Below, piece after piece: positions 1-64,000 of a DNA stretch of 64,000 nucleotides. The stretch is from contig OY970192.1 in assembly GCA_963708135.1 (NCBI GenBank), forward strand, positions 2,112,001 to 2,176,000, given 5' to 3'. The notes under the pieces are model-generated. The model searched no databases. It had not been told where the DNA came from and saw only the letters and a program-made list of their open reading frames with translations. How positions within the stretch are numbered: position 1 is the stretch's first letter; every line of letters begins with the position of its first letter. A program made the translations under genes and the position numbers. Origin of the DNA: an uncultured Gemmatimonadales bacterium (GTDB lineage Bacteria; Gemmatimonadota; Gemmatimonadetes; Longimicrobiales; RSA9).

Positions 1-2260
1 CCGGCATCCGGTGGAGGGCGCTCAGCTTCATCTCGGCCATGGCACGGTCCGTCTTCCCCGCTCTCAGGACCATGAGCAAGTTACCGGTCAGGACACCCCA
101 CAGGAACGGGTCCACACCCGCGCCGAGGGGAGGGCTGTCCACGAGAATCACGCTGTAGCTCGCGCGCAGATGGGCCATGAGCTCGCGCGCAGTCCGGGAG
201 GCGAGCAGCTCGGGGCCGTTCTGCAGCCGGGTGCCGGAGCCGATCAGGTCCAGCAGCGGCGTGCGAGTGTGCTGGAGGATCTCCTCGCGCGAGGCGCGCC
301 CCGCGAGATAGTCCGTGAGCCCCGGCTTGCGACTCCCGCCAAGCAGCCGGTGCAGCGCCCCGCGGCGGATGTCGCCATCCACGACGAGCGTGCGCCGCCC
401 GAGATCCGCGAAGGCGAGTGCCAGGTTCGCCACCAGGAAGGACTTGCCGTCCCCCGCGCCCGGGCTCGAGACCGTCACGACCATCGGACCCGCCGAGCCG
501 TACGCCTGCGCGAGACTGAGCCGGACGCCTCGCAGCGCCTCCAGCACCTGCGCCACGTCGGCGGACCCGACCACGCCGTCGCGCAGCTTCACGCCCGGGA
601 CGACGCCCAGCAGAGGCAGACCCATGCGTTGCGAGATCTCCTCGGGGTAGCGCACGCGCGTGTCGGCCCGATCGAGCGCCACCGCCAGGCCGACGCCGAG
701 CCCGAGGCTGCCGAGGAGCGCCAGCAGCGCCACCTCGATGCGCCGGTCGCTCGCCGGATCCTCCGGCACGGTGGCCCGGTCCAGGATCCGCACATCCGGC
801 ACGCTGGTCTCCGCCGCCAACCGCGCTTCCTCGAAGCGCCGGCGCAGGGTCTTGTAGAGATCCTCCGCCACCGACACCCGCCGCTCGAGGCGCGACTCGT
901 CGATGGCGCGCGGCGGGATCGCCTCGAGCTGCTGGGAGGCCGAGCCGACCAGCCGGTCCAGCTCCCTCTCTCGCGCCGCCAGGTTGGCCATGACGGCGCG
1001 GGCGAGGCGCGGAATCGTCTGCTGCTGCAACGAGTCAATGCCCGCAACCGCCTTCCGCACGACCGGGTTCTGATCTGTGTACTGCTGGCGGAGCGCGCGC
1101 AGCGACGCCCGCTTGCTCGTCAGGTCGTCGAGCGCCTGCTTCAGCTCCGGCGACTTCTCCACCGCGTCGATCATCGCGAGCGCGTCCACCGAAACCGTGG
1201 GGTTCGATGACAGCGCCTCGTCGATCGCGTCCTGCTCGCGCGCCAGCGTCTCCCTGTCCACCTTCATGTTGAAGTACCGGGACAGCACCGGGTTCTCCGT
1301 GACGTCGAGCCCGGGCGTCACCGGTGTGGAGCGGTCGGAGGGCAGCGTGATGGTGTGGACGCGGAACCCCTCCAGCTCGCCTTCGGCGGACTTCAGGTTC
1401 GCTTCCGCACTCGAGAGCTGGTCCCCCAGGATGTCGGCCACTTCCCGCATCTTGCTCGCCTTGAGCTCGGCGGCCACGGCGATGTAGCGGTCGGCCACCG
1501 CGTTCACGACGGCCGCGACCCGCGACGGGTCGGGATCGCTGTAGGAGAGGCGCAGGAAGTTGCCCTTGTCCGGCAGGCGCGCGTCGAACTTCTTGTTCAG
1601 CTCGCGCGCCGCGTCGCGCGGAGGCACGATCTTGAAACGGATCTCCCGCCCCGCCTTGAGCAGGCCCCGCGGCGGCTGCCACAGAAAGCCCAGGGAACGT
1701 CCCACCGAGTCTCCTGCCGCACCGTGGTCCAACGTCCGCCCATCGCCGCGCAGCTCGTATTCGCGGCCGGAATCCGACACCTCCAGCGTGTAGCTCCCGG
1801 GCCGGAACCGCTTTCCCACGGAGAAGCTGTGCATCGCCGGCGCCGCATCCGGGGGATACGTGAGGTACAGCCGCTGCTCCTGAACGACGTAGTCGAGCAC
1901 CGCGTAGGACCGCAGCAGATCGACCCATGCCGTCTGCTGGAGCAGCTCTCCAGGCTGCAGCGGGCCCTGCGCCACTTCCGCGCGATCCGGCGTGTCGATC
2001 CAGATCGTCGCCTCGGCCACGTACTGCGGGTGGACCAGACGCAATCCGATCAGGCCGCCCGCCGCACCGAGGACCGTCAAGCCCGCGATCATCCACTTGT
2101 AGCGGCGCACCGCCGCGAGCATCCGCGTCAGCCCGGCGGAGCCCGGCTCCTCCGGATTCAGTCCGTCCGTGAACGGCTGGGCGGCCGGCTGGAGCCCGGC
2201 CTCCGCGGGCAGCTCTCCCGGAAGAGAGGCACCCATCGACGTTGGCAGATCACTCGACAT
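1..2260 (-). CDS. wzc: Polysaccharide co-polymerase/tyrosine autokinase (Wzc-like), 3' end outside the window
   Basis: Absent from the ORF track because there is no stop in the window. Manual translation from ATG 2260: MSSDLPTS...RRYKWMIAGLTVLGAAGGLIGL..PQYVAEATIWID (Wzz-type N-terminal TM). The C-terminal part has Walker A SSPGAGDGKS followed by RTLVVDGDIRRG (~350-480). Confidence 0.9.
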   Translation of the reverse strand, partial: MSSDLPTSMGASLPGELPAEAGLQPAAQPFTDGLNPEEPGSAGLTRMLAAVRRYKWMIAGLTVLGAAGGLIGLRLVHPQYVAEATIWIDTPDRAEVAQGPLQPGELLQQTAWVDLLRSYAVLDYVVQEQRLYLTYPPDAAPAMHSFSVGKRFRPGSYTLEVSDSGREYELRGDGRTLDHGAAGDSVGRSLGFLWQPPRGLLKAGREIRFKIVPPRDAARELNKKFDARLPDKGNFLRLSYSDPDPSRVAAVVNAVADRYIAVAAELKASKMREVADILGDQLSSAEANLKSAEGELEGFRVHTITLPSDRSTPVTPGLDVTENPVLSRYFNMKVDRETLAREQDAIDEALSSNPTVSVDALAMIDAVEKSPELKQALDDLTSKRASLRALRQQYTDQNPVVRKAVAGIDSLQQQTIPRLARAVMANLAARERELDRLVGSASQQLEAIPPRAIDESRLERRVSVAEDLYKTLRRRFEEARLAAETSVPDVRILDRATVPEDPASDRRIEVALLALLGSLGLGVGLAVALDRADTRVRYPEEISQRMGLPLLGVVPGVKLRDGVVGSADVAQVLEALRGVRLSLAQAYGSAGPMVVTVSSPGAGDGKSFLVANLALAFADLGRRTLVVDGDIRRGALHRLLGGSRKPGLTDYLAGRASREEILQHTRTPLLDLIGSGTRLQNGPELLASRTARELMAHLRASYSVILVDSPPLGAGVDPFLWGVLTGNLLMVLRAGKTDRAMAEMKLSALHRMP

Positions 2261-2343
2261 GTCGGTCCGTTGAAACGCGGTATCGCGGCGCGGGCCAGCG
2301 CCCGTTCCGGACGCGGAACCCCCGCACGGCTGCTGATCGGGCA

Positions 2344-2359
2344 AGCAAGGCTGGTACCA
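2344..2359 (-). promoter_or_regulatory. sigma54 -24/-12 promoter for wzc
   Basis: Minus strand TGGTACCAGCCTTGCT (GG-N10-GC, TTGC), about 85 bp upstream of the wzc ATG. Confidence 0.7.
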
Positions 2360-2457
2360 CCGTGCTCGACTGCGCGCCGGAAGATCCGGAAGCTCAGGCG
2401 CCGCCGTGGCTCGCGCCACGCGCCTGCGGCTCTGGCGCGTGGCGCGGCAGCCAAGGG

Positions 2458-2475
2458 TGTGGCAGCCGCGCAACA
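2458..2475. promoter_or_regulatory. Palindromic activator site, copy 1
   Basis: TGTGGC-AGCCGC-GCAACA, one mismatch to TGTTGC-N6-GCAACA, in the divergent wzc/regulator intergenic region. Confidence 0.65.
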
Positions 2476-2672
2476 GTCGCGCCCGCCGCCCGTTCGCCCT
2501 CCGCGATCGGCCGCGCAACCCGCTCCTGCCTGCGCTCAGCGGCACCTGATAGGCGCCCGGCGGAACCGCCAAGGGCATCGCCCCGGCGACGGCACCCGCG
2601 TTGCGTTCGATGACGGGACCGCCAGTCGACGGGCCGGCGGCCCGTGCTCCTCTCCTCGAAAGACCGGAAGTG

Positions 2673-4208
2673 ATGTCGCTTCACGCAAGCAGCGACAGCG
2701 ACAACCGGGATCCGGGGCTCGCCGGCGGCGGTGACGCCGCTCGGACCGTCCCCGCGGTCCTCGATGCGGGGACCCGTTCGAGCGTGAAGGTCCTCGTGGC
2801 GGGCGACGATGCCGGCGTCCGAAGCCTCTGCGACGAAACGCTCCGATCGCTGGGATACGCGGTCACGGTATCCGGGCGGGCGGAGGAGGCGGCCGATCTG
2901 CTTCGCCGCCGCCGCTTCGACGTCGCGGTGGTGGATGGGGACCTGAACCGGGGCGAGTCCCCCGCCCTCATGCACAGCCTCGCGGCGGTCGCCTCCGAGA
3001 CATTCGTCGCGGTGATCACCGGGGCGGTTCCCGTCCAGTCGGTGCTCGATGCCCCTCCGTTCGCGCGGGCGTTCCTGGCCAAGCCGTTCACCGCGCGACA
3101 TCTCGAGCTGGTCGTGGAGCGGCTCGCGCACGGCGTGCTCGCCGCGCGGCGTGTCCGCTCGCTCCGGCACGACATGGCCGGAGGCGGGCCCGGGGAGGCG
3201 ATCTCGGTCATCGGGCAGTCGGCCGCGCTGAGGCAGGCGGTCGAGCTCGCGCGCCGCGTGGCGCCCACGGAGGCGCCGGTCTTCATCACGGGCGAGAGCG
3301 GCAGCGGCAAGGAGCAGATCGCCCAGTTCATCCATCTGCACAGCAGGCGCGCCGCCCGGCCGATGCTCGCGCTGAACTGCGCGGCGCTGCCGGAGGCGCT
3401 CCTCGAGTCGGAGATGTTCGGGCACCGTCGAGGCGCGTTCACGGGTGCCGTGGGGGAGCGACCGGGTCTGCTCGAGGCCGCTCATCGAAGCAGCCTCTTC
3501 CTGGACGAGCTCACCGAGATGCCCGTGACGCTCCAGGCCAAGCTTCTGCGCGTGATCCAGGACGGTCACGTGCGCCGCGTCGGCAGCAACTCGACGGACG
3601 CGGTGGTGGACGTCCGCTTCATCGCGGCCACGAACCGCCCCCCGCAGGAGGCGATCACGGAAGGGCGGCTGCGGCGCGACCTCTTCTACCGGCTGCGCGT
3701 CATCCCGATCCACATCCCGCCGCTGCGCGAGCGGACCGAGGACATCCCGGCGCTGGCGTCGTACTTCCTCGAGGACTTCTGGTCGCGGCACCGCCTGGGG
3801 GAGATTCCAATGCCGGTGCTGGGCGCCGACGCCATCGCCGACCTGCAGGCGCGGCCCTGGCCAGGCAACGTGCGCGAGCTGCAGAACACGATCGAGTACG
3901 CCGTGGTCCTGCTCGACCCCGGGCAGGTGATCACACCCGACGACCTGCCGGCCTTCGGCGAGGGCGGCGAGCGAGGAGTCGGGATCGGGCGTGCCGCGGC
4001 GGGGGAGGACTTCGCGGGCGAAAGCTACCACGAGGCGAGAGAGCGGGTGCTGGCGGAGTTCGAGCGTGGCTACCTCACCTGGCTGGTCGATCGCGCCACC
4101 GGCAACATCTCGAGGGCCGCGCGCATGGCCGGCGTGGACCGCACGACGCTCTACCGCCTCATGGACAAGTACGGCTTCCAGCGCGGCGCCAGCGTAAACG
4201 AGCGTTAG
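2673..4208 (+). CDS. sigma54-dependent activator (REC-AAA+-Fis HTH), paralog 1
   Basis: GESGSGKE Walker A, GAFTGA loop, LFLDE Walker B, WPGNVRELQN, and HTH ISRAARMAGVDRTTLYRLM. The N-terminal receiver is divergent. Start uncertain (2601-2673). Confidence 0.92.
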   Translation: MSLHASSDSDNRDPGLAGGGDAARTVPAVLDAGTRSSVKVLVAGDDAGVRSLCDETLRSLGYAVTVSGRAEEAADLLRRRRFDVAVVDGDLNRGESPALMHSLAAVASETFVAVITGAVPVQSVLDAPPFARAFLAKPFTARHLELVVERLAHGVLAARRVRSLRHDMAGGGPGEAISVIGQSAALRQAVELARRVAPTEAPVFITGESGSGKEQIAQFIHLHSRRAARPMLALNCAALPEALLESEMFGHRRGAFTGAVGERPGLLEAAHRSSLFLDELTEMPVTLQAKLLRVIQDGHVRRVGSNSTDAVVDVRFIAATNRPPQEAITEGRLRRDLFYRLRVIPIHIPPLRERTEDIPALASYFLEDFWSRHRLGEIPMPVLGADAIADLQARPWPGNVRELQNTIEYAVVLLDPGQVITPDDLPAFGEGGERGVGIGRAAAGEDFAGESYHEARERVLAEFERGYLTWLVDRATGNISRAARMAGVDRTTLYRLMDKYGFQRGASVNER

Positions 4209-4233
4209 GTCCTGCCCGCGGCGCTCCCTTTCC

Positions 4234-5415
4234 TCATCCGGCTGCGACCACATCCCGGCGCGTCGGCTCCCAGAGCGCCTGCCGCTCCTGCCGGAGCGCG
4301 TGGAAGAAGGCATGGATCGCCGCGACGTTTCCCGCGAGAACGTAGGCCGGCAGGGCCAGCATGCGGGGCAGCCGCCGCTTGCCCGCGAGCAGCCAACCGA
4401 GCCCGCCGGCGGCAGTGAGCGCGGCCGCCGGAACTGCTGCCCAGAGGGCCGCCGGCCGAACGATCGAGAGAAGCGCCAGCCCCACGGCCCCGCCCGCCGC
4501 CGCCCATGGCACCATCCAGCGGCAGATCTTGTGGCTGAACAGCATCCAGGAGAAGCGGCCGTACCGGACCGGGTCGAGGAGCGCTCGCCGGTTCCACAGC
4601 GTCTCCATGCCCCGCCCGATGGTGCGGACCTTCCGGCGGTACTCCGTCCGGAGCGAGGCCGTTCGCGGGACGAGACAGGTCGCCTCGTCCACCGACACGG
4701 CCCGGTAGCCCTTCTCCCGCGCGATCAGTGCCGCCGCGAAATCCCGGCTCAGGTGGCCCGGCAGCGGCACGCGGTGCAGCTCGCGCCGGATCGCATAGAA
4801 GCAGCCGGACGCCCCGACGATCCCCCCGGCGCCAGTCTCCAGCCGCCGCACCCACATCTCGTAGCCGACGTAGCCCGACTCGCCTCCATTCGCGGTCGCG
4901 TCCGTGGCGCCGACGCTGATGTCGCGCCCGGAGGCGAGACCGACGGCGGGATCCGCCAGTTCACGGACCAGGGGCTTCAGCGCCCCCGGCTGAATCCGGA
5001 TCGAGGCGTCCGTGTTCACCACGATGTCCCCGCGCAGGTGCGGCGCCGCCGCGCTCTCCGCCGCTCCCTTGCCCCCCCGCCGAGGCATGCGCAGCAGCTC
5101 GACGCCCGAAGCCGCGTACTCCGCGACGATGGCGTCGGTGCCATCCGTCGAAGCGTCGGAGACCACCAGGATCTGGAGCCGGTCGGACGGATAGTCGATC
5201 CGGAGGAGCGCCTCCACGGCGCCGCGGATCTGCGCGGCCTCGTTGTACGCCGGCAACGCGATGCTCACGGCGGGCCACTCCTCGAGCCCGCCTCGCGCGC
5301 CCGCCGCCGGACCATCCCGACCCCCGAGACCGAGCAGGATGAGCGGATAGCCCACGTACGCGTACACCGCCAGCGCCACGGCCCCCGTGACCAGGGCCAA
5401 CCCGATGATCGTCAT
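4234..5415 (-). CDS. GT2 glycosyltransferase, membrane-anchored
   Basis: PAYNEA, SDASTDGT, GKGAA, NTDA and RRKVR motifs; N- and C-terminal TM segments. Confidence 0.88.
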   Translation of the reverse strand: MTIIGLALVTGAVALAVYAYVGYPLILLGLGGRDGPAAGARGGLEEWPAVSIALPAYNEAAQIRGAVEALLRIDYPSDRLQILVVSDASTDGTDAIVAEYAASGVELLRMPRRGGKGAAESAAAPHLRGDIVVNTDASIRIQPGALKPLVRELADPAVGLASGRDISVGATDATANGGESGYVGYEMWVRRLETGAGGIVGASGCFYAIRRELHRVPLPGHLSRDFAAALIAREKGYRAVSVDEATCLVPRTASLRTEYRRKVRTIGRGMETLWNRRALLDPVRYGRFSWMLFSHKICRWMVPWAAAGGAVGLALLSIVRPAALWAAVPAAALTAAGGLGWLLAGKRRLPRMLALPAYVLAGNVAAIHAFFHALRQERQALWEPTRRDVVAAG

Positions 5416-5749
5416 CCGTTACAGTTCCTGCGCGAGAGGGAAGCGCCGTCCGAGGTCCACGGTACGGCGGTGGAAGACGTGGTGGAAAGTTCCGTGCCGG
5501 CCATCGCCGCCGTCGTGCCGCCACCGCTCCCGGCCGGGTGTGGTGGGCGTCCCACAGCCGTAGTGGGAAGAGCGCAGCGCGGGGCGCCGCACGGGAAGCC
5601 GGTGATGCTGCGCAAGTCGCTGCCCTAGCAATGTTTAGGTAGCATTTGGCGGCCGTGCCGCGGGTGCGAACGCACCTTGCACCGGCACCTCGCTGCCAAT
5701 CGTCCCAACGGCGGGCTGTCTATCCCCGTTTCGCTTCTGGAGCGTCTCT

Positions 5750-6514
5750 GTGTTTCGCAACCCCGAGCAGAGCGTAGTCTCGTTCGAGCGCGCCACGCAG
5801 GACAGGTCGGCCGTCCTTTCCCGCCTCCGGCCCCTCGACTTCCGTGACCTGATCCCGTTCGATGGTGCCGCCGACCTGGCGGGCGGCAGTGTCCGCCGGC
5901 TGCTCAACGTGGCCGTCGCGGCGACGGGCCTGGTGCTTGGCGCCCCTCTCATGCTGCTGATCGCGGTGCTGATCAAGCTGCTGGACGGTGGGCCGGTGAT
6001 CTACCGCCAGACACGCGTCGGCGTCGACCGGCGCAGGCCGGGCAGCGGTGGCAATCACCGTCGCAGCGTCGATCTGGGCGGCAGGCCGTTCACCATGTAC
6101 AAGTTCCGCACGATGCGCGTGGCGCAGGATGAGCGCGCGCAGGTCTGGGCGTCCCCGGACGATCCCCGCGTCACCCGGCTCGGGCGGCTGCTGCGCAGGA
6201 GCCGCCTGGATGAGCTCCCGCAGCTCTGGAACGTGCTGCGGGGAGACATGAACATCGTGGGTCCGCGGCCGGAGCAGCCCGAGATCTTCATGGACCTGCG
6301 CACGCAGATCCGGCGCTACTCCCAGCGCCAGCGTGTTCTGCCTGGCATCACGGGTTGGGCGCAGGTGAATCTGACCTACGACCGCGATGTGGCCGACGTT
6401 CGGAGGAAGCTGGAGTACGACCTGCGCTACATCTCGCGCCAATCCGCGCTGGAGGACATGCGGATCATGGCGCGCACCATCCCGATCGTCCTTCTCCGCA
6501 GGGGGGCCTGGTAG
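5750..6514 (+). CDS. Priming undecaprenyl-phosphate sugar transferase (Bac_transf family)
   Basis: FTMYKFRTM, DPRVTRLGRLLRRSRLDELPQLWNVLRGDMNIVGPRPE, PGITGWAQV, ends GAW. Confidence 0.93.
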   Translation: MFRNPEQSVVSFERATQDRSAVLSRLRPLDFRDLIPFDGAADLAGGSVRRLLNVAVAATGLVLGAPLMLLIAVLIKLLDGGPVIYRQTRVGVDRRRPGSGGNHRRSVDLGGRPFTMYKFRTMRVAQDERAQVWASPDDPRVTRLGRLLRRSRLDELPQLWNVLRGDMNIVGPRPEQPEIFMDLRTQIRRYSQRQRVLPGITGWAQVNLTYDRDVADVRRKLEYDLRYISRQSALEDMRIMARTIPIVLLRRGAW

Positions 6515-7422
6515 TGGATCGCCCCGCGGCTCTGCTCGATCCGCCGGGCGCGGCGGACCGAGCGGAGCCGATCGCCGCCTCCGCCCCCGGACCGACGGAG
6601 CTCCTGCCGGCCGCGGCCACCGCCGCGGCTTTCGTCGTCCTGTTCTGGACGCCCATGCGCACGCTGGTGGCGGACTGGTGGTCCGATCCGAACGCGCAGC
6701 ACGGCCTGCTTCTGGCGCCGCTCGCCGTCTACCTCGCCTGGAAGGCGGGCTGGGCCGAGGACGCGCGGCCGCGACCGCTTCTCGGCCTCGGCTTGCTGGC
6801 GTCGGCCGCGGTGCTGCGCTGGATCTCGGCCGTCGCGGCCGAGTACTTCACCATGCGATTCTCGATGCTGCTCGGGACCGTCGCCCTGGTCGTGCTGTAC
6901 CGCGGCGGCCGGCAGGTCCTCCGGTGGTGGCTCCCGCTCGGGCTGCTCCTGCTCTCGATCCCGCTCCCCAACATGGTGCTGAACACGCTGGCGCTGCCGC
7001 TCCAGTTCAAGGCGTCGCAACTGGGTGCGGGGATGCTCGAGCTGCGCCACATCCCCGTTCATCTCAGCGGCAACATCATCCAGCTGCCGGGGCGGACGCT
7101 GTTCGTGACGGAGGCGTGCAGCGGACTGCGCTCGCTGACGGCCCTTCTCGCGCTCGGGCTGCTGATCGGCGGCCTGTGGCTGCGCTCTCCCCTCACGCGC
7201 GCGCTGCTCGTCGCCCTGGCCATTCCGGTAGCCGTGCTCCTGAACGGCATCCGGGTGTTCCTGACCGGATTCCTGGTCTTCTTCGTCAACCCCGAGCTGG
7301 GCGAGGGCCTGCTGCACATGACGGAAGGCTGGGCGATCTTCGTCGTCGCGTTCGTGATCCTCGGCGCTGTCGCCTGGATGCTGGCCGGGCTCGAGGCGCT
7401 GCGCTCGCGGAGGGCGGCATGA
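6514..7422 (+). CDS. Exosortase (EpsH/XrtA-like) transpeptidase
   Basis: Multi-TM protein with Cys/Arg/His motifs VTEACSGLRSL, LNGIRV and LHMTEG. GTG 6514 overlaps the upstream stop. Confidence 0.92.
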   Translation: MDRPAALLDPPGAADRAEPIAASAPGPTELLPAAATAAAFVVLFWTPMRTLVADWWSDPNAQHGLLLAPLAVYLAWKAGWAEDARPRPLLGLGLLASAAVLRWISAVAAEYFTMRFSMLLGTVALVVLYRGGRQVLRWWLPLGLLLLSIPLPNMVLNTLALPLQFKASQLGAGMLELRHIPVHLSGNIIQLPGRTLFVTEACSGLRSLTALLALGLLIGGLWLRSPLTRALLVALAIPVAVLLNGIRVFLTGFLVFFVNPELGEGLLHMTEGWAIFVVAFVILGAVAWMLAGLEALRSRRAA

Positions 7423-8060
7423 CGCGCGCGCGCCTCCGCTGGGCCCCCGCCGCGATTCTCGGTCTCGGCGCCGTGGCGACGCTCGGCGTTTCCGCCGAGC
7501 GGGCGCTTCCGCTCCGCGAACCGCTCGGCACGGCGGTACCCGAGCGGATCGCCGGTCTCGACGGCAGCGACCAGCCGGTTTCGGCCGCCGAGCGGCAGGT
7601 TTCCGGCGTGGGCGACTACCTGTTCAGGATCTACGACACGCCGGGCGGCCAGGGGCCTCTCTTCACCATCTACGTCGGGTACTATCCGAGTCAGCGACAG
7701 GGCAAGAGCATCCACTCACCGAAGAACTGCCTTCCCGGCGCGGGCTGGGAGCCCCTGACGTCGCGTCAGGAGATGATCGCCACGGCGGACGGTCCCGTAC
7801 CGGTCAACCAGTATCTGCTCCGCAAGGGAGACGAGTACGCACTCGTCCTCTACTGGTATCAGGGACGGGGCCGCGTGGTGGCCAACGAGTACTCGGTGAA
7901 GTGGTACCTGCTCCGCGACTCGGCCTTCCGCCACCGCAGCGACGAAGCGCTGGTGCGCGTGCTCGTGCCGGTCACGGGCTCGCAGGAGAGCGCCTCGGAG
8001 CTGGCGCGGAAAGTGGCCGCCAGGCTGGTGCCCGCCGTCAGCCAGGCCCTGCCGAGCTGA
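7419..8060 (+). CDS. epsI: EpsI family exosortase-associated protein
   Basis: YVGYYPSQRQGKSIHSPKNCLPGAGW, YWYQGRGR and DEALVRV; ATGA-coupled to the exosortase. Confidence 0.88.
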   Translation: MTRARLRWAPAAILGLGAVATLGVSAERALPLREPLGTAVPERIAGLDGSDQPVSAAERQVSGVGDYLFRIYDTPGGQGPLFTIYVGYYPSQRQGKSIHSPKNCLPGAGWEPLTSRQEMIATADGPVPVNQYLLRKGDEYALVLYWYQGRGRVVANEYSVKWYLLRDSAFRHRSDEALVRVLVPVTGSQESASELARKVAARLVPAVSQALPS

Positions 8061-8067
8061 GAGCCGC

Positions 8068-8307
8068 GTGGAGCGAGCTGCTCCCGACTCCACCGCCTCC
8101 CGGCGCGCTGGACGGCGCCACCCCGCACCGATACGTTCGGGAATGCCCCCGCCCGCCGGCCCTTCCGGACTCGTGATCATCCCCGCCGCCATCGGGGTCG
8201 TGGCTCTCGCAGCCATCGCGGGCGCAACCTGGGGCGCGAAGGCATTCGTGGGCATCTGCCTCGTCGCCTCCATTCTCGCCGGACTGCTGATCACGCGCGG
8301 GAAGTGA
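8068..8307 (+). CDS. Small hypothetical membrane protein (start may be ATG 8143)
   Basis: Two hydrophobic segments ending TRGK, directly after epsI; overlaps the convergent gene by 17 bp. Confidence 0.4.
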   Translation: MERAAPDSTASRRAGRRHPAPIRSGMPPPAGPSGLVIIPAAIGVVALAAIAGATWGAKAFVGICLVASILAGLLITRGK

Positions 8308-9454
8308 CGTCGCGGTAGATCTCCTCGTAGCGCGTGAGCCAGGGCTCGACGCCGAACGCCCGGTCCAGCCGCTCGCGTGCGCGGCCTGCCCGCGCGCGCG
8401 CCGCGTCGCGATCCTCCAGCACACGAGCGATCGCGCCCGCGAGCGCAGCGGCGGAATCCGGCGGAACGAGCATCGCCTCAGTCGGCGAGAGCACGTCCGG
8501 CACACCTCCGACCGCCGTGGCCACGATCGGAACGGCCGCCGCCATCGCCTCCAGCAGCACGATCGGGGTGCCCTCCGTCCGCGAGCTGAGGGTGAACACA
8601 TCGAAGGCCGGAAGCAGATCGCCCGCACCCGCGACCGCGCCGTACCAGTGGAAGCGCTCCGCCACGCCCGCCGAGACGGCCCGCGCCTCCAGGCGACGCC
8701 GCTCCCGCCCATCTCCGAGCACGGCGAACTCCAGCGGCGGACCGGCGATTCGCGCAGCTGCGTCCACGAGCAGATCGGCGGCCTTCTCCCGGCTGAGGCG
8801 GCCGATCCAGCCGACCACCAGCAAGTCCTCGTGGAGTCCGAGCCGCGTACGCGCGTCGGTGCGCGAGAGGCCGCCGGGACGCCCGCCCCAGGCGTTCGGA
8901 ACGACATGGATCCGGCGCGAAGCCGCCCCCGCCCGCCGCAGCTCCCGCACCTGCGCCCTCGACACCGCCACCACCGCATCCATCCCGCGGTAGCTCCGCC
9001 GCTGGAGCCACTCGTATGCCCGGTTCTTCCATCCCGAGCGGGTGAAGCCGTGAACGGTGGTGACGGTCGGAATCCCCAGCCGCCGAGCCACCCCGGACGC
9101 CAGAACATCGCTCCGGTAGCCGTGCGTGTGGACGACATCCGGCCGCAGCCTAGCGCACAGCTCCCGGAGAAGCCGCCGCTCGCGCCGATACGCCCGATCG
9201 GGGACGACGACCGGATGGACCGCAGCGCCGGCGGCCCGCAGCGCCTCAAGGACCGGGTGCCCCTCTTCCCCGGGGCCGACCACCGCCGCCACGTGGACAT
9301 GGTGTCCGCGCCGGACATGCCCCGCGGCGAGCGCTTCCACCACCGCCTCCAGGCCCCCGTAGGGCGCAGGCGCCAGCACGTGCAGCACCACGAGTGGCGA
9401 CGCTATGGGCACCGCCTCCCTGCCCGCCGTCGTTTCGCCTGTCGCCATCGGCAT
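8291..9454 (-). CDS. GT4 glycosyltransferase
   Basis: VLHVL..YGGLE, DVVHTHG, GRLSREK, SSRTEGTPIVLLEAMAA. Start trimmed to ATG 9454/9448 from the track's 9538. Confidence 0.9.
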   Translation of the reverse strand: MPMATGETTAGREAVPIASPLVVLHVLAPAPYGGLEAVVEALAAGHVRRGHHVHVAAVVGPGEEGHPVLEALRAAGAAVHPVVVPDRAYRRERRLLRELCARLRPDVVHTHGYRSDVLASGVARRLGIPTVTTVHGFTRSGWKNRAYEWLQRRSYRGMDAVVAVSRAQVRELRRAGAASRRIHVVPNAWGGRPGGLSRTDARTRLGLHEDLLVVGWIGRLSREKAADLLVDAAARIAGPPLEFAVLGDGRERRRLEARAVSAGVAERFHWYGAVAGAGDLLPAFDVFTLSSRTEGTPIVLLEAMAAAVPIVATAVGGVPDVLSPTEAMLVPPDSAAALAGAIARVLEDRDAARARAGRARERLDRAFGVEPWLTRYEEIYRDVTSRA

Positions 9455-9486
9455 TTCCGTCGTCCCGATCGCCGTCCGCCAGCAGG

Positions 9487-9504
9487 TGTTGCGCGCGCGC
9501 AACA
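9487..9504. promoter_or_regulatory. Palindromic activator site, copy 2 (perfect)
   Basis: TGTTGC-GCGCGC-GCAACA between divergent GT4 genes. Confidence 0.75.
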
Positions 9505-9669
9505 CTCGCCGCTGCGGCAGCCGTTTCTGCCGCTCCACGAGCGCGGATCACCGCCGCGCGGCCGGGCCGACACGGAGGGTCGGAAGCTCGATTGAGGGGT
9601 AAGATCGCGCGGAGCCCCGCGCCTCACCGGCGCGGCCGACTCGACGCGGCGGATCCCGGGGTGGCGGGT

Positions 9670-9685
9670 TGGCAAGATCCATGCA
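9670..9685 (+). promoter_or_regulatory. sigma54 -24/-12 promoter
   Basis: TGGCAAGATCCATGCA (GG-N10-GC), 70 bp upstream of ATG 9755. Confidence 0.7.
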
Positions 9686-9754
9686 CTGCGCGCTTCCGCG
9701 CGCTCCCAGGGATCGGAGCGCAGATTCGTCCGTCCAGCGCCGCGGAAATTCCTA

Positions 9755-10972
9755 ATGGTTGATGGCGGTCTCGACAATCCGGGCACCCTGCTGTGTGTGG
9801 CCGCGTTCCCTGCCAACACCGGCTTCGCCTGGGACTTCATCGAGGGCCTGTTCGCGGGCCTCGCGGACAGGCTCGCGGAGCGTGGGGTGGCCACCCGGGT
9901 GGCGTACCCCGCGGTCGCCTCTTCGCCGCGCCCGCTGGCGGGGAGCGCGGCCCGGGCCGTCCTGCTGCCCTTGAGGCTTGGCTCTCCCGTGAGCTGGTGG
10001 CGCGTGCTGCGCTTCGTCCGCAGGGAGCGCGTCCGGGTCGCGTATCTCGCGGACCGTCCGGTTGCGCACCCCTTTTACGCCGCACTCCGTCTCGCGGGTG
10101 TCGGATGGATCGTGGTCCACGATCACACCTCGGGCGCCCGGACGCCGCCGGCGGGAATGAAGCGCCTCATGAAGGCAGCCTTCGTGCGGCTCCCGGGGGT
10201 GCTGGCGGATCGGGTGGTGGCGGTGAGCGATTTCGTGGCGACGAGAAAACGCGAGGTGGACCTGGTGCCCGCCGCCCGGGTGCGACGGATCTGGAACTCG
10301 GTCCCGCTGCCCGCCATGGACCCGGCGCTCTCGGCGCGCCGGCGCGAGGCGCTCGGACTGGAGATGGGGCGGCCGGTCGTCGCCTGCGCGTGCCGTGCGG
10401 CGCCGGAAAAGGGGGTCCAGCACCTGCTCCGCGCGTTCGACCGCTTGTGCGCCACCGAGATGGGGGCCACGCTCCGCCCGCAGCTGCTCTACATGGGAGA
10501 TGGGCCTCACCTGCCGGCGCTCCGCGAGCTGAGGGACGCCTTGCCGGCTCGCGATAGCATCACGCTCGCGGGCTACGTGCCGGACGCGGCGGAACTGCTG
10601 GCCGGCTGCACGCTCTGCGTGGTGCCCTCCGTCTGGGAGGAGGCGTTCGGACTGGCCGCGCTGGAGCCGATGGCGCGCGCCGTGCCGGTCGTGGCGAGCC
10701 GCGTCGGCGGGATCCCGGAGGTCCTGCTCGACGGAGAGACGGGGCTGCTCGTGCCCCCGGCGGACGAGCGAGGCCTCGCGACCGCCATGGCGCGGCTGCT
10801 CGCGGATCCGGAGCTGCGCCTCCGACTGGGCGAGGCCGGGCGGCGGCGCGCGGCGGAGCACTTCTCCCGGGAGGCGGCCCTCGACGCGCTCGGCGCGCTC
10901 ATCGAAGCGGCCTTCCCCGCTCCCGATCAGAGAGCATCGGCTCGGAACGGCGCGCTGGCGGTGCGAGGATGA
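9755..10972 (+). CDS. GT4 glycosyltransferase
   Basis: VAVSDFVA, PEKG, PSVWEEAFGLAALEPMA, SRVGGIPEV. Confidence 0.88.
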   Translation: MVDGGLDNPGTLLCVAAFPANTGFAWDFIEGLFAGLADRLAERGVATRVAYPAVASSPRPLAGSAARAVLLPLRLGSPVSWWRVLRFVRRERVRVAYLADRPVAHPFYAALRLAGVGWIVVHDHTSGARTPPAGMKRLMKAAFVRLPGVLADRVVAVSDFVATRKREVDLVPAARVRRIWNSVPLPAMDPALSARRREALGLEMGRPVVACACRAAPEKGVQHLLRAFDRLCATEMGATLRPQLLYMGDGPHLPALRELRDALPARDSITLAGYVPDAAELLAGCTLCVVPSVWEEAFGLAALEPMARAVPVVASRVGGIPEVLLDGETGLLVPPADERGLATAMARLLADPELRLRLGEAGRRRAAEHFSREAALDALGALIEAAFPAPDQRASARNGALAVRG

Positions 10973-11961
10973 GGACCGTGGCAGAGCGCGACGAAACGAA
11001 GAGCGATCCGGCGGCGCCGGTCGGCGGGCCGAAGAAGCTCTTCATCGTTGGCTGCCCGCGGAGCGGCACCACCTGGGTGCAGCTTCTGCTCTCGCAGCTG
11101 CCGACGGTCGCGACGGCGCCGGAGACCCAGATCTTCGCCTATTATCTGACCCATTTCGAGCGCCAATGGCGGCACGAGCTCGCCGGCGCGGACCGAGAGC
11201 AGGGCGCGGCCGGGCTCAGCCGGCTCCTGAGCGAGGAGGAGTTCATCGAGCTCTGCCGCCTGAACGCGAGCTTCGTGCTCGACAGGATCGGCGCGCGCAA
11301 TCCCGGCGCCGCACTCGTCGTCGAGAAGAGTCCCAAGCACGCGCTGCAGGCGGAGCTGATCCGGCGTGTGTTTCCGGACGCGTTGTTCCTCCATGTGATC
11401 CGTGACCCGCGCGACACCGCCGCGTCGCTCCTGGCCGCGGGCCGCAGCTGGGGCCGCGGCTGGGCGCCGCAGAACGCCATCACCGCGGCGCGGTGGTGGG
11501 TAGACCACGTCACGTCGGCACGGCGCCTGGCGGGCTCGACCGACGGATACAGGGAAGTGAAGTACGAGAGCCTGCGCGAGAACGCCGCCTCGGAGCTCCA
11601 GTCGATCCTCGACTGGCTCGGCATCCCGGAGCGGCGTGAGAGCTGCGAGCGCATTGCCGCCGCGTGCGACATCGACCGCCTTCGCGGAGGTGCGGCCGCG
11701 GCGGACCTCCCGATCCCGGGGGAGAAGAACCCGGCCGGATTCTTCCGCAAGGGAAAGCCGGGCGGCTGGCGCGACGATCTGACGGGTCGCGAGGTCCGGC
11801 AGATCGAGCACATCTGCGGCCCGACAATGGAAACGGCGCAGTACGCGCGGACGTCGCGCGCCTGGTCACCCGCCCTCCTCGGCATCCCCCTGCACGATGG
11901 CCTCGGCCGCATCCGCGAGAGCATCGACTGGCAGCTGGCGAGAATCATGGTGCGGTTGTGA
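10969..11961 (+). CDS. PAPS-dependent sulfotransferase (Sulfotransfer_3-like)
   Basis: 5'-PSB loop FIVGCPRSGTTW, EKSP, 3'-PB IRDPRDTAAS, VKYESL, FFRKGKPGGWR. Confidence 0.9.
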   Translation: MRTVAERDETKSDPAAPVGGPKKLFIVGCPRSGTTWVQLLLSQLPTVATAPETQIFAYYLTHFERQWRHELAGADREQGAAGLSRLLSEEEFIELCRLNASFVLDRIGARNPGAALVVEKSPKHALQAELIRRVFPDALFLHVIRDPRDTAASLLAAGRSWGRGWAPQNAITAARWWVDHVTSARRLAGSTDGYREVKYESLRENAASELQSILDWLGIPERRESCERIAAACDIDRLRGGAAAADLPIPGEKNPAGFFRKGKPGGWRDDLTGREVRQIEHICGPTMETAQYARTSRAWSPALLGIPLHDGLGRIRESIDWQLARIMVRL

Positions 11962-13259
11962 GCGGAACGCGGGCAGGGGGGGCCCCAGCCGTCTCCGACG
12001 GCACCCGGAGCGGCGAGAACGGGCCGGGCGGACCGCACCGGCCGCGGCTGCTGTTCCTCTGTCAGACGCTGCCGTTCCCGCCGGACGGCGGGGTTCACCT
12101 GCGGTCCTACAACGTCCTGCGCCTGCTCGCGGCTCACTTCGAGGTCACGGGGCTGTTCTTCTACCGCAGGGCGACGCGTCCCACTCCAGCCGCCGTGCGC
12201 GCCGGACTGGCCGGTCTGGGCAGGCTCGGGCGCGTCGAGGCCTTCCCCATCCCGCAGGAGCACAGCCGGGCTCGGCTCCTCTGGGACCATTTCCGCAGCG
12301 TCATCACGCGACGGGCGTACGTCCACTACGCCTATGAAGCGAGGGGCTTCCGCCGCGGGCTCCGGCAGGTGCTCGAGAGGCAGACGTTCGATCTCGTCCA
12401 CATGGACAGCCTGGATCTCGCGGGCTACCTGCCGATGCTCCGCGGGCTGCCCGTCGTGTGCACGCACCACAACGTCGAATCCGATCTGCTGCGCCGCCGA
12501 GCCGCGGCCGAGTCCTCCCGGCTGCGCGGGCGTTACCTCCGACTCCAGGCGTCCCTGCTCGAGCGCTACGAGCGACTGTGGTGCCCGAAAGTGGCCCTCA
12601 ACGTGGCGGTCTCCGAGGCCGATCGCCGCGTGCTGGAGTCCCGCGCGCCCGGCGCCCGCTTCCTCGTGGTGCCGAACGGCGTGGACACCTCGGTCTTCCA
12701 GCCCGGTGAGGAGAATGGACGGGCCGCCGTGTTCGTGGGCGGCCACGGCTGGTTCCCCAACCGGGACGCAATGGAGTACTTCCGCGACGCCGTCCTGCCG
12801 CTCATCCGTGCCGAGCGCCCCGACTTCTCCCTCACCTGGGTGGGGCGCCTGCCGGAATCGGAACGCGCGCGCTTCGCGGCGGCGGGGGTCGAGCCGACCG
12901 GCTACGTCGAGGATATCCGGCCCTACGTCACCGGGGCACGCTGTTTCGTCGTCCCGATCCGGGCGGGGGGAGGCACGCGCCTCAAGATCCTGGACGCGTG
13001 GGCAATGGGGAAGGCGGTGGTGAGCACGACGATCGGCTGCGAGGGCCTCGACGCGCGGGACGGCGAGAACATCCTCATCCGCGACACGCCGGAGCAATTC
13101 GCCGCGGCGGTGCTGGCAGTGCTGGGTGACGAGACGCTGCGCCGCCGCCTGGGCTGCGCCGCCCGCGCGACGGCGGAGCGCAGCTACGACTGGCGGCGGA
13201 TCGGAGAGCCCATGACCCGCGAGTACCTGGAGCTGGCGGCGCGCGGGAGGAACGCATGA
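11958..13259 (+). CDS. GT4 glycosyltransferase (exosortase-system type)
   Basis: LLFL..LPFPPDGG, HHNVES, VPNGVD, PIRAGGGTRLKILDAWAMG. GTG 11958 overlaps the upstream stop. Confidence 0.88.
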   Translation: MSGTRAGGAPAVSDGTRSGENGPGGPHRPRLLFLCQTLPFPPDGGVHLRSYNVLRLLAAHFEVTGLFFYRRATRPTPAAVRAGLAGLGRLGRVEAFPIPQEHSRARLLWDHFRSVITRRAYVHYAYEARGFRRGLRQVLERQTFDLVHMDSLDLAGYLPMLRGLPVVCTHHNVESDLLRRRAAAESSRLRGRYLRLQASLLERYERLWCPKVALNVAVSEADRRVLESRAPGARFLVVPNGVDTSVFQPGEENGRAAVFVGGHGWFPNRDAMEYFRDAVLPLIRAERPDFSLTWVGRLPESERARFAAAGVEPTGYVEDIRPYVTGARCFVVPIRAGGGTRLKILDAWAMGKAVVSTTIGCEGLDARDGENILIRDTPEQFAAAVLAVLGDETLRRRLGCAARATAERSYDWRRIGEPMTREYLELAARGRNA

Positions 13260-14653
13260 GCCTCTCACTCGCCGCGGCCCGGCGGGCGCTTCGCCGGGCA
13301 TCGCGGGGTTCCGGCCTCGGCTCCGACCCGCTGTTCCGCCTCGAGTTCGGCGCGCTGTGGGCGTGGATGCGCCGGCAGCCGCTCTCGTTCTGGCTGGTCT
13401 CGCTCTACCTGTTCCTGGAGTACGTGCGCCCCCAGCAGATCTACGCTCCAATCTCCGGATGGCCGATCCCCTTCTGGACCATCATTCTCTGCGGGGTCGT
13501 CTTCATCCTCGAGGGGGCGAAGCTCCGTGCCTGGCACCTGGGCGACACGCTCATGGCCGCGGCGACGCTCGTCGTCCTCCTCTCGACCGTGACAGCCTAC
13601 GATCCGTCGGCGGCGACGGAGCAGTACAACGTCTTCTTCGGCTGGCTCATCGTCTACTTCCTCATCACGAGCATCGTCAGCACGCGGCACCGCGTCTATG
13701 TGTTTCTGCTGCTCTACCTTCTGTACTGCACGAAGATGACGCAGCACGGCGTGCGCAGCTGGGCCGCATCGGGTTTCGGCTTCATCCGGATCGGCGTCGG
13801 CTGCGCACCGGGGTGGTTCCAGAATTCGGGAGAATGCGGCGCGCAGATGGCCATGCTGTTCCCGGTGTCACTCTTCCTCTTCCTCACCCTCTGGACCTTC
13901 TGGCCGAAGTGGAAGCGGTGGGCGTACGCGGTCCTGCTGCCACTCGGGTCGCTGCTCACCATCCTCGGCTCCTCGTCCCGTGGGGCCCTGATGGGTCTCG
14001 CAGCCACGGCGCTCTGGTTCGTGGCCAAGAGCCGCAAGCGCCTGAAGGTGCTCGTCCCCGTGGTGGCCGTGGCAGCGCTCGCGTGGCTCGTTCTGCCGCA
14101 GGGATTCAAGACCCGGTTCCAGACCATCGGCCAGGATCCGAGCTCCCTCGACCGTCTCGCCTACTGGCGCGGCGGCCTCAAGATCATGAACGCCTTTCCC
14201 GTTACGGGCGTGGGATACCAGAACTGGCTCCCGTACTACCGGCGGTTCTATGACGCCGCCGGCCAGGTCCCGCACAACATCTTCATCGAGGCGGGGGCCC
14301 AGACCGGATACCTGGGCCTGCTCGTCTTCGTTGCGTGTATCCTGGGTACCTTCGTGATCAACGCCTCGACGCGCCGGCTCGCGGTGGAGATCCCCGATGC
14401 GGCCTCCTGGTACCGGAACATGGCGCACGGGTTCGACGCGGCGCTTGTCGGCTACCTCGTCGCCGGGTCGTTCGTCACGATCCTCTACTACCCGTTCTTC
14501 TGGATCAACCTGGCGATGGTGGTGTCGCTGAACGTGGCGGCGCTGGACGACGCGCGCAGGGCGTCACGCGCCGGGCGCACGGCGGCCCTCCAGCGTCACC
14601 CGCCGCGCGTCGTGGCACCCGACCTCCTGCTCTCGCCCATGGAGCCTACGTGA
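13256..14653 (+). CDS. O-antigen ligase/Wzy polymerase-like membrane protein
   Basis: Many TM segments; SSRGALMGL, RLAYW, GVG, VPHNIFIE (Wzy_C-type motifs). Confidence 0.85.
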   Translation: MSLSLAAARRALRRASRGSGLGSDPLFRLEFGALWAWMRRQPLSFWLVSLYLFLEYVRPQQIYAPISGWPIPFWTIILCGVVFILEGAKLRAWHLGDTLMAAATLVVLLSTVTAYDPSAATEQYNVFFGWLIVYFLITSIVSTRHRVYVFLLLYLLYCTKMTQHGVRSWAASGFGFIRIGVGCAPGWFQNSGECGAQMAMLFPVSLFLFLTLWTFWPKWKRWAYAVLLPLGSLLTILGSSSRGALMGLAATALWFVAKSRKRLKVLVPVVAVAALAWLVLPQGFKTRFQTIGQDPSSLDRLAYWRGGLKIMNAFPVTGVGYQNWLPYYRRFYDAAGQVPHNIFIEAGAQTGYLGLLVFVACILGTFVINASTRRLAVEIPDAASWYRNMAHGFDAALVGYLVAGSFVTILYYPFFWINLAMVVSLNVAALDDARRASRAGRTAALQRHPPRVVAPDLLLSPMEPT

Positions 14654-15873
14654 GCCGGGGCTCCGGCCGCGGCGTATCCGCCCGGAGCCCGGAGCCGCGA
14701 CGCGTCCTGCATCTGATCGACACGGGCGGACCCGGCGGCGCCGAGACGATCTTCCTGGAGCTGCTCCGGCGCCTCGACCCGAGCCGGTGGGCCTCTGTGG
14801 GTGCCGTGCCCTACCGGGACTGGCTGGCGGGAGCAATGGAGGAACACGGGCTCGAGCCCGTCGTGCTGCCCAGCCGCGGCTCCTTCGACTTCCGCTACCT
14901 GGCTGCAATCGTGCGCCTCGTGCGCAAGTGCCGTGCGGATCTCATCCAGACGCACCTGCTGGGTTCGGCCGTCTACGGCACCCTTGCGGGCAGACTGACG
15001 GGGGTCCCCGTCGTCTGCACGTTCCACGGCCCCGCGGACATCGGAGCGGCCGAACGCTTCGGCAGACCGAAGCTCCGGATCGTGTCCCGCTGGGCGGCCC
15101 GAACCGTCTTCGTGTCCGATTCGCTGCGCGCGCACTTCGAGGGTCTGGCGCCGTTCCGCGAGGGCAGCGCCGCGGTGGTGCCCAACGGGATCGACGTGGA
15201 GAGCTTCGCCGCGCCGCGAGACGGTGCATTTCGCGCCGAGCTGGGCATCGCTCCGGACGCGGTTCTCATCGGCGCGCTCGGCAACATCCGGCCGTCGAAG
15301 GCCTATCCCGTTCTGCTGCGCGCGGCCGCTGCGCTCCGCGCCCGGTCGAGCGAGCTCCGGTTCGTCATCGTCGGGGAGACGCGGGGTGGCCCGTTCGATG
15401 AGCTGCTCCGCCTCAGGGCGGAGCTCGGGCTCGCGGAGGTGGTGACCTTCGCGGGGTTCCGCGAGGATGTGCCGCGCGTGCTCGCGAGCCTCGATCTCTT
15501 CGTCGTCAGCTCGAGCCACGAGGGCTTCTCCCTCTCGACCGTACAGGCGCTCGCGGCACGGCTTCCGGTCGTGGCCACACGGTGCGGCGGCCCGGAGGAG
15601 ATCCTGGAGCACGGGGTGACGGGAATCCTGGTGGAACGGGACGACCCGGAGGCGCTGGCGGCCGGCATCGAGCGCGTCGCCCTCGATCGGGCGGGCGCAG
15701 CGCACCTCGCCGAGGCCGGGCTGGCAATGGTCCGGCGGCGCTTCAGCGCGGCGGCCATGATCGGGAGGTACGAGGCCATCTACGAGGCGTGTCTGGACGG
15801 GACCCGGCATCCCGTCTCCCCCCGCGCCGCGACGGCACTCGCCTCGGGCTCCGGCACAGCGCGCCAGGGATGA
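14650..15873 (+). CDS. GT4 glycosyltransferase
   Basis: VLHLIDTGGPGGAE, VPNGID, SSSHEGFSLSTVQALAA, TRCGGPEEI. Confidence 0.88.
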   Translation: MSRGSGRGVSARSPEPRRVLHLIDTGGPGGAETIFLELLRRLDPSRWASVGAVPYRDWLAGAMEEHGLEPVVLPSRGSFDFRYLAAIVRLVRKCRADLIQTHLLGSAVYGTLAGRLTGVPVVCTFHGPADIGAAERFGRPKLRIVSRWAARTVFVSDSLRAHFEGLAPFREGSAAVVPNGIDVESFAAPRDGAFRAELGIAPDAVLIGALGNIRPSKAYPVLLRAAAALRARSSELRFVIVGETRGGPFDELLRLRAELGLAEVVTFAGFREDVPRVLASLDLFVVSSSHEGFSLSTVQALAARLPVVATRCGGPEEILEHGVTGILVERDDPEALAAGIERVALDRAGAAHLAEAGLAMVRRRFSAAAMIGRYEAIYEACLDGTRHPVSPRAATALASGSGTARQG

Positions 15874-17081
15874 CCCGCTTTACGCAGGCGGAGACGCAGG
15901 CGCGGGCCGCCACCGTTCTCGTCACCGACGGGGAGCAGCGTTCCGCGCTGGCCGTGGTCCGCTCCCTCGGGCACGCGGGCCACCGCGTCCACGTCTGCTC
16001 CGCGCGCCGCCGCTGCCTCGCCGGAGCCTCCCGGTTCGCGCGCAGCCAGGCGGGCGTGCCGGACCCGCTGCGTGAGCCGGCAGCCTTCGCCGAAGCGGTG
16101 GAGCGGCTCGCCGGAGCTTGCGGGGCCGAGGTCGTCCTCCCGGTCTCCGAGCCCGCGCTCCTCGCCCTGCTCCCCGTCCGCGACCGCCTCGTTGCCAGGA
16201 TTCCCTTCGTCAATGCCATCTCTTTCCTGCGCGTGTGTGACAAGGCGACGGTTCTCGAGGAGGCGCAGCGGATCGGCGTCCGGGTTCCCCGGCAGACGGT
16301 GCTCACCGCGCCCGCCGCCCTTCCGATCCGGGATCTCGATCTCGGCTTTCCACTGGTCGTGAAGCCCTCCCGCTCGGTAGTGGACGCGGGAGGGGCCCGG
16401 GCCAAGGCCGGCGTCGGCTACGCCGCCGGCCCGGAGTCGCTTCACCGGATCCTCGCGGAGCTCGCGGCCGGGGCGTACCCGGTCCTCCTCCAGGAGCGGA
16501 TCGTCGGGCCCGGGATCGGCGTGTTCGTGCTGATCTGGGAGGGCGAGGTGGTGGCGAGCTTCTTCCACCGGCGGATCCGCGAGAAGCCGCCCTCCGGGGG
16601 CGTCAGCGTGTGCGCCGAGAGCGTGGCGCCCGATCCGGCGCTCCTCGAGCGCTCCGTCGCCCTGCTTCGCCGCTTCGACTGGAAGGGTGTGGCAATGGTC
16701 GAGTTCAAGCTCGATGCGGCCACCGGCGAGCCGGTCCTCATGGAGGTGAACGGCCGGTTCTGGGGATCGCTGCAGCTCGCCGTCAACGCCGGCGTCGACT
16801 TCCCTGCCCTGCTCGTCGCGCTGGCGCTCGGCGCGCGGCCGCCGGCGCCGGCCGGCTACCGGGTCGGCCGCCGGCTGCGGTGGGAATGGGGCGAAGTGGA
16901 CCACCTGCTCGCCCGGCTGCGCCGCTCGGGCAGGACGCTCGCGTTGCCGCCCGGCTCGCCCGGCCGCGTTCGCGCAACGCTCGACTTCCTGAGCGCTCCA
17001 CTGCGTGCGAGAGGAGAGGTGTTCCGCCTCTCGGACCCGCTGCCGGCCGCGCGCGAGAGCATCGATTGGTTCCACGGGTGA
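15870..17081 (+). CDS. ATP-grasp ligase (EPS-associated)
   Basis: VLVTDGEQRSALAVVRSLG, FPLVVKP, LLQERIVG, MVEFK, LMEVNGRFWGSLQLA. Confidence 0.85.
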   Translation: MTRFTQAETQARAATVLVTDGEQRSALAVVRSLGHAGHRVHVCSARRRCLAGASRFARSQAGVPDPLREPAAFAEAVERLAGACGAEVVLPVSEPALLALLPVRDRLVARIPFVNAISFLRVCDKATVLEEAQRIGVRVPRQTVLTAPAALPIRDLDLGFPLVVKPSRSVVDAGGARAKAGVGYAAGPESLHRILAELAAGAYPVLLQERIVGPGIGVFVLIWEGEVVASFFHRRIREKPPSGGVSVCAESVAPDPALLERSVALLRRFDWKGVAMVEFKLDAATGEPVLMEVNGRFWGSLQLAVNAGVDFPALLVALALGARPPAPAGYRVGRRLRWEWGEVDHLLARLRRSGRTLALPPGSPGRVRATLDFLSAPLRARGEVFRLSDPLPAARESIDWFHG

Positions 17082-17150
17082 GGCGCCGCGGTCGCCACGG
17101 GCGCGAGCCGCCCGTTGCGGGCCGATTGACGGGGGCGTCGGCCCCGCTCT

Positions 17151-18077
17151 TTAGCCCGGCGCCGCCACCGCCCGCTCGGCGGCCGAGCCCAGCAGCGGAT
17201 AGCCGAAGTGCGTGAGCATCGGCCGTGCCTCGACCGTAACCCGCGCGCGCTCTTCCTCGCTCAGCCGGGCAATACTGCCAGCGTTCATGTTCCGGATCGG
17301 CTCGATCCTCTCGTGCACGCTCCACGAGCCGCGCAGATCGATGCTGCCGCTCCCCCACGCCTCGAGGCCAAGGAAACCGAGGATCCGAGCCAGCTCGTCC
17401 CCGGGCGATTCCGCCAGATCCTCGTAGCGCACCCACAGCACCTTCTTCAACCGAGCGGCATCCTCCACCAGCACCTCGTTCGAACGGTTCCACTGCCTGG
17501 CACACAGCTCGATCGGCCACCCCTCCTTCAGGTGGAACGGCTCCGCCTTCCGCCGGATTCCCTCCGCCACCGCGTAGCCGTTGCGCACGATCGCAATGAA
17601 ATGGGCGTTCTCGAAGTGCCGCTCGAGCCAGAGCGTACGCGCCGCATTCGGCGGCGACTTCTCCAGGAACACCGGCCGCTTCCGGTCCAACCGCATCAGC
17701 CACTCCCGCTTCAGCCGGGCGGGATCCGGCCCGCCGTCGTCGGGGCCGAGCCGGAAAAGGTCCTCCCGGAGCACCCACATTCTCGGCAGCCCCAGCTCGT
17801 AGTCGCAGACCAGCTGATCCGTCAGGAACTGACCTTCGTCGGGCAGGGGCGCGATCGCCGGATGTGCCCCGAGCAGCGACATCAGCAGCTCCGTACCCGA
17901 GTTGTAGCAGCCGACCACGAAGACCCACTTCTCCGGCACGACCATCGGCGTGAGGCTGATCCGGAGCTCACGGTGCAGCCGGCCCAGGCACTCCCGTCCG
18001 ATCTCTCTCCAGCGCGTGCCACCAGAGAGGCGGAGTTCGCGGTCCTTCCGCTGCCGGCCGCCGGCTCTTGCTTCCAT
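17151..18077 (-). CDS. Sulfotransferase
   Basis: FVVGCYNSGTELL, LEKSPPN, IVRNGYAVAEG, VRYEDL. Start approximate (ATG 18077). Confidence 0.82.
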   Translation of the reverse strand: MEARAGGRQRKDRELRLSGGTRWREIGRECLGRLHRELRISLTPMVVPEKWVFVVGCYNSGTELLMSLLGAHPAIAPLPDEGQFLTDQLVCDYELGLPRMWVLREDLFRLGPDDGGPDPARLKREWLMRLDRKRPVFLEKSPPNAARTLWLERHFENAHFIAIVRNGYAVAEGIRRKAEPFHLKEGWPIELCARQWNRSNEVLVEDAARLKKVLWVRYEDLAESPGDELARILGFLGLEAWGSGSIDLRGSWSVHERIEPIRNMNAGSIARLSEEERARVTVEARPMLTHFGYPLLGSAAERAVAAPG

Positions 18078-18144
18078 TTCGCAGGTCCCCCGTCTGCTGG
18101 CTCTCGCCCGGTATCCCGAGCGGGCGGTTTCGCCCGGCAACACG

Positions 18145-18162
18145 TGTTGCGTGCGCGCAACG
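18145..18162. promoter_or_regulatory. Palindromic activator site, copy 3
   Basis: TGTTGC-GTGCGC-GCAACG, preceded by an extra GCAACA half-site at 18137-18142. Confidence 0.7.
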
Positions 18163-18213
18163 GCGCGCGCCGCGCACCTGCGCGGGAGAATGCCCGGAGC
18201 GAGGCGCTCGCTG

Positions 18214-18229
18214 CGGCAAGATCCATGCG
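18214..18229 (+). promoter_or_regulatory. sigma54 -24/-12 promoter
   Basis: CGGCAAGATCCATGCG; its 14-nt core GGCAAGATCCATGC is identical to the element at 9671-9684. Confidence 0.7.
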
Positions 18230-18337
18230 CTGAGGCGGCCGCGCCCCCGGCGCTCGGCCGTGCGGGTCTATCCGGAAAGCGACGGGAACCGAGGGGACGA
18301 ACGTGGCGGAACCAGCGTGTCGTGGGGGCGGGGCCGG

Positions 18338-19740
18338 ATGAGCACGCGGTCCACCCAACTGAAGGAGCTCGCGGGTAGCTCCACTCTGCTGGTGCACGGC
18401 TACGCCGGCATGATGTCGGCGCGCGCCGCCTGGGGCGCCGTTCGAGGGCGTCCGCTCGAGGCGACGCACCACCTGCTCCGGGCCCTGCGCGCGGTGGGCA
18501 GCGAGGGTTTCGGCCGCTGGCGCCACGAGCGTCTACGGCGGCTGGTGGCGGGCTTCTGCGCCGAGGCGGATGGTCGGCTCGCGCCGGTGGCCGGGAACCG
18601 GCTCCTTTCGGCGTTTCAGCAGGGCGATCGTGCGCGCGCGATCCGGGCTCGGTTCACGCGGCTCTCGCTCGACCATCGTGTCCGGCTGCGGTTCCCGCGC
18701 GAACCGGAGGACCCCGAGCGGCAGGGAGACCTGATCGTGCTCAAGCCGTTCGATCGAGACACCGGAGAGCGGGGCGTGCTCCTGGTGAACTACACGGAGG
18801 GGATCGACCGCTTCGCGGCCGTCTTCGACGTGTCGGCGCTGGCCGGGCGCTACCAGATCGTGCTGGAGCCCAGCTCGTGGGGTTATGAGGACCTCACGTT
18901 CCTGCGCTACCTCGGACGCGATCTGGACGTGATCGTGCAGGCACCGTGGCGGCGCGACTTCGAGTTCATCCGGGACCTGCGCTCGAATCTGCGGCCGACG
19001 CGGATCGGGGCCGGGGACTGGACGGATCCGGGTGTATTCAGGCCGAAGCAGGGGGGGAGCGACGCTTCGACCTCGCCATGGTATCGAGCTGGAATCCGCT
19101 CAAGCGGCACGCGGAGCTGTTCCGGACGCTGGCGGAGATCAAGCGGCGCCACGGGCGTACCCTGAGCGCCGTGCTCATCGGCTATCCCTCCGGCTGGACG
19201 CGGGACCGGATCGAGCGGCTCGCCCGTGAGCACGGCGTGGCGGAATCCTGCGCGATCTACGAGAGCATCCCACAGAGCCAGGTGGCGGAGCTGGTGGCCG
19301 ACTCACGGGCCTACATCCTGCTCTCGCGGCGCGAGGGCGCCAATCGGGCGCTCTACGAGGCGCTCTTCTGCGACACGCCGGTGATCGTCCCGCGCGATCA
19401 CAGGGGCGTGAACACCGATCAGGTCGTGCCCGAGGTGGGCGTGCTGTTCCGGGACGGCGAGCTTCCCGAAGCCATTCTTTCCGTGGTCGATGGGCCGCGC
19501 GCGTTCCAGCCCAGGCATTGGGCACTACGCAACACCGGGTTCGAGAACGCGGCGCGCGCGCTCAACACCGTGCTCCGGGAGGGCGCCCTCCAGCGCGGAT
19601 GGCCATGGACGAAGGACATCGTGCCGAAGAAGAACGTGCCCAACCTGCGCTACGCCCACCCGGGCAGGTACGCGGCGTTCGAGCCGGAGTACCGGTCTCT
19701 GGGCGGCTTTCTGCTTCCGCCGGAGCCGGCCGAGGCATGA
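18338..19740 (+). pseudogene. GT4-like glycosyltransferase, frameshifted at a G7 run (19051-19057)
   Basis: The frame from ATG 18338 reads ...FRPKQGG, and the GT C-terminal half (ERRFDLAMVSSW..KRH..LSRREGANRALYEALFCD) is in another frame. One extra G would join them into a 467-aa protein. Confidence 0.75.
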
Positions 19741-21245
19741 GCGGCGCGAACGCTCCGTCCAAGCCCGGCGAGATGAGCGAGATCAGGAGACTGGGGAAGC
19801 ATACGGCGATCTACGCCACGGGGACGCTGCTCGCGAAGCTCGCGAGCTTCCTCATGCTGCCGATCTACACGCACTTCCTCACCCCGTCCGACTACGGCGT
19901 CCTCGAGCTTCTGTCGATGACGATCAATGTGGTCGGCATGCTGGCGGGGATCGGGATCGGCGTGAGCGTCTTCCGTTTCCGGGCCGAGTACGCCGAGGAG
20001 CGGGACAAGGCGGCCGTGATGAGCACCGCCGCGATCGCCATGACGGTGACCGCCCTCGCCACCGCAGGGCTCGGGATCTTCTTCTCCCCGGCGCTGAGCC
20101 ACGTGATCCTCAAGGGCGCCGGGCGCGCCATCTACTTCCGCGTGTTCTTCCTGACCTATCTGGCGCAGACGCTGGAAACGATCCCGCTGCTGCAGGTTCG
20201 GGCCGAGGAGCGGTCAACGTTCTTCGTGGGTGTCAGCACGGCGAAGCTCGTCGGCATGCTGACGCTGAACATCTATCTCGTGGCCATCCGGGGAATGGGC
20301 GTGATGGGCGTGCTGGTCAGCAGCCTCGTCGTGACGAGCACCTCGGCGCTGCTGCTGGGGATCGGGATGTTCCGTCGGACGGGCATGCGCTTCGACCTCG
20401 AGAAGCTCGGAAGGATGGTCGGCTACGGCTATCCCATGGTGTTCGTGTTCGTCGGCAACTTCATCCTCGTGTTCTCGGATCGTTACTTCCTGCAACAGTT
20501 CTCGAGCACGGCGCAGGTGGGCCTCTACTCCCTCGCCTACCAGTTCGCGTTCGTGCTCTCCGCGTTCGCGATGACTCCATTCCAGCAGATCTGGGCGCCG
20601 CAGCGCTTCGTGATCGCCACGCGCCCGGACGCCAGGGAGATCTTCGCCCGCGTCTTCACGTACCTCAACCTGGCGCTGGGCGCCATTGCCCTGGGCCTCG
20701 TGCTGTTCGCCGGCGACGTGCTGCGGATCATGTCGGCCCCGGCGTTCTGGCGGGCGGCTCCCATCGTGCCGATGCTCGTGGCGGCGCAGGTGCTGTGGAG
20801 CTGGTGCAACTTCGTGAACATCGGCCTGCTGGTGGAGGAGCGGACGGGAAGCCTCGCCGGGGCGTCCACGGTCGGCGTCGCCGCGACGCTGTTGCTCAAC
20901 TTCCTCCTGATCCCGCGTTACGGCATGTGGGGTGCCGCGGGCGCCACGTTCCTGGCGTACGGCGTGCGTTTCTCCGCCATCTACATGGTCGGACAGCGCA
21001 GGTACCCGATCCCGTTCGAGTGGGGCCGCCTGGGGCGGCTGTACTCGATCGTCGCGGCGGCGGCAGCCGTGCGGCTGATCGCGGGACAGATGCCACTGGC
21101 CGGCTCCGTCGGGCTGAGCGCGGCACTGGCCCTCGTCGCGGCGGGAACCGCGTACGCCTTCGTGTTGAAGCGGCCGGAGCGCGAGAGGCTCCGGGAGCTC
21201 ATTCGAAGCAGGACCCTGCTGGCGGCGGCCGCGTTGCGCGGATGA
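19737..21245 (+). CDS. wzx: Wzx-type polysaccharide flippase
   Basis: LLAKLASFLMLPIYTHFLTPSDYG, SDRYFL..VGLYSLA, LLIPRYGMWGAA; many TM segments. Confidence 0.88.
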   Translation: MSGANAPSKPGEMSEIRRLGKHTAIYATGTLLAKLASFLMLPIYTHFLTPSDYGVLELLSMTINVVGMLAGIGIGVSVFRFRAEYAEERDKAAVMSTAAIAMTVTALATAGLGIFFSPALSHVILKGAGRAIYFRVFFLTYLAQTLETIPLLQVRAEERSTFFVGVSTAKLVGMLTLNIYLVAIRGMGVMGVLVSSLVVTSTSALLLGIGMFRRTGMRFDLEKLGRMVGYGYPMVFVFVGNFILVFSDRYFLQQFSSTAQVGLYSLAYQFAFVLSAFAMTPFQQIWAPQRFVIATRPDAREIFARVFTYLNLALGAIALGLVLFAGDVLRIMSAPAFWRAAPIVPMLVAAQVLWSWCNFVNIGLLVEERTGSLAGASTVGVAATLLLNFLLIPRYGMWGAAGATFLAYGVRFSAIYMVGQRRYPIPFEWGRLGRLYSIVAAAAAVRLIAGQMPLAGSVGLSAALALVAAGTAYAFVLKRPERERLRELIRSRTLLAAAALRG

Positions 21246-21261
21246 CCGGAGCTCTCCTCCC

Positions 21262-22182
21262 ATGACGACGACCCGGCTGCGGGTGAAGGGCGGGATCGAG
21301 CGGCTGCTCTGCCGCAGCGGGGTGGCCCGGCTTGCCCGCGCGGCGCGACGCGAGCGCTCGTTGATCCTGGCGTACCACAACATCGTGCCGGACGGCCAGC
21401 CGGCGGGCGGGGAGATGAGCCTCCACCTCCCGCAACGCAGCTTTGCCGATCAACTCGATCTGCTTCTGGAAACGCATGACATCGTGCCGCTCGAGGCCTT
21501 GTTCTCTCCACAACGCGACTCGAGGCCGCGCGCCGTGATCACGTTCGACGATGCCTACGCGGGCGCCGTGACCGCGGGGGCGGACGAGCTTCTCCGGCGG
21601 GGGCTGCCCGCGACGTTCTTCGTCGCGCCGGCCTTCGTGGGCGGCGCCACCTTCTGGTGGGACGTGCTGGCCGGTGCGCATGGACGCGGCCTGGCACCGG
21701 CCATCCGGGCGGTGGGGCTCGACGCGCTCGAGGGCGACGACCCGGCCATCCGCGCATGGGCGGCGCGCGGCGGGCTCGAACCCTCCATCCTTCCGGCCCA
21801 CCAGCGGTGCGCCACGGAGGCGGAGCTCTCGCGCGTTGCCCGCGAGCCCGGAATCGTGCTCGCCTCACACACCTGGAGCCACCGGAACCTCCCGCGGCTG
21901 GAGGCGGGCGAGCTCCTGACCGAGCTCACGCGGCCGCTCGAATGGCTCCGCGAGCGCTTCGAGAACGTGCTTCCGTGGCTGGCCTATCCCTACGGGAGGA
22001 GCTCGCCGCCGGTCGAGGCGGCGGCGGAGCGTGCCGGCTATGCCGGCGCGGTGCTCGTGGAGGGCGGCTACCTGCACACCTCCGCTCTTGCGGCCTGCTT
22101 CAGCATCCCGCGGATCAACGTCCCGGCAGGAATCTCGATCGCCGGGTTCGAGCTGAGAGCGGCGGGCGTTCTCGGGGACTGA
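21262..22182 (+). CDS. Polysaccharide deacetylase (CE4/NodB-like)
   Basis: ILAYHNI, ITFDDAY, ATFFV, ASHTWSH, LAYPYG. Confidence 0.88.
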   Translation: MTTTRLRVKGGIERLLCRSGVARLARAARRERSLILAYHNIVPDGQPAGGEMSLHLPQRSFADQLDLLLETHDIVPLEALFSPQRDSRPRAVITFDDAYAGAVTAGADELLRRGLPATFFVAPAFVGGATFWWDVLAGAHGRGLAPAIRAVGLDALEGDDPAIRAWAARGGLEPSILPAHQRCATEAELSRVAREPGIVLASHTWSHRNLPRLEAGELLTELTRPLEWLRERFENVLPWLAYPYGRSSPPVEAAAERAGYAGAVLVEGGYLHTSALAACFSIPRINVPAGISIAGFELRAAGVLGD

Positions 22183-22197
22183 CCGGAAAGGGTCTTC

Positions 22198-22806
22198 ATG
22201 GGAACCATACCCGCACGTTTGCTGGATCGCTACGCTCGCTACAAGCTCAAGTACGCGTCGGATCTCGTGTTCGTGCACATCAACAAGACGGGCGGCAGCA
22301 GCATCGAGCGGGCGCTGGGGCTGCCGTTCCAGCACAAGACCGCGCTCGAGCTCAGGCGCGAGCTGGGTGAGCGCCGTTGGGCAAGCCGCTTCACGTTCAC
22401 CTTCGTTCGCAACCCCTGGGACAAGGTCGCGTCCCACTACCACTTCCGGGTGAAGACCAATCAGACCGGCCTTGCCGAGCGTCCCCTCCCCTTCACGGCA
22501 TGGGTCCGGCTCGCCTACGGGGAGCAGGATCCGAGATACCACGACCAGCCGAAGATGTTCATGCCCCAGGTGTGCTGGATCAGCGACGAGTCCGGGCTGG
22601 TCATCGTGGACTTCGTCGGACGCTTCGAGCGCCTCTCGGACGACTTCGACGCCATCTGCCGGCGCCTCGGGCGCACCTCGACTCTGCCCCACCTGAAACG
22701 CTCGACGAACGACGATTACCGGCGCGAGTACTCGGCGGAAGCGGCCGAGATCGTCGCCGTGCGCTTCGCGGAGGACATCCGGCTGTTCGGCTACACGTTC
22801 GACTGA
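22198..22806 (+). CDS. Sulfotransferase, Sulfotransfer_2 family
   Basis: FVHINKTGGSSI, FVRNPWDKVASHY, DFVGRFERL, ends DIRLFGYTF. Confidence 0.88.
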   Translation: MGTIPARLLDRYARYKLKYASDLVFVHINKTGGSSIERALGLPFQHKTALELRRELGERRWASRFTFTFVRNPWDKVASHYHFRVKTNQTGLAERPLPFTAWVRLAYGEQDPRYHDQPKMFMPQVCWISDESGLVIVDFVGRFERLSDDFDAICRRLGRTSTLPHLKRSTNDDYRREYSAEAAEIVAVRFAEDIRLFGYTFD

Positions 22807-22955
22807 GACCACCCTCCGGGCATCCGCCACCCGGAAATTTTGTTCGAGCCCGCCACAAGATTTCACCTCCCGCACCTGGCAAGACCCCCGGGATCCCATC
22901 CAGAGTTCCTTTCGCCACACGAGCTTAGGGACAGCCCGCCGTCTCTCCAACCAGC

Positions 22956-22971
22956 TGGCGCGTGCATTGCG
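22956..22971 (+). promoter_or_regulatory. sigma54 -24/-12 promoter upstream of the riboswitch
   Basis: TGGCGCGTGCATTGCG, close to the TGGCAC-N5-TTGC consensus. Confidence 0.7.
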
Positions 22972-23012
22972 CCCGGTCGCGCTCGCCACTCCGGTCGGGT
23001 GGCCCACAGGAA

Positions 23013-23102
23013 TGCTGCTCAGAGCAAAGCGGTCGAAAGGCCGCGGCGCAGAGCCATGGGGCTAACGCGGGTCCACCCGCCATGCTCGCCAGGCCGCCAG
23101 CA
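23013..23102 (+). ncRNA. GEMM-I cyclic-dinucleotide riboswitch aptamer, A20 variant (predicted 3',3'-cGAMP-responsive)
   Basis: P1 TGCTG(23013-17)/CAGCA(23098-102); J1/2 CTCAGA then GCAAA; P2 GCGGTC-GAAA-GGCCGC; GGCGCAGA; P3 with the CTAA...ATG tetraloop receptor; C92 equivalent at 23097. Lies in the 5' UTR of the gene at 23237. Confidence 0.85.
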
Positions 23103-23236
23103 ACTGGTTCCGCGTAGAGCGGAAGCTGTTCGCCGGCGGCCTTCTTCGTCGCCGCCCCGCATGGGGGCAGACTTCGCAGGAAATGTATCAGCCGGGTCGT
23201 TGATGAAGACGGCCGCAACTGCAGGAGGCACTGACG

Positions 23237-25630
23237 ATGGTGCGCAAGTCCAGGAAGCCGACAGGCGTTCCGGCGGCCGTGTTCGGGCTGCTCGCCACGA
23301 CGGTTCTCGTCGTGGCATCGTGTACGGGAGACAACATGTTCACGCCGGACGTGGAGCGCGCTCCCGTCTCGATCCAGCTGACCCCGTCGCAGATCACCTT
23401 CACGAGCCTTGGCGACACGGCATCGATCCGGAACGTACCCGGTGGCGCGATCACCTGGAGCGTGGCGGATCCGGGTGTGGCCACCGTCAGCAGCTCAGGA
23501 AAGGTAAGAGCCGTCTCGAGCGGCTCGACCTACGTGAGGGGGCACAACGGCAACTCGACGGACAGCGTGAAGGTGCACGTGACGCAGCAGCCCGCCACGA
23601 TCACGGTCTCGCCTGGATCCCAGACGCTGAACGGCCTCGGCGCCCAGGCACGGCTTAGCGCCGTCGTGCTGGACGAAGGCGGAAGCGTGGTAAAGAACGC
23701 CTCGGTCAGCTGGCGCGCCGACAACGCGGCGGTGATCGGTGTGAACAACAGCGGGCACGTCACGGCCGTGGGACAGGGCTCCACCTACGCGGTGGCGGTT
23801 TCTGGAGCAACCTCGGATTCGGCCGCCATCACCGTCGTGCAGGACGTCACGACCATCTCCATCCAGTCGGCCGGGGTCTCCCTCGCCGTCGGCGATTCCG
23901 TCACCCTGTCGGTGACCGTGCTCGACGCCAGCGGTGCGGTCGTGGACTCGGCGCCACTCGCCTGGAGCTCATCGAACCCCGGGGTCGCCACGGTCACCAA
24001 CGGCACGGTCAAGGGCGTTGCGGCCGGCACGGCTCAGGTCACCGCCACGAGCGGCACGGCGTCGAGCTCGGTGACCGTGACGGTCACCGCCCTGAGCACA
24101 GCGCCGGCGCCCGTGGCCTCCGTTACCGTGTCGCCCTCGTCCTCGAGCATTCAGCAGGGCGCCACGGTCCAGCTGGCGGCGACGACAAAGGACGCAAGCG
24201 GGACCGTGGTCACGGGGCGCACCATCACCTGGTCGAGCTCGGACGCCGGCATCGCGACGGTCTCCAGCACCGGGTTCGTGACTGCCGTGGCCGCCGGCTC
24301 GGCGATCATCACCGCGACCAGTGAGGGCGTGAACGGCGCGGCTGCCGTGGGGGTCACCGTGCCCGCCCAGGCGCCGGCGGCGTCGATCACCATTGCCCCG
24401 GCGGACGCGACGGCTCAGGTTGGTGGCACAGTCCAACTCACGGCCACCCTGAAGGATGCGAACGGCAACGTGCTGACCGGACGGACCATTACCTGGGCAT
24501 CGCTGGCGCCCGCGATCGCGACCGTTTCGGCCGCCGGGTTGATCACCGGCGTTTCCGCCGGCACCGCGGCGATCACCGCCTCCGCCGACGCTCAGACCGC
24601 GACGGCGCAGGTGACGATTTCGGCGCCGCCCACGTCGAGCGTGTCCGGCGGGTCGATGCACGAGCCGGCGGACATGACCACGTTTGTCGCGATGGATGGC
24701 AGCGTACGCACCCCTGCCGGCTGGACCGCGACGGACGCGTGGACAGGAGCGAACGGATGGCGTGATGCCACGACAGCCGTCGTGCCCGACGGCAGCAATC
24801 CCACCGGGAGCGGATACGCCATCGAGAAGCGCTGGTACGGCCCCGAATCGGTCACGGCCGGGAGCGGCGCCACTGCGAGCTCCGTCCCCTGCACCCTCAA
24901 ATACGGCAGCTCGAGGCCGGAGGCATACAAGGGCCGCATGCTCGTGGCCGGCGGCGACACAGTTCAGATCACCGACTACACCTCGGGCGCCCTGACCCTC
25001 GCCTCGCCCCTTTCGAGCGTCCCGGCTGCGGGAGGCGCGATCACCGTGCTGGGCTCCGGTACGGACGCGGCAAGCCACACCGGCGTTCTCGGCGTCTGGC
25101 ACTGGTTGACGCTGGACCCCGCGTTCACACCCGCAAAGACGCTCTACATTCGGATGCGTGTATGGTTCAGCTCCAACTGGCCCGATACGGACCCCAACCT
25201 AGCCGGGATGAAGTTCTTCTACTTGCGCACGAGCGAGACGACGCACAACGTCCTGTTCACGTCGAACGGCGGTTCTCGCTTCTGGCAGACCTACTGGGCC
25301 ACCTTGACCAGCAACGGCGCCGCCGGCCATATCAACTACGACACCTGGTCGCCCACGGCGAACCTGGCGCCGAAGGGGAACTGGCATACGGTCGAGTTCC
25401 TCTTCGTGACCAATTCTGCGGTGGGTGTCGCAGACGGAAGCGTGACGCTCTGGGTGGACGGCGCACTGGCGACGCAGACGACCGGCGTCGAGTTCATTGC
25501 CGCCGACGACTCCGACAAGACCAACGACTTCGACGGTCTCGAGTTCTACAACCTTCGGGGTGGGGCACACCACTATTTCGATCGCGATGACACCTTCCGG
25601 CTGGGAGAGTTATACGTCAGCGGGAAGTAG
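23237..25630 (+). CDS. Surface lipoprotein with tandem Big_2-type Ig-like domains and a C-terminal ConA/polysaccharide-lyase-like beta-sandwich
   Basis: GGAGG RBS; lipobox VVASC; about 5 repeats of WSSS.P.VATV...G.V.AV..G.A.ITA; C-terminal GNWHTVEFL...ADGSVTLWVDG. Confidence 0.8.
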   Translation: MVRKSRKPTGVPAAVFGLLATTVLVVASCTGDNMFTPDVERAPVSIQLTPSQITFTSLGDTASIRNVPGGAITWSVADPGVATVSSSGKVRAVSSGSTYVRGHNGNSTDSVKVHVTQQPATITVSPGSQTLNGLGAQARLSAVVLDEGGSVVKNASVSWRADNAAVIGVNNSGHVTAVGQGSTYAVAVSGATSDSAAITVVQDVTTISIQSAGVSLAVGDSVTLSVTVLDASGAVVDSAPLAWSSSNPGVATVTNGTVKGVAAGTAQVTATSGTASSSVTVTVTALSTAPAPVASVTVSPSSSSIQQGATVQLAATTKDASGTVVTGRTITWSSSDAGIATVSSTGFVTAVAAGSAIITATSEGVNGAAAVGVTVPAQAPAASITIAPADATAQVGGTVQLTATLKDANGNVLTGRTITWASLAPAIATVSAAGLITGVSAGTAAITASADAQTATAQVTISAPPTSSVSGGSMHEPADMTTFVAMDGSVRTPAGWTATDAWTGANGWRDATTAVVPDGSNPTGSGYAIEKRWYGPESVTAGSGATASSVPCTLKYGSSRPEAYKGRMLVAGGDTVQITDYTSGALTLASPLSSVPAAGGAITVLGSGTDAASHTGVLGVWHWLTLDPAFTPAKTLYIRMRVWFSSNWPDTDPNLAGMKFFYLRTSETTHNVLFTSNGGSRFWQTYWATLTSNGAAGHINYDTWSPTANLAPKGNWHTVEFLFVTNSAVGVADGSVTLWVDGALATQTTGVEFIAADDSDKTNDFDGLEFYNLRGGAHHYFDRDDTFRLGELYVSGK

Positions 25631-25651
25631 AGAGAGTGTCCGGAGCAGCCC

Positions 25652-25689
25652 TCGGGCGGGCTCGATCCCAGCTGATCGAGCCCGCCCGA
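25652..25689. terminator. Perfect 16-bp inverted repeat between convergent genes
   Basis: TCGGGCGGGCTCGATC-ccagct-GATCGAGCCCGCCCGA; no clear U-tract. Confidence 0.6.
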
Positions 25690-25748
25690 AAACGTTGTCC
25701 AGACCCTCGAGTGCTGCGCGTAGGGAGATTGCATACTTCCTCGAGCTC

Positions 25749-27698
25749 TCAAGGGCACCAATGATCGTGCCACGCATAGAGCATGAGGATTGCCCAGAGG
25801 GCCAAAGCGAGGTCATGGTACCCGCGGTTGAAGGCGCGCCACATCCGGGCCACCTCGTCCCTCAGGATGATGTCCTCCAAGTCCGGTCGGCGGGAGAGAA
25901 GCATTTCCTCCGCCCAGGGGGCCAGTTGCCCGCGAAGCCACGCTTCGATGGGCACCGTGAAACCCACCTTGGGACGGTCAACCAATTCCGGTGGAACGTA
26001 CCGGTGCAGCAACCGCCGCAGAATCCACTTGCCCTCGCGGCCGCGTATCTTCATGGTGCCGGGTAGCCGCCACGAGAACTCCACGACCCGATGATCCAGC
26101 AAGGGAACGCGCAACTCGAGGCTCACGGCCATGCTCGCCCGGTCCACCTTGGCGAGCAGGTCATCCGGGAGATAGGTGCGCTGGTCCGTAAGCATGGCAC
26201 GGGTAAGAAAGGACGTGCCCGGCGCGCGCAGCGGTATGAGGCCACTCCCTTCCCCGCCATGCGCACCACACAGATAGACGTGCGGATTCGCGGAGACCGA
26301 CATCAAGGAGCGGTACACCTCCTCCGGGGAAGAGGCGCGAGCGAGTCGAGCCAGCTTCGTGATCTTTCGGCCGGGCAGGCGGTGCTGAAGGGTGTGCGGG
26401 ATGAAGCTTCGCGCGAGATCGTAGCCGCCTTCCCAGAAGGCCTCGGGGACGGCCAGAACGGCGGCCGCGGCCGTGCGACGGATGAGGCGAGGCACCCGAT
26501 CCAGACGCTGCATCCACCGTTCCGTCTCGATGTACCGGTTGTAGCCGCCGAACAACTCATCCCCGCCGTCTCCGGATAATGCTACAGTCACGCTCTGCCT
26601 GGCGAGACGGCATACGAGAAGCGTAGGAATCTGGGAGGGATCCGCGAACGGCTCATCGAAGATCAGCGGCAGCTCGGGTACGGTCCGCAGGGCATCATTG
26701 GCCGTAAGCACCAGCTCGGTGTGGTCCGTGCCGAGATGCGCTGCGATGCGCGCTGCGTGTGGCGCCTCGTTGTGCTTTTCCTCTTCAAAGCCGATGGAGA
26801 ACGTGCGAATGGAGCTCGAAGAAGAGCCCTGCATCAGGGCCGCGATCGTCGAGGAATCCACGCCTCCGGAAAGTAGCGCGCCCAGCGGCACATCCGCTTC
26901 CATCTCCAGTCGGACCGCGCGGTGGAGGATGGCCTCCAGCTCGTCCACAGCCTCTTCATCCGAGCCTGTGAATGGGTTCTCGACGCGCAGCCGCGCCACC
27001 TCATCCAGGTCCCAATACGGCAGCGCGGCTGGCAATGGTGCGTCTGGCCTATCCAGAGTCAGCAGATGTCCAGCGGGGAGTTTGTAAACTCCCTTGAATA
27101 TGGACCTGGGGGTTGGGACGTATAGGTATCGAAGATATGAAGCGATAGCCGATCCGTCCAGCGACCGGTCGAAACCCGGGAGGGCCATCAACGCCTTGAG
27201 CTCCGACCCGAACGTCAGCGTTCCCTTCGAACTGCAGTAGTAGAGCGGTTTCTCTCCCAGCCGGTCACGGACCAGCGTCAGTCGGCGCGCCTGTCGGTCC
27301 CAGATCGCCAGGGCAAACATCCCGACGAGTCTCGCGATGCTGCCCCGGATCCCCCAGTGATCGATCGTCGCAGCCAGGACTTCGGAATCCGAATGCCCGC
27401 GGAACGCGGTTCCAGACTGCTCGAGTTGTAATCGAAGGGCGCGGTGGTTGTACACCTCTCCATTGAAGGCGAGGACATACCTGCCGGAAGGCGAGTGCAT
27501 GGGCTGATGGCCCAGCGCGGAAAGATCGAGGATGGAGAGACGCCGGAACCCCAACCCGATTCCGTACGCCGCATCGGTCCACACGCCGTGATCGTCGGGT
27601 CCGCGATGGCGCAGGGTATCGGCCATCGTCCGGCAAGTCGAGACGAGCGAGTCCTCAGGTGCTCCAGCAGTCGTGAAAACACCGACGATGCCACACAT
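25749..27698 (-). CDS. asnB: Asparagine synthase-type glutamine amidotransferase (EPS-associated)
   Basis: Starts MCGIVG (Ntn Cys); HRGPDD, RRLSILDLS, FNGEVYN, LSGGVDSS, SGDGGDELFGGY, KVDRASMA. Confidence 0.92.
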   Translation of the reverse strand: MCGIVGVFTTAGAPEDSLVSTCRTMADTLRHRGPDDHGVWTDAAYGIGLGFRRLSILDLSALGHQPMHSPSGRYVLAFNGEVYNHRALRLQLEQSGTAFRGHSDSEVLAATIDHWGIRGSIARLVGMFALAIWDRQARRLTLVRDRLGEKPLYYCSSKGTLTFGSELKALMALPGFDRSLDGSAIASYLRYLYVPTPRSIFKGVYKLPAGHLLTLDRPDAPLPAALPYWDLDEVARLRVENPFTGSDEEAVDELEAILHRAVRLEMEADVPLGALLSGGVDSSTIAALMQGSSSSSIRTFSIGFEEEKHNEAPHAARIAAHLGTDHTELVLTANDALRTVPELPLIFDEPFADPSQIPTLLVCRLARQSVTVALSGDGGDELFGGYNRYIETERWMQRLDRVPRLIRRTAAAAVLAVPEAFWEGGYDLARSFIPHTLQHRLPGRKITKLARLARASSPEEVYRSLMSVSANPHVYLCGAHGGEGSGLIPLRAPGTSFLTRAMLTDQRTYLPDDLLAKVDRASMAVSLELRVPLLDHRVVEFSWRLPGTMKIRGREGKWILRRLLHRYVPPELVDRPKVGFTVPIEAWLRGQLAPWAEEMLLSRRPDLEDIILRDEVARMWRAFNRGYHDLALALWAILMLYAWHDHWCP

Positions 27699-27808
27699 CT
27701 GCTCACGGCTCCACAATGACCGAATTGGGTAGCAGAATCGACGCAAGCCGATCGGGTTCGAACGTCACCCGCGAGGGAGACGAATCTAACCTCGAGAAGC
27801 GTCCGACA

Positions 27809-28870
27809 TTAGAACGTCGGAATGCGGCGCGCCAGCGTGGGGCCGACGCGGTTGGCGGCGGCCAGGGGCAGGCGTCTCCAGGCGGCGGTAGCGAGGCGGA
27901 AGGCGGTGCCGCCTGGCGATCGGCCATTGGCGACGGCGCCGCGGGACCAGGCACTCCACGAGAGAGGCTCGTCGCGGCCACCCCATTGCAGCTTGAAGAG
28001 ATGGGTGCCGCCGCCGGGAGTGCACCTGCCGAAGTTGAACGTGCGGGCGCGGCGGCGGACGACCTCCTCCATGAATGCCCAGTAGAGCAGCATGTTGGCG
28101 CCGGTGCGGTTGAACTCGCGCAGCGAGGAGCCCCAGGTCATCTCGTACTCATCGCGCCAGAGGAAGCCGTATCCCGCAGCCAGCGGGATCTCATGGTCGT
28201 ACACGACGCCACAGATGATGCTGTCTCCGAACACATCAGGCAGGCGGTCGAAGAGGGCACGCGGCAGGACCGGCGTTCCCAGGTCGCGCATGTTGCGCCG
28301 GAACACCTCGTAGAAGGCATCCACCTGCTCGACCCCGAACCTGACCTCCATCCCGGCCTTCTGTGGCCGCCGGACCTTGGTTCGGAGCTTCGTCGGGAAC
28401 GCGTTCCACAGGTCGGTCGGCTCCGGCGGCAGATCGAGGAGAACGGTCACCTTGGGGCGGCCCGGGGGAAGCTCCGCCCCCTCCTGCGCCAGGTAGCGAC
28501 GCCGCAGCTCGAGGCGGTCCGCGCCCGATCGGCGCGCCTCCGCCTCTGCCTCCATCAGGAGGCGTCTGGCCGCGGCCGGGTCGCCCACGGGGCCGCCGTA
28601 GTTTAGGAACGGCATCGAGATGAGATGATGGCCGAAGAGGCGGCTGCGCATCCGGACGAGCGGAAGTATGGCGGCGATGTGGCCGTCCGGCGAGACCGCC
28701 GCGCGGAACAGCGGCTCGTGGCCGAGCACGTCGCTCATGATCTCGCGCCAGCCGGAGAGGTGGCAGAAGGTCGCGGAAGGATGGGCGAGAGCGAACTCGT
28801 CCCATGCGAGGCAGTCCGGAGGAGAGGTAACCGCCACCCCGCTCGGAACGGTCGAGCCCGTTCGGCTCAT
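27809..28870 (-). CDS. FemAB-related GNAT protein (exosortase-system associated)
   Basis: WDEFA..HPSATFCHLSGW, SMPFLNYGG, RNMRDLGTP, FNFGR, FKLQWG. ATG 28870 is coupled to the upstream stop. Confidence 0.87.
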   Translation of the reverse strand: MSRTGSTVPSGVAVTSPPDCLAWDEFALAHPSATFCHLSGWREIMSDVLGHEPLFRAAVSPDGHIAAILPLVRMRSRLFGHHLISMPFLNYGGPVGDPAAARRLLMEAEAEARRSGADRLELRRRYLAQEGAELPPGRPKVTVLLDLPPEPTDLWNAFPTKLRTKVRRPQKAGMEVRFGVEQVDAFYEVFRRNMRDLGTPVLPRALFDRLPDVFGDSIICGVVYDHEIPLAAGYGFLWRDEYEMTWGSSLREFNRTGANMLLYWAFMEEVVRRRARTFNFGRCTPGGGTHLFKLQWGGRDEPLSWSAWSRGAVANGRSPGGTAFRLATAAWRRLPLAAANRVGPTLARRIPTF

Positions 28871-29724
28871 GCGTGCTCCAGTGCGCCCAGGCTGCTGGCC
28901 ACCGTGCCGAACGGGAACGTGTCGAGCAACCGGCGCAGCCGCGCCTCGGTGCGCTCCAGCCCACCATAATGGCGGATCCGGGTGGGCCATGGCACGCGCA
29001 GGCGCGGCTGAAGCGAATCGAGCTCCCAGGGATGTGTGTAGATGGTGGCCGAAACGCCGCGCCGGCCGCTGCCGCGCAGGGCCGCATGGATCAGAGCGGG
29101 CGGGAGCAGGCGGAGATAGGCGCCGCCTCCGGCGGGAAACGTCCCCCCGAAGCGGCGAAGCGTGGCGGGGGGGAACTCGGCGAGCCGACCGGCCGGACGC
29201 TCGATCCAGTGCGGGTCCGGGCGTCCGCCCGCGTACCCGTATCCTCGCCGACGGACGGGAAAGAGGCTGGAGTCGTAGGCGTAGCCCTCCTCCACCAGGA
29301 CGTCCAGCGCCCATTCCCGCCCGCGCACGATCGAGAAGCTCGGAGCCCGAAACCCGAGGACCGGCTCACCGGTCAGGTCCTCGATCAGCACCTTGGACCG
29401 GCGGACGGAGGCGCGGAACTGATCGGCGGTCTGGTGCGTCACCCTCACGTGGTCCCAGCCGTGGGACGCGACCTCGTGTCCGGCCGCCGCCAGCCGCTTG
29501 ACGAGCGCCGGGTGCCTCTCCGCGACCCAGCCGAGGACGAAGTGCGTGGCCCGCGCGCCGCTGCCGTCCAGCAGGGCGAGGAGACGGTCCATCCCTTCAT
29601 ACAAGCGGCTGACGCGGGTCTCCCAGCTCCCGCGCTCCACGTACGGTTCGAGCGCGGACACCTGGAAGTACTCCTCGACGTCTACCGTGAAGTGGTGTCT
29701 CGTGACTCCCTTTGCGGCGTGCAT
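28867..29724 (-). CDS. Polysaccharide deacetylase (XrtA-system type)
   Basis: FTVDVEEYFQV, LGWVAER, HEVASHG, GFRAPSFSI, YDSS, GGGAYLR, HPWELD. Confidence 0.9.
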   Translation of the reverse strand: MHAAKGVTRHHFTVDVEEYFQVSALEPYVERGSWETRVSRLYEGMDRLLALLDGSGARATHFVLGWVAERHPALVKRLAAAGHEVASHGWDHVRVTHQTADQFRASVRRSKVLIEDLTGEPVLGFRAPSFSIVRGREWALDVLVEEGYAYDSSLFPVRRRGYGYAGGRPDPHWIERPAGRLAEFPPATLRRFGGTFPAGGGAYLRLLPPALIHAALRGSGRRGVSATIYTHPWELDSLQPRLRVPWPTRIRHYGGLERTEARLRRLLDTFPFGTVASSLGALEHA

Positions 29725-29772
29725 GCTGATCCGGGCGTGGGTGCGCTTCTTGATGGCTCCGCCACGGGACCC

Positions 29773-29788
29773 TGCAAACTCAGCGCCG
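29773..29788 (-). promoter_or_regulatory. sigma54 -24/-12 promoter
   Basis: Minus strand CGGCGCTGAGTTTGCA, about 50 bp upstream of ATG 29724. Confidence 0.7.
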
Positions 29789-29868
29789 TGCTGTCGGGCG
29801 CCTCAGGGGACCGGAACGGCGCGCGCCGGCGGTCAAGCCTTACGCAGGCGTAGCTGGGGGGATGCGGC

Positions 29869-29886
29869 TGTTGCGCTCCTGCAACA
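29869..29886. promoter_or_regulatory. Palindromic activator site, copy 4 (perfect)
   Basis: TGTTGC-GCTCCT-GCAACA. Confidence 0.75.
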
Positions 29887-30101
29887 CTGCGCCTTCGTCC
29901 ATAGCTAGCGGTTTGCCGCGGGCCAAGCGCAGCTGGCAGGGCGTGGAGTGCCGGCTCGCTTAATGGGTCGCGCCTTTCTTTCGTAATTCGCGGGGATCGC
30001 TACTCGGACGGGCGCCGACGGCACGACGGGTCCCGGGCAAATACGCAACAGCTCCAACTAATTTTTTCACCGCACGAAGGCTCGCGAGGGAGTTTCCTGT
30101 C

Positions 30102-30917
30102 ATGCACAACGGCCTCATAGAGCGCGTCTCGGCAACCCTGGACGGGTGGCGCTACCGGCGCGTTTTTGCAGGCGTCCGCAGCTATGCGATGTTCGTCGGA
30201 TACCCGCGATCGGGACACTCGCTCGTCGGCGCGTTCCTCAATGCACATCCGCGCATGGTGATTGCTCACGAGTTGGACGCGCTGAAGTTCGTGTCGCGGG
30301 GATACACCCGGGCACAACTCTTCTCCACCATCATTGAACGCGACCGGTGGTGGCGGCGCAACGAATGGAAGTGGGAAGGTTGGGAATACGAGATCCCCGG
30401 CCAATGGCAGGGCCGATGGAACCAGTTGAGCGTCGTCGGTGACAAAGCAGGCGGGCTATCCTCGCGGCAAATCGTGGAGCAGCCGAGCCGCTTAAGCGAC
30501 CTCCAGAACACCGTATCTGTTCCAGTAATGGTTATACATCATGTCAGGAATCCGTTTGATACAATAGCAACCATGTCTCGGAAAGGCCAGCCGGGAATAT
30601 CGACCCTGGACGAGGCGATCGATCGCTATTTCGTCCACTGCCGTGGATCCGAAATCACCCTCGAATGGGCTGGCAAGCGCGCCTTTACTCTGCATCACGA
30701 GGCTCTCACGACCGACCCCCGCCGCGAGATAAGCAGGCTTTGCGGGTTCCTGGGGGAGGCCGCCGAACCTGAGTACCTGGACGCCTGTGCTGCGCGCGCC
30801 CATTCCTCGCCCCGCCGCTCGCGGGCGCTCGTGAACTGGACGCCGCTTCAACTCGAGCGCGTCCAGGAACGAATCCGTCGGCACCCCTTTCTGGCCGGCT
30901 ATCGATTTGAAAGCTGA
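30102..30917 (+). CDS. Sulfotransferase
   Basis: FVGYPRSGHSLV, VGDK, HVRNPFDTIAT; lower GC than its neighbours. Confidence 0.8.
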   Translation: MHNGLIERVSATLDGWRYRRVFAGVRSYAMFVGYPRSGHSLVGAFLNAHPRMVIAHELDALKFVSRGYTRAQLFSTIIERDRWWRRNEWKWEGWEYEIPGQWQGRWNQLSVVGDKAGGLSSRQIVEQPSRLSDLQNTVSVPVMVIHHVRNPFDTIATMSRKGQPGISTLDEAIDRYFVHCRGSEITLEWAGKRAFTLHHEALTTDPRREISRLCGFLGEAAEPEYLDACAARAHSSPRRSRALVNWTPLQLERVQERIRRHPFLAGYRFES

Positions 30918-31031
30918 CGCCGCTGAGAGGCGTTACTGTCACGCACGCAGTAATGCTTCCGGAGCGGTACTGACTCGTTCACGTAAGTAGACGAAGCTAT
31001 AACATACTGGTGCGGTACTTTCAGAGGTAAA

Positions 31032-32303
31032 ATGCGTATCCACCTGTTCGTCAGTCACTACCCGGTGCCGTACAAGCCATATTACGATGCGCAGTTCGCG
31101 GACCTCGTCCGGCGCGGGCACGAGATCACAATCTTCTCGGGCGGCACGCTCGACGAGGTCGTGAACGAGAAAGTGGTGCAGTTCGACCTGATGGGGCGGA
31201 CGCGCTTCTTTCCCACGACGCTCTCGAGTGCGCTGCGGCAGCTTCCGCGGATCCTGGGCGATGCGGCGGTGCGGCCGCGCGAGCTGCGCCTCGCCGCCGC
31301 CGTTGCGCGCAGCGGCCGCGGCGTGCGCCGCGGTATGGCGGACGCCGCCCGAGTGCTTGCGACGCGCGGCCCGACGCCGGACCTCTGCCTGGTTCATGGC
31401 CTGGGCACGGCGATCATGTTCCCGTGGCTCCGAGCAGTCTATCCCGGCCTCCCCATCGCGCTCTACTACCATGGCGGAGAGGTGCCGGCGACCAGCCCGC
31501 TGAACGCGCGCCTGGCCAGCGAAGCATTCGATCTGGCGGACGTGGTGTTCACGAACACGCACTTCTCCCGAGACCACGCCATCTCGCGGGGCTGTTCGGC
31601 GGAACGCTGCGTGGTGCTTCCGGTGGGCTTCGACCTCGCCGACTTCCAGCCGCCTTCTCCGCGCACGTATCGCCGCGGCGGCGTGCTGCGGTTGCTTTCG
31701 GCCGGACGGATGAGCGAAGAGAAGGGCTTCATCTACGCTCTGAGGGCACTCCAGGGGATCGTAGACGGCGGCGTGCGCGACATCGAGTACGCCCTCACAG
31801 GCGAGGGGCGCGTGCGCCCGGCACTGGAGGCGTACGTGCGCGAGAGCGGCCTCGAACGCCATGTCCGATTCCTCGGCACGCTGTTAACACGGGGCGTGCA
31901 GCAGGCGATGGCCGAGGCCGACGCGCTGCTGCTGCCGAGCATCAAGGTGGGAAACTGGGTCGAGAATCAGGCCTGCGCGGTTCAGGAGGCCATGCTCATG
32001 AAGGCGCTCGTCGTGGTCACGCGCACCGGCGGGGTTCCGGATTCGATCCCGGAGTGCATGCGGCGATTCATGGTCCCCGAGGCCGATGCGGACGCCCTCG
32101 CCGAGGCCATACGGGCGGTTCACGCCCTCCCTTCCCGGCGTCTGGCCGAGCTGGGGGAGGAAGGGAGAGCCTTCGTGGTCCAGAACTACGACATCCGCAA
32201 GATCGACGAACGGCTCATTGAGCTGACGCTGGCAGCGGGGACGGCGCGCGTGGACGGTTCCCGGCGGCCGCCGGAATCCGCTGCAGCGGCACAGCCCGCC
32301 TGA
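31032..32303 (+). CDS. GT4 glycosyltransferase (WcaL-like)
   Basis: LLSAGRMSEEKG, LLPS..ENQACAVQEAM, TRTGGVPD. Confidence 0.85.
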   Translation: MRIHLFVSHYPVPYKPYYDAQFADLVRRGHEITIFSGGTLDEVVNEKVVQFDLMGRTRFFPTTLSSALRQLPRILGDAAVRPRELRLAAAVARSGRGVRRGMADAARVLATRGPTPDLCLVHGLGTAIMFPWLRAVYPGLPIALYYHGGEVPATSPLNARLASEAFDLADVVFTNTHFSRDHAISRGCSAERCVVLPVGFDLADFQPPSPRTYRRGGVLRLLSAGRMSEEKGFIYALRALQGIVDGGVRDIEYALTGEGRVRPALEAYVRESGLERHVRFLGTLLTRGVQQAMAEADALLLPSIKVGNWVENQACAVQEAMLMKALVVVTRTGGVPDSIPECMRRFMVPEADADALAEAIRAVHALPSRRLAELGEEGRAFVVQNYDIRKIDERLIELTLAAGTARVDGSRRPPESAAAAQPA

Positions 32304-32343
32304 GCCCGCGCTCGGCAGCTTCCCTCCAGGCCCGGGTCGAGCG

Positions 32344-33585
32344 ATGCCCCCACCGCCGTCGCGTGCATCGGGTGCGCCGCTGGTGCTGGCGGTGCTCCTC
32401 ATCCTCCTCGCCACGCTGTTCCCGCAGCGGGTCACGAATCAGCCGCCGTTCCTGTGCCTTTACTGCGGTGAGGGCGGGATTGCGGACGGGATCCTGAACG
32501 TCGGGCTGTTCCTGCCGCTCGGGATGGCACTCGCGTGGCGCTACCGCGGCGCCATGCGGCTGATCGCCGCGGGCGCGGCCCTATCCGCGCTGGTCGAGCT
32601 CGCGCAGACACACATTCCCGGCCGCGACCCGAGCCTCTCGGACATCCTCTCGAACACGCTCGGCACCGCCCTGGGGGTCGCGCTGGCCGGCAGGGGCCGC
32701 GCCCTGGAGAGTCTGCTGGAACGACATCGGGCGGCGCTCTCGGTGGCGGCCTGCCTGTTCGCGCTCCTGGGCGTGAGCGCGAGCGGAGCGTTGCTCGGGC
32801 CGGCATATCCCCGGGGCGCCTACTGGGTCCGCTGGGGAACGGCCGTCCACGTGGAAGCCCCGTTCGACGGACAGGTGGAGGAGGCGTCCGCGGGCCCGGT
32901 GAAGCTCTGGCCGGGTCCCTCGAACCGCGGCGGCCGGGTTCGTGCCGCGCTTGCTGCGGGAAGCCCGCTTCGTGCCGAGGCGAGCGTCCGGAGGCTGCCC
33001 GACGGGATGGCCGCCGTGCTGGGCGTGAGCCGGGGGCAGACCGACGTAGCGGTGCTCGGTCTCGACGGCAAGGCAGCGGTGGCCCGCTTCTCGACGCGTG
33101 GGCTCGACTGGGGACTCCGCCAGCCGGAGGTGCTCTCCCGCCACACCATGGCGGGGATCCGGATCCCCGGCCGGCTCCGTATACAGGCCTGGCGGTCCGG
33201 CCGCGGCTACTGCCTGGATGTGAACGGCCGTCGCGACTGTACGCTCGGCTTCACGGTAGGCGTGGCATGGCGGATGCTGCTCCAGCCGGTGGCGCCCGGG
33301 GGCACGGTGGGGCACCTGCTCGACCTCCTCTGGATGGCGGCGCTCTTCCTGCCCGCGGGGCTCCTGCTCCCCGGCCGTCGGTCGCGGCTGCTGCTGTCGG
33401 CGCTGGCGCTCGCGACGATCTGGGCCCTGCCGCTCGCTAGCGGGATCCTTCCGAGCCCCCCCTCCCAGTACCTGGCGGCACTGGCCGGAGTGTGGTGTGC
33501 CGCGCCCCTGCATGCGGGGATTTCGGCGTGGCGCCGAGGGCGCCGGCGAGCTGGAGCACGCAGCGCTCGATCCGAGCGTAGCTAG
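32344..33585 (+). CDS. VanZ-like membrane protein
   Basis: ILNVGLFLPLG, ELAQTHIPGRDPSLSDILSNTLG. Confidence 0.75.
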   Translation: MPPPPSRASGAPLVLAVLLILLATLFPQRVTNQPPFLCLYCGEGGIADGILNVGLFLPLGMALAWRYRGAMRLIAAGAALSALVELAQTHIPGRDPSLSDILSNTLGTALGVALAGRGRALESLLERHRAALSVAACLFALLGVSASGALLGPAYPRGAYWVRWGTAVHVEAPFDGQVEEASAGPVKLWPGPSNRGGRVRAALAAGSPLRAEASVRRLPDGMAAVLGVSRGQTDVAVLGLDGKAAVARFSTRGLDWGLRQPEVLSRHTMAGIRIPGRLRIQAWRSGRGYCLDVNGRRDCTLGFTVGVAWRMLLQPVAPGGTVGHLLDLLWMAALFLPAGLLLPGRRSRLLLSALALATIWALPLASGILPSPPSQYLAALAGVWCAAPLHAGISAWRRGRRRAGARSARSERS

Positions 33586-34099
33586 CCTCGAACACGACGG
33601 GCGGTTGATCGTAGGGGTCCCGGATCGCCCGGGTCTCGATCGGCACCGGGTCGAGATCGCCCAGGATGAGCACGTCCTCGGGGTGGCGGCCGTACGCGGC
33701 GCAGATGTGGCGCTGCTGCTCCCTGTCCATGACGACCACGAGGTCCGCGCCGCGGACGAGCTCGGACGTGAGCACGCTCGAGCGGTGCTCCGACAGGTCC
33801 ACCTCCGACGGTGCCGCGGCGGCGAGGGCGGACGGTGGCGCCCTCCGGCCGGCGCCGAGGAAGCCGGCGGACGTGATCCGCATCGAGTCCGCGAGCTCGG
33901 CGGGCAGCGCGTTCCGGAACCGCGCGGCGGCGAAGGGGCTCCGGCAGATGTTTCCGAGGCAGACGAACAGGACCGATACCGGCGCATCTCGCGATGCGAG
34001 CAGCCGGAGCGCCGCCATGCGCCGCGAACGATGGCGGATCCGGTCCGGCGCGTGACGGAGCCAGCGCGCGACGCGGCGTAGCGTGGTCAAGGGTCTCAT
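33437..34099 (-). CDS. Low-molecular-weight protein tyrosine phosphatase (Wzb-like)
   Basis: VLFVCLGNICRSP (CX5R), ADLVVVMD, IRDPY. Confidence 0.88.
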   Translation of the reverse strand: MRPLTTLRRVARWLRHAPDRIRHRSRRMAALRLLASRDAPVSVLFVCLGNICRSPFAAARFRNALPAELADSMRITSAGFLGAGRRAPPSALAAAAPSEVDLSEHRSSVLTSELVRGADLVVVMDREQQRHICAAYGRHPEDVLILGDLDPVPIETRAIRDPYDQPPVVFEASYARIERCVLQLAGALGATPKSPHAGARHTTLRPVPPGTGRGGSEGSR

Positions 34100-34372
34100 T
34101 GCGTGCGGGCGCGAGGAACCCGCCGGCGCAACGGCCGACGGGAAGGACGCGGTCCCCGATAGTATGGGGGCGGAAGCCGTGTCGAAACAGTGGACGCCGG
34201 GGGCGAGCGGGCATCGCCCCGAACAGCTCGCCCGCTGGCGCCGGCTGGCCCGCTCCGCCGTCCGGGTTGGCGGAGGCGCGGAGGCGCGGAGGCGCGTGCC
34301 GGAGCCAGCGGCCGACGCGGCGCAACGTGTTCAGTGGTCTCATTGCGTGTGCGCACCGGGAACCCGGCCGGC
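34047..34372. repeat. Imperfect ~80-bp direct repeat (34047-34127 and 34291-34372) plus a 3x GCGGAGGC tandem repeat (34270-34296)
   Basis: Both copies encode MRPL(T/N)TLRRV(A/G)RWLRHAP on the minus strand and share the sequence upstream of the ATG; period 244 nt. Confidence 0.85.
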
Positions 34373-34459
34373 TTCATGGCCGCCCCGAAGGACTCGAACC
34401 CTGATGGTGGCGGCGGTTGGCCCCGCCGGCAACGACCTGGCCGGTCGAAGGGAGGCAGG

Positions 34460-34477
34460 TGTTGCGTCCGTGCAACA
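34460..34477. promoter_or_regulatory. Palindromic activator site, copy 5 (perfect)
   Basis: TGTTGC-GTCCGT-GCAACA. Confidence 0.75.
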
Positions 34478-34564
34478 GGGGTCTTGCCGCCCGGTGAGCC
34501 GCGGCGCGGACGCGTCAGCGGCGATCGGCGGCGTGGAGCGAGAGAACGGGCGCAGGGGTGCGGC

Positions 34565-34580
34565 GGGCATGGTCCCTGCT
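34565..34580 (+). promoter_or_regulatory. Candidate sigma54 -24/-12 promoter for the sulfate operon
   Basis: GGGCATGGTCCCTGCT (GG-N10-GC). Confidence 0.5.
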
Positions 34581-34684
34581 CCCGGCGACGCGCGATCCGG
34601 GACGATCGCGGCAGCCCCTAACGCGCATGGAGTCGGGCGCGCCCCTGGAGTCCCCTTGAAACCCCGTGCGGAGGTGATCCGAGC

Positions 34685-36463
34685 GTGGGCGCAGAAGCGT
34701 GGCTGACGCTGGCGGTGGTGGCGACCGCCGTCGTGGTGCTCGCGCGGGACATGGTTTCGGCGGCGGTGGTGGTCTTCGCGGCGGACGTGGCGCTGCTGCT
34801 CCTTCACGTGGTCACGCCAGCGCAGGCGTTTGCCGGTTTCGCCAACCCGGCTCCGATCACGGTGGCGGCGCTGTTCGTGCTGGCCCGCTCGGTCGAGAAG
34901 ACGGGAGCTCTGCAGCCGATCATCGACTCGATGCTGGGCGGGCGGCGTAACGGCCGGATTACGCTCTTGCGGCTGCTTGCGCCGGTGACGGCGGCATCCG
35001 CGTTTCTGAACAACACGCCGATCGTGGCGATGCTGGCGCCGCAGGTGGCGGACTGGGCGGAGAAGCGGGGGCGCTCGGCGTCGGCGTATCTGATTCCGCT
35101 GTCGTACGCCACGATCCTGGGCGGGCTGCTGACGGTGATCGGGACATCGACGAACCTGGTGGTATCGGGGCTGATGGAGCAGGCGGGGATGGCGCCGATC
35201 GGGATGTTCGAGGTGACGAAGGTCGGGCTGCCGATCGCCCTGGTCGGCCTGGCGGTGCTGGTGGGGTTGGCGCCGGTGCTGTTGCCCGAGCGGCGAGCGG
35301 CGAGGCAGCAATTCCGGGAGGACGTGCGGGAGTTCGTGATGCGGACGTTGGTCGAGGCGGACGGCCCGCTGGTGGGCAACACGGTGGAGGGCGGACACCT
35401 GCGGCATCTGCAGGGGGTCTTCCTGGTGGAGATCGAACGGGGGGGTGAGGTGATCGCGCCGGTGGCGCCGACGACGGTCCTGCACGGGGGGGATCGGCTC
35501 ACGTTCGTGGGGCGGGTGGACCTGGTGCGAGATCTCCAGAACACGCGGGGGCTCCGCTATGCGGAGGAGGAACACGCGCTGGCGACGGCCGGGAGGGAGC
35601 ACACATTCTTCGAGGCGGTGATCAGTGGGGCATCTCCGCTGGTGGGTCGGACGCTCAAGGAGACGGATTTCCGCAAGCGCTACCAGGCGGCCGTGCTGGC
35701 GATCCACCGTGCGGGGGCCCGGGTTCACGAGAAGCTCGGTCAGGTGAAGCTCAAGGAAGGCGACACACTGCTGCTGCTTTCGGACCGCGAGTTCGCCTCG
35801 CGGTGGCGCGACCGCAGCGACTTCCTGCTGGTCTCGCACCTGGGGGGAATGCGGCCGACCAGCTCGCGGCAGGCCGTCCTGGTGGGCCTCGTCGCTCTGG
35901 GCGTAATCGTCGTCGCGGGTGCCCACCTGCTGCCCATCCTGCACGCCGCGCTGCTGGCGGCACTGGTGCTCGTGATCGGTGGCGCGCTCACGCCGGCGGA
36001 GGCGCGCGACGCCGTCGAAGTCGACGTGCTGGTGGTAATTGCCGCCTCGTTCGGGGTCGGCGCGGGCATCCAGAGCTCCGGCCTGGCGGCTGTCCTCGCC
36101 TCGGGGATCGTCGGCGGGTTCGGCCCGTGGGGGCCCGTCGGTGTGCTGCTGGCGGTCACGCTAGCCACGATCGTGCTCACGGAGCTGATCACGAACAACG
36201 CGGCGGCGGCACTTCTGTTTCCGATCGCGATCACGACGGCCACAGAGCTCGGGCTCAACCCGAGGCCGTACGCGATCGCGGTCGCCATGGCCGCGTCGGC
36301 GAGCTTTCTCACGCCGATCGGGTATCAGACGAACACGATGGTCTACGGCCTCGGGGGCTACCGATTCGGGGACTTCACGCGGCTCGGCGCGCCGCTGACG
36401 TTGCTGGTGGTCGCTACCATTGTCGTCGTGATCCCGCTATTCTGGTCTCTCTCCTCGTCCTGA
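34685..36463 (+). CDS. SLC13/CitMHS-type permease with two TrkA-C domains (probable sulfate uptake)
   Basis: SAFLNNTP, TVIGTSTNL, TELITNNAAA, FLTPIGYQTN..V.G.GGYRF.DF; directly upstream of cysD. Confidence 0.85.
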   Translation: MGAEAWLTLAVVATAVVVLARDMVSAAVVVFAADVALLLLHVVTPAQAFAGFANPAPITVAALFVLARSVEKTGALQPIIDSMLGGRRNGRITLLRLLAPVTAASAFLNNTPIVAMLAPQVADWAEKRGRSASAYLIPLSYATILGGLLTVIGTSTNLVVSGLMEQAGMAPIGMFEVTKVGLPIALVGLAVLVGLAPVLLPERRAARQQFREDVREFVMRTLVEADGPLVGNTVEGGHLRHLQGVFLVEIERGGEVIAPVAPTTVLHGGDRLTFVGRVDLVRDLQNTRGLRYAEEEHALATAGREHTFFEAVISGASPLVGRTLKETDFRKRYQAAVLAIHRAGARVHEKLGQVKLKEGDTLLLLSDREFASRWRDRSDFLLVSHLGGMRPTSSRQAVLVGLVALGVIVVAGAHLLPILHAALLAALVLVIGGALTPAEARDAVEVDVLVVIAASFGVGAGIQSSGLAAVLASGIVGGFGPWGPVGVLLAVTLATIVLTELITNNAAAALLFPIAITTATELGLNPRPYAIAVAMAASASFLTPIGYQTNTMVYGLGGYRFGDFTRLGAPLTLLVVATIVVVIPLFWSLSSS

Positions 36464-36496
36464 TGAGGCACCCGGTGAAGGGAAGATGATCTGAGC

Positions 36497-37402
36497 ATGG
36501 TCTCGTACCGCAAGACGCACCTTCAGCAGCTGGAGAGCGAGGCGATCTTCGTCATGCGCGAGGTCGCGGCGCAGTTCGAGCGGCCGGTGCTGCTGTTCTC
36601 CGGGGGCAAGGACTCGATCACGCTGGTGCATTTGGCGCGGAAGGCGTTCTGGCCGGGGCGGGTACCGTTCCCGCTGATGCACATCGACACGGGGCACAAC
36701 TTCCCGGAAGCGCTGGAGTTCCGGGACTGGCTGGCGGCTTCGGCGGGGCTCGAGCTGATCGTGTGCCGGGTGCAGGACTCGATCGACGCGGGCCGCGTGG
36801 TGGAGGAGACGGGTCCGCACGCGAGCCGCAACTCGCTCCAGACGGTGACGCTGCTGGACGCGCTCAGGGAACACAGGGTGGATGCCGCGATCGGCGGGGC
36901 GCGGCGGGACGAGGAGAAGGCGCGGGCGAAGGAGCGGTTCTTCTCGCACCGCGACGCGTTCGGGCAGTGGGACCCGAAGAACCAGCGTCCGGAGCTGTGG
37001 AACCTGTTCAACGGCCGGAAGAACCCGGGCGAGCACTTCCGGGTGTTCCCGCTCTCGAACTGGACGGAGATGGACATCTGGCAGTACGTGGCGAGCGAAG
37101 GGGTCGCGTTGCCGAGCCTCTACTTCGCGCACCGGCGCCGGGTCTTCCGGCGGGGCGATCTGATCATGGCGGAGTCGCCGCACGTGCCGATGCAGTCGGG
37201 GGAGCGGGTGGAGGAACGGATGGTCCGGTTCCGCACGGTGGGCGATGCGACGTGCACGGGCGCGATCGCCTCGGTCGCGGCGACGGTGGAGGAGATCATC
37301 CAGGAGACGGCGGGGCTTCGCATCACGGAGCGCGGCGGCCGGGTGGACGACAAGAGGAGCGAAGCCGCGATGGAAGACCGGAAGCGGCAGGGGTACTTCT
37401 GA
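36497..37402 (+). CDS. cysD: Sulfate adenylyltransferase subunit 2
   Basis: LFSGGKDS, GGARRDEEKARAKER, WDPKNQRPELW, ends KRQGYF. Confidence 0.96.
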   Translation: MVSYRKTHLQQLESEAIFVMREVAAQFERPVLLFSGGKDSITLVHLARKAFWPGRVPFPLMHIDTGHNFPEALEFRDWLAASAGLELIVCRVQDSIDAGRVVEETGPHASRNSLQTVTLLDALREHRVDAAIGGARRDEEKARAKERFFSHRDAFGQWDPKNQRPELWNLFNGRKNPGEHFRVFPLSNWTEMDIWQYVASEGVALPSLYFAHRRRVFRRGDLIMAESPHVPMQSGERVEERMVRFRTVGDATCTGAIASVAATVEEIIQETAGLRITERGGRVDDKRSEAAMEDRKRQGYF

Positions 37403-39390
37403 TGGCCACGTCGCGGAAGCTGGCGGCGCTGCATGCGCGGGTGGAGGCGGAGACGGAGCTTCCTGCCGCGGTCCGGCTGATCGAGCCCTCTCGCGAGGTC
37501 GATCCGTACCGGGAGATGGACCTGCTGCGGCTGGCGACGGCGGGCAGCGTGGACGACGGGAAGAGCACGCTGATCGGGCGCCTGCTCTACGACACGAAGT
37601 CGATCTTCGAGGACCAGCTCGAGGCCATCGAGGACGCGAGCCGGCGCCGGGGCGAGGACGGGGTGAACCTGGCGCTGCTCACGGACGGGCTGCGGGCGGA
37701 GCGCGAGCAGAACATCACGATCGACGTCGCCTACCGGTACTTCGCGACGCCGAAGCGAAAGTTCATCATCGCGGACACGCCGGGGCACGTGCAGTACACG
37801 CGGAACATGGTGACGGGCGCCTCGACGGCGGAGCTGGCGATCGTGCTGGTGGACGCGCGCCGGGGCGTGCTGACGCAGTCGAAGCGGCACGGCTTCGTGG
37901 CGTCGCTCTTCGGGATCCCGCACATCGTCGTGGCCATCAACAAGATGGACCTGGTCGGCTACGACGAGGCGGTGTACCGACGTCTCGTGGCCGAGTACGC
38001 GGAGTTCGCCGAGAAGCTGGGGGTGGGCGACCTCGTATTCATTCCGATCTCAGCGCTGAAGGGTGACAACGTGGTGACCCACGGCGAGAACATGCCGTGG
38101 TACGAGGGCACGACGCTGCTGCACCACCTGGAGACGGTGAACGTGGGGGCGGACCGCAACCTGGTGGACTTCCGCTTCCCGGTGCAGTACGTGGTGCGGC
38201 CGCACCAGGACTTTCGCGGCTTTGCGGGCCGGATCGTATCGGGCACGATCTCGCCGGGGGAGGAGGTCGTGGCGCTGCCGAGCGGGCACGCCACTCGGAT
38301 CCGCTCGATCGAGACGCCCGAGGGCCCGCGCAGCGAGGCAGTGGCCGGCGACTCGGTCGTGCTGACGCTGGAGGACGAGCTGGACGTGAGCCGCGGCGAG
38401 ATGCTGGTCCGCCGCATGAACGTGCCCACGGTGGCGGAGCGCTTCGAGGCCACGATCTGCTGGATGACGGAGCAGCCACTCGACCCGACCGTGGCGTACG
38501 TGCTCATGCACACGACGCGGCGGGTCAAGGCGTTCGTGAGCGAGGTCGTGTACCGGATCGACATGGACACGCTGCACCGGGAGCAGGCGAGCACCTTCGG
38601 GCTGAACGACGTGGGGCGGGTCGAGATCACGACGGCCCAGCCGATCTTCTTCGACGCGTTCCGCGCGAACCACGGCACCGGCAGCTTCATCCTGATCGAT
38701 CCGTTCACGAACGTGACGGTGGCCGCCGGGATCGTCCGTGGCCCGATCCGGACGGCGGAGACGCTGCCGTCCGAGGCGACGGCGGAGCGCCCCACCTCAC
38801 CGGGCGCGGTGTGGGCGGCGCCGAACATCCCGCGTGAGGAGCGCGAGCTCGACCTGGGCCATCGCGCGGCGGTGCTGTGGTTCACGGGGCTTTCCGGCTC
38901 CGGGAAGTCGACCGTCGCACGGGCGCTCGAGCGGCGCCTCTTCCGGGACGGCATCCGGACGATGCTACTGGACGGCGACCAGCTGCGGCACGGGCTGTCC
39001 GGCGATCTGGGCTTCGGCGCGGCGGACCGGCGCGAGAACATCCGCCGGGCGGGCGAGGTGGCGGCGCTGTTCTTCGAGCAGGGCAGCATCGTGCTGTGCA
39101 GCTTCGTCTCGCCCTTCCGCGAGGACCGCGAGCGGGTGCGGGGACTGGTGCCGGAGGGGCGCTTCGTGGAGGTGTACGTCCGCTGCGATCTCGAGGTGTG
39201 CCGCCGGCGCGACCCGAAGGGGCTCTACGCCCGCTCGGCGAGCGGCGAGCTGCGCGGGCTGACGGGGGTGGACGCGCCCTACGAGGCGCCGGAGCGGGCG
39301 GAGGTGGTGGCGGACACGATGGTCCACTCGCCGGACGAGCTGGTGGAGCAGATCGTCGCCCGCCTGCGCGGCCACGGCATCATCGACTGA
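37402..39390 (+). CDS. cysNC: Bifunctional sulfate adenylyltransferase subunit 1/APS kinase
   Basis: AGSVDDGKSTLIGRLL, DTPGH, NKMD; C-terminal APS kinase [23 protein letters not shown]. Confidence 0.95.
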   Translation: MATSRKLAALHARVEAETELPAAVRLIEPSREVDPYREMDLLRLATAGSVDDGKSTLIGRLLYDTKSIFEDQLEAIEDASRRRGEDGVNLALLTDGLRAEREQNITIDVAYRYFATPKRKFIIADTPGHVQYTRNMVTGASTAELAIVLVDARRGVLTQSKRHGFVASLFGIPHIVVAINKMDLVGYDEAVYRRLVAEYAEFAEKLGVGDLVFIPISALKGDNVVTHGENMPWYEGTTLLHHLETVNVGADRNLVDFRFPVQYVVRPHQDFRGFAGRIVSGTISPGEEVVALPSGHATRIRSIETPEGPRSEAVAGDSVVLTLEDELDVSRGEMLVRRMNVPTVAERFEATICWMTEQPLDPTVAYVLMHTTRRVKAFVSEVVYRIDMDTLHREQASTFGLNDVGRVEITTAQPIFFDAFRANHGTGSFILIDPFTNVTVAAGIVRGPIRTAETLPSEATAERPTSPGAVWAAPNIPREERELDLGHRAAVLWFTGLSGSGKSTVARALERRLFRDGIRTMLLDGDQLRHGLSGDLGFGAADRRENIRRAGEVAALFFEQGSIVLCSFVSPFREDRERVRGLVPEGRFVEVYVRCDLEVCRRRDPKGLYARSASGELRGLTGVDAPYEAPERAEVVADTMVHSPDELVEQIVARLRGHGIID

Positions 39391-39411
39391 GGCACCCCCG
39401 GCCCGGCGATC

Positions 39412-40626
39412 TCACGCCACGGCCGACCTCACCAACGCCAGGATCCGCGCCGTCTCGGCTGCGGTCACACGCGAGTGGCTCGGCAGCGTGACGAGGGCGG
39501 CGGCGAGCCGCTCGGCGCCCGGCATGCGCGCGTGGGGATCGACGAGGTGTCTGTGTACCTCCGGCCAGCCGGCGAGCGGGGTGGGGTAGCCAGGCGCAAT
39601 CCCGAGCCGCATCGCGGCACTCACGTCCTCGAACGAGGCCATCCCCCGGGGGAGCAGGATCGGCAGGCGGAGGTATCCCGGGGCCGCCCCTTCCGCTGGG
39701 CGGACGACCCCCACGCCGGCAACGGCCCGTATCCCCTCGAGCAGCTCCGCCGCGTTGCGCCTTCGCGCCTCGGCCTCCTCCAGCGCGACCTGGCGCGCGC
39801 CGAGCGCCAGGGCCGCGGCCGAGCGGGACATCGCGGCCGGCGGGCCTGGGTCGTGGTAGCGGGTCTCCCCGAGGCGCAGAAACGGCAGCGCACGGGGAAG
39901 CCCGTAGAGCGAGGGGCGACCGAGAAGCGCCTGGAGCGCGGCCCGGAGCACGACCGGTGCGCTCCGGGCGCGGTCGGCCGCGGCACGTGTCCGGCGCGCG
40001 GAAAGGAGGTCCGCCACGGTCCCGTCGCCTGCCCCGGTCCTGAGCAGGAGGGCGCCCCCGGCCCCGCCCGTCCAGCCCTTGCCGCGCCCGAAGCTCAGCA
40101 CGCTCAGGCCCGCGAGGGCGCCGAGCGGGCGGCCGAGCCAGGTAGCGCCGTGCCCCTGTGCAGCATCCTCGGCCAGGACCGCGCCGTACGCATGGACGAG
40201 CGCGGCGAGTGCATCCCAGTCGAGCGGCATGCCGAAGAGCGGCGCTGCCACGACGATGCCTGCCCCGAGCCGCAGCGCGCGCTCGAGAGAGTCGAGGTCG
40301 GGGGCGAGCGTAGCGGGGTCCAGGTCGTAGAGAACGAACCGGAGACCCGCACCCACCGCCGCAGCGGCAACCTCGGGACAGGCGAACGCCGGCAGCGCGA
40401 CGAGGGCCTCGCCCGGCCGCGCCTCGCACGCGCTTTCCAGTGCCACCGTCAGGGCCTGCGTACCGCTGCCGAAGAGCCGGACCGCATCGGCCGAGTAATC
40501 GCCCCGGAGTAGTGCCGCGAGCCGCACGCGCGGATCGGGGGCGCCGGCGCGCCCGCTCCGGAGCAGCTCGGCGAAGGCGCCGGCCGGCAGCGGAGAGTAT
40601 GCCGGCGGCTGCGACCTCAGGGTCAT
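39412..40626 (-). CDS. DegT/DnrJ/EryC1/StrS family PLP aminotransferase
   Basis: SGTQAL, LPAFACP, EDAAQGHG, SFGRGK..GGAGG. Confidence 0.8.
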   Translation of the reverse strand: MTLRSQPPAYSPLPAGAFAELLRSGRAGAPDPRVRLAALLRGDYSADAVRLFGSGTQALTVALESACEARPGEALVALPAFACPEVAAAAVGAGLRFVLYDLDPATLAPDLDSLERALRLGAGIVVAAPLFGMPLDWDALAALVHAYGAVLAEDAAQGHGATWLGRPLGALAGLSVLSFGRGKGWTGGAGGALLLRTGAGDGTVADLLSARRTRAAADRARSAPVVLRAALQALLGRPSLYGLPRALPFLRLGETRYHDPGPPAAMSRSAAALALGARQVALEEAEARRRNAAELLEGIRAVAGVGVVRPAEGAAPGYLRLPILLPRGMASFEDVSAAMRLGIAPGYPTPLAGWPEVHRHLVDPHARMPGAERLAAALVTLPSHSRVTAAETARILALVRSAVA

Positions 40627-40718
40627 GAGCGAACTTCTCCTCGCGCGGACGGTTCGGCCCTGATCGAGCGTGGAGTATGGACGCCCGGCACCGTTCGTGG
40701 CAACGACCCCTGGCGACC

Positions 40719-40736
40719 TGTTGCATGCGTGCTACA
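40719..40736. promoter_or_regulatory. Palindromic activator site, copy 6
   Basis: TGTTGC-ATGCGT-GCTACA. Confidence 0.68.
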
Positions 40737-40845
40737 TTGGCCCGCGAGGGGCCCGGCGGGCCGGCGCGGCCCGCGCTCCGCCCGGGAAGCGCGCAGGCGC
40801 GGCCGCCCGGAGCGAGCCACGGCGCGCGGGACGAACGCACGCTCC

Positions 40846-40861
40846 CGGCACATGTTGTGCT
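40846..40861 (+). promoter_or_regulatory. sigma54 -24/-12 promoter
   Basis: CGGCACATGTTGTGCT, about 85 bp upstream of ATG 40947. Confidence 0.65.
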
Positions 40862-40946
40862 GCGCCCGCGTGGCGAGGCTGGGTCCTCCTGGGGGACACG
40901 TGCGACGATCGGACCACCAAAGCGGCACAACAGAACGAGACAATCC

Positions 40947-43900
40947 ATGGTTGGATTCTGGGTTCGCCCGGCCGCTCGCGGGCTGCAGGCCGCGACTTGC
41001 GTGCTGGTGCTTTGCGCCGGAAGCCTGGCCGGCCAGACGTTGACGACCGGGTCGATCCGGGGCGTGGTGCGGGGTGAGGCCGGCGCCGGGCTCGGCGGCG
41101 TATCCGTGATGGCGGTCGATGCGGCGACGGGCGTGTCGCACTCCGCGATGACGGCGCCAGGCGGGGTCTTCGTCTTCTCTCAGCTCACGCCCGGAGAGTA
41201 CGACGTCGTGGCGGAACGGCTGGGCTACCGGCCGAAGCGGGTACTGAACGTTCCGGTGCAGCCGCTGGCTTCGACGCCGGTGATCGTGGCGCTTGCGCCG
41301 GCTCCCCCGCCGGTGGGCGCGGCGGACGTCGAGCCATATGGTGGGGCGGCGCTCGCGACGGGCGGCACGCGGCAGTGGTTCGGGCGCGAGCAGGTGAACG
41401 GCTACCCGGACCTGCGCCGCGAGCTCGCGGACGTGGGTCGGCTCTCGAGCCTCTCCGACGGGGCGCTCTCGATGCAGGGGCTCCCGGGTTGGATGGCGGA
41501 CGTCGTGGTGGACGGGATCCCCGGCGCCGCGGTGCGGCAGCCGGGAGTCGCGGACGAGCGGATGCGTACGGCGGCGTTCCCGCTGAGCGGCATCGAGGCG
41601 GCGGAGCTGGTGACGAACCCGGCCGACGTGGAGTGGCCGGGCAGCGCGGCTGGGCTGCTGGCGGGATACACCCTGCGCGGGACGGACAAGCTTCGGGTGA
41701 GCGGGTTCGGCCGGTGGTCGGGCGGACCGCTCGGCAGCTCAGACCCGGGAGCACAGGCGGAGGGCACTCCGACCGACCTGCAGGGGGCCGTGGTGCTGGC
41801 CGGGCCGCTGGCGGGCGACAGCGCCCACATCCTCGTCGGCGTGGAAGGGCGACGGGTGGAACGCCCGCTGGGAGCGGCCTGGGCCGGGGCGGCAGCGAGC
41901 GCCCTGCAGGGGGCGGCGCGGGACGGCCTCGGCGTTACGCTGGACCCCTATCTCGAGCCGCGGAAGGTCAGCAGCGAGGTGATCTCCGCCTTCAGCCGGG
42001 TGGACTGGCAGGTCACCCCCGTCCACGCGGTGGAGCTTCGGGCATCGTTCGCAACGCTTCCGACCTCCGATCCCGGGTTCGACGTAACCCGCGCGGGCAT
42101 CGGACCGCTCACGACGCTGAAGGGGTCGGACGTGTCGGTGGGCGCGACGCTGCGGTCGGAGCTCTCGGCGGAGCTGACGTCGGAGCTGCGGATCGGGGTC
42201 GATCGCGGGACACGCGAGCGTGCGGCGGCTCCGATCGCCGGGATCGCGCAGGGCGCGGCGCTCCCCTTCGTCGCCCTGGCGTCGGACCGGCTGGCCTTCG
42301 GCACGGACCCGACGCTGCCGGGCAGCTTCACGGAGACGACGATCCACGCCAGCGAGACGCTCCAGAAGACCGCGGGTGCCCAGGAACTGAAGTTCGGGAT
42401 CGACCTCGCCGCGCCGAAGTACCAGGAGACGTACCGCTACGGCTCCGCGGGCGAGGTGTTCTTCGGCAGCGTAGCGGGCGTCGGCGCGAGGGATGGCGTC
42501 TTCATGGAACCCACGGGCGCGGCGCCGACGGCGAGCTTCTCCGTTCCGCGCGTCTCCCTGTTCCTGCAGGACCACTGGGCGGCGTTGCCGGGCCTGGATC
42601 TGGTGGGCGGCGTGCGCGTGGATCGAGACCGGCTGCCGTCGAGCGACATCACGCTCAACCCGGCCTGGGACAGCCTCACGGCGATCTCGAACGCGAGCCT
42701 CGCGTCCGGCCGGACTCACGTCTCGCCGCGCGCCAGCCTGACGTGGGACCTGGGCGAGCAGGGCCGGTGGATCCTCGAGGCCGCCGGGGGGCTCTACTAC
42801 GATCGGATCGATCCCGCCGTGCTGGCGCAGCTGCTGACGGACGACGGCCGCACGCAGATCCGGCGCGGCATCGGGGTCGTGGACAGCTGGCCGACGTTCA
42901 CCAGCGTTTCGGGCACGACGACGCTGGCGCCGAGCCTGAGCGTGGCGGGCCCGAAGCTCGATGCTCCGCGGACGGCGCGCGGGAGCGCGAGCCTGACCAT
43001 GGTGCTGGGCGGCGGGACGCGGCTGAGGATCGGCGGGATCGTGCGCCACACGGACTACCTGCCGCGCAGCATGGACCTGAACCTGGTGCCGGCCGCGATC
43101 GGGCAGGACCAGTTCGGGCGTGCGCTCTATGGCCAGCTCGTCCAGAAGGGCGGGGTCCTGGCGGCGCAGCCTGGGTCGAACCGGCGCTTCAGCAGCTTCG
43201 ACATCGTGTCGGGGATCTCATCCGATGGGAGCTCCGACTACCGCGCCGTGACCATCTCCCTCGAGCGGGAGGCCAGCACGCGGCTCTCGCTGCTGGCGGG
43301 CTACACCTACTCGCAGTCCACCGACAACTGGCTGGGCAGCGGAGTGTTCGGAGAGGCCACGGCGTTCCCGCCGCTGCTGGGCGGGACCGCGTCGGGGTGG
43401 GCGGACGGGACCTCCGACTTCGATGTGCCGCACCGCTTCGTGGCCGGCGCCCAGATCCGCGGACCGGCGGGGGTCCGGCTGGCGGCGCTCTACCGCTACG
43501 CGTCCGGCCGGCCGTTCACTCCCGGCTTCGGGCCGGGCATCGACGCCAATGGCGACGGCATTGCCGGCAACGATCCGGCGTTCGTGTCCCGCGACGTGAG
43601 CGGTGCGTCGGACCTGGTGGGCCAGTGGAGCTGCCTCGCCGGGCAGGCGAGCGCGTTCGCGGCGCGGAACAGCTGCCGGGGGCCCGCGATGCAGACGCTG
43701 GATGCGCGGCTGGCGGTGAAGGTCTTCTCGTTGGGTGCTTCCACCGCCGAGCTGCGCGTGGAGGGGCTCGACCTGATCCACGAGGGAACAGACGTTCCCG
43801 ACCCGGCGCTCTACCTGGTGAATCCGGCGGGGACGCTCACGAGTGACGCCAGCGGCCGCGCAACGGTTCCGCTGATGGCGAATCAGCACTTCGGCAACCC

Positions 43901-43958
43901 GCTCGGCTTCAGCGCGCCGGGCGCGACGATCCTCCTTGGCATTGCCCTGAACTGGTGA
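40947..43958 (+). CDS. Oar-like TonB-dependent outer-membrane beta-barrel with an N-terminal carboxypeptidase-regulatory-like domain
   Basis: Signal peptide from ATG 40947, then QTLTTGSIRGVV..L.PG.Y.V.AE..G; SLFLQDHW, SPR, SDFDVPHRF; terminal W. Confidence 0.8.
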   Translation: MVGFWVRPAARGLQAATCVLVLCAGSLAGQTLTTGSIRGVVRGEAGAGLGGVSVMAVDAATGVSHSAMTAPGGVFVFSQLTPGEYDVVAERLGYRPKRVLNVPVQPLASTPVIVALAPAPPPVGAADVEPYGGAALATGGTRQWFGREQVNGYPDLRRELADVGRLSSLSDGALSMQGLPGWMADVVVDGIPGAAVRQPGVADERMRTAAFPLSGIEAAELVTNPADVEWPGSAAGLLAGYTLRGTDKLRVSGFGRWSGGPLGSSDPGAQAEGTPTDLQGAVVLAGPLAGDSAHILVGVEGRRVERPLGAAWAGAAASALQGAARDGLGVTLDPYLEPRKVSSEVISAFSRVDWQVTPVHAVELRASFATLPTSDPGFDVTRAGIGPLTTLKGSDVSVGATLRSELSAELTSELRIGVDRGTRERAAAPIAGIAQGAALPFVALASDRLAFGTDPTLPGSFTETTIHASETLQKTAGAQELKFGIDLAAPKYQETYRYGSAGEVFFGSVAGVGARDGVFMEPTGAAPTASFSVPRVSLFLQDHWAALPGLDLVGGVRVDRDRLPSSDITLNPAWDSLTAISNASLASGRTHVSPRASLTWDLGEQGRWILEAAGGLYYDRIDPAVLAQLLTDDGRTQIRRGIGVVDSWPTFTSVSGTTTLAPSLSVAGPKLDAPRTARGSASLTMVLGGGTRLRIGGIVRHTDYLPRSMDLNLVPAAIGQDQFGRALYGQLVQKGGVLAAQPGSNRRFSSFDIVSGISSDGSSDYRAVTISLEREASTRLSLLAGYTYSQSTDNWLGSGVFGEATAFPPLLGGTASGWADGTSDFDVPHRFVAGAQIRGPAGVRLAALYRYASGRPFTPGFGPGIDANGDGIAGNDPAFVSRDVSGASDLVGQWSCLAGQASAFAARNSCRGPAMQTLDARLAVKVFSLGASTAELRVEGLDLIHEGTDVPDPALYLVNPAGTLTSDASGRATVPLMANQHFGNPLGFSAPGATILLGIALNW

Positions 43959-45535
43959 AGAAGATGCGCAGGCTCCTCGCAGTCAGTTTCTGCGCCGTGG
44001 CGGTCGTCACTGCGGCCGTCTCGCTGTCCGGATGCGACTCCAACGGGGCCGACCGGGTGCTCTCGGTCGATGCGACCGGGACCGTGGCCGCCGGCGCGTT
44101 CATCGACCGGAACGGCGATGGCGTCTTCCAGACCACGGACGCTCTGGCGCCGGGCGTGAAGATCTCCCTCGTCTGGCCCGGTGGCACCACTCCGGTGGCA
44201 AGCGGCGTGACCACGCCCGGCGGCACGCTGCTGCTGCGGGATGTGCCGGTGGGACGCTACGATGTAGTCGTGGACGACGCCTCGTTCGGCGACTCGCTCC
44301 GGGTGACGCGCATCGACACATCCGTCGTCACCGTCGCGGCCGGGGACACGGCCCGGGCCATCGTCGCGCTCGGATACCCGCCCGCGAGCATCGCGGCCGT
44401 ACGGCAGATGCCCGTCGGGCGGAAGGTGGAGGTGGAGGGGATCGCGCTCAATGGCTGGGCCGCCTTCGGCGACTCGAGCGTCTTCGTACAGGACTCCACG
44501 GGGGCGCTGCGCGCAGTCCGCGTCCGGCCGACGCAGCTGTTCCTGGGAGACAGCGTCCGCCTGGTCGGGACGGTGAGCGTGCTGAACGGGCAAACGGTGC
44601 TGGCGGGCGTGGACGCCCGGGTGCTCGCGACCGGGATCACCCCGCCCGAGCCGATCCCGCTCAGCACGGCCAACGCCGCCACGGCCAACGGTGGGACGCT
44701 CGATGCGGCGCTCGTCCGGATCACCGGCGCGAGCATCCTCTCGCTGCGGCTCGACACCGATGGCAACCTCGTCGCCACGGTGGATGATGGTTCCGGCGCG
44801 GTGGACCTGGTCATCGGCGCACACACGGCGATCCAACTCCAGCCGACGTTCACGCCCGGCGCCCTGCTGGATGCCACTGGTCTGCTAGCCCCCGTGGCCG
44901 GCCAATCCACCTGGGCGCTTCATCCGCGCACGGGCACCGATCTCAATGCGACTTTCCGGTCCGTGACCATCGCCGAGGCGCGCACGCTCCCGGTCGGACG
45001 AGCCGTGCAGGTTGAGGGGATCGCGCTCAACGGTTGGGCCACGTTCGCGGACTCCACGGTGCACATCGTGGATTCGACCGGCGCCCTGCGGATGCTTCAC
45101 GTGAAGCCCGTGACCCTGTTCGCGGGCGACAGCGTGCGCATGATCGGCACGATCGCCATGCGGGACGGCCAGGTGGTGCTGACCGGGGTCACACCGCTCG
45201 TTCTCGCCACGGGACGGACCGTGCCGACGCCACGGACGATCACTACGGCCGTGGCGGCGAACGCGTCGGCCGGTGTCCTCGACGCGGCGTTGGTGCACAT
45301 TACCGGGGCCGTCGTGCAGGACACGATGTACGATGCGGTGAGCGGCGACCTGGGGCTGTGGGTGGATGACGGAAGCGGGCAGGTGCTCGTGGTAATCGAC
45401 CGGGATCTGGGGCTGGCACTCGGGCCGTATGCTCCCGGCAAGACGCTGGACATCACTGGTCTGCTCATCCCGACGGCGGGCGGAGCGACCTGGTTCCTGA
45501 AGCCGCGCTCCGGGGCCGACCTGGTGGTGCATTAG
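43955..45535 (+). CDS. Lipoprotein: SdrD-B-like domain plus two ~190-aa tandem repeats (OB-fold-like)
   Basis: Lipobox LSGC; FIDRNGDG; duplicated VEGIALNGWA.F.DS...DSTGALR...LDAALV.ITGA...VDDGSG...PR.G.DL. Confidence 0.75.
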   Translation: MKKMRRLLAVSFCAVAVVTAAVSLSGCDSNGADRVLSVDATGTVAAGAFIDRNGDGVFQTTDALAPGVKISLVWPGGTTPVASGVTTPGGTLLLRDVPVGRYDVVVDDASFGDSLRVTRIDTSVVTVAAGDTARAIVALGYPPASIAAVRQMPVGRKVEVEGIALNGWAAFGDSSVFVQDSTGALRAVRVRPTQLFLGDSVRLVGTVSVLNGQTVLAGVDARVLATGITPPEPIPLSTANAATANGGTLDAALVRITGASILSLRLDTDGNLVATVDDGSGAVDLVIGAHTAIQLQPTFTPGALLDATGLLAPVAGQSTWALHPRTGTDLNATFRSVTIAEARTLPVGRAVQVEGIALNGWATFADSTVHIVDSTGALRMLHVKPVTLFAGDSVRMIGTIAMRDGQVVLTGVTPLVLATGRTVPTPRTITTAVAANASAGVLDAALVHITGAVVQDTMYDAVSGDLGLWVDDGSGQVLVVIDRDLGLALGPYAPGKTLDITGLLIPTAGGATWFLKPRSGADLVVH

Positions 45536-45583
45536 CGGGGCACGCCCGGCGGGCGCCCCGAGCCGGGCGCACCACGAGAGTCG

Positions 45584-45617
45584 AGGGGCCCGTCCGGAGA
45601 GATCCGGGCGGGCCCCT
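45584..45617. terminator. Hairpin between convergent genes
   Basis: AGGGGCCCGTCCGGA-gaga-TCCGGGCGGGCCCCT. Confidence 0.65.
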
Positions 45618-45640
45618 TCCCCTTCGCGGAGCGAGCGCGC

Positions 45641-47164
45641 TCAGGCCTTGGCCAGCGCGGTGCGACGCTGGAGGCCGTGGCGCTCCATGAAGCGGTAGAG
45701 GGTGGTGCGGTCGACGCCCGCGACGCGGGCGGCCTTGGAGATGTTGCCCTCCGCATGGGCGATCAGGGAGATCAGGTACTTGCGCTCGAAGTCCGCCAGG
45801 AGCTGCTCGCGGAGATCGTGGTAGGAGCGTCCCGAGTCGAGGGCCGCCGTGAAGCTCATCGACATCCCCGTTGCCGCCTCCGGCGCATCGGCTCCCTCGA
45901 TGAGCGGAAGCTCCGTCGGCTGGATCTCGCTTCCCGGCTCCAGCAGGACGACGGCGTGCTCGATGACGTTCTGCAGCTCGCGGACGTTGCCGGGCCAGGC
46001 GTGGCGCTGCAGCGTACGCAGCGCGGCGGCGCCGAACGCCGGCACCTCCTCGCCGCGCCGGTGGCGCGCCCAGAAGGTGCCCAGGAAATGCTCGGCCAGG
46101 ATCGGGATGTCCTCCAGGCGCTCGCGCAGCGGCGGGATGTGGAGCGGGACGACACGGAGCCGGTAGAAGAGGTCGCGCCGGAGCGAGTCATCCTCCATGG
46201 CCTCCTGCGGGTCCCGGTTCGTCGCGGCGATGAAGCGGATGTCCACCTGCGCGTTCACGACCGTGCTTCCCACGCGCCGCACGATGCCGTCCTGGATCAC
46301 CCGCAGCAGCTTGGCCTGCATCGGGAGCGGCATCTCGGTGAGCTCATCCAGGAAGAGCGTGCCGGAATCCGCAGCCTCGAGCAGCCCCTCCTTCTCCACG
46401 ACCGCGCCGGTGAAGGCGCCCTTCACGTGCCCAAACATCTCCGACTCGAGAAGCGCCTCGGGCAGCGCCGCACAGTTGAGCGCCACCAGCGTCCGACGGC
46501 TGCGGCGGCTGTTCTGGTGGATGAACTGCGCGATCACCTCCTTGCCACTGCCGCTCTCCCCGGTGATGAAGACCGAGGCGTCGGTTCTCGCCACGCGACG
46601 CGCCAGGTGCACCGCCTCGCGGAACGCGGGCGAGACACCGAGCAGACGGAGCGGCCCGGACCGGTCCGAGCCGCCGGTCTCGACCACCTGCGAGCGCCTG
46701 AGCTGCCCGACCGCGTGCGCCGCGCGGCCGACCAGCACGCGCAGGTGCTCGGCGGAGAAGGGCTTGGGGATGTAGTCCCAGGCACCAGCGCGAAGCGCCT
46801 CGAGGCTCGCCTCGACACTCGGATTGCTCGCGACCATCACGATGATCGTCTCGGGATGAGACAGAAGGCAGGCGCGCAACAACTCCATTCCCGGCACCTG
46901 CGGCATGTCCGCATCCAGCAGCACCAGGTCGTATCGCTGGCGGCGCACGATCTCCAGCGCCTCCTCGCCGCGCGAGCAGACCGTCACCGCGTGATCGTCC
47001 AGTTGCAGGATGCTCGCGCATCCCTGCGCGAGCGCCGGCTCATCCACCACGAGTGCGCGCAGCAGAGTGCGGCCGTCCGCCGGCACCGCCGCGTCCGCCA
47101 CCGCATAATCCCCCAACCGCCCCCGCATCCGCTTCCCGGAGACCACCGAGCCACCTACGGACAT
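45641..47164 (-). CDS. sigma54-dependent activator (REC-AAA+-Fis HTH), paralog 2
   Basis: GESGSGKE, GAFTGA, WPGNVRELQN, HTH ISKAARVAGVDRTTLYRFM; GGAGG-type RBS before ATG 47164. Confidence 0.92.
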   Translation of the reverse strand: MSVGGSVVSGKRMRGRLGDYAVADAAVPADGRTLLRALVVDEPALAQGCASILQLDDHAVTVCSRGEEALEIVRRQRYDLVLLDADMPQVPGMELLRACLLSHPETIIVMVASNPSVEASLEALRAGAWDYIPKPFSAEHLRVLVGRAAHAVGQLRRSQVVETGGSDRSGPLRLLGVSPAFREAVHLARRVARTDASVFITGESGSGKEVIAQFIHQNSRRSRRTLVALNCAALPEALLESEMFGHVKGAFTGAVVEKEGLLEAADSGTLFLDELTEMPLPMQAKLLRVIQDGIVRRVGSTVVNAQVDIRFIAATNRDPQEAMEDDSLRRDLFYRLRVVPLHIPPLRERLEDIPILAEHFLGTFWARHRRGEEVPAFGAAALRTLQRHAWPGNVRELQNVIEHAVVLLEPGSEIQPTELPLIEGADAPEAATGMSMSFTAALDSGRSYHDLREQLLADFERKYLISLIAHAEGNISKAARVAGVDRTTLYRFMERHGLQRRTALAKA

Positions 47165-47264
47165 CCACCCCTCCCTCGATAAGCTGTTCCCACCGCGCGG
47201 GCGAATGGATCCACCGCCCGCACCGCCGCTGGCGACGCGCATGCATACGAAAAGCATCAACTCC

Positions 47265-47280
47265 GGCAAAGCCAGCGCCG
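47265..47280 (-). promoter_or_regulatory. sigma54 -24/-12 promoter
   Basis: Minus strand CGGCGCTGGCTTTGCC, similar to the element at 29773-29788. Confidence 0.65.
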
Positions 47281-47347
47281 TTGCTGATGCTTCCAGTGAT
47301 GCCCGGATTTTTTACCTCGCGGGACGCGTCGTACTAGATAAGACACG

Positions 47348-47365
47348 TGTTGCTGAATGTCAACA
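47348..47365. promoter_or_regulatory. Palindromic activator site, copy 7
   Basis: TGTTGC-TGAATG-TCAACA, with an extra TGTTGC half-site at 47372-47377. Confidence 0.68.
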
Positions 47366-47596
47366 ACAATGTGTTGCGCTCATCCAGAAGAGCGGCCGCC
47401 GCGGCGGATGACGCATAACCGAGGCCCGTTTGGGGCAACGAGTTATCCGAATTCCGTCGAGTCGGGGCCAGGTGCTGTGCGAGGTCCGCAAGTGGCGCGG
47501 TGGGACCGCGGTGGCGGGCCGACGCAGGTGGGATCGGCGTGCAACGGGTGATGCGGCGGGGCGTCGCGCGGGAGGCGAGGGGGTGCGGAGGTGAGG

Positions 47597-48841
47597 TCAG
47601 TAGCGTGGCTCGAGGCCGAGGACGAGGCGGCTGGTATCGCGGGCGATGAGGAGCTCCTCATCGGTGGGGATGACCCAGGCGGCGAGGCGGGAACCGTCAC
47701 GGCTGATGCGGGCCTCGGTGCCGCGGACGGCGGTGCGATTGGCGTCTTCATCGAGCTCGAGGCCGAGACAGCCGAGCCCGTCCAGGATGCTGGCGCGGAT
47801 GGAGGGGGCGTTCTCCCCGATACCGCCGGTGAAGACGAGGGCGTCGGCGCCGCCGAGAGCGGCGAGGTAGGCGCCGACGTACTTGCGGGCGCGGTAGCAG
47901 AACACCTCGATGGCGAGGCGGGCGCGGCGGTCGTCGTGCTCCTCGGCTTCGGCGAGCAGCTCTCGCATGTCGTTGGTGAGGCCGGAGATGCCGAGGAGTC
48001 CGGACTGCTTGTTGAGGAGGAGGTCCATGTCGCGGAGGCTCTGGCCCTCCTTGGCGGCAATGAAGTCGAGGATGGCAGGGTCGAGGTCACCCGATCGGGT
48101 CCCCATGACGAGTCCCTCGAGGGGGGTGAAGCCCATGGAGGTATCGATGGAGTCGCCGTCGCGGATGGCGCAGGCGGAGCAGCCGTTGCCGAGATGGAGG
48201 GTGATGAGGCGAGAGCCGGCGCGCCCCTGCCCGGTGATCTGGCGCCAGCGCCATGCGACGTAGCGGTGGGACGTGCCGTGGAATCCGTAGCGCCGGATCC
48301 GGTATCGTCGATAGTAGGAGTAGGGAATGGCGTAGAGGTAGGCGCGGTCCGGGAGGGTGTGGTGGAAGGCGGTGTCGAAGACCGCGGCCTGCGGCACCTC
48401 ACGGCCGAGGAGCTCCCGGATGGCGAGGATCCCCTTGAGGTTGTGGGGGTTGTGGAGCGGCGCGAGGTCAATGGTGTCCTGGATCTCCCGCAGCACCTCG
48501 GGGTGGACGAGCATGGAGCGGGTGAAGCGCTCACCGCCGTGGACCACGCGATGCCCCACGGCATCGATGTCATGGAGGCTCGAGAGGGCGGGCCCCGACT
48601 CGCTGGAGATGAGCCAGTGCAGGACGGCGTCGATGGCGGCGCGCAGGTCGCGGATGTTGGCGACGGAGCGCTCGACGGGCTCCTCGCCGGCCTCGAGGGC
48701 GAGCAGCGCCTCGCCGCCGATGCGCTCGACCGCGCCGCGGGCCAGGCGCTGATCCGTGCCGGCGGCCATACGCTCCGCGTCGGTTCGGATGACCTGGAAC
48801 TTGAGGGTGGAGGAGCCGGCATTCAGCACGAGGACGTTCAT
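47597..48841 (-). CDS. ackA: Acetate kinase
   Basis: [62 protein letters not shown]. Confidence 0.96.
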
Positions 48842-49060
48842 ACCGGGAATATCGGGGTGCTACCCGGGGGCGCAAGCGGCACACCAGTGTCGCCTTTACC
48901 TCACCTGCGCGGCGCGGGCTCGGAGCTCCAACTGCTTTGACACAGAGGGCTCCGAGGAAACCGGAGGAAACGGAGAACGGATCTTCGAGTCCTCCGTGTC
49001 AGGGCAGTTGGGACTCGCGGCCGCCGGGAAGCTGGCTCGAGCCGCCGGGCCAGCGCGCGG

Positions 49061-50236
49061 CTAGCGCGTGGCCCGCGAGGCCGTGCCGTAGCCGGTCAGC
49101 TCGATGTAGCCACGACCGGCGGGGCGAGCGTCGCGGGAATCGACGAGCGTGACGGCACCCTCCCAGTAGCGGAAGGCGAGGTCGAGCTCCTGGTCGCGGA
49201 GGAGCGGCTCGAGGCGCACGTCGACACCGGCGGAGGGGACGCGCACGCGCCAGCCGGAGGGGTAGCGCACGCCCGTCGCTGGGCTCGTCCATTTTCCCAG
49301 GACGGCGACGTCGAAGTCCGCGGCCGTGAGCGCCCGAGGGCGACCGTCGGGGGCGACCACCGTGCCGGCGCTGAAGGGTGAGATGGCGCCGCCGCGGTGG
49401 CGGATGCGGTAGAGCACGAGGTCGCGGCCGTCCGCGAGCTGGAGCGCGAACCAGTCCCACCCGACCTCGTCGGGGGCAAGGGCGCTGGTGCTCCACTCAC
49501 GGTCCATCCAGCTCGCGCCGCGGACGTGGATGCTGTCGCGGCCGATGCGGAGCACGCCGGCGGTGGGCAGGCGGGTCAGCGAGTAGTAATAGGACGCGTC
49601 CCCCGGCGCGGCGCCCTTGCGGCTGAGCCCGCGGTCGCCCTCGGGGACGGGCGGCTTTCCGCGGGCGAGCACGAGGTCGAGGGCGACGTCGCCCTGGGCC
49701 GCGGTGAGGCGCACGGGGAAGGTGGCGGCGCCGATCGAGCGCGCGGACCAGTTGTCGATCCAGACGCGGAACGGAGCCGCTCCGGCGCCGGCCAGACCGA
49801 GCGCGCCGCGCTCGAAGCGGGAGAAGGCGTGGAAGCGGCGGCCGGCGGCATCGGTGAGGGCGAGGTTGCCCATCCAGGCCTGGCGCGCGGCCCACTCGGA
49901 GGCGCGGTGCAGCGAGTCGGGCGTGAGGGCGGCGCGGAAGATGGTCAGCTGGTAGCCGAAGCTGCGCCCATCCGCCGCGTCCAGGTTCCCGGTGAAGTAC
50001 CACCACTCGCTGCGGAAGGCCGGGTGCGGGCCGTGGTCGGCCGGGAACACGAACGGCCGCGGCGCGAGGGCGCGGGCGTAGCCGGCGGTGTCGCCGCCGG
50101 CCAGGACGTCCGAGGTGGAGAGGGAGGCCTCGACGGCAGTCGGCGCCCTGCGGGAAAGGGCCCAGGCACCCGCGGCGAGCGCCGCGGCGCCCAGGATGGC
50201 AGCCGCGAGCAGGGCGCCGGTTCGCCGCGACGTCAC
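49061..50236 (-). CDS. Lipocalin-like/CrtC-AttH family protein
   Basis: FPADHGPHP.FRSEWWY, YYYS, WMDREWST, GWDWF, YWEGAV, GYIELTGY. Confidence 0.87.
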   Translation of the reverse strand: MTSRRTGALLAAAILGAAALAAGAWALSRRAPTAVEASLSTSDVLAGGDTAGYARALAPRPFVFPADHGPHPAFRSEWWYFTGNLDAADGRSFGYQLTIFRAALTPDSLHRASEWAARQAWMGNLALTDAAGRRFHAFSRFERGALGLAGAGAAPFRVWIDNWSARSIGAATFPVRLTAAQGDVALDLVLARGKPPVPEGDRGLSRKGAAPGDASYYYSLTRLPTAGVLRIGRDSIHVRGASWMDREWSTSALAPDEVGWDWFALQLADGRDLVLYRIRHRGGAISPFSAGTVVAPDGRPRALTAADFDVAVLGKWTSPATGVRYPSGWRVRVPSAGVDVRLEPLLRDQELDLAFRYWEGAVTLVDSRDARPAGRGYIELTGYGTASRATR

Positions 50237-50239
50237 CGG

Positions 50240-52861
50240 CTACTCCTGCCTCAGCGCCGCGGCGGGCGGCGTGCGTGCCATGCGTAGCGCCGGATAGATC
50301 CCCGCGAGGAGGGCCGCCACGAGGGCGACGGCAACGGCCTGGAGAAGGAGCATGGGGGCAACGCGCATCTCGAGCGTCCAGCCGAAGGAGCGGCGGTTCA
50401 CGACGAAGATCATGACGGCGGCCATGAGCAGGCCGAAGGGGAGCGCGAGCAGGCCGGCGGCGAGCCCGATGAGGCCGGTCTCGGTGGAGACGAGGGCCCA
50501 GACCTGTGTCACGGTGAGCCCGGTCGCGCGCAGCACGCCGATCTCGCGGGCGCGCTCGAGCTGCAGGGCCATGAGCGCGCTGAGCACGCCCACGAACGCG
50601 ACGATGAGCGCGAGGAGCCGGAGCACGGAGGTGATGGCGAAGGTGCGGTCGAACACCCGCAGCGAGGCCGCGCGAAGTCCGCGGTTGGAGCGGATCAGCA
50701 CGGCCTGGCCGCCCGCCGCGCGGGCGCGCAGCCGGCGGACGAGTCCATCCACGTCAACGCCGGGAGCGGCGTAGAGCCCGAGGGAGGAGGTGCCGCGATC
50801 GTTCCAGAAGGCGTCGTAGGTCAGGCGGCTCATGAACACCACGCCCTGGTCCGAGGAGTAATCGTAGAAGACGCCGGCCACGGGAAAGTCATGAGGGCCG
50901 CGGTCGGTCCACAACCGGACCGAGCCGCCCGGAGCGAGGTGGCGGCGGTACGCGAACGGCTCGGTGACCAAGACGCCACCGTTCTGACGGAACGCCCGCC
51001 ACGCGGCCGCGGGATCGCCGCTCTTCATGCGGAACGCGCCACCTGCCGACGCCGGGAGCCGGAGGGCGACGACCCGCGTCGGGCCCGCCGGCGCGGGCAC
51101 GGTCACGCTCCGGTTCGAGCTCCAGCGGGCGACACCGGGCGCGGCGATGAGCGTGCGCATCAGGCCGGGGTCGATTGTGCCCTCGCTGCGCGTCGCGCCC
51201 AGGCCGGGCGCGGAGACGTAGATGTCGGCGCGGAGCGTGCCATCCAGCCAGCGGACGACGCTCCCGCGGAAGCTCTGGACCATGGTGCCCACCGCCACGC
51301 CGACCGACACCGCGATGGCCAGTGCGGCCACGGCGGGCGCCGTGCGGCTGAGGGTTGCGGCGACGCCGCCGGCCGCCATGCGGCCGATCATGCCAGCCGT
51401 ACGGCCGAGCACCGGGCGGGCGAGGCGGGCCAGCAGGAGGGTGGCGAGCGGCGTGAGCAAGGCGACGCCGAGGATCAGGACGAAGAGCCCGGCGAAGCTG
51501 CCGAGCACGCTGCGACCGGAGAGGGCGAGCAGCAGGAAGCCGAGGCCGAGCAGGCCCGTGCCGGCGAGTGCCGCCCGGGGTGCGGCGCGGCGCGCGCGAG
51601 CCTCGAGATGGGCGCGACTGAGCACGGCGCGGGGCGGCGCCGTCGTGGCCTCGTGGGCGGGCGGCAGCGCGGCCAGAATGGTGGCGCCGATGCCGAGCGC
51701 GAGGGCCTCGAGCACGGCGAGCGGCGTGAGCGTGACACCGCGGACGGAGACGACGAAGTAGAGATCGTTCAGGGTGCGGGTGATCAGGCGCACCAGGCCC
51801 TGGCCGAGGAGGACGCCGAGGGCGAGGCCGATGGCGGTGCCGACGAGGCCGATCACGAGGGCCTCCCCGAGCAGCAGAGCGAACACCTCCCGGCGCGTGA
51901 CGCCGAGCGCGCGCAAGGTCCCGATGAGCGGACGCCGCTGCACGACGGAGAAGGTCATGGTGTTGTAGATCAGGAACATCCCGAAGATCAGAGCGAGCAG
52001 GCTGAGCGCGGTGAGGTTGAGGTCGAAGGCCCTGGTCATCTGCAGCATGGCGCCGGCACGCGCGGCGGCGGGCTCCACCACCAGCCCGGCCGGCAGGGCG
52101 CGCCGGATGCGGGCGAGCGCGGCGGTGCCCGCGCGGCCGGGGGGCAGGACGAGGTCGATGCGAGTGAGGCGGCCGCTCGACCCGAGCAGCTCCTGAGCGC
52201 TGGAAACGTCGGTGAGCACCACGTCGGCGAGCGCACGCCGGCTCACCTCGTCCGCCGGCCGGAGCGTGCCGGCGAGGATCACGGGGTGGGACTCCCCTGC
52301 CACGCCGAGCGTCAGGGTGTCCCCGACGGCGACCCCCAGCTCCCGGGCCGTCTCCCGGGCCAGCAGGATCGCCCCCGGCACGACGAGGAGCGCCGTGAAG
52401 GGGACATCGCCGCCGCCCGGGGGCCCGAGATACGGACGGAACGGTCGCTCGGCGAACGGATCGACGCCGAGGAGGTGGAACACGCGGGCCCCGGGAGCGG
52501 CTTCGACGGTGCTGCTCCCGCCGCCGGAGGAGGCACGCCCGGCCGCGGGGGCGGTGCGACCGCGCGCGGCGAGGCCAACGTACGCCTCGACGACGGGAGC
52601 GGCATCCACCAGGCCGAGCCCCACACGCAGCTCGCGGTAGACGGAATCGGGGATCCCGCCGGGGCCCGCCACGATGTGGTGCGTCGCGCGGCCGGCCACC
52701 GCCTCGGTGGAAAGGGTGAAGGCGCGCCGCGCGCTACCAATGGCGAGGTCGATCGCCAGCACGACGGCCACGCCGAGCGCGATGCCGAGCACGGAGAGCC
52801 CCGCCTGCCACGGGTGCCGCAGCAGGTGGCGCAGGCTGGCACGGCGGAGCACGGGCGTCAC
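50240..52861 (-). CDS. FtsX-like ABC permease (AttF/G-like, duplicated)
   Basis: [39 protein letters not shown]. Confidence 0.88.
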
Positions 52862-53616
52862 GCCGGCGGCCGCTCCGAGAGGGCGCCCGCCCGGATCTCG
52901 AGGACGCGGTCGGCGAGCGCGACCACCCGGGGGCTGTGGGTGACCACGAGCATGGTCTTCCCCGCCCCGCGTGTCATGCGGTCGAGCAGCCCCAGCACGC
53001 GGGCGCCGGTCTCCTCATCGAGATTGCCCGTGGGCTCGTCCGCCAGAACGAGGGCCGGGTCGTGCGCGAGCGCGCGGGCGATCGCCACGCGCTGCTGCTC
53101 GCCGCCGGAGAGCCGGTCCGGATAGGAGGCGGCCCTTTCCGGCAGCCCCACGGCCTCGAGAAGCTCGCGCGCCCGCCCACGGGCGCTCTCCCCTTCCCGG
53201 CCGTTCAGCTCGAGCGGCAGGAGGAGGTTCTCCTCCACGGTGAGGGTGGGCACCAGGTTGAAGAACTGGAACACGAAGCCAATGGCGCGGCGGCGGAAGA
53301 GGGTCCGCTCGCGCTCACGCAGTGTGGCGAGGTCCACCCCGTCGATCCGCACGCTGCCGGCGCTCGGGGTGTCGATGCCCCCGATCAGGTTGAGCAGCGT
53401 CGACTTCCCGGAGCCGCTGGGGCCGAGGAGCACGACGAGCTCGCCCCGACGAATGCAGGCGCTGGCCGAGCGCAGGACGACGTGCTCCGAATCGCCTTCG
53501 TGATAGCTCCTGGCCAGGCCCCGGAGCTCGACGAGGATGTCGTCCTCTCCGGCGCCCGTGCGCGCCCCGCTGTCAATCTCGCCTGCCTCGGGACGAGGCG
53601 GCACTCCGTCCGGCAT
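52858..53616 (-). CDS. ABC transporter ATP-binding protein (LolD/AttE-like)
   Basis: [33 protein letters not shown]. Confidence 0.92.
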
Positions 53617-53675
53617 TCAGCCCCTCACTTGTCGATCGTATCCGAAGTAGCGATGGCCGTTCGCCGGCGCATGCA

Positions 53676-53717
53676 GAAAGCCCCCAGGGGCTGACACGCA
53701 GCTCCCTGGGGGCTTTC
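53676..53717 (-). terminator. Intrinsic terminator-like hairpin
   Basis: GAAAGCCCCCAGGG...CCCTGGGGGCTTTC, ending in TTTC on both strands. Confidence 0.7.
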
Positions 53718-53740
53718 GTTCCGCTGGCGAGACCGGTCCG

Positions 53741-53966
53741 ATCCGTTCGGTCGTCACCGCGTGCGGTGACTCGGTTCCAATCCCTTGCCCCGATACGCGC
53801 GGTCTGCGATCGAGGGTGCCCCGAGCTCTTTTCGAGGGCGTCAGCTGCGGCCAGCGACCCCGCAGCCGGCTCGAGAGGGCCGGACCCTTTCTCGAGCTGA
53901 CCGGCCGACGGCGTCCCGTCGTGTCGGTCCGACGCTCAGGGTTGCGACCGCTTCCCCGAACGCACT
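53741..53966 (-). ncRNA. Structured ncRNA, 6S RNA-like
   Basis: Has its own sigma70-type promoter and a downstream terminator. Long-range pairings CGTTCGG/CCGAACG, CGGT/ACCG and CCCTGA/TCGGGG surround a central bubble closed by GGGAcGCC/GGCACCC. Confidence 0.5.
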
Positions 53967-53971
53967 TTTTG

Positions 53972-54000
53972 ATGCTAGCGGAGGGCGCCCGGGGCGGCAA
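53972..54000 (-). promoter_or_regulatory. sigma70-type promoter
   Basis: Minus strand TTGCCG-N17-TAGCAT, with the predicted TSS at the 5' edge of the structured RNA. Confidence 0.6.
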
Positions 54001-54125
54001 GGCCTTCGGGCGTCCTTCGGCGGCTGCCGCGCCGCTTGCCGCGACGGCGCGCGGGTCGGCATCTTGGCGCGCACCGGCCGGTCCATGGAGCTCGCGGCCG
54101 TGCGCGCAACAGACAGGAGTCCGCG

Positions 54126-54974
54126 ATGTCGATCGGTCACATCTCCGACACCGCCCGCTGGGTCGCCGTCTATCGTGCAATGGAGAGCGAGCGGCCGGAC
54201 GCGCTGTTTCGCGACCCGTACGCCCGCCGCCTGGCGGGCGAGGAGGGCGAGGCGATCGTACGGGCGATGCCGCAGGGAACATCGACGGCGTGGGCGATGA
54301 TCGTCCGCACGGTGGTCATGGACGAGCTGCTCCTGTCGCTGCTGGAGGGCGGGACGGATGTCGTGGTCAACCTCGCGGCGGGGCTGGACGCCCGGCCATA
54401 CCGGCTGCCCCTCCGCTCGGGGCTTCGCTGGGTGGACGTGGACCTGGCCGAGCTGCTTGCCTACAAGGGCGCGGCGCTCGCGGACGCGACGCCCGCGTGT
54501 CGGTACGAGACGATCGCGGCGGACCTCTCGGACGTGGAACAACGGCGCGCGGCGCTCGCGCAGGCGGCGGCCGGCGTCTCGAAAGGGGTCGTTCTGACGG
54601 AAGGGCTGCTCCTCTATCTGACGGAGGCGCAGGTCGGGGGGCTGGCGGGCGACCTGCGGGCGGAGTCCGCGCTCGAGCACTGGATCATCGACCTCGCCTC
54701 GCCCAGGCTCCTGCGGATGATGCACCGGATGGGGTGGGCCAGAGGCGTGGAAGAGAGCGGGGCGCGCATGCAGTTCGCCCCGGAAGCTGGGGTGGACTTC
54801 TTCCGCCCGTTCGGGTGGCGAGTCGGGGAGCGGCGGTCGGCGCTGCTCGAATCGAGGCGGCTCGACCGCCGGATGCGGCAGGATCGGTGGGTGCGGGCGT
54901 TCGAGATCCTGATGCCGTGGACACGCGAACAGGGGCGGGAGATGTCGCAGATCGTTCGGCTGGACCGGGCGTAG
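54126..54974 (+). CDS. SAM-dependent methyltransferase (LCM/TIGR00027-like)
   Basis: AGGAG RBS; SDTARWVAVYRAMESERPDALFRDPYA, VVNLAAGLDARPYRL, TEGLLLYL. Confidence 0.87.
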   Translation: MSIGHISDTARWVAVYRAMESERPDALFRDPYARRLAGEEGEAIVRAMPQGTSTAWAMIVRTVVMDELLLSLLEGGTDVVVNLAAGLDARPYRLPLRSGLRWVDVDLAELLAYKGAALADATPACRYETIAADLSDVEQRRAALAQAAAGVSKGVVLTEGLLLYLTEAQVGGLAGDLRAESALEHWIIDLASPRLLRMMHRMGWARGVEESGARMQFAPEAGVDFFRPFGWRVGERRSALLESRRLDRRMRQDRWVRAFEILMPWTREQGREMSQIVRLDRA

Positions 54975-55018
54975 GAACGGGGAGGGGCGATCCGAATGGA
55001 ACGGGGGAGAGACTCGCG

Positions 55019-55957
55019 ATGAAGCCGTCGGACAACCCGCTGACGAAGATCGGGATCCTGAACGAGACACTGTTCCGGATCAGCGGGACGGAGGTCACGG
55101 CGGTGACGCTGATCACGGTCGTCCTGATCGTGGTCGTGACCTACCTGATCTCGCGGCTACTGCAGCGGGCGATCGTGCGGGCGTTCCAGTTCCGTGGCGT
55201 GACGGACGTGGGGACCACGGGGATCGCGAAGCGGGTGGTCCACTACGTGGTCATGGTGATCGGGCTCGGCGTGGGGCTGCAGACGCTCGGGCTCAACCTG
55301 AACACGCTGTTCGCGGCGGGCGCGCTGTTCGCGGTGGCGATCGGCTTCGCCATGCAGAACATCGCGCAGAACTTCGTGTCGGGGATGATCCTGCTGGTGG
55401 AGCGCACGATCAAGCCGGGCGACGTGCTGGATGTGGAGGGGCGGGTGGTGCGGGTCGAGCGGATGGGGCTGCGCTCCACGATCGCGCGCAGCCGGGACGA
55501 GGAGGACCTGATCGTCCCGAACGCAACGCTGGTGCAATCGACGGTGACGAACTACACGCTGCGGGACTCTCAGTACCGGGTGCGTGCGAACGTCGGGGTC
55601 GCGTACGAGTCGGACATGCGGCTGGTACGCACGACGCTCGAGAAAGCGGCGCGGTCGGTGGCGTCGCGGAACGCGGTGAAGGACCCGCGCGTGCTGCTGA
55701 CGGAGTTCGGTAACTCGACGGTCAACTTCGACATCTCGATCTGGATCGACGACCCGTGGAACGCGCCGGGCGCGCAGTCGGCGCTGAACGAGGCGGTCTG
55801 GTTCGGGCTGCAGGACGCGGGCATCACGATCGCGTTCCCGCAGATGGACGTCCATTTCGACCGGCCGGTCTCGAGGTCGTTCGCGGCGCTGGGTCCGGGT
55901 GTGGCGGGCCGGCTACCTCCCGGGTCCGGCGAGGAGCCCACGCCCGCGGGAGGCTGA
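55019..55957 (+). CDS. MscS family mechanosensitive channel
   Basis: AIGFAMQNIAQNFVSG, IKPGD, GLRST, VPN, GVAY, IAFPQ. Confidence 0.9.
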   Translation: MKPSDNPLTKIGILNETLFRISGTEVTAVTLITVVLIVVVTYLISRLLQRAIVRAFQFRGVTDVGTTGIAKRVVHYVVMVIGLGVGLQTLGLNLNTLFAAGALFAVAIGFAMQNIAQNFVSGMILLVERTIKPGDVLDVEGRVVRVERMGLRSTIARSRDEEDLIVPNATLVQSTVTNYTLRDSQYRVRANVGVAYESDMRLVRTTLEKAARSVASRNAVKDPRVLLTEFGNSTVNFDISIWIDDPWNAPGAQSALNEAVWFGLQDAGITIAFPQMDVHFDRPVSRSFAALGPGVAGRLPPGSGEEPTPAGG

Positions 55958-56061
55958 GCGGGGCTGTCACCGGCGAGGCCCCCGCGGCGTTTCATCGACA
56001 GGCGGGCGCGAGCGTGGGCCTGCGCGCCGCCGGACCCGCTCCGCAAACGAGGAGGCATGCC

Positions 56062-56517
56062 GTGTCCCGGCTCTCCGTGCTTCCCATCGTCGCGATCCTC
56101 GCCGCCGTGCCCGGCTGCGACCTGAGCCTGACATCCGCGCTGCCGTGCGGAGCCGGGGACGGGCTCCGCCCGCCGCTGGTGGTGAGCTCGGGCGCGAGCT
56201 TCAAGCTGGGGCTGGGGGAGACGGCGGTGGTGCGGGAGACGTGCCTCACGGTCCGGTTCGACGCCGTCCCGGAGGACTCGCGTTGCCCGCTCGACGTGGA
56301 GTGTCCCTCGGCCGGCAACGCGCGCGTCGCGCTCACGCTGCTGCCGGCGGGCGGAGAGCCGAGCGGACTCGAGCTCAACACGCTGCTGGAGCCCCGAGCG
56401 GGCACGGCGGCGGGCCACGCCGTGGCCCTCCTGGATCTGACGCCGATGCCGGAGGCGGGCCGCCCGATTCCACCGGACGAGGTGCGGGCGAAACTACGCG
56501 TGGACGCGCCGCAATGA
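56062..56517 (+). CDS. Hypothetical lipoprotein
   Basis: GAGGAGG RBS before GTG; lipobox VPGC; EDSRCPLDVECPSAG Cys motif. Confidence 0.65.
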   Translation: MSRLSVLPIVAILAAVPGCDLSLTSALPCGAGDGLRPPLVVSSGASFKLGLGETAVVRETCLTVRFDAVPEDSRCPLDVECPSAGNARVALTLLPAGGEPSGLELNTLLEPRAGTAAGHAVALLDLTPMPEAGRPIPPDEVRAKLRVDAPQ

Positions 56518-56522
56518 CCATC

Positions 56523-58757
56523 CTAACGCTCGCGCTCCTCGCCGAACATCGTCTTCATCTGCTGGAAGAAGCCGGCGCGAAGCGCCGCCGACTCGTCCGG
56601 CGGCAGCGCGATCTCGGCGGCGCGGACGTTCAGCAGCTCGGGCGGGATCTCCCCCAGGTAGCGTGAGGGCAGGACGACCTCGCGGCCCTTGCGCGCGCGG
56701 CAGAGCGAGAGGGCGAGGCGCTGCCGGGCGCGGGTGATACCGACATAGAGCAGGCGCCGCTCCTCCGAGAGGGGATCGGCGTCCACGCCGTCTGCGGCGG
56801 CATCGAGCGAGCGAGCGTGCGGCAGGATTCCCTCCTCCAGTCCCACGATGAAGACGTCGCTGAACTCGAGGCCCTTGGCGGAGTGGAGCGTCATGAGGGC
56901 GACGGTGGCGTCGCCATCTTCCGCCTCCTCCGCATCGTCGTCGAGGCCGGCGAGTGCCAGACGGCTGAGAGCGCCGGAGAGCGTGGGCGGGGTCCATGCC
57001 CCGGCCGACGCCGCCTCCGCCGCAGCGGCGAGCGCCTCGCCCCCGACCCCCTCGATCCCGACGCCGGCGGTGGTGGCCAGCTCGGCGGCCTCGGCCCAGG
57101 TCTTCCGCTCGTAGCGAGCGATGGAGCCGACGAGATCACGCAGGTTGTCGAGCCTGACGGGCGCGGAGCGGGCGTTGCGGGGGTCGGCGCGGATCGCGTC
57201 CTCGAGGCCGAGGCGGGAGAACAGCCCCTCGGCCCAGTGGGCGAGGGGCGGCAGGCCGCTCGTGAACGGGGTCCGCGCGGCCTGCGTCTCGGCGGCGTGG
57301 AGGCCGTGGCGGGCGTGGTCGAGGATCTGGAGGAACGCGGCAATGGCGCGCGCCTGGGCCGTGCCGACCAGCGCCTCGTCCGTGTGCCAAAGGGTGCGGG
57401 CGAACGCGGCGCGGTCCGTGGCCGCGCGCTCCGCCACCTTGAGGACGGTCGTGCGGCCGATGCCGCGCTGGGGGTAGTTGATGATGCGCCGCAGGGCGAT
57501 CTCGTCGCTGGGGTTCGCCGCCACGCGCAGGTAGGCGAGGGCGTCGGCGACCTCTTTTCGATCGAAGAAGGAGGTGCCGCCGAGGACGCGGTAGGGCACG
57601 TTCTTCTCCCGCAGCGCCTCCTCGAGGGGGCGGGCCTGGGTGTTGGTGCGGTAGAGGACCGCGATCTCGCCCCAGCGCAGCTTCCTGGTGAAGCGGCGGA
57701 GGGTGATCTCGGTGGCGATCGCCTCGGCCTCCGCCGCCTCGTCCTCGTGCTCGAAGTAGTCGATCAGCGCGCCGACCCCGTTGTCCGTGCGCAGGCGTTT
57801 GGCGTGCCGGTGCGGATTCCCCGCGATCACGGCGTTGGCAGCCTCGAGGATGCGGCGGGTGGAGCGGTAGTTCTGCTCGAGTGTGACCACTGCCGCGCCG
57901 GGGAAATGGCGCTCGAACTCGAGGATGTTGGAGACGTCGGCGCCGCGGAAGGCGTAGATGGACTGGTCGTCGTCGCCGACCACGCAGAGGTTGCGGCGGG
58001 AGCCGGCGAGGAGGCGGGCGAGCTCCAGCTGGACGCCGTTGGTGTCCTGGTACTCGTCGACGAGGAAGTAGTGCCAGCGCTTCCAGAGGGCGCGGCGGAT
58101 GTCCTCGTCCTCGGAGAGCAGCCGAAGGGGAAGGAGCAGCAGGTCGTCGAAGTCGACCGCACCGGATGCGCGCAGGACCTCGTCGTAGCGGGCGTAGGCG
58201 CCGGCGGCCAGGACGGCGTAGTCATCGGAGCGGTCGCCGCGGGCGGGGCCGGCCGCCACCTCGGCGGTGGCCGCGGCGGGGACGAGGCCGCGGGACTTCC
58301 AATCTGAGATCTGGCGCAGCACCCTCTTCAGATCGAAGGAGTCGTCGTCGATCGAGACCTCGGCGGTGGCGCTTCGCAATGCGGCGAGCTGGTCGGCGGT
58401 CGAGTAGATGGCGAAGCGGCGGGGGAGCCCGAGACGCTCGCCGTGCTCACGGAGGATGCGGGCACCGAGGGCGTGGAAGGTGCTGACGACGACGGAGCGC
58501 GCCTGGTCGGGGGCGAAGGCGCGCACCCGCTCGCGCATCTCCTCGGCAGCGCGGTTGGTGAAGGTCACGGCCACGATGCGCGACGGGGGCACGTCGTGCC
58601 CGCGGATCAGGTGCACGATCCGGTGCACCAACGTCCTGGTCTTTCCCGACCCGGCCCCGGCGAGCACCAGCAGGGGACCCTCGGTATGGAGGACCGCCCG
58701 GCGCTGCTCTGGATTGAGACCGCGGAGATGGGACTGCCGGCTCCGCGCTTCGCTCAT
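56523..58757 (-). CDS. UvrD/Rep/PcrA family DNA helicase
   Basis: LAGAGSGKT, VTFTNRAA, VDEYQDTN, VGDDDQSIY, QNYRST, TLHSAKGLEF, EERRLLYVGITRA. Confidence 0.94.
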   Translation of the reverse strand: MSEARSRQSHLRGLNPEQRRAVLHTEGPLLVLAGAGSGKTRTLVHRIVHLIRGHDVPPSRIVAVTFTNRAAEEMRERVRAFAPDQARSVVVSTFHALGARILREHGERLGLPRRFAIYSTADQLAALRSATAEVSIDDDSFDLKRVLRQISDWKSRGLVPAAATAEVAAGPARGDRSDDYAVLAAGAYARYDEVLRASGAVDFDDLLLLPLRLLSEDEDIRRALWKRWHYFLVDEYQDTNGVQLELARLLAGSRRNLCVVGDDDQSIYAFRGADVSNILEFERHFPGAAVVTLEQNYRSTRRILEAANAVIAGNPHRHAKRLRTDNGVGALIDYFEHEDEAAEAEAIATEITLRRFTRKLRWGEIAVLYRTNTQARPLEEALREKNVPYRVLGGTSFFDRKEVADALAYLRVAANPSDEIALRRIINYPQRGIGRTTVLKVAERAATDRAAFARTLWHTDEALVGTAQARAIAAFLQILDHARHGLHAAETQAARTPFTSGLPPLAHWAEGLFSRLGLEDAIRADPRNARSAPVRLDNLRDLVGSIARYERKTWAEAAELATTAGVGIEGVGGEALAAAAEAASAGAWTPPTLSGALSRLALAGLDDDAEEAEDGDATVALMTLHSAKGLEFSDVFIVGLEEGILPHARSLDAAADGVDADPLSEERRLLYVGITRARQRLALSLCRARKGREVVLPSRYLGEIPPELLNVRAAEIALPPDESAALRAGFFQQMKTMFGEERER

Positions 58758-59929
58758 GCGGTGGCGGGCGGGCGGGGGCGGGCGTCGCGGAGCACGTCGA
58801 GAAGGGCGGCGACATCGCGCTCGTCGTTGTAGACGTGCGGCGAGATGCGGAGCGCGCTGCCGCGGCGGGAAACGAAGACGCGGCGCTCCTGGAGGCGGAC
58901 GTGGACGGCGTCCATGTCGAGCGAGCCGGGCGCGCGCAGGCCGAAGAGGTGGGTGGCGCGCCAGGCGGCGTCCTCGACCACGAAGCCGAGAGCACGCGCC
59001 TCATGGACGAGCTCAGCGGTCAGCCCGGCGCAGTACTCCTGGATGGACGCGGCGCCCCAATCGAGGTTCTGCGTCAGGGCGGCGTTCAGCATCGGCATGA
59101 GGATGAAGTTGCTGCGCTCGCCGACATCGTAGCGGAGCGCGCCGGGCTGATACTCCTCGCGCTCCGTGACGAGCCCGGCGAAATCCTCGCTGCCGAGGCG
59201 TGCGATCCAGTTCTCCTCGAGGGGCTCCCCGTCATCGAATCGCTCACCGAAGTAGGCCAGGCCGACAGAGTAGGGGCCGAGCAGCCACTTGTACGCGGCG
59301 GCGACGAGGGCGTCCGGGCGCACCTTCCGCACATCGATCGGCAGCGCCCCGACCGATTGGGTCCCGTCCACGACGAACAGCGCGCCCACCTCGCGGGCCC
59401 GGGTCCCGATTCGCTCCAGGTCGAAGAGCGTGCCGTCGGTCCAGTGCACGTGCGGCAGGGCGACGACCGCGGTGGCCGCATCGATGGCCTCGAGCACCCG
59501 CGCGTTCCACTCCGCCCCGCGAGCGCGCGCCCGCTCCGGCGGAGCTACGCTCCGGAGCTGGAGGCCCTTGCGGTGGGCCAGCTTCCGCCACGCCAGCGCA
59601 TTGCTCGGGAACTGCTCGTGGAGCAGGACGAGGTTCTGCCCGGCGCTCACGGGCGCGTTCCGTACGGCGACCGCTATGCCGTAGGAGGCCGCGGGGATGA
59701 TGGCGATACGCTTCGGGTCCGGGGAGCCGACGAGCGCGGCGAACAGGCGGCGGCCCTCGTCGCTTTCGCGGAAGAAGTCATCGGGCGTGATGCTGCTCGG
59801 CACCGCCTTGCGGCGGATCCCGCGCAGCCCCGCTTCCTGCGTGGCGGTCGAGAGGGGGCCGATATAGGCGGAGTTCAGATAGTGCAGGTCTTCGGGAAGC
59901 GAGAAGAGCGCCCGCTTGCAGCTCAGCAT
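58754..59929 (-). CDS. Class V PLP aminotransferase (cysteine desulfurase/kynureninase-like)
   Basis: YLNSAY, VDGTQSVG, YKWLLGPY, LRISPHVYN; start trimmed to ATG 59929. Confidence 0.87.
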   Translation of the reverse strand: MLSCKRALFSLPEDLHYLNSAYIGPLSTATQEAGLRGIRRKAVPSSITPDDFFRESDEGRRLFAALVGSPDPKRIAIIPAASYGIAVAVRNAPVSAGQNLVLLHEQFPSNALAWRKLAHRKGLQLRSVAPPERARARGAEWNARVLEAIDAATAVVALPHVHWTDGTLFDLERIGTRAREVGALFVVDGTQSVGALPIDVRKVRPDALVAAAYKWLLGPYSVGLAYFGERFDDGEPLEENWIARLGSEDFAGLVTEREEYQPGALRYDVGERSNFILMPMLNAALTQNLDWGAASIQEYCAGLTAELVHEARALGFVVEDAAWRATHLFGLRAPGSLDMDAVHVRLQERRVFVSRRGSALRISPHVYNDERDVAALLDVLRDARPRPPATA

Positions 59930-60318
59930 GATCGTGCGGTCCGGCCGGGGACGGGTGACGGGGCGGTGTAGGTGACGCGGGAATGTAGTCGCGAGAGGGT
60001 AAGGGATCAACTTCGGGGGGCACGGCGATCGGGATGCGGGGGTTCCTCGCTGTTCCGAGTGGGTGAGGATTGGAGCGGGGTGCGGGTGCGGGTGCGGGGC
60101 TCGCGCGCGGCCGTTTTGGACGGGGCACGAAACGCCGCAGACGCACACGCACGACGCACAACGCACACGCACACGGAGGTCTTGCGCCGCCGCCGGCTGG
60201 CGCAAGCCACGTGAGACAGGAGGAGCCGATTCGCGAGACGGGGTGGCGGGGCCGGGGCGTGGCCGGAGGGAATGGGACGTGCATGGGGCGGGGTGGGGCA
60301 GAAACGGGAGAGGGGAAC

Positions 60319-60675
60319 ATGGCGGAAGCGATGGAAGCGTCGGAGGGATGGCGGACGGAGCGGCGATGGCCGACATCGAAGCAGGAGGCCCGGCGCGAGA
60401 TCCAGGCGACGCGGAACCGGATCTCGCGGGACCTGGACGCGCTGGAGCGGCGGCTCAACTCGGCGACGGGCGGGCTGGGCACGCACTGGGTGCGGCGGCT
60501 GCGCAGCGAGGTGCGGGACGATCCGGTGGCCTCGCTTACGCTGGCGTTCGGCGCGGGAATCGCGGCCGGCGCGCTGGTGAGCGCGGCAAGGGACCGGCGC
60601 TCGTGGCCGGCGGAGGCCCTGCGGCAGCTGCGGCGGCACCTTCCGCGGGCGCTGAGGGAGGCGGTCGGGGGGTAG
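60319..60675 (+). CDS. Small DUF3618/ElaB-like tail-anchored protein
   Basis: RBS; REIQATRNRISRDLDALERRL coiled segment; P.ASLTLAFGAGIAAGAL TM. Confidence 0.6.
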   Translation: MAEAMEASEGWRTERRWPTSKQEARREIQATRNRISRDLDALERRLNSATGGLGTHWVRRLRSEVRDDPVASLTLAFGAGIAAGALVSAARDRRSWPAEALRQLRRHLPRALREAVGG

Positions 60676-60719
60676 TTCGTGCCGGCGCCAGCCTGGCGGG
60701 GCCGATGGGCCGGGGGCCT

Positions 60720-61268
60720 TCACCTGTAGACCTGCACGTCTCCCTGGAGAAGCGTGGAGGGGCCGAAGCTGTAGGTTCCGAGCACGCCCGCGCTGACGCC
60801 GATCGTGCCATCCAGCCGATACCCGAGTGCATTGGCGGTGAGCGCCTTGCGGGCGACGTCCGCCAGACCGGGGAGGTCGGAGAAGTTGACGGTGAGATCC
60901 ATCGGGATGACGGTGTCGGCGCTGGCGCGGAGCGGCAGCCCGAGCGGCAGCTCGACGCCGGCAGCGCGGGTGCCCTCGAGGAAGAGGGTGCCGGCAACGG
61001 TGCTGAGGTCGAGCCCGAAGGGATTCGGATTCTGGACGCGCGCCCAGAGGCGGATGGCGGCGCCGCCGATCGGACGGCCGGCGGAGGGACCGATGAGCCG
61101 GAGCTCCGGCTGACGCCCTTGCGCCTGCGTGATGCGCGGCGGCTCGAGGGCGTTCCTGAGGGAGGCGCAGGCGCCGAGCAGCAGGGCGCCCGCCAGGGCC
61201 AGGACGGTGGCCCGGCCGGGGGGGAGTAGAGGGACACTCGGGCGTCCGGGGCGCACGCCACGGGCCAT
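60720..61268 (-). CDS. LEA type 2 (WHy) lipoprotein
   Basis: Lipobox LLGAC; VQNPNPFGL; YRLDGTIGV. Confidence 0.78.
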   Translation of the reverse strand: MARGVRPGRPSVPLLPPGRATVLALAGALLLGACASLRNALEPPRITQAQGRQPELRLIGPSAGRPIGGAAIRLWARVQNPNPFGLDLSTVAGTLFLEGTRAAGVELPLGLPLRASADTVIPMDLTVNFSDLPGLADVARKALTANALGYRLDGTIGVSAGVLGTYSFGPSTLLQGDVQVYR

Positions 61269-61354
61269 TGCAGTGGACGCGCAACCGGCCGCCGACCCGC
61301 CGCCCCGAGGGGCCACGGGCCGGCGGCGACCGGCGGTCCTCCCCGTTTTCCGAC

Positions 61355-61780
61355 TCAGTGCAGCTCGCCGCATGCCACGATCTTGCCCAGGTTGGTGGGC
61401 GAGTCGTGGATGTTGACGTAGTAGCTCTTGGTCGGGTCGAGTCCGACGGAGACACGCGCGGTGGCGGATGCGGTGCCATCGGAGCCCACGTTCAGGACGG
61501 GGTACGCGGTGGGCGCGCCGACGATCGGGCCCCCGGAGCCGCACGTCCCCTCGTGGATGTGCCACGGGTGGGCCTCGCCGGCGTTGGCTCCGCCAATGGT
61601 CACAGCCGCGGCCGTGCTGCCGGTGACGGTATTGACGTTGGCGCCGCCGGTGATCCCCGAATCGGACCCGGACTGGAGGGTTGCGGTGAGGCTGCGCGCC
61701 GGGACCTGCTGCATGGGCGGCGCGCCGCCGGCACAACCGGCCAGCGCGAGGAAGACGACGGGGAGCAATCGCATGCGCAT
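61355..61780 (-). CDS. Small lipoprotein, Cu/Zn-SOD-like or CHRD-like fold
   Basis: GGAGG RBS; LAGC lipobox; HPWHIHEGTCG, YYVNIH, VACGEL. Confidence 0.7.
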   Translation of the reverse strand: MRMRLLPVVFLALAGCAGGAPPMQQVPARSLTATLQSGSDSGITGGANVNTVTGSTAAAVTIGGANAGEAHPWHIHEGTCGSGGPIVGAPTAYPVLNVGSDGTASATARVSVGLDPTKSYYVNIHDSPTNLGKIVACGELH

Positions 61781-61856
61781 ACCTCCTCCTGTGTGTTAGG
61801 GCCACGGTGCCCCGCGGCACGGGGCGCGGGGGCGTGATGCAGGTTGGGGACCAGCG

Positions 61857-61903
61857 GCACGCGAAGGGCCGGGCGGCAATGCGCCGCCCGGCCCTTCGCG
61901 TGC
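61857..61903 (-). terminator. Perfect 21-bp inverted repeat right after the S9 peptidase stop
   Basis: GCACGCGAAGGGCCGGGCGGC-aatgc-GCCGCCCGGCCCTTCGCGTGC. Confidence 0.65.
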
Positions 61904-61905
61904 GG

Positions 61906-63987
61906 TCACTGGCCCGCAGCGCGCTGGGGGTGGCTGCCTCCGCCCCAGCGCTCGAACCAGCTCATGATGTAGAGCTGCGTGCGCATGAAGTTGGACGGCT
62001 TCGAGCCGGTGCCGTGGAACTCGCCGTTCATGCGGAGCATGACGGCCGGGACGCCGCGCTCCTTCAGCGCGGCGAAGAACTCCTCGGTCTGGGGAATCGG
62101 CGTACGCCGGTCCAGGACGCCGGTCATGAGCAGGGTGGGCGTCTTGACTTTGCCGACATACATGAGCGAGGAATGCTCGAGCCAGGGCTTGGGATCCTCC
62201 CAGAACGGCTTGTGGAAGAAGCTGCCGGTGAAGAGCGGGATGTCGGTCTGGCCGTTGAAGCTGAGCCAGTCGATGACGGGGCAGCGCACGGCGGCGGCGG
62301 CGAACCGGTCGGTATGGCCGATCGTCCAGCTGGAGAGCACGCCCCCACCGCTGCACCCGGTGACGTAGAGGCGGTGCGGATCGACGTAGCCGCGTCCCAC
62401 GACCGTGTCAACGCCAGCCATGAGGTCCTCGAAATCGACGCTCGGGTAGTCGAAGTCGATGCCGTTGGAGAAGGCGCTGCCGTAGCTGGTGCTGCCGCGC
62501 GGGTTGGTGTAGAGGACGAGGTAGCCGTCGGCCGCCCAGTTCTGGAAGGCGTAGTCGAAGCTCTCGTTGTAGCTGGCGAACGGGCCGCCGTGGATGCTCA
62601 GGATGAGCGGGTACTTGCGGGCGGGGTCGAAGGAGGGCGGCTTGACGAGCCAGCCCTCGACCCTGGTGCCGCCGGTGGAGGTGTACCAGACGCGCTCGAC
62701 CTGCCCGAGGTGGATCCCCTGCAGCACGTCATCGTTGACGGCCGTGAGGCGAGTGGGCTTGCCGGGGTGGCGCAGGTCGTAGCGCACGACATCGTAGGGA
62801 TGCGTGGGATCGCCGGCGAGGCCGACGGCGATCAGGTCGTGGCCGAGCGAAGCGAGCGAGAGCATGTGCTCGCCGGTCGTGAGCTGCCTGAGCGCGCCAT
62901 GGAGCGCGGCGTAGTGGACGTTGCGTGCGCCCTCATCAATGGCGTCGAAGTAGATGCCGGCGCCGTCGGGCGCCCAGGTAAGATCCTGTGGATCCCGGTC
63001 GAGGCTGGTGCTCAGGTCGCGCATCCCCGAGCCGTCGGTGCCGACGACCCAGAGGTCGCTTGTGGTGTGCGTGTGCGGCGCCGTCGCGTAGCCGGCGAAG
63101 GCGATCGTGCGGCCATCGGGCGAGACGGCCGGATCGGCCCAGAAGCCGGGCCGGTCGACGACGGTGCGGACATTGCCGGTGGCGAGATCAACGGCGTAGA
63201 TCGAGGCCTTCTGGTAGGCGAGATCTCCGTTCTCCCCGCGCAGCCCGTCGAAGACGATGGTTGTGCCGTCGGGGGTCCAGTCCAGGCCGGCGCCCTGGCC
63301 GAGGTCGTCGAAGCGGGCGCCCACGTTCCACTCGCCGTGCGTGAGCTGGCGCGGCGTGCCGCCATCTGCGGGGACCACGAAGAGGTGTGTGTATCCCGGG
63401 TCGGTGAAGCCGACGCGGTCCTGGTTATAGTGGAGGCGGTCAACCATCATCGGCGCGGGCGTCCACTTCGCGCCAGCGGGCGCCTTGGGCAGGTCGATGT
63501 GCCAGCTGTCGTGATCCGGGACGAACATGGTGAAGGCGATGCTCTTCCCATCGGGCGACCAGTGGGGGCTCATCGGCCGCTCCACCACGCGCGTGACCTG
63601 GGAGACGGCGTCGGTGCCGTCCATCCAGCGCACGAACAGCTGTGAGCCGGTGGGGTCTCCCTTCGCGAGGTAGAGGATGCGCGAGCCGTCGGGCGCCCAG
63701 CGGGCTCCGCTCCCCTCGGCCACGAACTGCTGGTGCGAGCCGTCGGCATTCATCAGCCACACGGCGGATTCCCTCTTGTCCTCCAGCTTGTCAACCCAGC
63801 TCCGGGTGAAGACCACTCGCCGGCCGTCGGGCGAGAGCTGCGGGTCGGAGACCCACTCCCAGTCGAGGTAGTGGTCCACGGTGAGGAGCGTGTCGGAGGG
63901 CGTCTCCTGCGCCGCGGCGGCCGGGGGCGCCGGCAGCCACGCGAGCGCGAGCGACGCCACAATGGGGACCATGCGGAGTCGGGACAT
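61906..63987 (-). CDS. S9 family peptidase (acylaminoacyl/dipeptidyl peptidase) with beta-propeller
   Basis: Signal peptide; WSPDG repeats; IHGGP, NPRGSTSYG, nucleophile GCSGGG, D(RRTP), EFHG. Confidence 0.92.
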   Translation of the reverse strand: MSRLRMVPIVASLALAWLPAPPAAAAQETPSDTLLTVDHYLDWEWVSDPQLSPDGRRVVFTRSWVDKLEDKRESAVWLMNADGSHQQFVAEGSGARWAPDGSRILYLAKGDPTGSQLFVRWMDGTDAVSQVTRVVERPMSPHWSPDGKSIAFTMFVPDHDSWHIDLPKAPAGAKWTPAPMMVDRLHYNQDRVGFTDPGYTHLFVVPADGGTPRQLTHGEWNVGARFDDLGQGAGLDWTPDGTTIVFDGLRGENGDLAYQKASIYAVDLATGNVRTVVDRPGFWADPAVSPDGRTIAFAGYATAPHTHTTSDLWVVGTDGSGMRDLSTSLDRDPQDLTWAPDGAGIYFDAIDEGARNVHYAALHGALRQLTTGEHMLSLASLGHDLIAVGLAGDPTHPYDVVRYDLRHPGKPTRLTAVNDDVLQGIHLGQVERVWYTSTGGTRVEGWLVKPPSFDPARKYPLILSIHGGPFASYNESFDYAFQNWAADGYLVLYTNPRGSTSYGSAFSNGIDFDYPSVDFEDLMAGVDTVVGRGYVDPHRLYVTGCSGGGVLSSWTIGHTDRFAAAAVRCPVIDWLSFNGQTDIPLFTGSFFHKPFWEDPKPWLEHSSLMYVGKVKTPTLLMTGVLDRRTPIPQTEEFFAALKERGVPAVMLRMNGEFHGTGSKPSNFMRTQLYIMSWFERWGGGSHPQRAAGQ

Positions 63988-64000
63988 GGGCTCTCCCTGT

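Follow-up and report, generated by a model that had tools for sequence, protein, structure and literature searches.

Activators of the bEBP class contact the sigma54 holoenzyme through the GAFTGA motif of their AAA+ domain and open the promoter by ATP hydrolysis. Where a genome has an exosortase EPS locus, one such activator of receiver-AAA+-Fis architecture, PrsR, is associated with the PEP-CTERM box, in which a dyad and a -24/-12 element precede PEP-CTERM genes (PMC1569441; Aquincola pepA, PMC9850573). According to Haft et al. 2006 (PMC1569441), this motif is limited to Proteobacteria, with others still to be found. In Desulfovibrio vulgaris, the two sigma54 activators DVUA0057 and DVU0110 are predicted to share one motif, with PEP-CTERM genes and an EPS operon as targets and support from DAP-chip (PMC3333781, PMC4641369). 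In Vibrio fischeri, the locus-encoded bEBP SypG acts through a shared enhancer on the sigma54 promoters of a single polysaccharide locus, and the accessible part of that report describes no exosortase link (PMC10162802). By abundance, Gemmatimonadota rank within the top ten phyla in soil (PMC8547001). A literature search covering few subscription journals found no report of the dyad considered here or of an EPS/PEP-CTERM regulon in this phylum: the available portion of PMC11406998 mentions a PEP-CTERM gene as light-induced only, and those of PMC9862903 and PMC3162934 hold nothing on either subject.

The window analysed, 64,000 nucleotides of a Gemmatimonadota contig (OY970192.1), contains a Wzx-Wzy polysaccharide locus of the exosortase/PEP-CTERM type that also encodes sulfotransferases and PAPS supply. 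The exosortase carries the Cys/Arg/His motifs and scores 154.8 with TIGR02602 (cut-off 105.55). It is accompanied by EpsI and EPS genes; TIGR02914 is likewise matched above cut-off, and the PEP-CTERM cargo is represented by two TIGR02595 matches in the genome.

A preliminary description had placed an 18-bp palindrome, consensus TGTTGC-N6-GCAACA, at seven positions in this locus, and all seven were recovered, three of them perfect and four with one mismatch (Table 1). The sites differ from one another in their six central bases and in their flanks. Allowing up to two mismatches, the window holds 9 matches compared with a mean of 1.17 in 100 shuffles, of which the largest count was 7 and none attained 9. 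None of the seven sites lies inside a gene called by a codon-model gene finder, although this intergenic status depends on start trimming, as raw ORFs cross several of them (e.g. 8291-9538 on the - strand, 18068-19165 and 40677-43958 on the + strand). The preliminary description noticed no dyad in the housekeeping part; the sole match beyond 48 kb is a 2-mismatch site (51961) within an ABC-permease gene.

Across the 5.45 Mb genome, 11 matches with at most one mismatch were found at spacer 6, in comparison with 1, 4, 3 and 0 at control spacers 4, 5, 7 and 8. A stretch of 48.5 kb holds eight of the 11 (binomial probability ~7e-13 after window correction): the seven named above and G000:2110843, which lies 1157 bases beyond the left edge of the window. 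In a scan of 5.4 million positions with a matrix trained on the wzc-activator regions of other genomes described below, this genome excluded, the eight sites take ranks 2 to 9, and rank 15 goes to a site preceding the second PEP-CTERM operon. The top match genome-wide, G000:3508481, lies outside the locus without an evident target, which counts against the model.

Table 1. Dyads, -24/-12 elements and selected genes of the window (window coordinates; for the seven elements proposed in the preliminary description the position of the GG is given).
Feature	Position	Strand	GG	Target or content	Remarks
wzc (chain-length determinant/tyrosine kinase)	1..2236	-			extends past window edge; then wza
-24/-12	2345..2358	-	2358	wzc-wza operon	agrees with element found de novo in homologous regions
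Dyad, 1 mismatch	2458..2475			between wzc and activator 1	17.0 bits, genome rank 9
-24/-12	2591..2604	+		into activator 1 (putative autoregulation)	absent from the preliminary list
Activator 1	2673..4208	+		receiver-AAA+-Fis HTH	GAFTGA intact, divergent receiver
Priming transferase (wcaJ), exosortase, EpsI	5750..8060	+
Dyad, perfect	9487..9504
-24/-12	9671..9684	+	9671	GT-sulfotransferase-wzy-GT-ATP-grasp operon (9755-17081)
Dyad, 1 mismatch	18145..18162
-24/-12	18215..18228	+	18215	GT-wzx-deacetylase-sulfotransferase (about 18339-22806)
-24/-12	29774..29787	-	29787	XrtA-type deacetylase, FemAB-like, amidotransferase genes (29724-25749)
Dyad, perfect	29869..29886
Dyad, perfect	34460..34477
-24/-12	34566..34579	+	34566	SLC13-type transporter, cysD, cysNC (PAPS supply, 34685-39390)
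Dyad, 1 mismatch	40719..40736
-24/-12	40847..40860	+	40847	TonB-receptor-like outer-membrane barrel and OB-fold lipoprotein-like gene (about 41001-45535)
Activator 2	45641..47164	-		receiver-AAA+-Fis HTH	GAFTGA intact; nearest the phylum's single-copy regulator; conserved receiver Thr replaced by Ala
-24/-12	47266..47279	-	47279	into activator 2 (putative autoregulation)
Dyad, 1 mismatch	47348..47365				weaker tandem site at 47372 (12.6 bits)

The proposal that the locus operons form one circuit is supported for those behind the seven dyad and -24/-12 pairs, but not for two others: the wcaJ-exosortase-epsI operon has only a weak dyad (5539, 9.6 bits) without a canonical -24/-12 upstream, and for the Ig-repeat gene a -24/-12-like element but no dyad was found. 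Several divergent genes in this genome also lack the pair. Both PEP-CTERM operons, situated left of the window, carry the dyad, while dyad 47348 and the + side of dyad 2458 face the activator genes themselves. The predicted regulon thus also includes the two PEP-CTERM operons and both activators. The position of dyad 2458 between wzc and the activator is kept in homologous loci, and this site is likely a bidirectional enhancer.

Both locus activators possess the AAA+ sigma54-interaction domain, GAFTGA and HTH expected of sigma54 bEBPs, and the genome has one copy of rpoN. They have a recognition helix in common that is absent from the other 20 of the 22 bEBPs of this genome. Its core, DRTTLYR, is found in all 80 homologues, in which the helix is nearly invariant; GAFTGA is present in 76 of these and GSFTGA in 4. 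The regulator heads biosynthesis operons and, in the genomes sampled, occurs in 39 of 41 with an exosortase and in 35 of 39 with PEP-CTERM proteins. It is also more widespread than the exosortase (84 vs 41 of 150 genomes). Most relatives have a single activator with an adjoining kinase rather than two activators: a soluble histidine kinase of about 370 residues is encoded directly behind the activator gene. A search of the present genome did not find this kinase. A recent duplication of the activators finds no support in a FastTree tree of 50 rows, which does not place activators 1 and 2 as sisters.

The presence of two activators raises the question of which one drives the regulon. Activator 2 could drive the regulon alone, with activator 1 a diverging duplicate that modulates or competes on the same sites or answers another signal. 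Indeed, all 80 homologues score higher to activator 2 (about 545 bits) than to activator 1 (about 450), which has a long branch (0.84) and a receiver off the family signature, and there are homologues (P0029, P0047) in which the helix persists although GAFTGA is lost. However, activator 1 retains GAFTGA, the Walker motifs, the phospho-Asp, Thr and Lys of the receiver and the helix, and occupies the ancestral position with a -24/-12 element of its own. We therefore regard a regulon run by activator 2 alone as unlikely, and retain both proteins as candidate activators.

Homologous loci from other Gemmatimonadota contain the same dyad. Among 80 activator-homologue loci, 32 matches (at most one mismatch) were found at spacer 6, mostly between wzc and the activator, compared with 2-7 matches at each of spacers 3-5 and 7-9. 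Motif discovery had been suggested as a check, and EM run without a seed on the wzc-activator regions of other genomes (43 after dereplication) returned TGTTGc-N6-gCAACA as the best palindrome and the -24/-12 element as the best non-palindrome. Upstream of PEP-CTERM genes in 28 other genomes, where EM recovers the dyad again, 15 of 28 regions score at least 12 bits (0.5 in shuffled, 0 in coding and 0 in reversed-pattern controls); PEP-CTERM-rich genomes fit the model less well, a score of 10 bits being attained by only 20 of 40 upstream regions and one of 12 bits by only 10 of the 40. All five other loci inspected have multiple dyads, with 3-7 per 80 kb vs 0.65-1.85 when shuffled, but a -24/-12-like element is found near only 13 of their 24 sites. 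Whole-genome counts are uninformative and were rejected as a marker: 31 of 31 relatives match, with reversed-pattern controls similar or higher, so that it is the position of a match that carries information. Two regulator-less genomes (G021, G023) were dismissed as counter-examples, their three strong matches lying inside ORFs with neither -24/-12 elements nor EPS genes. The recovery of the dyad de novo beside homologues, together with a helix that only the two locus activators share among the bEBPs of this genome, supports the earlier proposal that it is their operator. On the basis of these sequence comparisons, it is highly probable that the dyad serves as upstream activating sequence for a family of NtrC-type sigma54 activators in Gemmatimonadota, a family present twice here.

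Alternatively, a Fis-type or unrelated regulator encoded elsewhere, similar to QseF/GlrR or PpsR, could read the dyad, the neighbouring activators being bystanders. The TGT-N12-ACA geometry is common to other Fis-type HTH proteins: it is bound by the sigma54 activator QseF/GlrR (PMC6075780), the same consensus is reported for PpsR/CrtJ, and one of the 22 bEBPs of this genome (2602116), placed as sister to the family, carries a related helix. However, the inner bases and the targets of both known systems differ from those found here. GlrR is ~39% identical to activator 2, and the GlrR model score is far below cut-off, while no PpsR/CrtJ protein exceeds its cut-off in the genome (best 43 bits vs 275). 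In different families of the phylum the dyad lies next to the gene for the activator, and strong matches in regulator-less genomes are intragenic. A distant reader is thus very unlikely, and the locus-encoded family remains our preferred reading.

The seven -24/-12 elements proposed earlier are all present, with dyad centres 61-175 bp from the GG. A bare GG-N10-GC is uninformative alone, as it occurs near 98.8% of random intergenic positions. The pattern GG[CT][AG]-N7-TGC is found at 8 of 8 sites against a 20.7% background, and a stricter -24/-12 pattern at 5 of 8 against 3.2%; p-values of both are optimistic, as the patterns were written after the sites were seen. Fixed patterns were used because a sigma54 matrix built from wzc promoters proved too wzc-specific for other promoters. 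No IHF consensus was found between dyad and promoter at any of the nine places examined. VpsR- and TyrR-type regulators act on sigma70 promoters, and a genuine dyad might likewise do so here, with a partly fortuitous -24/-12 pairing. In keeping with this, GG-N10-GC turns up everywhere at a GC content of 71%, and the strict pattern does not fit 3 of 8 elements. Against it, all 80 homologues have GAFTGA or GSFTGA, no non-palindromic motif of the homologous regions is stronger than the -24/-12 element, the strict pattern faces wzc in 34 of 43 of these (and the regulator in 19 of 43), and no sigma70-like promoter was found in window positions 1-20000, a weak test at such GC. Sigma70 control is therefore extremely unlikely. 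Some promoters may stem from local duplication, since the elements at 9671 and 18215 agree in all 14 bases; this hint aside, dyads that are chance matches or remnants of a dispersed repeat are effectively excluded by their differing centres and flanks, their clustering and their conservation across genomes.

From the sites, their conservation, the -24/-12 pairing and the linkage of regulator and kinase, all established computationally, we infer a scheme of binding, activation and feedback. The Fis-type HTH would bind the 18-bp dyad, allowing the AAA+ domain to reach, via GAFTGA, the sigma54 holoenzyme parked at the -24/-12 element 60-175 bp away, and ATP hydrolysis would open the promoters of the locus operons. 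As the dyad is shared, one signal would switch on all target operons: wzc/wza export, glycosyltransferases, Wzx/Wzy, sulfotransferases and PAPS supply, as well as acetyl/amido tailoring, the outer-membrane barrel and the PEP-CTERM cargo genes, with a sulfated polymer as the probable product. The activators would also be switched on, because the ancestral dyad sits between two divergent sigma54 promoters; with both activators behind a dyad, positive feedback may result. In relatives, the soluble histidine kinase would provide the input. It is very likely that, in soil bacteria of the Gemmatimonadota, the dyad is bound by an activator that switches on genes for slime polysaccharide and for surface proteins sorted by exosortase. 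A predicted operator, activator and kinase are now defined for matrix and surface-protein genes of this phylum, which fills the gap left by Haft et al. 2006 regarding PEP-CTERM regulators and motifs beyond Proteobacteria, and the dyad matrix is usable to locate matrix-biogenesis genes in uncultured genomes.

Compared with the systems described above, the locus is closest to PrsR in architecture and genomic context, yet the components differ. The dyad is 18 bp, in contrast to the proteobacterial 17-nt motif ending in TTTACA, a sequence found in only 2 of 28 PEP-CTERM upstream regions of other genomes. The activators themselves were rejected as PrsR: they score 312.5 and 358.5 with TIGR02915 (cut-off 502.6; pDV PrsR control 585.4), their recognition helix differs and they fall outside the PrsR clade. 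No PrsK (TIGR02916) exceeds cut-off in this genome, nor in 151 genomes of the phylum among the candidates scored (at most seven per genome), and the soluble partner kinase of relatives is not PrsK; PrsT (TIGR02917) has no match among 44 locus proteins scanned. The Desulfovibrio pair resembles the present arrangement in its two activators and shared motif, but DVUA0057, as scored on the pDV protein, is a PrsR of another phylum with a 17-bp site (TGTCGG-N5-..ACA), and the dyad matrix gives at most 3.2 bits on three pDV PEP-CTERM upstream regions. The syp enhancer motif, TTCTCANNNTGMDWN, is unrelated to the dyad (PMC10162802). What is new here is that both PEP-CTERM operons carry the dyad, that both activators lie behind it, and that the activator of relatives is paired with a soluble kinase. 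More tentatively, a Gemmatimonadota 'PEP-CTERM box' circuit may have arisen independently of Proteobacteria, in which kinase, activator and a bidirectional enhancer fire the export operon and the activator, feedback giving an all-or-none matrix switch; in this genome the kinase would have been lost, the activator duplicated and each of the two receivers changed, and the switch may then depend on the level of activator or on a new phosphorylation-independent input. It is very likely that the activator/dyad system fills the proteobacterial role of PrsR, although its activator, its kinase and its DNA site are not those of PrsR. This suggests that polysaccharide and exosortase cargo have come under joint sigma54 control on more than one occasion, through different bEBPs.

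A sequence scan recovered all seven 18-bp dyads (TGTTGC-N6-GCAACA) that a preliminary description had placed in the window and assigned, with nearby sigma54 promoters, to one regulon of the two locus-encoded activators; three are perfect and four have a single mismatch. Allowing as many as two mismatches gives 9 matches in the window against 1.17 expected. Genome-wide (5.45 Mb), 11 sites have at most one mismatch, and spacers of other lengths give 0-4. Eight of these 11 lie within 48.5 kb (p about 7e-13), namely the seven and one more located 1157 bases left of the window. None of the seven falls inside a gene called by a codon-model gene finder, in line with the intergenic position claimed for them; untrimmed ORFs run over several. 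A matrix trained on wzc-regulator regions of other genomes, with this genome left out, places the eight sites at ranks 2-9 and the site before the second PEP-CTERM operon at rank 15. The position ranked first, the top-scoring dyad genome-wide, is unrelated; it lies in an AT-rich intergenic region near small unknown genes, and neither an evident target nor a canonical -24/-12 element accompanies it.

The -24/-12 elements proposed to accompany the dyads are present, with 61-175 bp between site centre and GG. However, at this GC content the bare GG-N10-GC pattern offered as evidence is worthless, occurring near 98.8% of random intergenic positions. The refined pattern GG[CT][AG]-N7-TGC accompanies 8/8 sites (background 20.7%) and a strict pattern 5/8 (background 3.2%). 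Both were devised after the sites had been seen, and the weight therefore rests on independent tests in other genomes.

We examined the loci of the best 80 of 496 activator homologues, all 80 from Gemmatimonadota; among named homologues, the closest to activator 2 comes from Longimicrobiales. Allowing one mismatch, these loci contain 32 dyads at spacer 6, as opposed to 2-7 at each other spacer tested. In 45 of the 80, wzc lies no more than 1.5 kb from the regulator and is transcribed away from it; dereplication left 43 regions. Unseeded EM on these regions returned TGTTGc-N6-gCAACA as the best palindrome, scoring 241 at 18 columns versus 145, 121 and 136 at 16, 17 and 19, and the -24/-12 element as the best non-palindromic motif. 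A promoter above 10 bits occurs in 41/43 regions, with a dyad upstream in 41/41 and the nearest at 80-96 bp in 18/41, although the matrices were trained on the same 43 regions, whose layout makes upstream positions likelier. The ancestral site is placed between two divergent sigma54 promoters, the strict element pointing toward wzc in 34/43 regions and toward the regulator in 19/43; dyads in relatives are often tandem, spaced 19-24 bp. Five other loci contain 3-7 dyads per 80 kb (0.65-1.85 in shuffled sequence), 13 of these 24 dyads having a -24/-12-like element nearby.

Activators 1 and 2 have 54% sequence identity and a common helix, GVDRTTLYR, absent from the other 20 of the genome's 22 sigma54 activators (bEBPs). 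Among the best 80 of 496 homologues, the core DRTTLYR is found in 80/80; 76 of them carry GAFTGA and 4 carry GSFTGA. FastTree groups both activators and their homologues in one clade (SH-like 100), separate from PrsR and six other bEBPs of this genome; within it the two are not sisters. The phospho-Asp and Lys are present in both receivers, but these depart from the family signature, Ala replacing the conserved Thr in activator 2. Two family members, P0029 and P0047, retain the DNA-binding helix but no longer have GAFTGA or the receiver Asp; they are candidate repressors of the same regulon.

A conserved histidine kinase adjoins the activator in 72 of the best 80 of 496 loci, directly behind it where inspected. 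The kinase is soluble and about 370 aa long, and its short N-terminal region matches no Pfam family; in none of the 72 does a transmembrane-like stretch precede the H-box. The kinase occurs in 74/150 genomes, 72 of which also have the regulator. This genome (97.65% complete, one contig; one rpoN) gave no match, the best hit having 32% identity against 54-82% among listed homologues. A receiver plus degenerate GGDEF-like gene, recurrent in relatives either between wzc and wza or immediately ahead of the activator, was likewise searched for here and not found.

Pfam (n = 55) and NCBIfam (n = 44) scans of locus proteins identify the locus as a Wzx/Wzy exopolysaccharide (EPS) cluster with wzc, wza, a priming transferase, glycosyltransferases, wzy and wzx; four sulfotransferases and an SLC13-type transporter with cysD and cysNC; an XrtA-type deacetylase, a FemAB-like protein and an amidotransferase; exosortase and EpsI; an outer-membrane barrel; and the two receiver-AAA+-Fis activators. 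The barrel gene is followed by one for a lipoprotein-like protein (523 aa) in which OB-fold-like units are repeated; a similar pair occurs in the locus of another genome (G165). Near 19050, a frameshift within a run of G residues breaks the glycosyltransferase gene that follows dyad 18145; this is probably an assembly error because a short-read contig from one sequencing run has one extra G there. Coverage of the locus operons by dyad and promoter is incomplete. The exosortase operon (wcaJ-exosortase-epsI region) has a 9.6-bit site only and no canonical promoter; the Ig-repeat surface protein gene has a -24/-12-like element without a dyad. Ahead of the latter gene lies a c-di-GMP-I riboswitch (59.7 bits), a second input into the locus.

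Coordinates of the features discussed
Feature	Sequence	Position
Dyads	window	2458, 9487, 18145, 29869, 34460, 40719, 47348
Activator 1	window	2673..4208 (+)
Activator 2	window	45641..47164 (-)
Broken glycosyltransferase	window	18339-19740
-24/-12-like element, Ig-repeat gene	window	22957
c-di-GMP-I riboswitch	window	23013-23101
Lipoprotein-like protein	window	43964-45535
Small hydrophobic genes	L001	18139-18636, 8575-9228
Top-scoring dyad	G000:C1 (this genome)	3508481-3508498
Example kinase	L050	11632-12702
Receiver-GGDEF-like genes	L003, L019	6242-7165, 8672-9730

The predicted regulon extends beyond the window. This genome has one exosortase and two PEP-CTERM genes, both left of the window and second in two-gene operons, the first headed by the eighth dyad and the second by a degenerate dyad that is paired with a strong -24/-12 element. 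A small hydrophobic gene without Pfam match precedes both and is possibly an undescribed exosortase accessory. PEP-CTERM genes occur in 40/151 phylum genomes, with 24-38 each in G091, G101 and G122 against 2 here. We took the best PEP-CTERM gene of 30 genomes, minus one without upstream DNA and our own (28 regions). Sites of at least 12 bits were found in 15/28, versus 0 in coding controls, 0 with the reversed pattern and 0.5 in shuffles; EM again returned TGTnGc-N6-gCnACA. For three cargo-rich genomes (20/30, 18/24 and 2/10 genes scored, two shared with the 28-region set), 20/40 regions reach 10 bits (2.1 shuffled) and 10/40 reach 12 bits (0.8 shuffled), which leaves many cargo genes with no strong site.

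After removal of five weak matches (E at least 5e-12), the regulator is present in 84/150 sampled genomes, including 39/41 with exosortase and 35/39 with PEP-CTERM genes; kin genomes are not independent and these counts are co-occurrence only. Given 84 genomes with the regulator versus 41 with exosortase, it is primarily an EPS regulator, cargo genes being attached where exosortase exists.

bEBPs remodel the sigma54 holoenzyme at -24/-12 promoters. Here, the activator most likely binds the dyad and would then act on the holoenzyme at the nearby element. No IHF consensus was found at the sites and promoters examined. Dyad 2458 would serve wzc and activator 1, and dyad 47348 activator 2; with activator genes behind both, positive feedback on both activators is predicted.

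The regulon first described is therefore real and well supported computationally, but its extent was drawn too small, as it also covers the eighth dyad and the PEP-CTERM operons. No literature on this motif or regulon was found (figures, supplements, subscription journals and RegPrecise lay outside coverage). The TGT-N12-ACA geometry is also that of QseF (PMC6075780), Desulfovibrio bEBPs and PpsR. The proteobacterial PrsR/PEP-CTERM-box system (PMC1569441; PMC9850573) and DVUA0057/DVU0110 of Desulfovibrio (PMC3333781; PMC4641369) work in a similar way to this regulon, and SypG offers another parallel in function (PMC10162802). PrsR membership of the locus activators was rejected, as they score below the TIGR02915 cut-off, which the PrsR of Desulfovibrio pDV passes; no PrsK above cut-off was found among the up to seven candidates scored in each of 151 phylum genomes. 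In pDV the sites are TGTCGG-type dyads of 17 bp, in contrast to 18 bp here, and our matrix gives at most 3.2 bits on three pDV PEP-CTERM upstream regions. As judged from sequence, the regulon is a counterpart in Gemmatimonadota of the PEP-CTERM box and uses an activator, a kinase and a site of its own: the regulatory logic is already known, the parts are new.

Follow-up and report, generated by a model that had tools for sequence, protein, structure and literature searches.

A GEMM-I aptamer of the A20/G48:C90 subclass upstream of an Ig-repeat lipoprotein gene in a genome lacking the known markers of cGAMP signaling

Which cyclic dinucleotide is read by a GEMM-I leader whose specificity base is of the cGAMP type, when the genome around it has none of the known cGAMP enzymes? 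This question is raised by a lipoprotein gene in the 64,000 nt stretch of contig OY970192.1 analyzed here (the window), which comes from an uncultured Gemmatimonadales bacterium. A sequence-only reading had described the leader of the gene at 23237 as a GEMM-I aptamer resembling Vibrio Vc2. When the whole window was scanned with cmscan, the c-di-GMP-I family RF01051 matched positions 23013–23101 of the plus strand with 59.7 bits (gathering score, 35; E = 3.6e-9; model positions 1–87 of 87), and it was the sole Rfam family above the gathering score in the window. The motifs named in that reading, i.e. GCAAA, a GAAA-capped P2, CGCA, P3 with a CTAA/ATG receptor and C92, were all found in the cmscan alignment.

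The aptamer (23013–23102; all features of the leader lie on the plus strand) is built on a three-helix junction, which is backed by covariation in 39 aligned class members. A 5-bp P1 is possible between UGCUG at 23013–23017 and CAGCA at 23098–23102 and covaries between U1:A101 and C1:G101 in relatives; this helix 1 was 97.9% paired, with both-sided changes in two of its five pairs. P2 is a hairpin with a GAAA tetraloop (23029–23044; helix 3, compensatory changes in 4/6 pairs), and P3 carries a CUAA/AUG tetraloop-receptor-like motif (23052–23095; helices 4 and 5, both of which covary). Overall, 92.4% of the cells in the alignment were paired and 15 of the 27 pairs had compensatory changes. The observed covariation values were reached by none of 500 shuffles, and slid controls remained at or below 0.072 versus 0.247.

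Model position 11, which is unpaired and directly precedes the G21-C22 pair on its 5′ side, is equivalent to G20 of Vc2 and was aligned to A23023, in agreement with the specificity base assigned from sequence alone. The intercalating A47 is followed by G48 at 23050–23051, where Vc2 has A48, and C90, G91 and C92 occupy 23095–23097; C90 is at the partner position of base 48, while C92 (C23097, model position 83) pairs with the G of the ligand. The canonical pocket G20/A47/C92 is thus altered at position 20, and the GEMM-Ib combination of A20 with retained A47 and C92 is present. The window element was confirmed as a GEMM-I cyclic-dinucleotide aptamer of the A20 (cGAMP-type) kind, with ligand binding predicted. 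The same A20 is found in one paralogue of this genome, as sought by the earlier reading, and recurs in another 52 aptamers from related genomes. The two A20/G48 aptamers of the genome score 57–60 bits and have all pocket bases intact; three G20 aptamers are present besides, whose membership of RF03167 was rejected (A47 present, score below cut-off).

A sequencing or assembly error at 23023 was considered and rejected. The Logan contig of the sole sequencing run that fully contains the stretch carries the A, with 0 differences over 22900–23300, and A occupies this position in 54 of 123 aptamers. The contig match is not independent, because this run, which is labeled soil metagenome, is probably the source sample. 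A second run covers 22900–22973 only.

The 3′ part of the aptamer overlaps an intrinsic terminator predicted by RNAfold (23091–23149), which consists of a stem at 23091–23142 followed by UUCUUCGU. The 5′ half of this stem shares the base of P3, C92 and the 3′ strand of P1 with the aptamer, and the U-rich tract, interrupted in the window as written above, precedes the start codon. The terminator hairpin alone was calculated at -35.6 kcal/mol; the minimum free energy structure of the full leader (-75.8) contains it, and enforcing the aptamer gave -64.7. A terminator scanner flagged 23125–23140 with CTTCTTCGTC. The same aptamer/terminator design is found in 12 of 15 orthologous leaders and in all 20 leaders of family f4, and a mutually exclusive aptamer and terminator are likewise known from the Geobacter pilM riboswitch, an ON switch (PMC9262584). 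Because of this overlap, we infer that the subclass is a transcriptional ON switch and that termination does take place. In the ligand-free leader, the 3′ end of the aptamer would pair with 23127–23142 to form the terminator, and transcription would stop ahead of the gene; a bound G-containing cyclic dinucleotide would lock P1 and C92, block the terminator and let the lipoprotein gene be transcribed. No sigma-70-like promoter was found in 22750–23300.

The regulated gene (23237–25630, plus strand) follows a Shine-Dalgarno sequence, AGGAGG (23223–23228), located 8 nt before the ATG, and encodes a lipoprotein of 797 aa with the lipobox VASC, four Big_2 stretches, a Big_1 domain and Big-like domains in Pfam. 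Its C-terminal ~330 aa gave a weak polysaccharide-lyase-like signal (Atlas, 0.82; PF14099 and PF21294, E = 0.009, below cut-off), and a single-sequence AlphaFold model of residues 465–797 had a mean pLDDT of 35. A homologue search with this domain returned one relative. In the precomputed assignments, the domain belongs to family PF26918. No orthologue of the Ig-repeat protein was found in the genomes of the species searched, the window's own genome excluded, where only two weak Big_2 matches appeared.

As the next gene is convergent, the lipoprotein unit is monocistronic. The preceding EPS operon ends in a sulfotransferase gene (22198–22806, plus strand; PF03567, E = 4e-11), and the convergent genes (25749–29314, minus strand) encode an AsnB-type amidotransferase and a FemAB XrtA/PEP-CTERM-associated protein. 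TIGR03019, the model of the latter, exceeded its cut-off of 260 with 284 bits, while TIGR03108 fell short of its cut-off (550 versus 817 bits). The surrounding genes make up an EPS locus that encodes two sulfotransferases, Wzy_C, GT4 glycosyltransferases and a deacetylase. The Pfam domains and TIGR03019 bear out the earlier placement of the aptamer in the leader of a gene for a surface protein with Ig repeats, within an exosortase-type, sulfotransferase-bearing EPS locus.

We compared 123 GEMM-I aptamers from 61 related genomes sampled at the order level. A20 occurs in 54 of them, every one with C92; position 92 is C in 120/123. G48 accompanies A20 in 51 of these 54 aptamers but is found in only 2 of the 69 non-A20 ones, and C90 lies opposite G48 in 52/53. 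The pocket of this conserved subclass reads A20/A47/G48:C90/C92. The A20/G48 signature occurs in long-P3 and short-P3 architectures alike, and the long-class signature is present in 61 of the 401 genomes of the phylum sample, three of which are chance-like. In the window's family, A20 and G48 have been kept without reversion in 20 genomes (19 genera and the genome of the window), a retention that might just as well stem from a requirement for sensing a ligand that contains adenine.

The subclass also has a separate regulon of Ig-like surface lipoproteins. Proteins with Big_1/Big_2 domains are encoded downstream of 15/35 A20/G48 aptamers versus 0/45 G20/A48 aptamers, and such genes follow 15 of the 16 A20/G48 aptamers in Hypr-positive genomes. 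The genes after G20 aptamers encode GH26, GH6, GH16, M23, S8 and PAS-GGDEF-EAL proteins.

The sequence-only reading had proposed that the organism may use cGAMP signaling and had suggested a search for GGDEF proteins with the Hypr Ser substitution. The window's genome (G000) is a single contig with 97.65% completeness. It contains 13 PF00990 matches, all of which were read at the position of GacA Ser348. Ser or Thr at this position, which together with a GGDE[F/Y] motif defines a Hypr writer (PMC6456294), was found in none of the 13; ten have Asp (nine intact domains and one GGDDF partial match), and three are degenerate. By tblastn with six Hypr query proteins, no Hypr orthologue was found in G000: the matches had 30–42% identity, covered the GGDEF-domain part of the queries only and lay at loci of Asp-type cyclases. 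Neither of the two Hypr orthogroups defined among the phylum-sample families has an orthologue in G000. Two other nearly complete genomes from this family gave 19 GGDEF hits, none of them with Ser/Thr.

Other enzymes of cGAMP metabolism were sought by their known signatures, on which all absence calls in G000 rest. No SMODS CD-NTase (PF18144) was matched in G000 by a search whose positive controls worked. Nor were PF21654 and PF03281 matched, which carries little weight because both models were silent in the control genomes as well. The cGAMP eraser is recognized as an HD-GYP domain in which RxxQ or RxxN replaces Rxx(K/R) (bioRxiv 10.1101/600031). With the Rxx position anchored on PmGH (4mcw), none was found in G000; its four intact domains read RPYK, RPYR, RPYR and RSYR, which are canonical, and a fifth is degenerate. 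The genome also encodes two DAC-domain c-di-AMP synthases. As markers of both writer and eraser are missing, the use of cGAMP by this organism is not supported.

In related lineages, the situation is different. An order-level scan detected Hypr enzymes in 6/61 genomes but no pattern hit in 24 of the 29 aptamer-bearing genomes of the order sample; it used one degenerate pattern, by which enzymes with an altered ND..GH..G context would be overlooked. The phylum-wide count, which covers the two orthogroups found by reference, gave 44 and 2 genomes for the two Hypr families versus 61/401 for the aptamer. In families f4–f9 (298 genomes, two unpublished ones having been excluded), the aptamer and a full-length MASE1-type Ser-GGDEF enzyme occur together in 29 genomes, the aptamer only in 22, the enzyme only in 14 and neither in 233, which corresponds to an odds ratio of ~22, uncorrected for phylogeny. 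All 29 MASE1-type orthologues that were read have Ser and a strict GGDEF motif. This commonest writer appears to have a membrane MASE1-like N-terminus, a label assigned by reading the sequence.

Two genomes of a sister family, G105 and G064, encode two RxxQ HD-GYPs each and carry writer, eraser and A20/G48 reader together. Moreover, mixed tandems, in which an A20/G48 aptamer is followed by a G20/A48 aptamer, were found in six leaders of five genomes. The co-occurrence with Hypr GGDEFs and RxxQ HD-GYPs and the mixed tandems support a cGAMP-reading role of the subclass: in the sister lineages, it would read a pathway in which a Hypr GGDEF is the writer and an RxxQ HD-GYP the eraser. The proposed tie between the A20 type and cGAMP is supported in this sense for sister lineages, but not for the organism of the window, in which no such toolkit was found.

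What, then, operates the window switch? The earlier remark on A20 RNAs, some of which take either ligand, is the key point here. Vc2 G20A binds c-di-GMP with a Kd of 53 nM and cGAMP with 120 nM, the natural Clostridium beijerinckii aptamer Cbe 1-2 binds c-di-GMP with a Kd of 30 nM, tighter than cGAMP, and A20 pockets bind c-di-GMP through a protonated adenine (PMC6140456). For Gs1761, in-line probing KDs of 0.53 nM for cGAMP versus 660 nM for c-di-GMP are reported, and in the literature the effect of A20 alone ranges from ~1000-fold selectivity to a preference for c-di-GMP. G000 would have kept the reader with neither known writer nor known eraser, so that c-di-GMP is the most likely operator in this genome. 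It would bind the A20 pocket with an affinity unlike that of the three G20 aptamers, and through the known bispecificity of A20 it probably operates the window switch. Were the subclass as selective as Gs1761, c-di-GMP would be a poor trigger. The whole reading, in which the subclass is an ON switch that would read cGAMP in the sister lineages and would be operated by c-di-GMP here, with the ligand predicted, has a probability of about 45% in our estimate.

It is possible, if rather unlikely, that the aptamer is cGAMP-selective and that G000 makes 3′,3′-cGAMP by an enzyme outside the known signatures, i.e. neither a Ser/Thr GGDEF nor a SMODS CD-NTase. This would fit the intact aptamer and terminator of the window, the strict retention of A20/G48 in Hypr-less genomes, the subclass's own regulon, its wiring in series with G20 aptamers and the way it tracks Hypr GGDEFs and RxxQ HD-GYPs among the sister families; however, the markers of writer and eraser are both missing from a nearly complete one-contig genome, and good c-di-GMP binding by natural A20 aptamers is on record. 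With 24/29 aptamer-bearing genomes of the order devoid of Hypr, the unrecognized enzyme would need to be widespread. We consider it unlikely that A20/G48:C90 is truly cGAMP-selective and that many Hypr-less genomes make cGAMP or another adenine-containing dinucleotide by a new kind of synthase. The version of the sequence-only reading, in which the organism's own Hypr-type GGDEF makes the cGAMP that the riboswitch reads, agrees with the A20 signature and with the existence of Hypr enzymes in relatives, but is extremely improbable given the 0/13 GGDEF matches with Ser/Thr and the missing orthologues of both Hypr families.

Alternatively, the subclass might respond to c-di-GMP in all lineages as an affinity-tuned riboswitch, and its co-occurrence with Ser-type GGDEFs might stem from shared ancestry. 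None of the Hypr families found is as widespread as the aptamer. In f4–f9, the MASE1-type enzyme is missing from 22 of the 51 aptamer-bearing genomes, and 14 genomes encode it but have no such aptamer; c-di-GMP is the preferred ligand of Cbe 1-2, and the Vc2-like G21:C46 is kept in place of the pyrimidine-purine pair of Gs1761 and pilM. Nevertheless, this is a distinctly doubtful explanation in view of the uncorrected co-occurrence in f4–f9, of A20 being the sole base change known to admit cGAMP, and of the conserved two-pocket tandem, which is hard to explain if one ligand is read alike by both. Very unlikely is an orphan aptamer that terminates permanently after the loss of cGAMP signaling, or one that senses a different molecule, e.g. 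a linear dinucleotide of the pApG type. A reader without writer or eraser and the two DAC-domain synthases point in this direction; against it, both genomic A20/G48 aptamers have intact pockets, and the subclass is clearly under purifying and compensatory selection. c-di-AMP was rejected as a ligand, as the conserved C92 demands a G.

The window element shares the GEMM-I fold, A20, the intercalating A47 and C92 with Geobacter GEMM-Ib (Gs1761, Gm0970 and pilM), as well as the control of extracellular and surface functions, polysaccharide genes included. Unlike these, the window has the Vc2-like G21:C46, whereas Gs1761 has C15:G40 and pilM U15-G38, and it has G48 opposite C90, where A42 of Gs1761 is paired with U73. 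The junction of Gs1761 reads A14-C15:G40 and A41-A42, that of the window A20-G21 with C46, then G48, a descriptive feature rather than a formal criterion. The regulon also differs, with Ig-like lipoproteins instead of cytochromes and pili, and the host has no Hypr GGDEF.

With Vc2 G20A and Cbe 1-2, the window shares A20 inside an otherwise c-di-GMP-I-like pocket, and these RNAs provide a precedent for an A20 aptamer that functions with a main ligand other than cGAMP. The subclass differs from Vc2, which has an A48-U90 Hoogsteen pair (PMC11705072), by G48/C90. Canonical c-di-GMP-I aptamers of the Vc2 type (RF01051) belong to the same covariance-model family and have the same helices and tetraloop/receptor design, but they have G20/A48 and other downstream genes. 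Of the Hypr-cGAMP pathway, i.e. GacA/GacB, PmxA-type RxxQ erasers and GEMM-Ib, all three parts are present in G105 and G064 and the reader only in G000. The GAF-GGDEF Hypr proteins of G004, G006 and other genomes have the domain order of Myxococcus xanthus GacB, unlike the commonest writer in relatives with its putative membrane anchor.

The known cGAMP riboswitches and the Hypr pathway come, in essence, from Geobacter and a handful of deltaproteobacteria, and publications in the field regard the distribution of the pathway as narrow. Across an entire class of high-GC bacteria, the A20 subclass is abundant, and in some families it stands beside previously uncharacterized, putatively membrane-anchored Ser-type GGDEFs and RxxQ phosphodiesterases. 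The mixed tandems, with A20 first and G20 second, resemble natural gates with two dinucleotide inputs. Reader-only genomes, that of the window included, amount to a natural experiment on the role of A20 pockets, which may sense cGAMP, both dinucleotides or, after retuning, c-di-GMP, and if a new kind of synthase does exist, the riboswitch would serve as a genomic beacon to find it.

A covariance-model scan matched the c-di-GMP-I (GEMM-I) family RF01051 at 23013-23101 on the forward strand (59.7 bits, gathering score 35, E 3.6e-9, full model covered), in agreement with the sequence-only reading, and this was the sole family above its curated threshold in the whole 64-kb window. Model position 11, the unpaired base immediately 5′ of the G21-C22 pair and thus the equivalent of Vc2 G20, aligned to A23023, so that the A previously read in place of G20 is confirmed by the alignment; A47 and C92 correspond to A23050 and C23097 (both +). 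P2 is capped by a GAAA loop, P3 carries a CUAA/AUG receptor-like motif, and a 5-bp P1 is possible between 23013-23017 and 23098-23102. A Logan contig from the sole fully covering run, which is probably the source sample and so not independent, is identical to the window over 22900-23300, including the A at 23023. The window's own genome (G000; 5.45 Mb in one contig, 72% G+C, 97.65% complete) contains five GEMM-I matches. The suggested search for other A20 aptamers found one, the paralogue C1:3995314-3995402, and the remaining three, all shorter-P3, have G20. The A at position 20 is real and under selection.

GEMM-I matches were present in 37 of the 61 genomes of our order sample (the window's and 60 relatives). 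We aligned 123 aptamers, leaving out three matches from genomes flagged unpublished (those so flagged, G016, G019, G038, G116 and G224, were not relied on for any claim). Position 20 covaries with Vc2 position 48, the second junction base after the G45-C46 pair: G48 is found in 51 A20 aptamers and lacking in 3, versus 2 and 67 of the non-A20 aptamers (Fisher p 2e-28, ignoring shared ancestry). This linkage is seen both in the long-P3 architecture (39 A/AGA vs 27 G/AAA aptamers) and in the short-P3 one (11 vs 33). Because C90 lies opposite G48 in 52/53 aptamers and C92 is retained in 54/54 A20 aptamers, the signature of this subclass is A20 / A47 / G48:C90 / C92; A48 is opposite U (43) or C (27). 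Covariation among the 39 long-class members gives strong support to the Rfam structure with P1 added, with 92.4% of cells paired, both-side changes in 15 of 27 pairs, none of 500 shuffles reaching the observed pairing values, and a structure score of 0.247 vs at most 0.072 for slid controls. In a wider sample of 401 genomes from the phylum, the long-class signature was detected in 61, covering 32 of 148 genera (three matches look like chance), in up to six copies per genome and also in tandem arrays, and is confined to the window's class (0/19 in other classes).

Position 48 of Vc2 is an A in a Hoogsteen pair with U90, which lies two bases 5′ of C92 (PMC11705072). In the solved Geobacter aptamer Gs1761, C15:G40 comes after A14, and A42, paired with U73, comes after A41 (PMC6274999); in contrast, A20 is followed by G21 in the window aptamer, and the subclass has G48:C90 where Gs1761 has A42 with U73. 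A description of G48:C90 was not found in the literature searched, and the primary GEMM-Ib papers may yet mention it. Three A20 aptamers, L088 and L102 (G052) and L116 (G060), keep A48 and U90 and may be intermediates between both pocket types. Separately, four short-P3 aptamers, L089 (G054), L094 (G050), L099 (G044) and L104 (G020), have C at position 20, accompanied by A48 and U90. We know of no ligand assignment for this C20/A48/U90 variant.

The aptamer lies 135 nt upstream of a gene (23237-25630, +) for a 797-aa lipoprotein with four Big_2 stretches plus Big_1 and Big-like matches. Its C-terminal ~330 residues (residues 465-797, window 24629-25627, +) resemble polysaccharide lyases only weakly (Atlas 0.82; E 0.009 for both PF14099 and PF21294), carry the precomputed family assignment PF26918, and have one 466-aa homologue (55% identity) in a set of 5.8 billion proteins. 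Neighboring genes encode Wzy_C, GT4s, an ATP-grasp protein, a polysaccharide deacetylase, an AsnB-type amidotransferase, two sulfotransferases and a FemAB protein exceeding the NCBIfam XrtA/PEP-CTERM cut-off, which bears out the proposed placement of a surface Ig-repeat gene in an exosortase/sulfated-EPS locus. No Pfam or NCBIfam match was found for three long ORFs of the locus (17208-18233, 18068-19165 and 19490-21265, +); as the first and second overlap, at most one of those two frames is real. Directly past the locus, a CitMHS/TrkA_C transporter with a Na-sulfate-symporter-like region (34685-36463, +) would fit as sulfate supply for the two sulfotransferases.

To define targets, we called, downstream of each aptamer, the first ORF of 100 aa or more that is preceded by a Shine-Dalgarno sequence, a crude procedure in which the end of the locus truncates many ORFs. 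Big_1/Big_2 domains were found in 15 of 35 ORFs after A20/G48 aptamers (the mis-called L002 removed from the original 36), all 15 following long-class aptamers (26 scanned), but in none of 45 ORFs after G20/A48 aptamers (54 called; two repeats of an already scanned ORF and seven apparent wrong-frame calls dropped). The latter encode GH26, GH6 and GH16 hydrolases, M23 and S8 peptidases, PAS-GGDEF-EAL proteins, curlin repeats, or nothing known. Thus, the A20/G48 regulon is separate from the G20/A48 regulon. Long A20/G48 aptamers have a second conserved target, a single-TM peptide with a length of 45-51 aa in four genomes and, as called, of 62-69 aa in two others. The A20/G48 paralogue in G000 (L002 1501-1589) precedes such an ORF of 48 aa with a GGAGGAG ribosome-binding site, and similar peptides follow long A20/G48 aptamers in G006, G010, G012, G032 and G035. 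On the minus strand of G000, the G20 aptamer L003 (C1:1255723-1255800) precedes a 281-aa lipoprotein gene, and a GGEEF cyclase gene (L012, 1256189-1256644, minus) lies ~390 nt upstream of it.

We compared the leaders of 15 Ig-protein genes downstream of long A20/G48 aptamers. In 12, the aptamer 3′ end GGCCGCCAGC, comprising the base of P3, G91, C92 and the 3′ strand of P1, base-pairs with GCUGGCGGCC further downstream, giving a strong hairpin directly followed by a U-rich run. In the window this stem spans 23091-23142 (+; −35.6 kcal/mol alone) with UUCUUCGU directly 3′, and a simple terminator scanner marks the same site. The hairpin is present when the whole leader is folded to minimum energy (−75.8 kcal/mol, vs −64.7 kcal/mol with the aptamer enforced) and recurs in 20/20 leaders fetched from one sister family, mostly with longer U-tracts. 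The terminator and the ligand-competent aptamer are mutually exclusive, and therefore ligand binding should give read-through. We infer an ON switch, in which the bound ligand would prevent the terminator and allow transcription into the Ig-repeat gene, the same logic as that of Geobacter pilM (PMC9262584). As the next gene is convergent, the switch controls the single gene 23237-25630.

Six leaders in five genomes (L223 and L224 in G100, L227 in G254, L229 in G201, L231 in G168 and L025 in G008) carry mixed tandems, in which an A20/G48 aptamer with its own terminator lies ~90-160 nt upstream of a canonical G20/A48 aptamer. In the five sister-family tandems this G20/A48 aptamer sits directly against the ribosome-binding site of a gene for a Big_2 lipoprotein, and the gene at L025 encodes a CEMIP beta-helix protein. 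From its layout, the mixed tandem looks like a two-input dinucleotide gate. Homotypic A20/G48 arrays of three (L220, C36) and two (L218, C3) aptamers, ~157 nt apart, precede Big_2 lipoprotein genes in G064.

In Hypr GGDEF enzymes, which write 3′,3′-cGAMP (cGAMP), Ser (or Thr) replaces the canonical Asp nine residues after the sugar-face Asn, always accompanied by GGDE[F/Y] (PMC6456294). A scan of the order with one degenerate pattern and translation, dependent on a single motif context, found true Hypr in 6/61 genomes (G004, G006, G020, G030, G052 and G058); a protein search gave the same six. These enzymes resemble Myxococcus xanthus GacB in their GAF-GGDEF architecture. A20/G48 aptamers occur in 29 of the 61 genomes, only five of which have Hypr, and the GAF type was found in 2/401 genomes of the phylum. 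A second Hypr family (L177 574-1977, orthologues L184-L212), with NDQYGHLAGS, GGDEF and a multi-pass, apparently MASE1-like membrane N-terminus, came to light when the GGDEFs of G105, a 100% complete genome with four aptamers, were listed. Its full-length orthologues (E no higher than 1e-100) occur in 44/401 genomes, and all 29 readable ones have Ser and a strict GGDEF motif. Across 298 genomes of sister families f4-f9 (two unpublished removed), this Hypr was present in 29 and absent from 22 genomes with the aptamer, and present in 14 and absent from 233 without it (odds ratio ~22, phylogeny ignored). Aptamers of these Hypr-positive genomes share their sequence core and terminator with the window aptamer, and 15 of 16 lie ahead of genes for Big_2 proteins; L214 of G105 is a near one-to-one counterpart of the window aptamer. 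In cGAMP-specific HD-GYP phosphodiesterases RxxQ/N replaces Rxx(K/R) (bioRxiv 10.1101/600031), and G105 and G064 each have two RxxQ proteins (RPYQ, RVYQ). The subclass can probably read cGAMP. Another GGDEF domain of G105 (L176, C2:214494-214970; NDRYGHEAGN with GGDEF) has Asn at the specificity position, neither the canonical Asp nor the Hypr Ser.

The sequence-only reading had proposed cGAMP signalling in the source organism itself, for which a search of G000 gave no support. None of its 13 PF00990 matches has Ser or Thr at the specificity position: ten have Asp (nine intact domains and one GGDDF partial match) and three are degenerate. With six Hypr proteins as tblastn queries, no orthologue was found; matches (30-42% identity) fell at Asp-type cyclase loci and only in the GGDEF-domain part, and the MASE1-type query had no match. 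PF18144 (SMODS) was not matched in G000 while positive controls were; PF21654 and PF03281 are weak blanks, their controls being silent too. Anchored on the PmGH structure, the four intact HD-GYP domains read RPYK, RPYR, RPYR and RSYR, with no RxxQ/N among them; a fifth is degenerate. Apparently orthologous HD-GYP-like proteins have DGFDAATSRRVYQ in L277 (G105) and L279 (G064) and DGFDAATSKRSYR in G000 (C1:1990993-1991457), a Q/R switch at the base-reading position. G000 also has two DAC-domain c-di-AMP synthases. By gene content, G000 appears to hold the reader only, a state that the pattern scan assigned to 24/29 aptamer-bearing genomes of the order; the near-complete G035 and G032 of the window's family share it, with no Ser/Thr in 19 GGDEF hits.

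A Hypr enzyme making cGAMP in the source organism is highly improbable given the 13 matches read. That an unrecognised synthase supplies cGAMP is doubtful, and an orphan switch or another ligand is improbable. If the ON switch depended on cGAMP, loss of the writer would leave its gene off, yet aptamers, pocket bases and terminators are intact and conserved in reader-only genomes. A20 pockets bind c-di-GMP via a stably protonated adenine: Vc2 G20A binds c-di-GMP with a Kd of 53 nM and cGAMP with one of 120 nM, a natural aptamer from C. beijerinckii prefers c-di-GMP (30 nM) to cGAMP, and bispecificity is termed widespread in the class (PMC6140456). We therefore favor c-di-GMP as the acting ligand in G000 (probability about 0.6). 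That A20/G48 is a pure c-di-GMP subclass is unlikely; two pocket types in series argue against both reading the same signal in the same way. That the subclass takes either cGAMP or c-di-GMP, with c-di-GMP acting in G000, is a tentative account at somewhat under even odds, and would need no unknown enzyme.

Earlier work had already described GEMM-I and its A20 subtype, as well as Hypr GGDEFs and RxxQ phosphodiesterases. As far as checked, new elements are the A20/G48:C90 signature across the class, the Ig-lipoprotein regulon of this subclass and its pairing with a family of membrane-anchored Ser-GGDEFs, together with the mixed A20/G20 tandems and the frequent reader-only genomes. If the subclass accepts both ligands, it would integrate cGAMP where Hypr is present, and in G000 it would read c-di-GMP with an affinity unlike that of the G20 aptamers governing hydrolases and peptidases.
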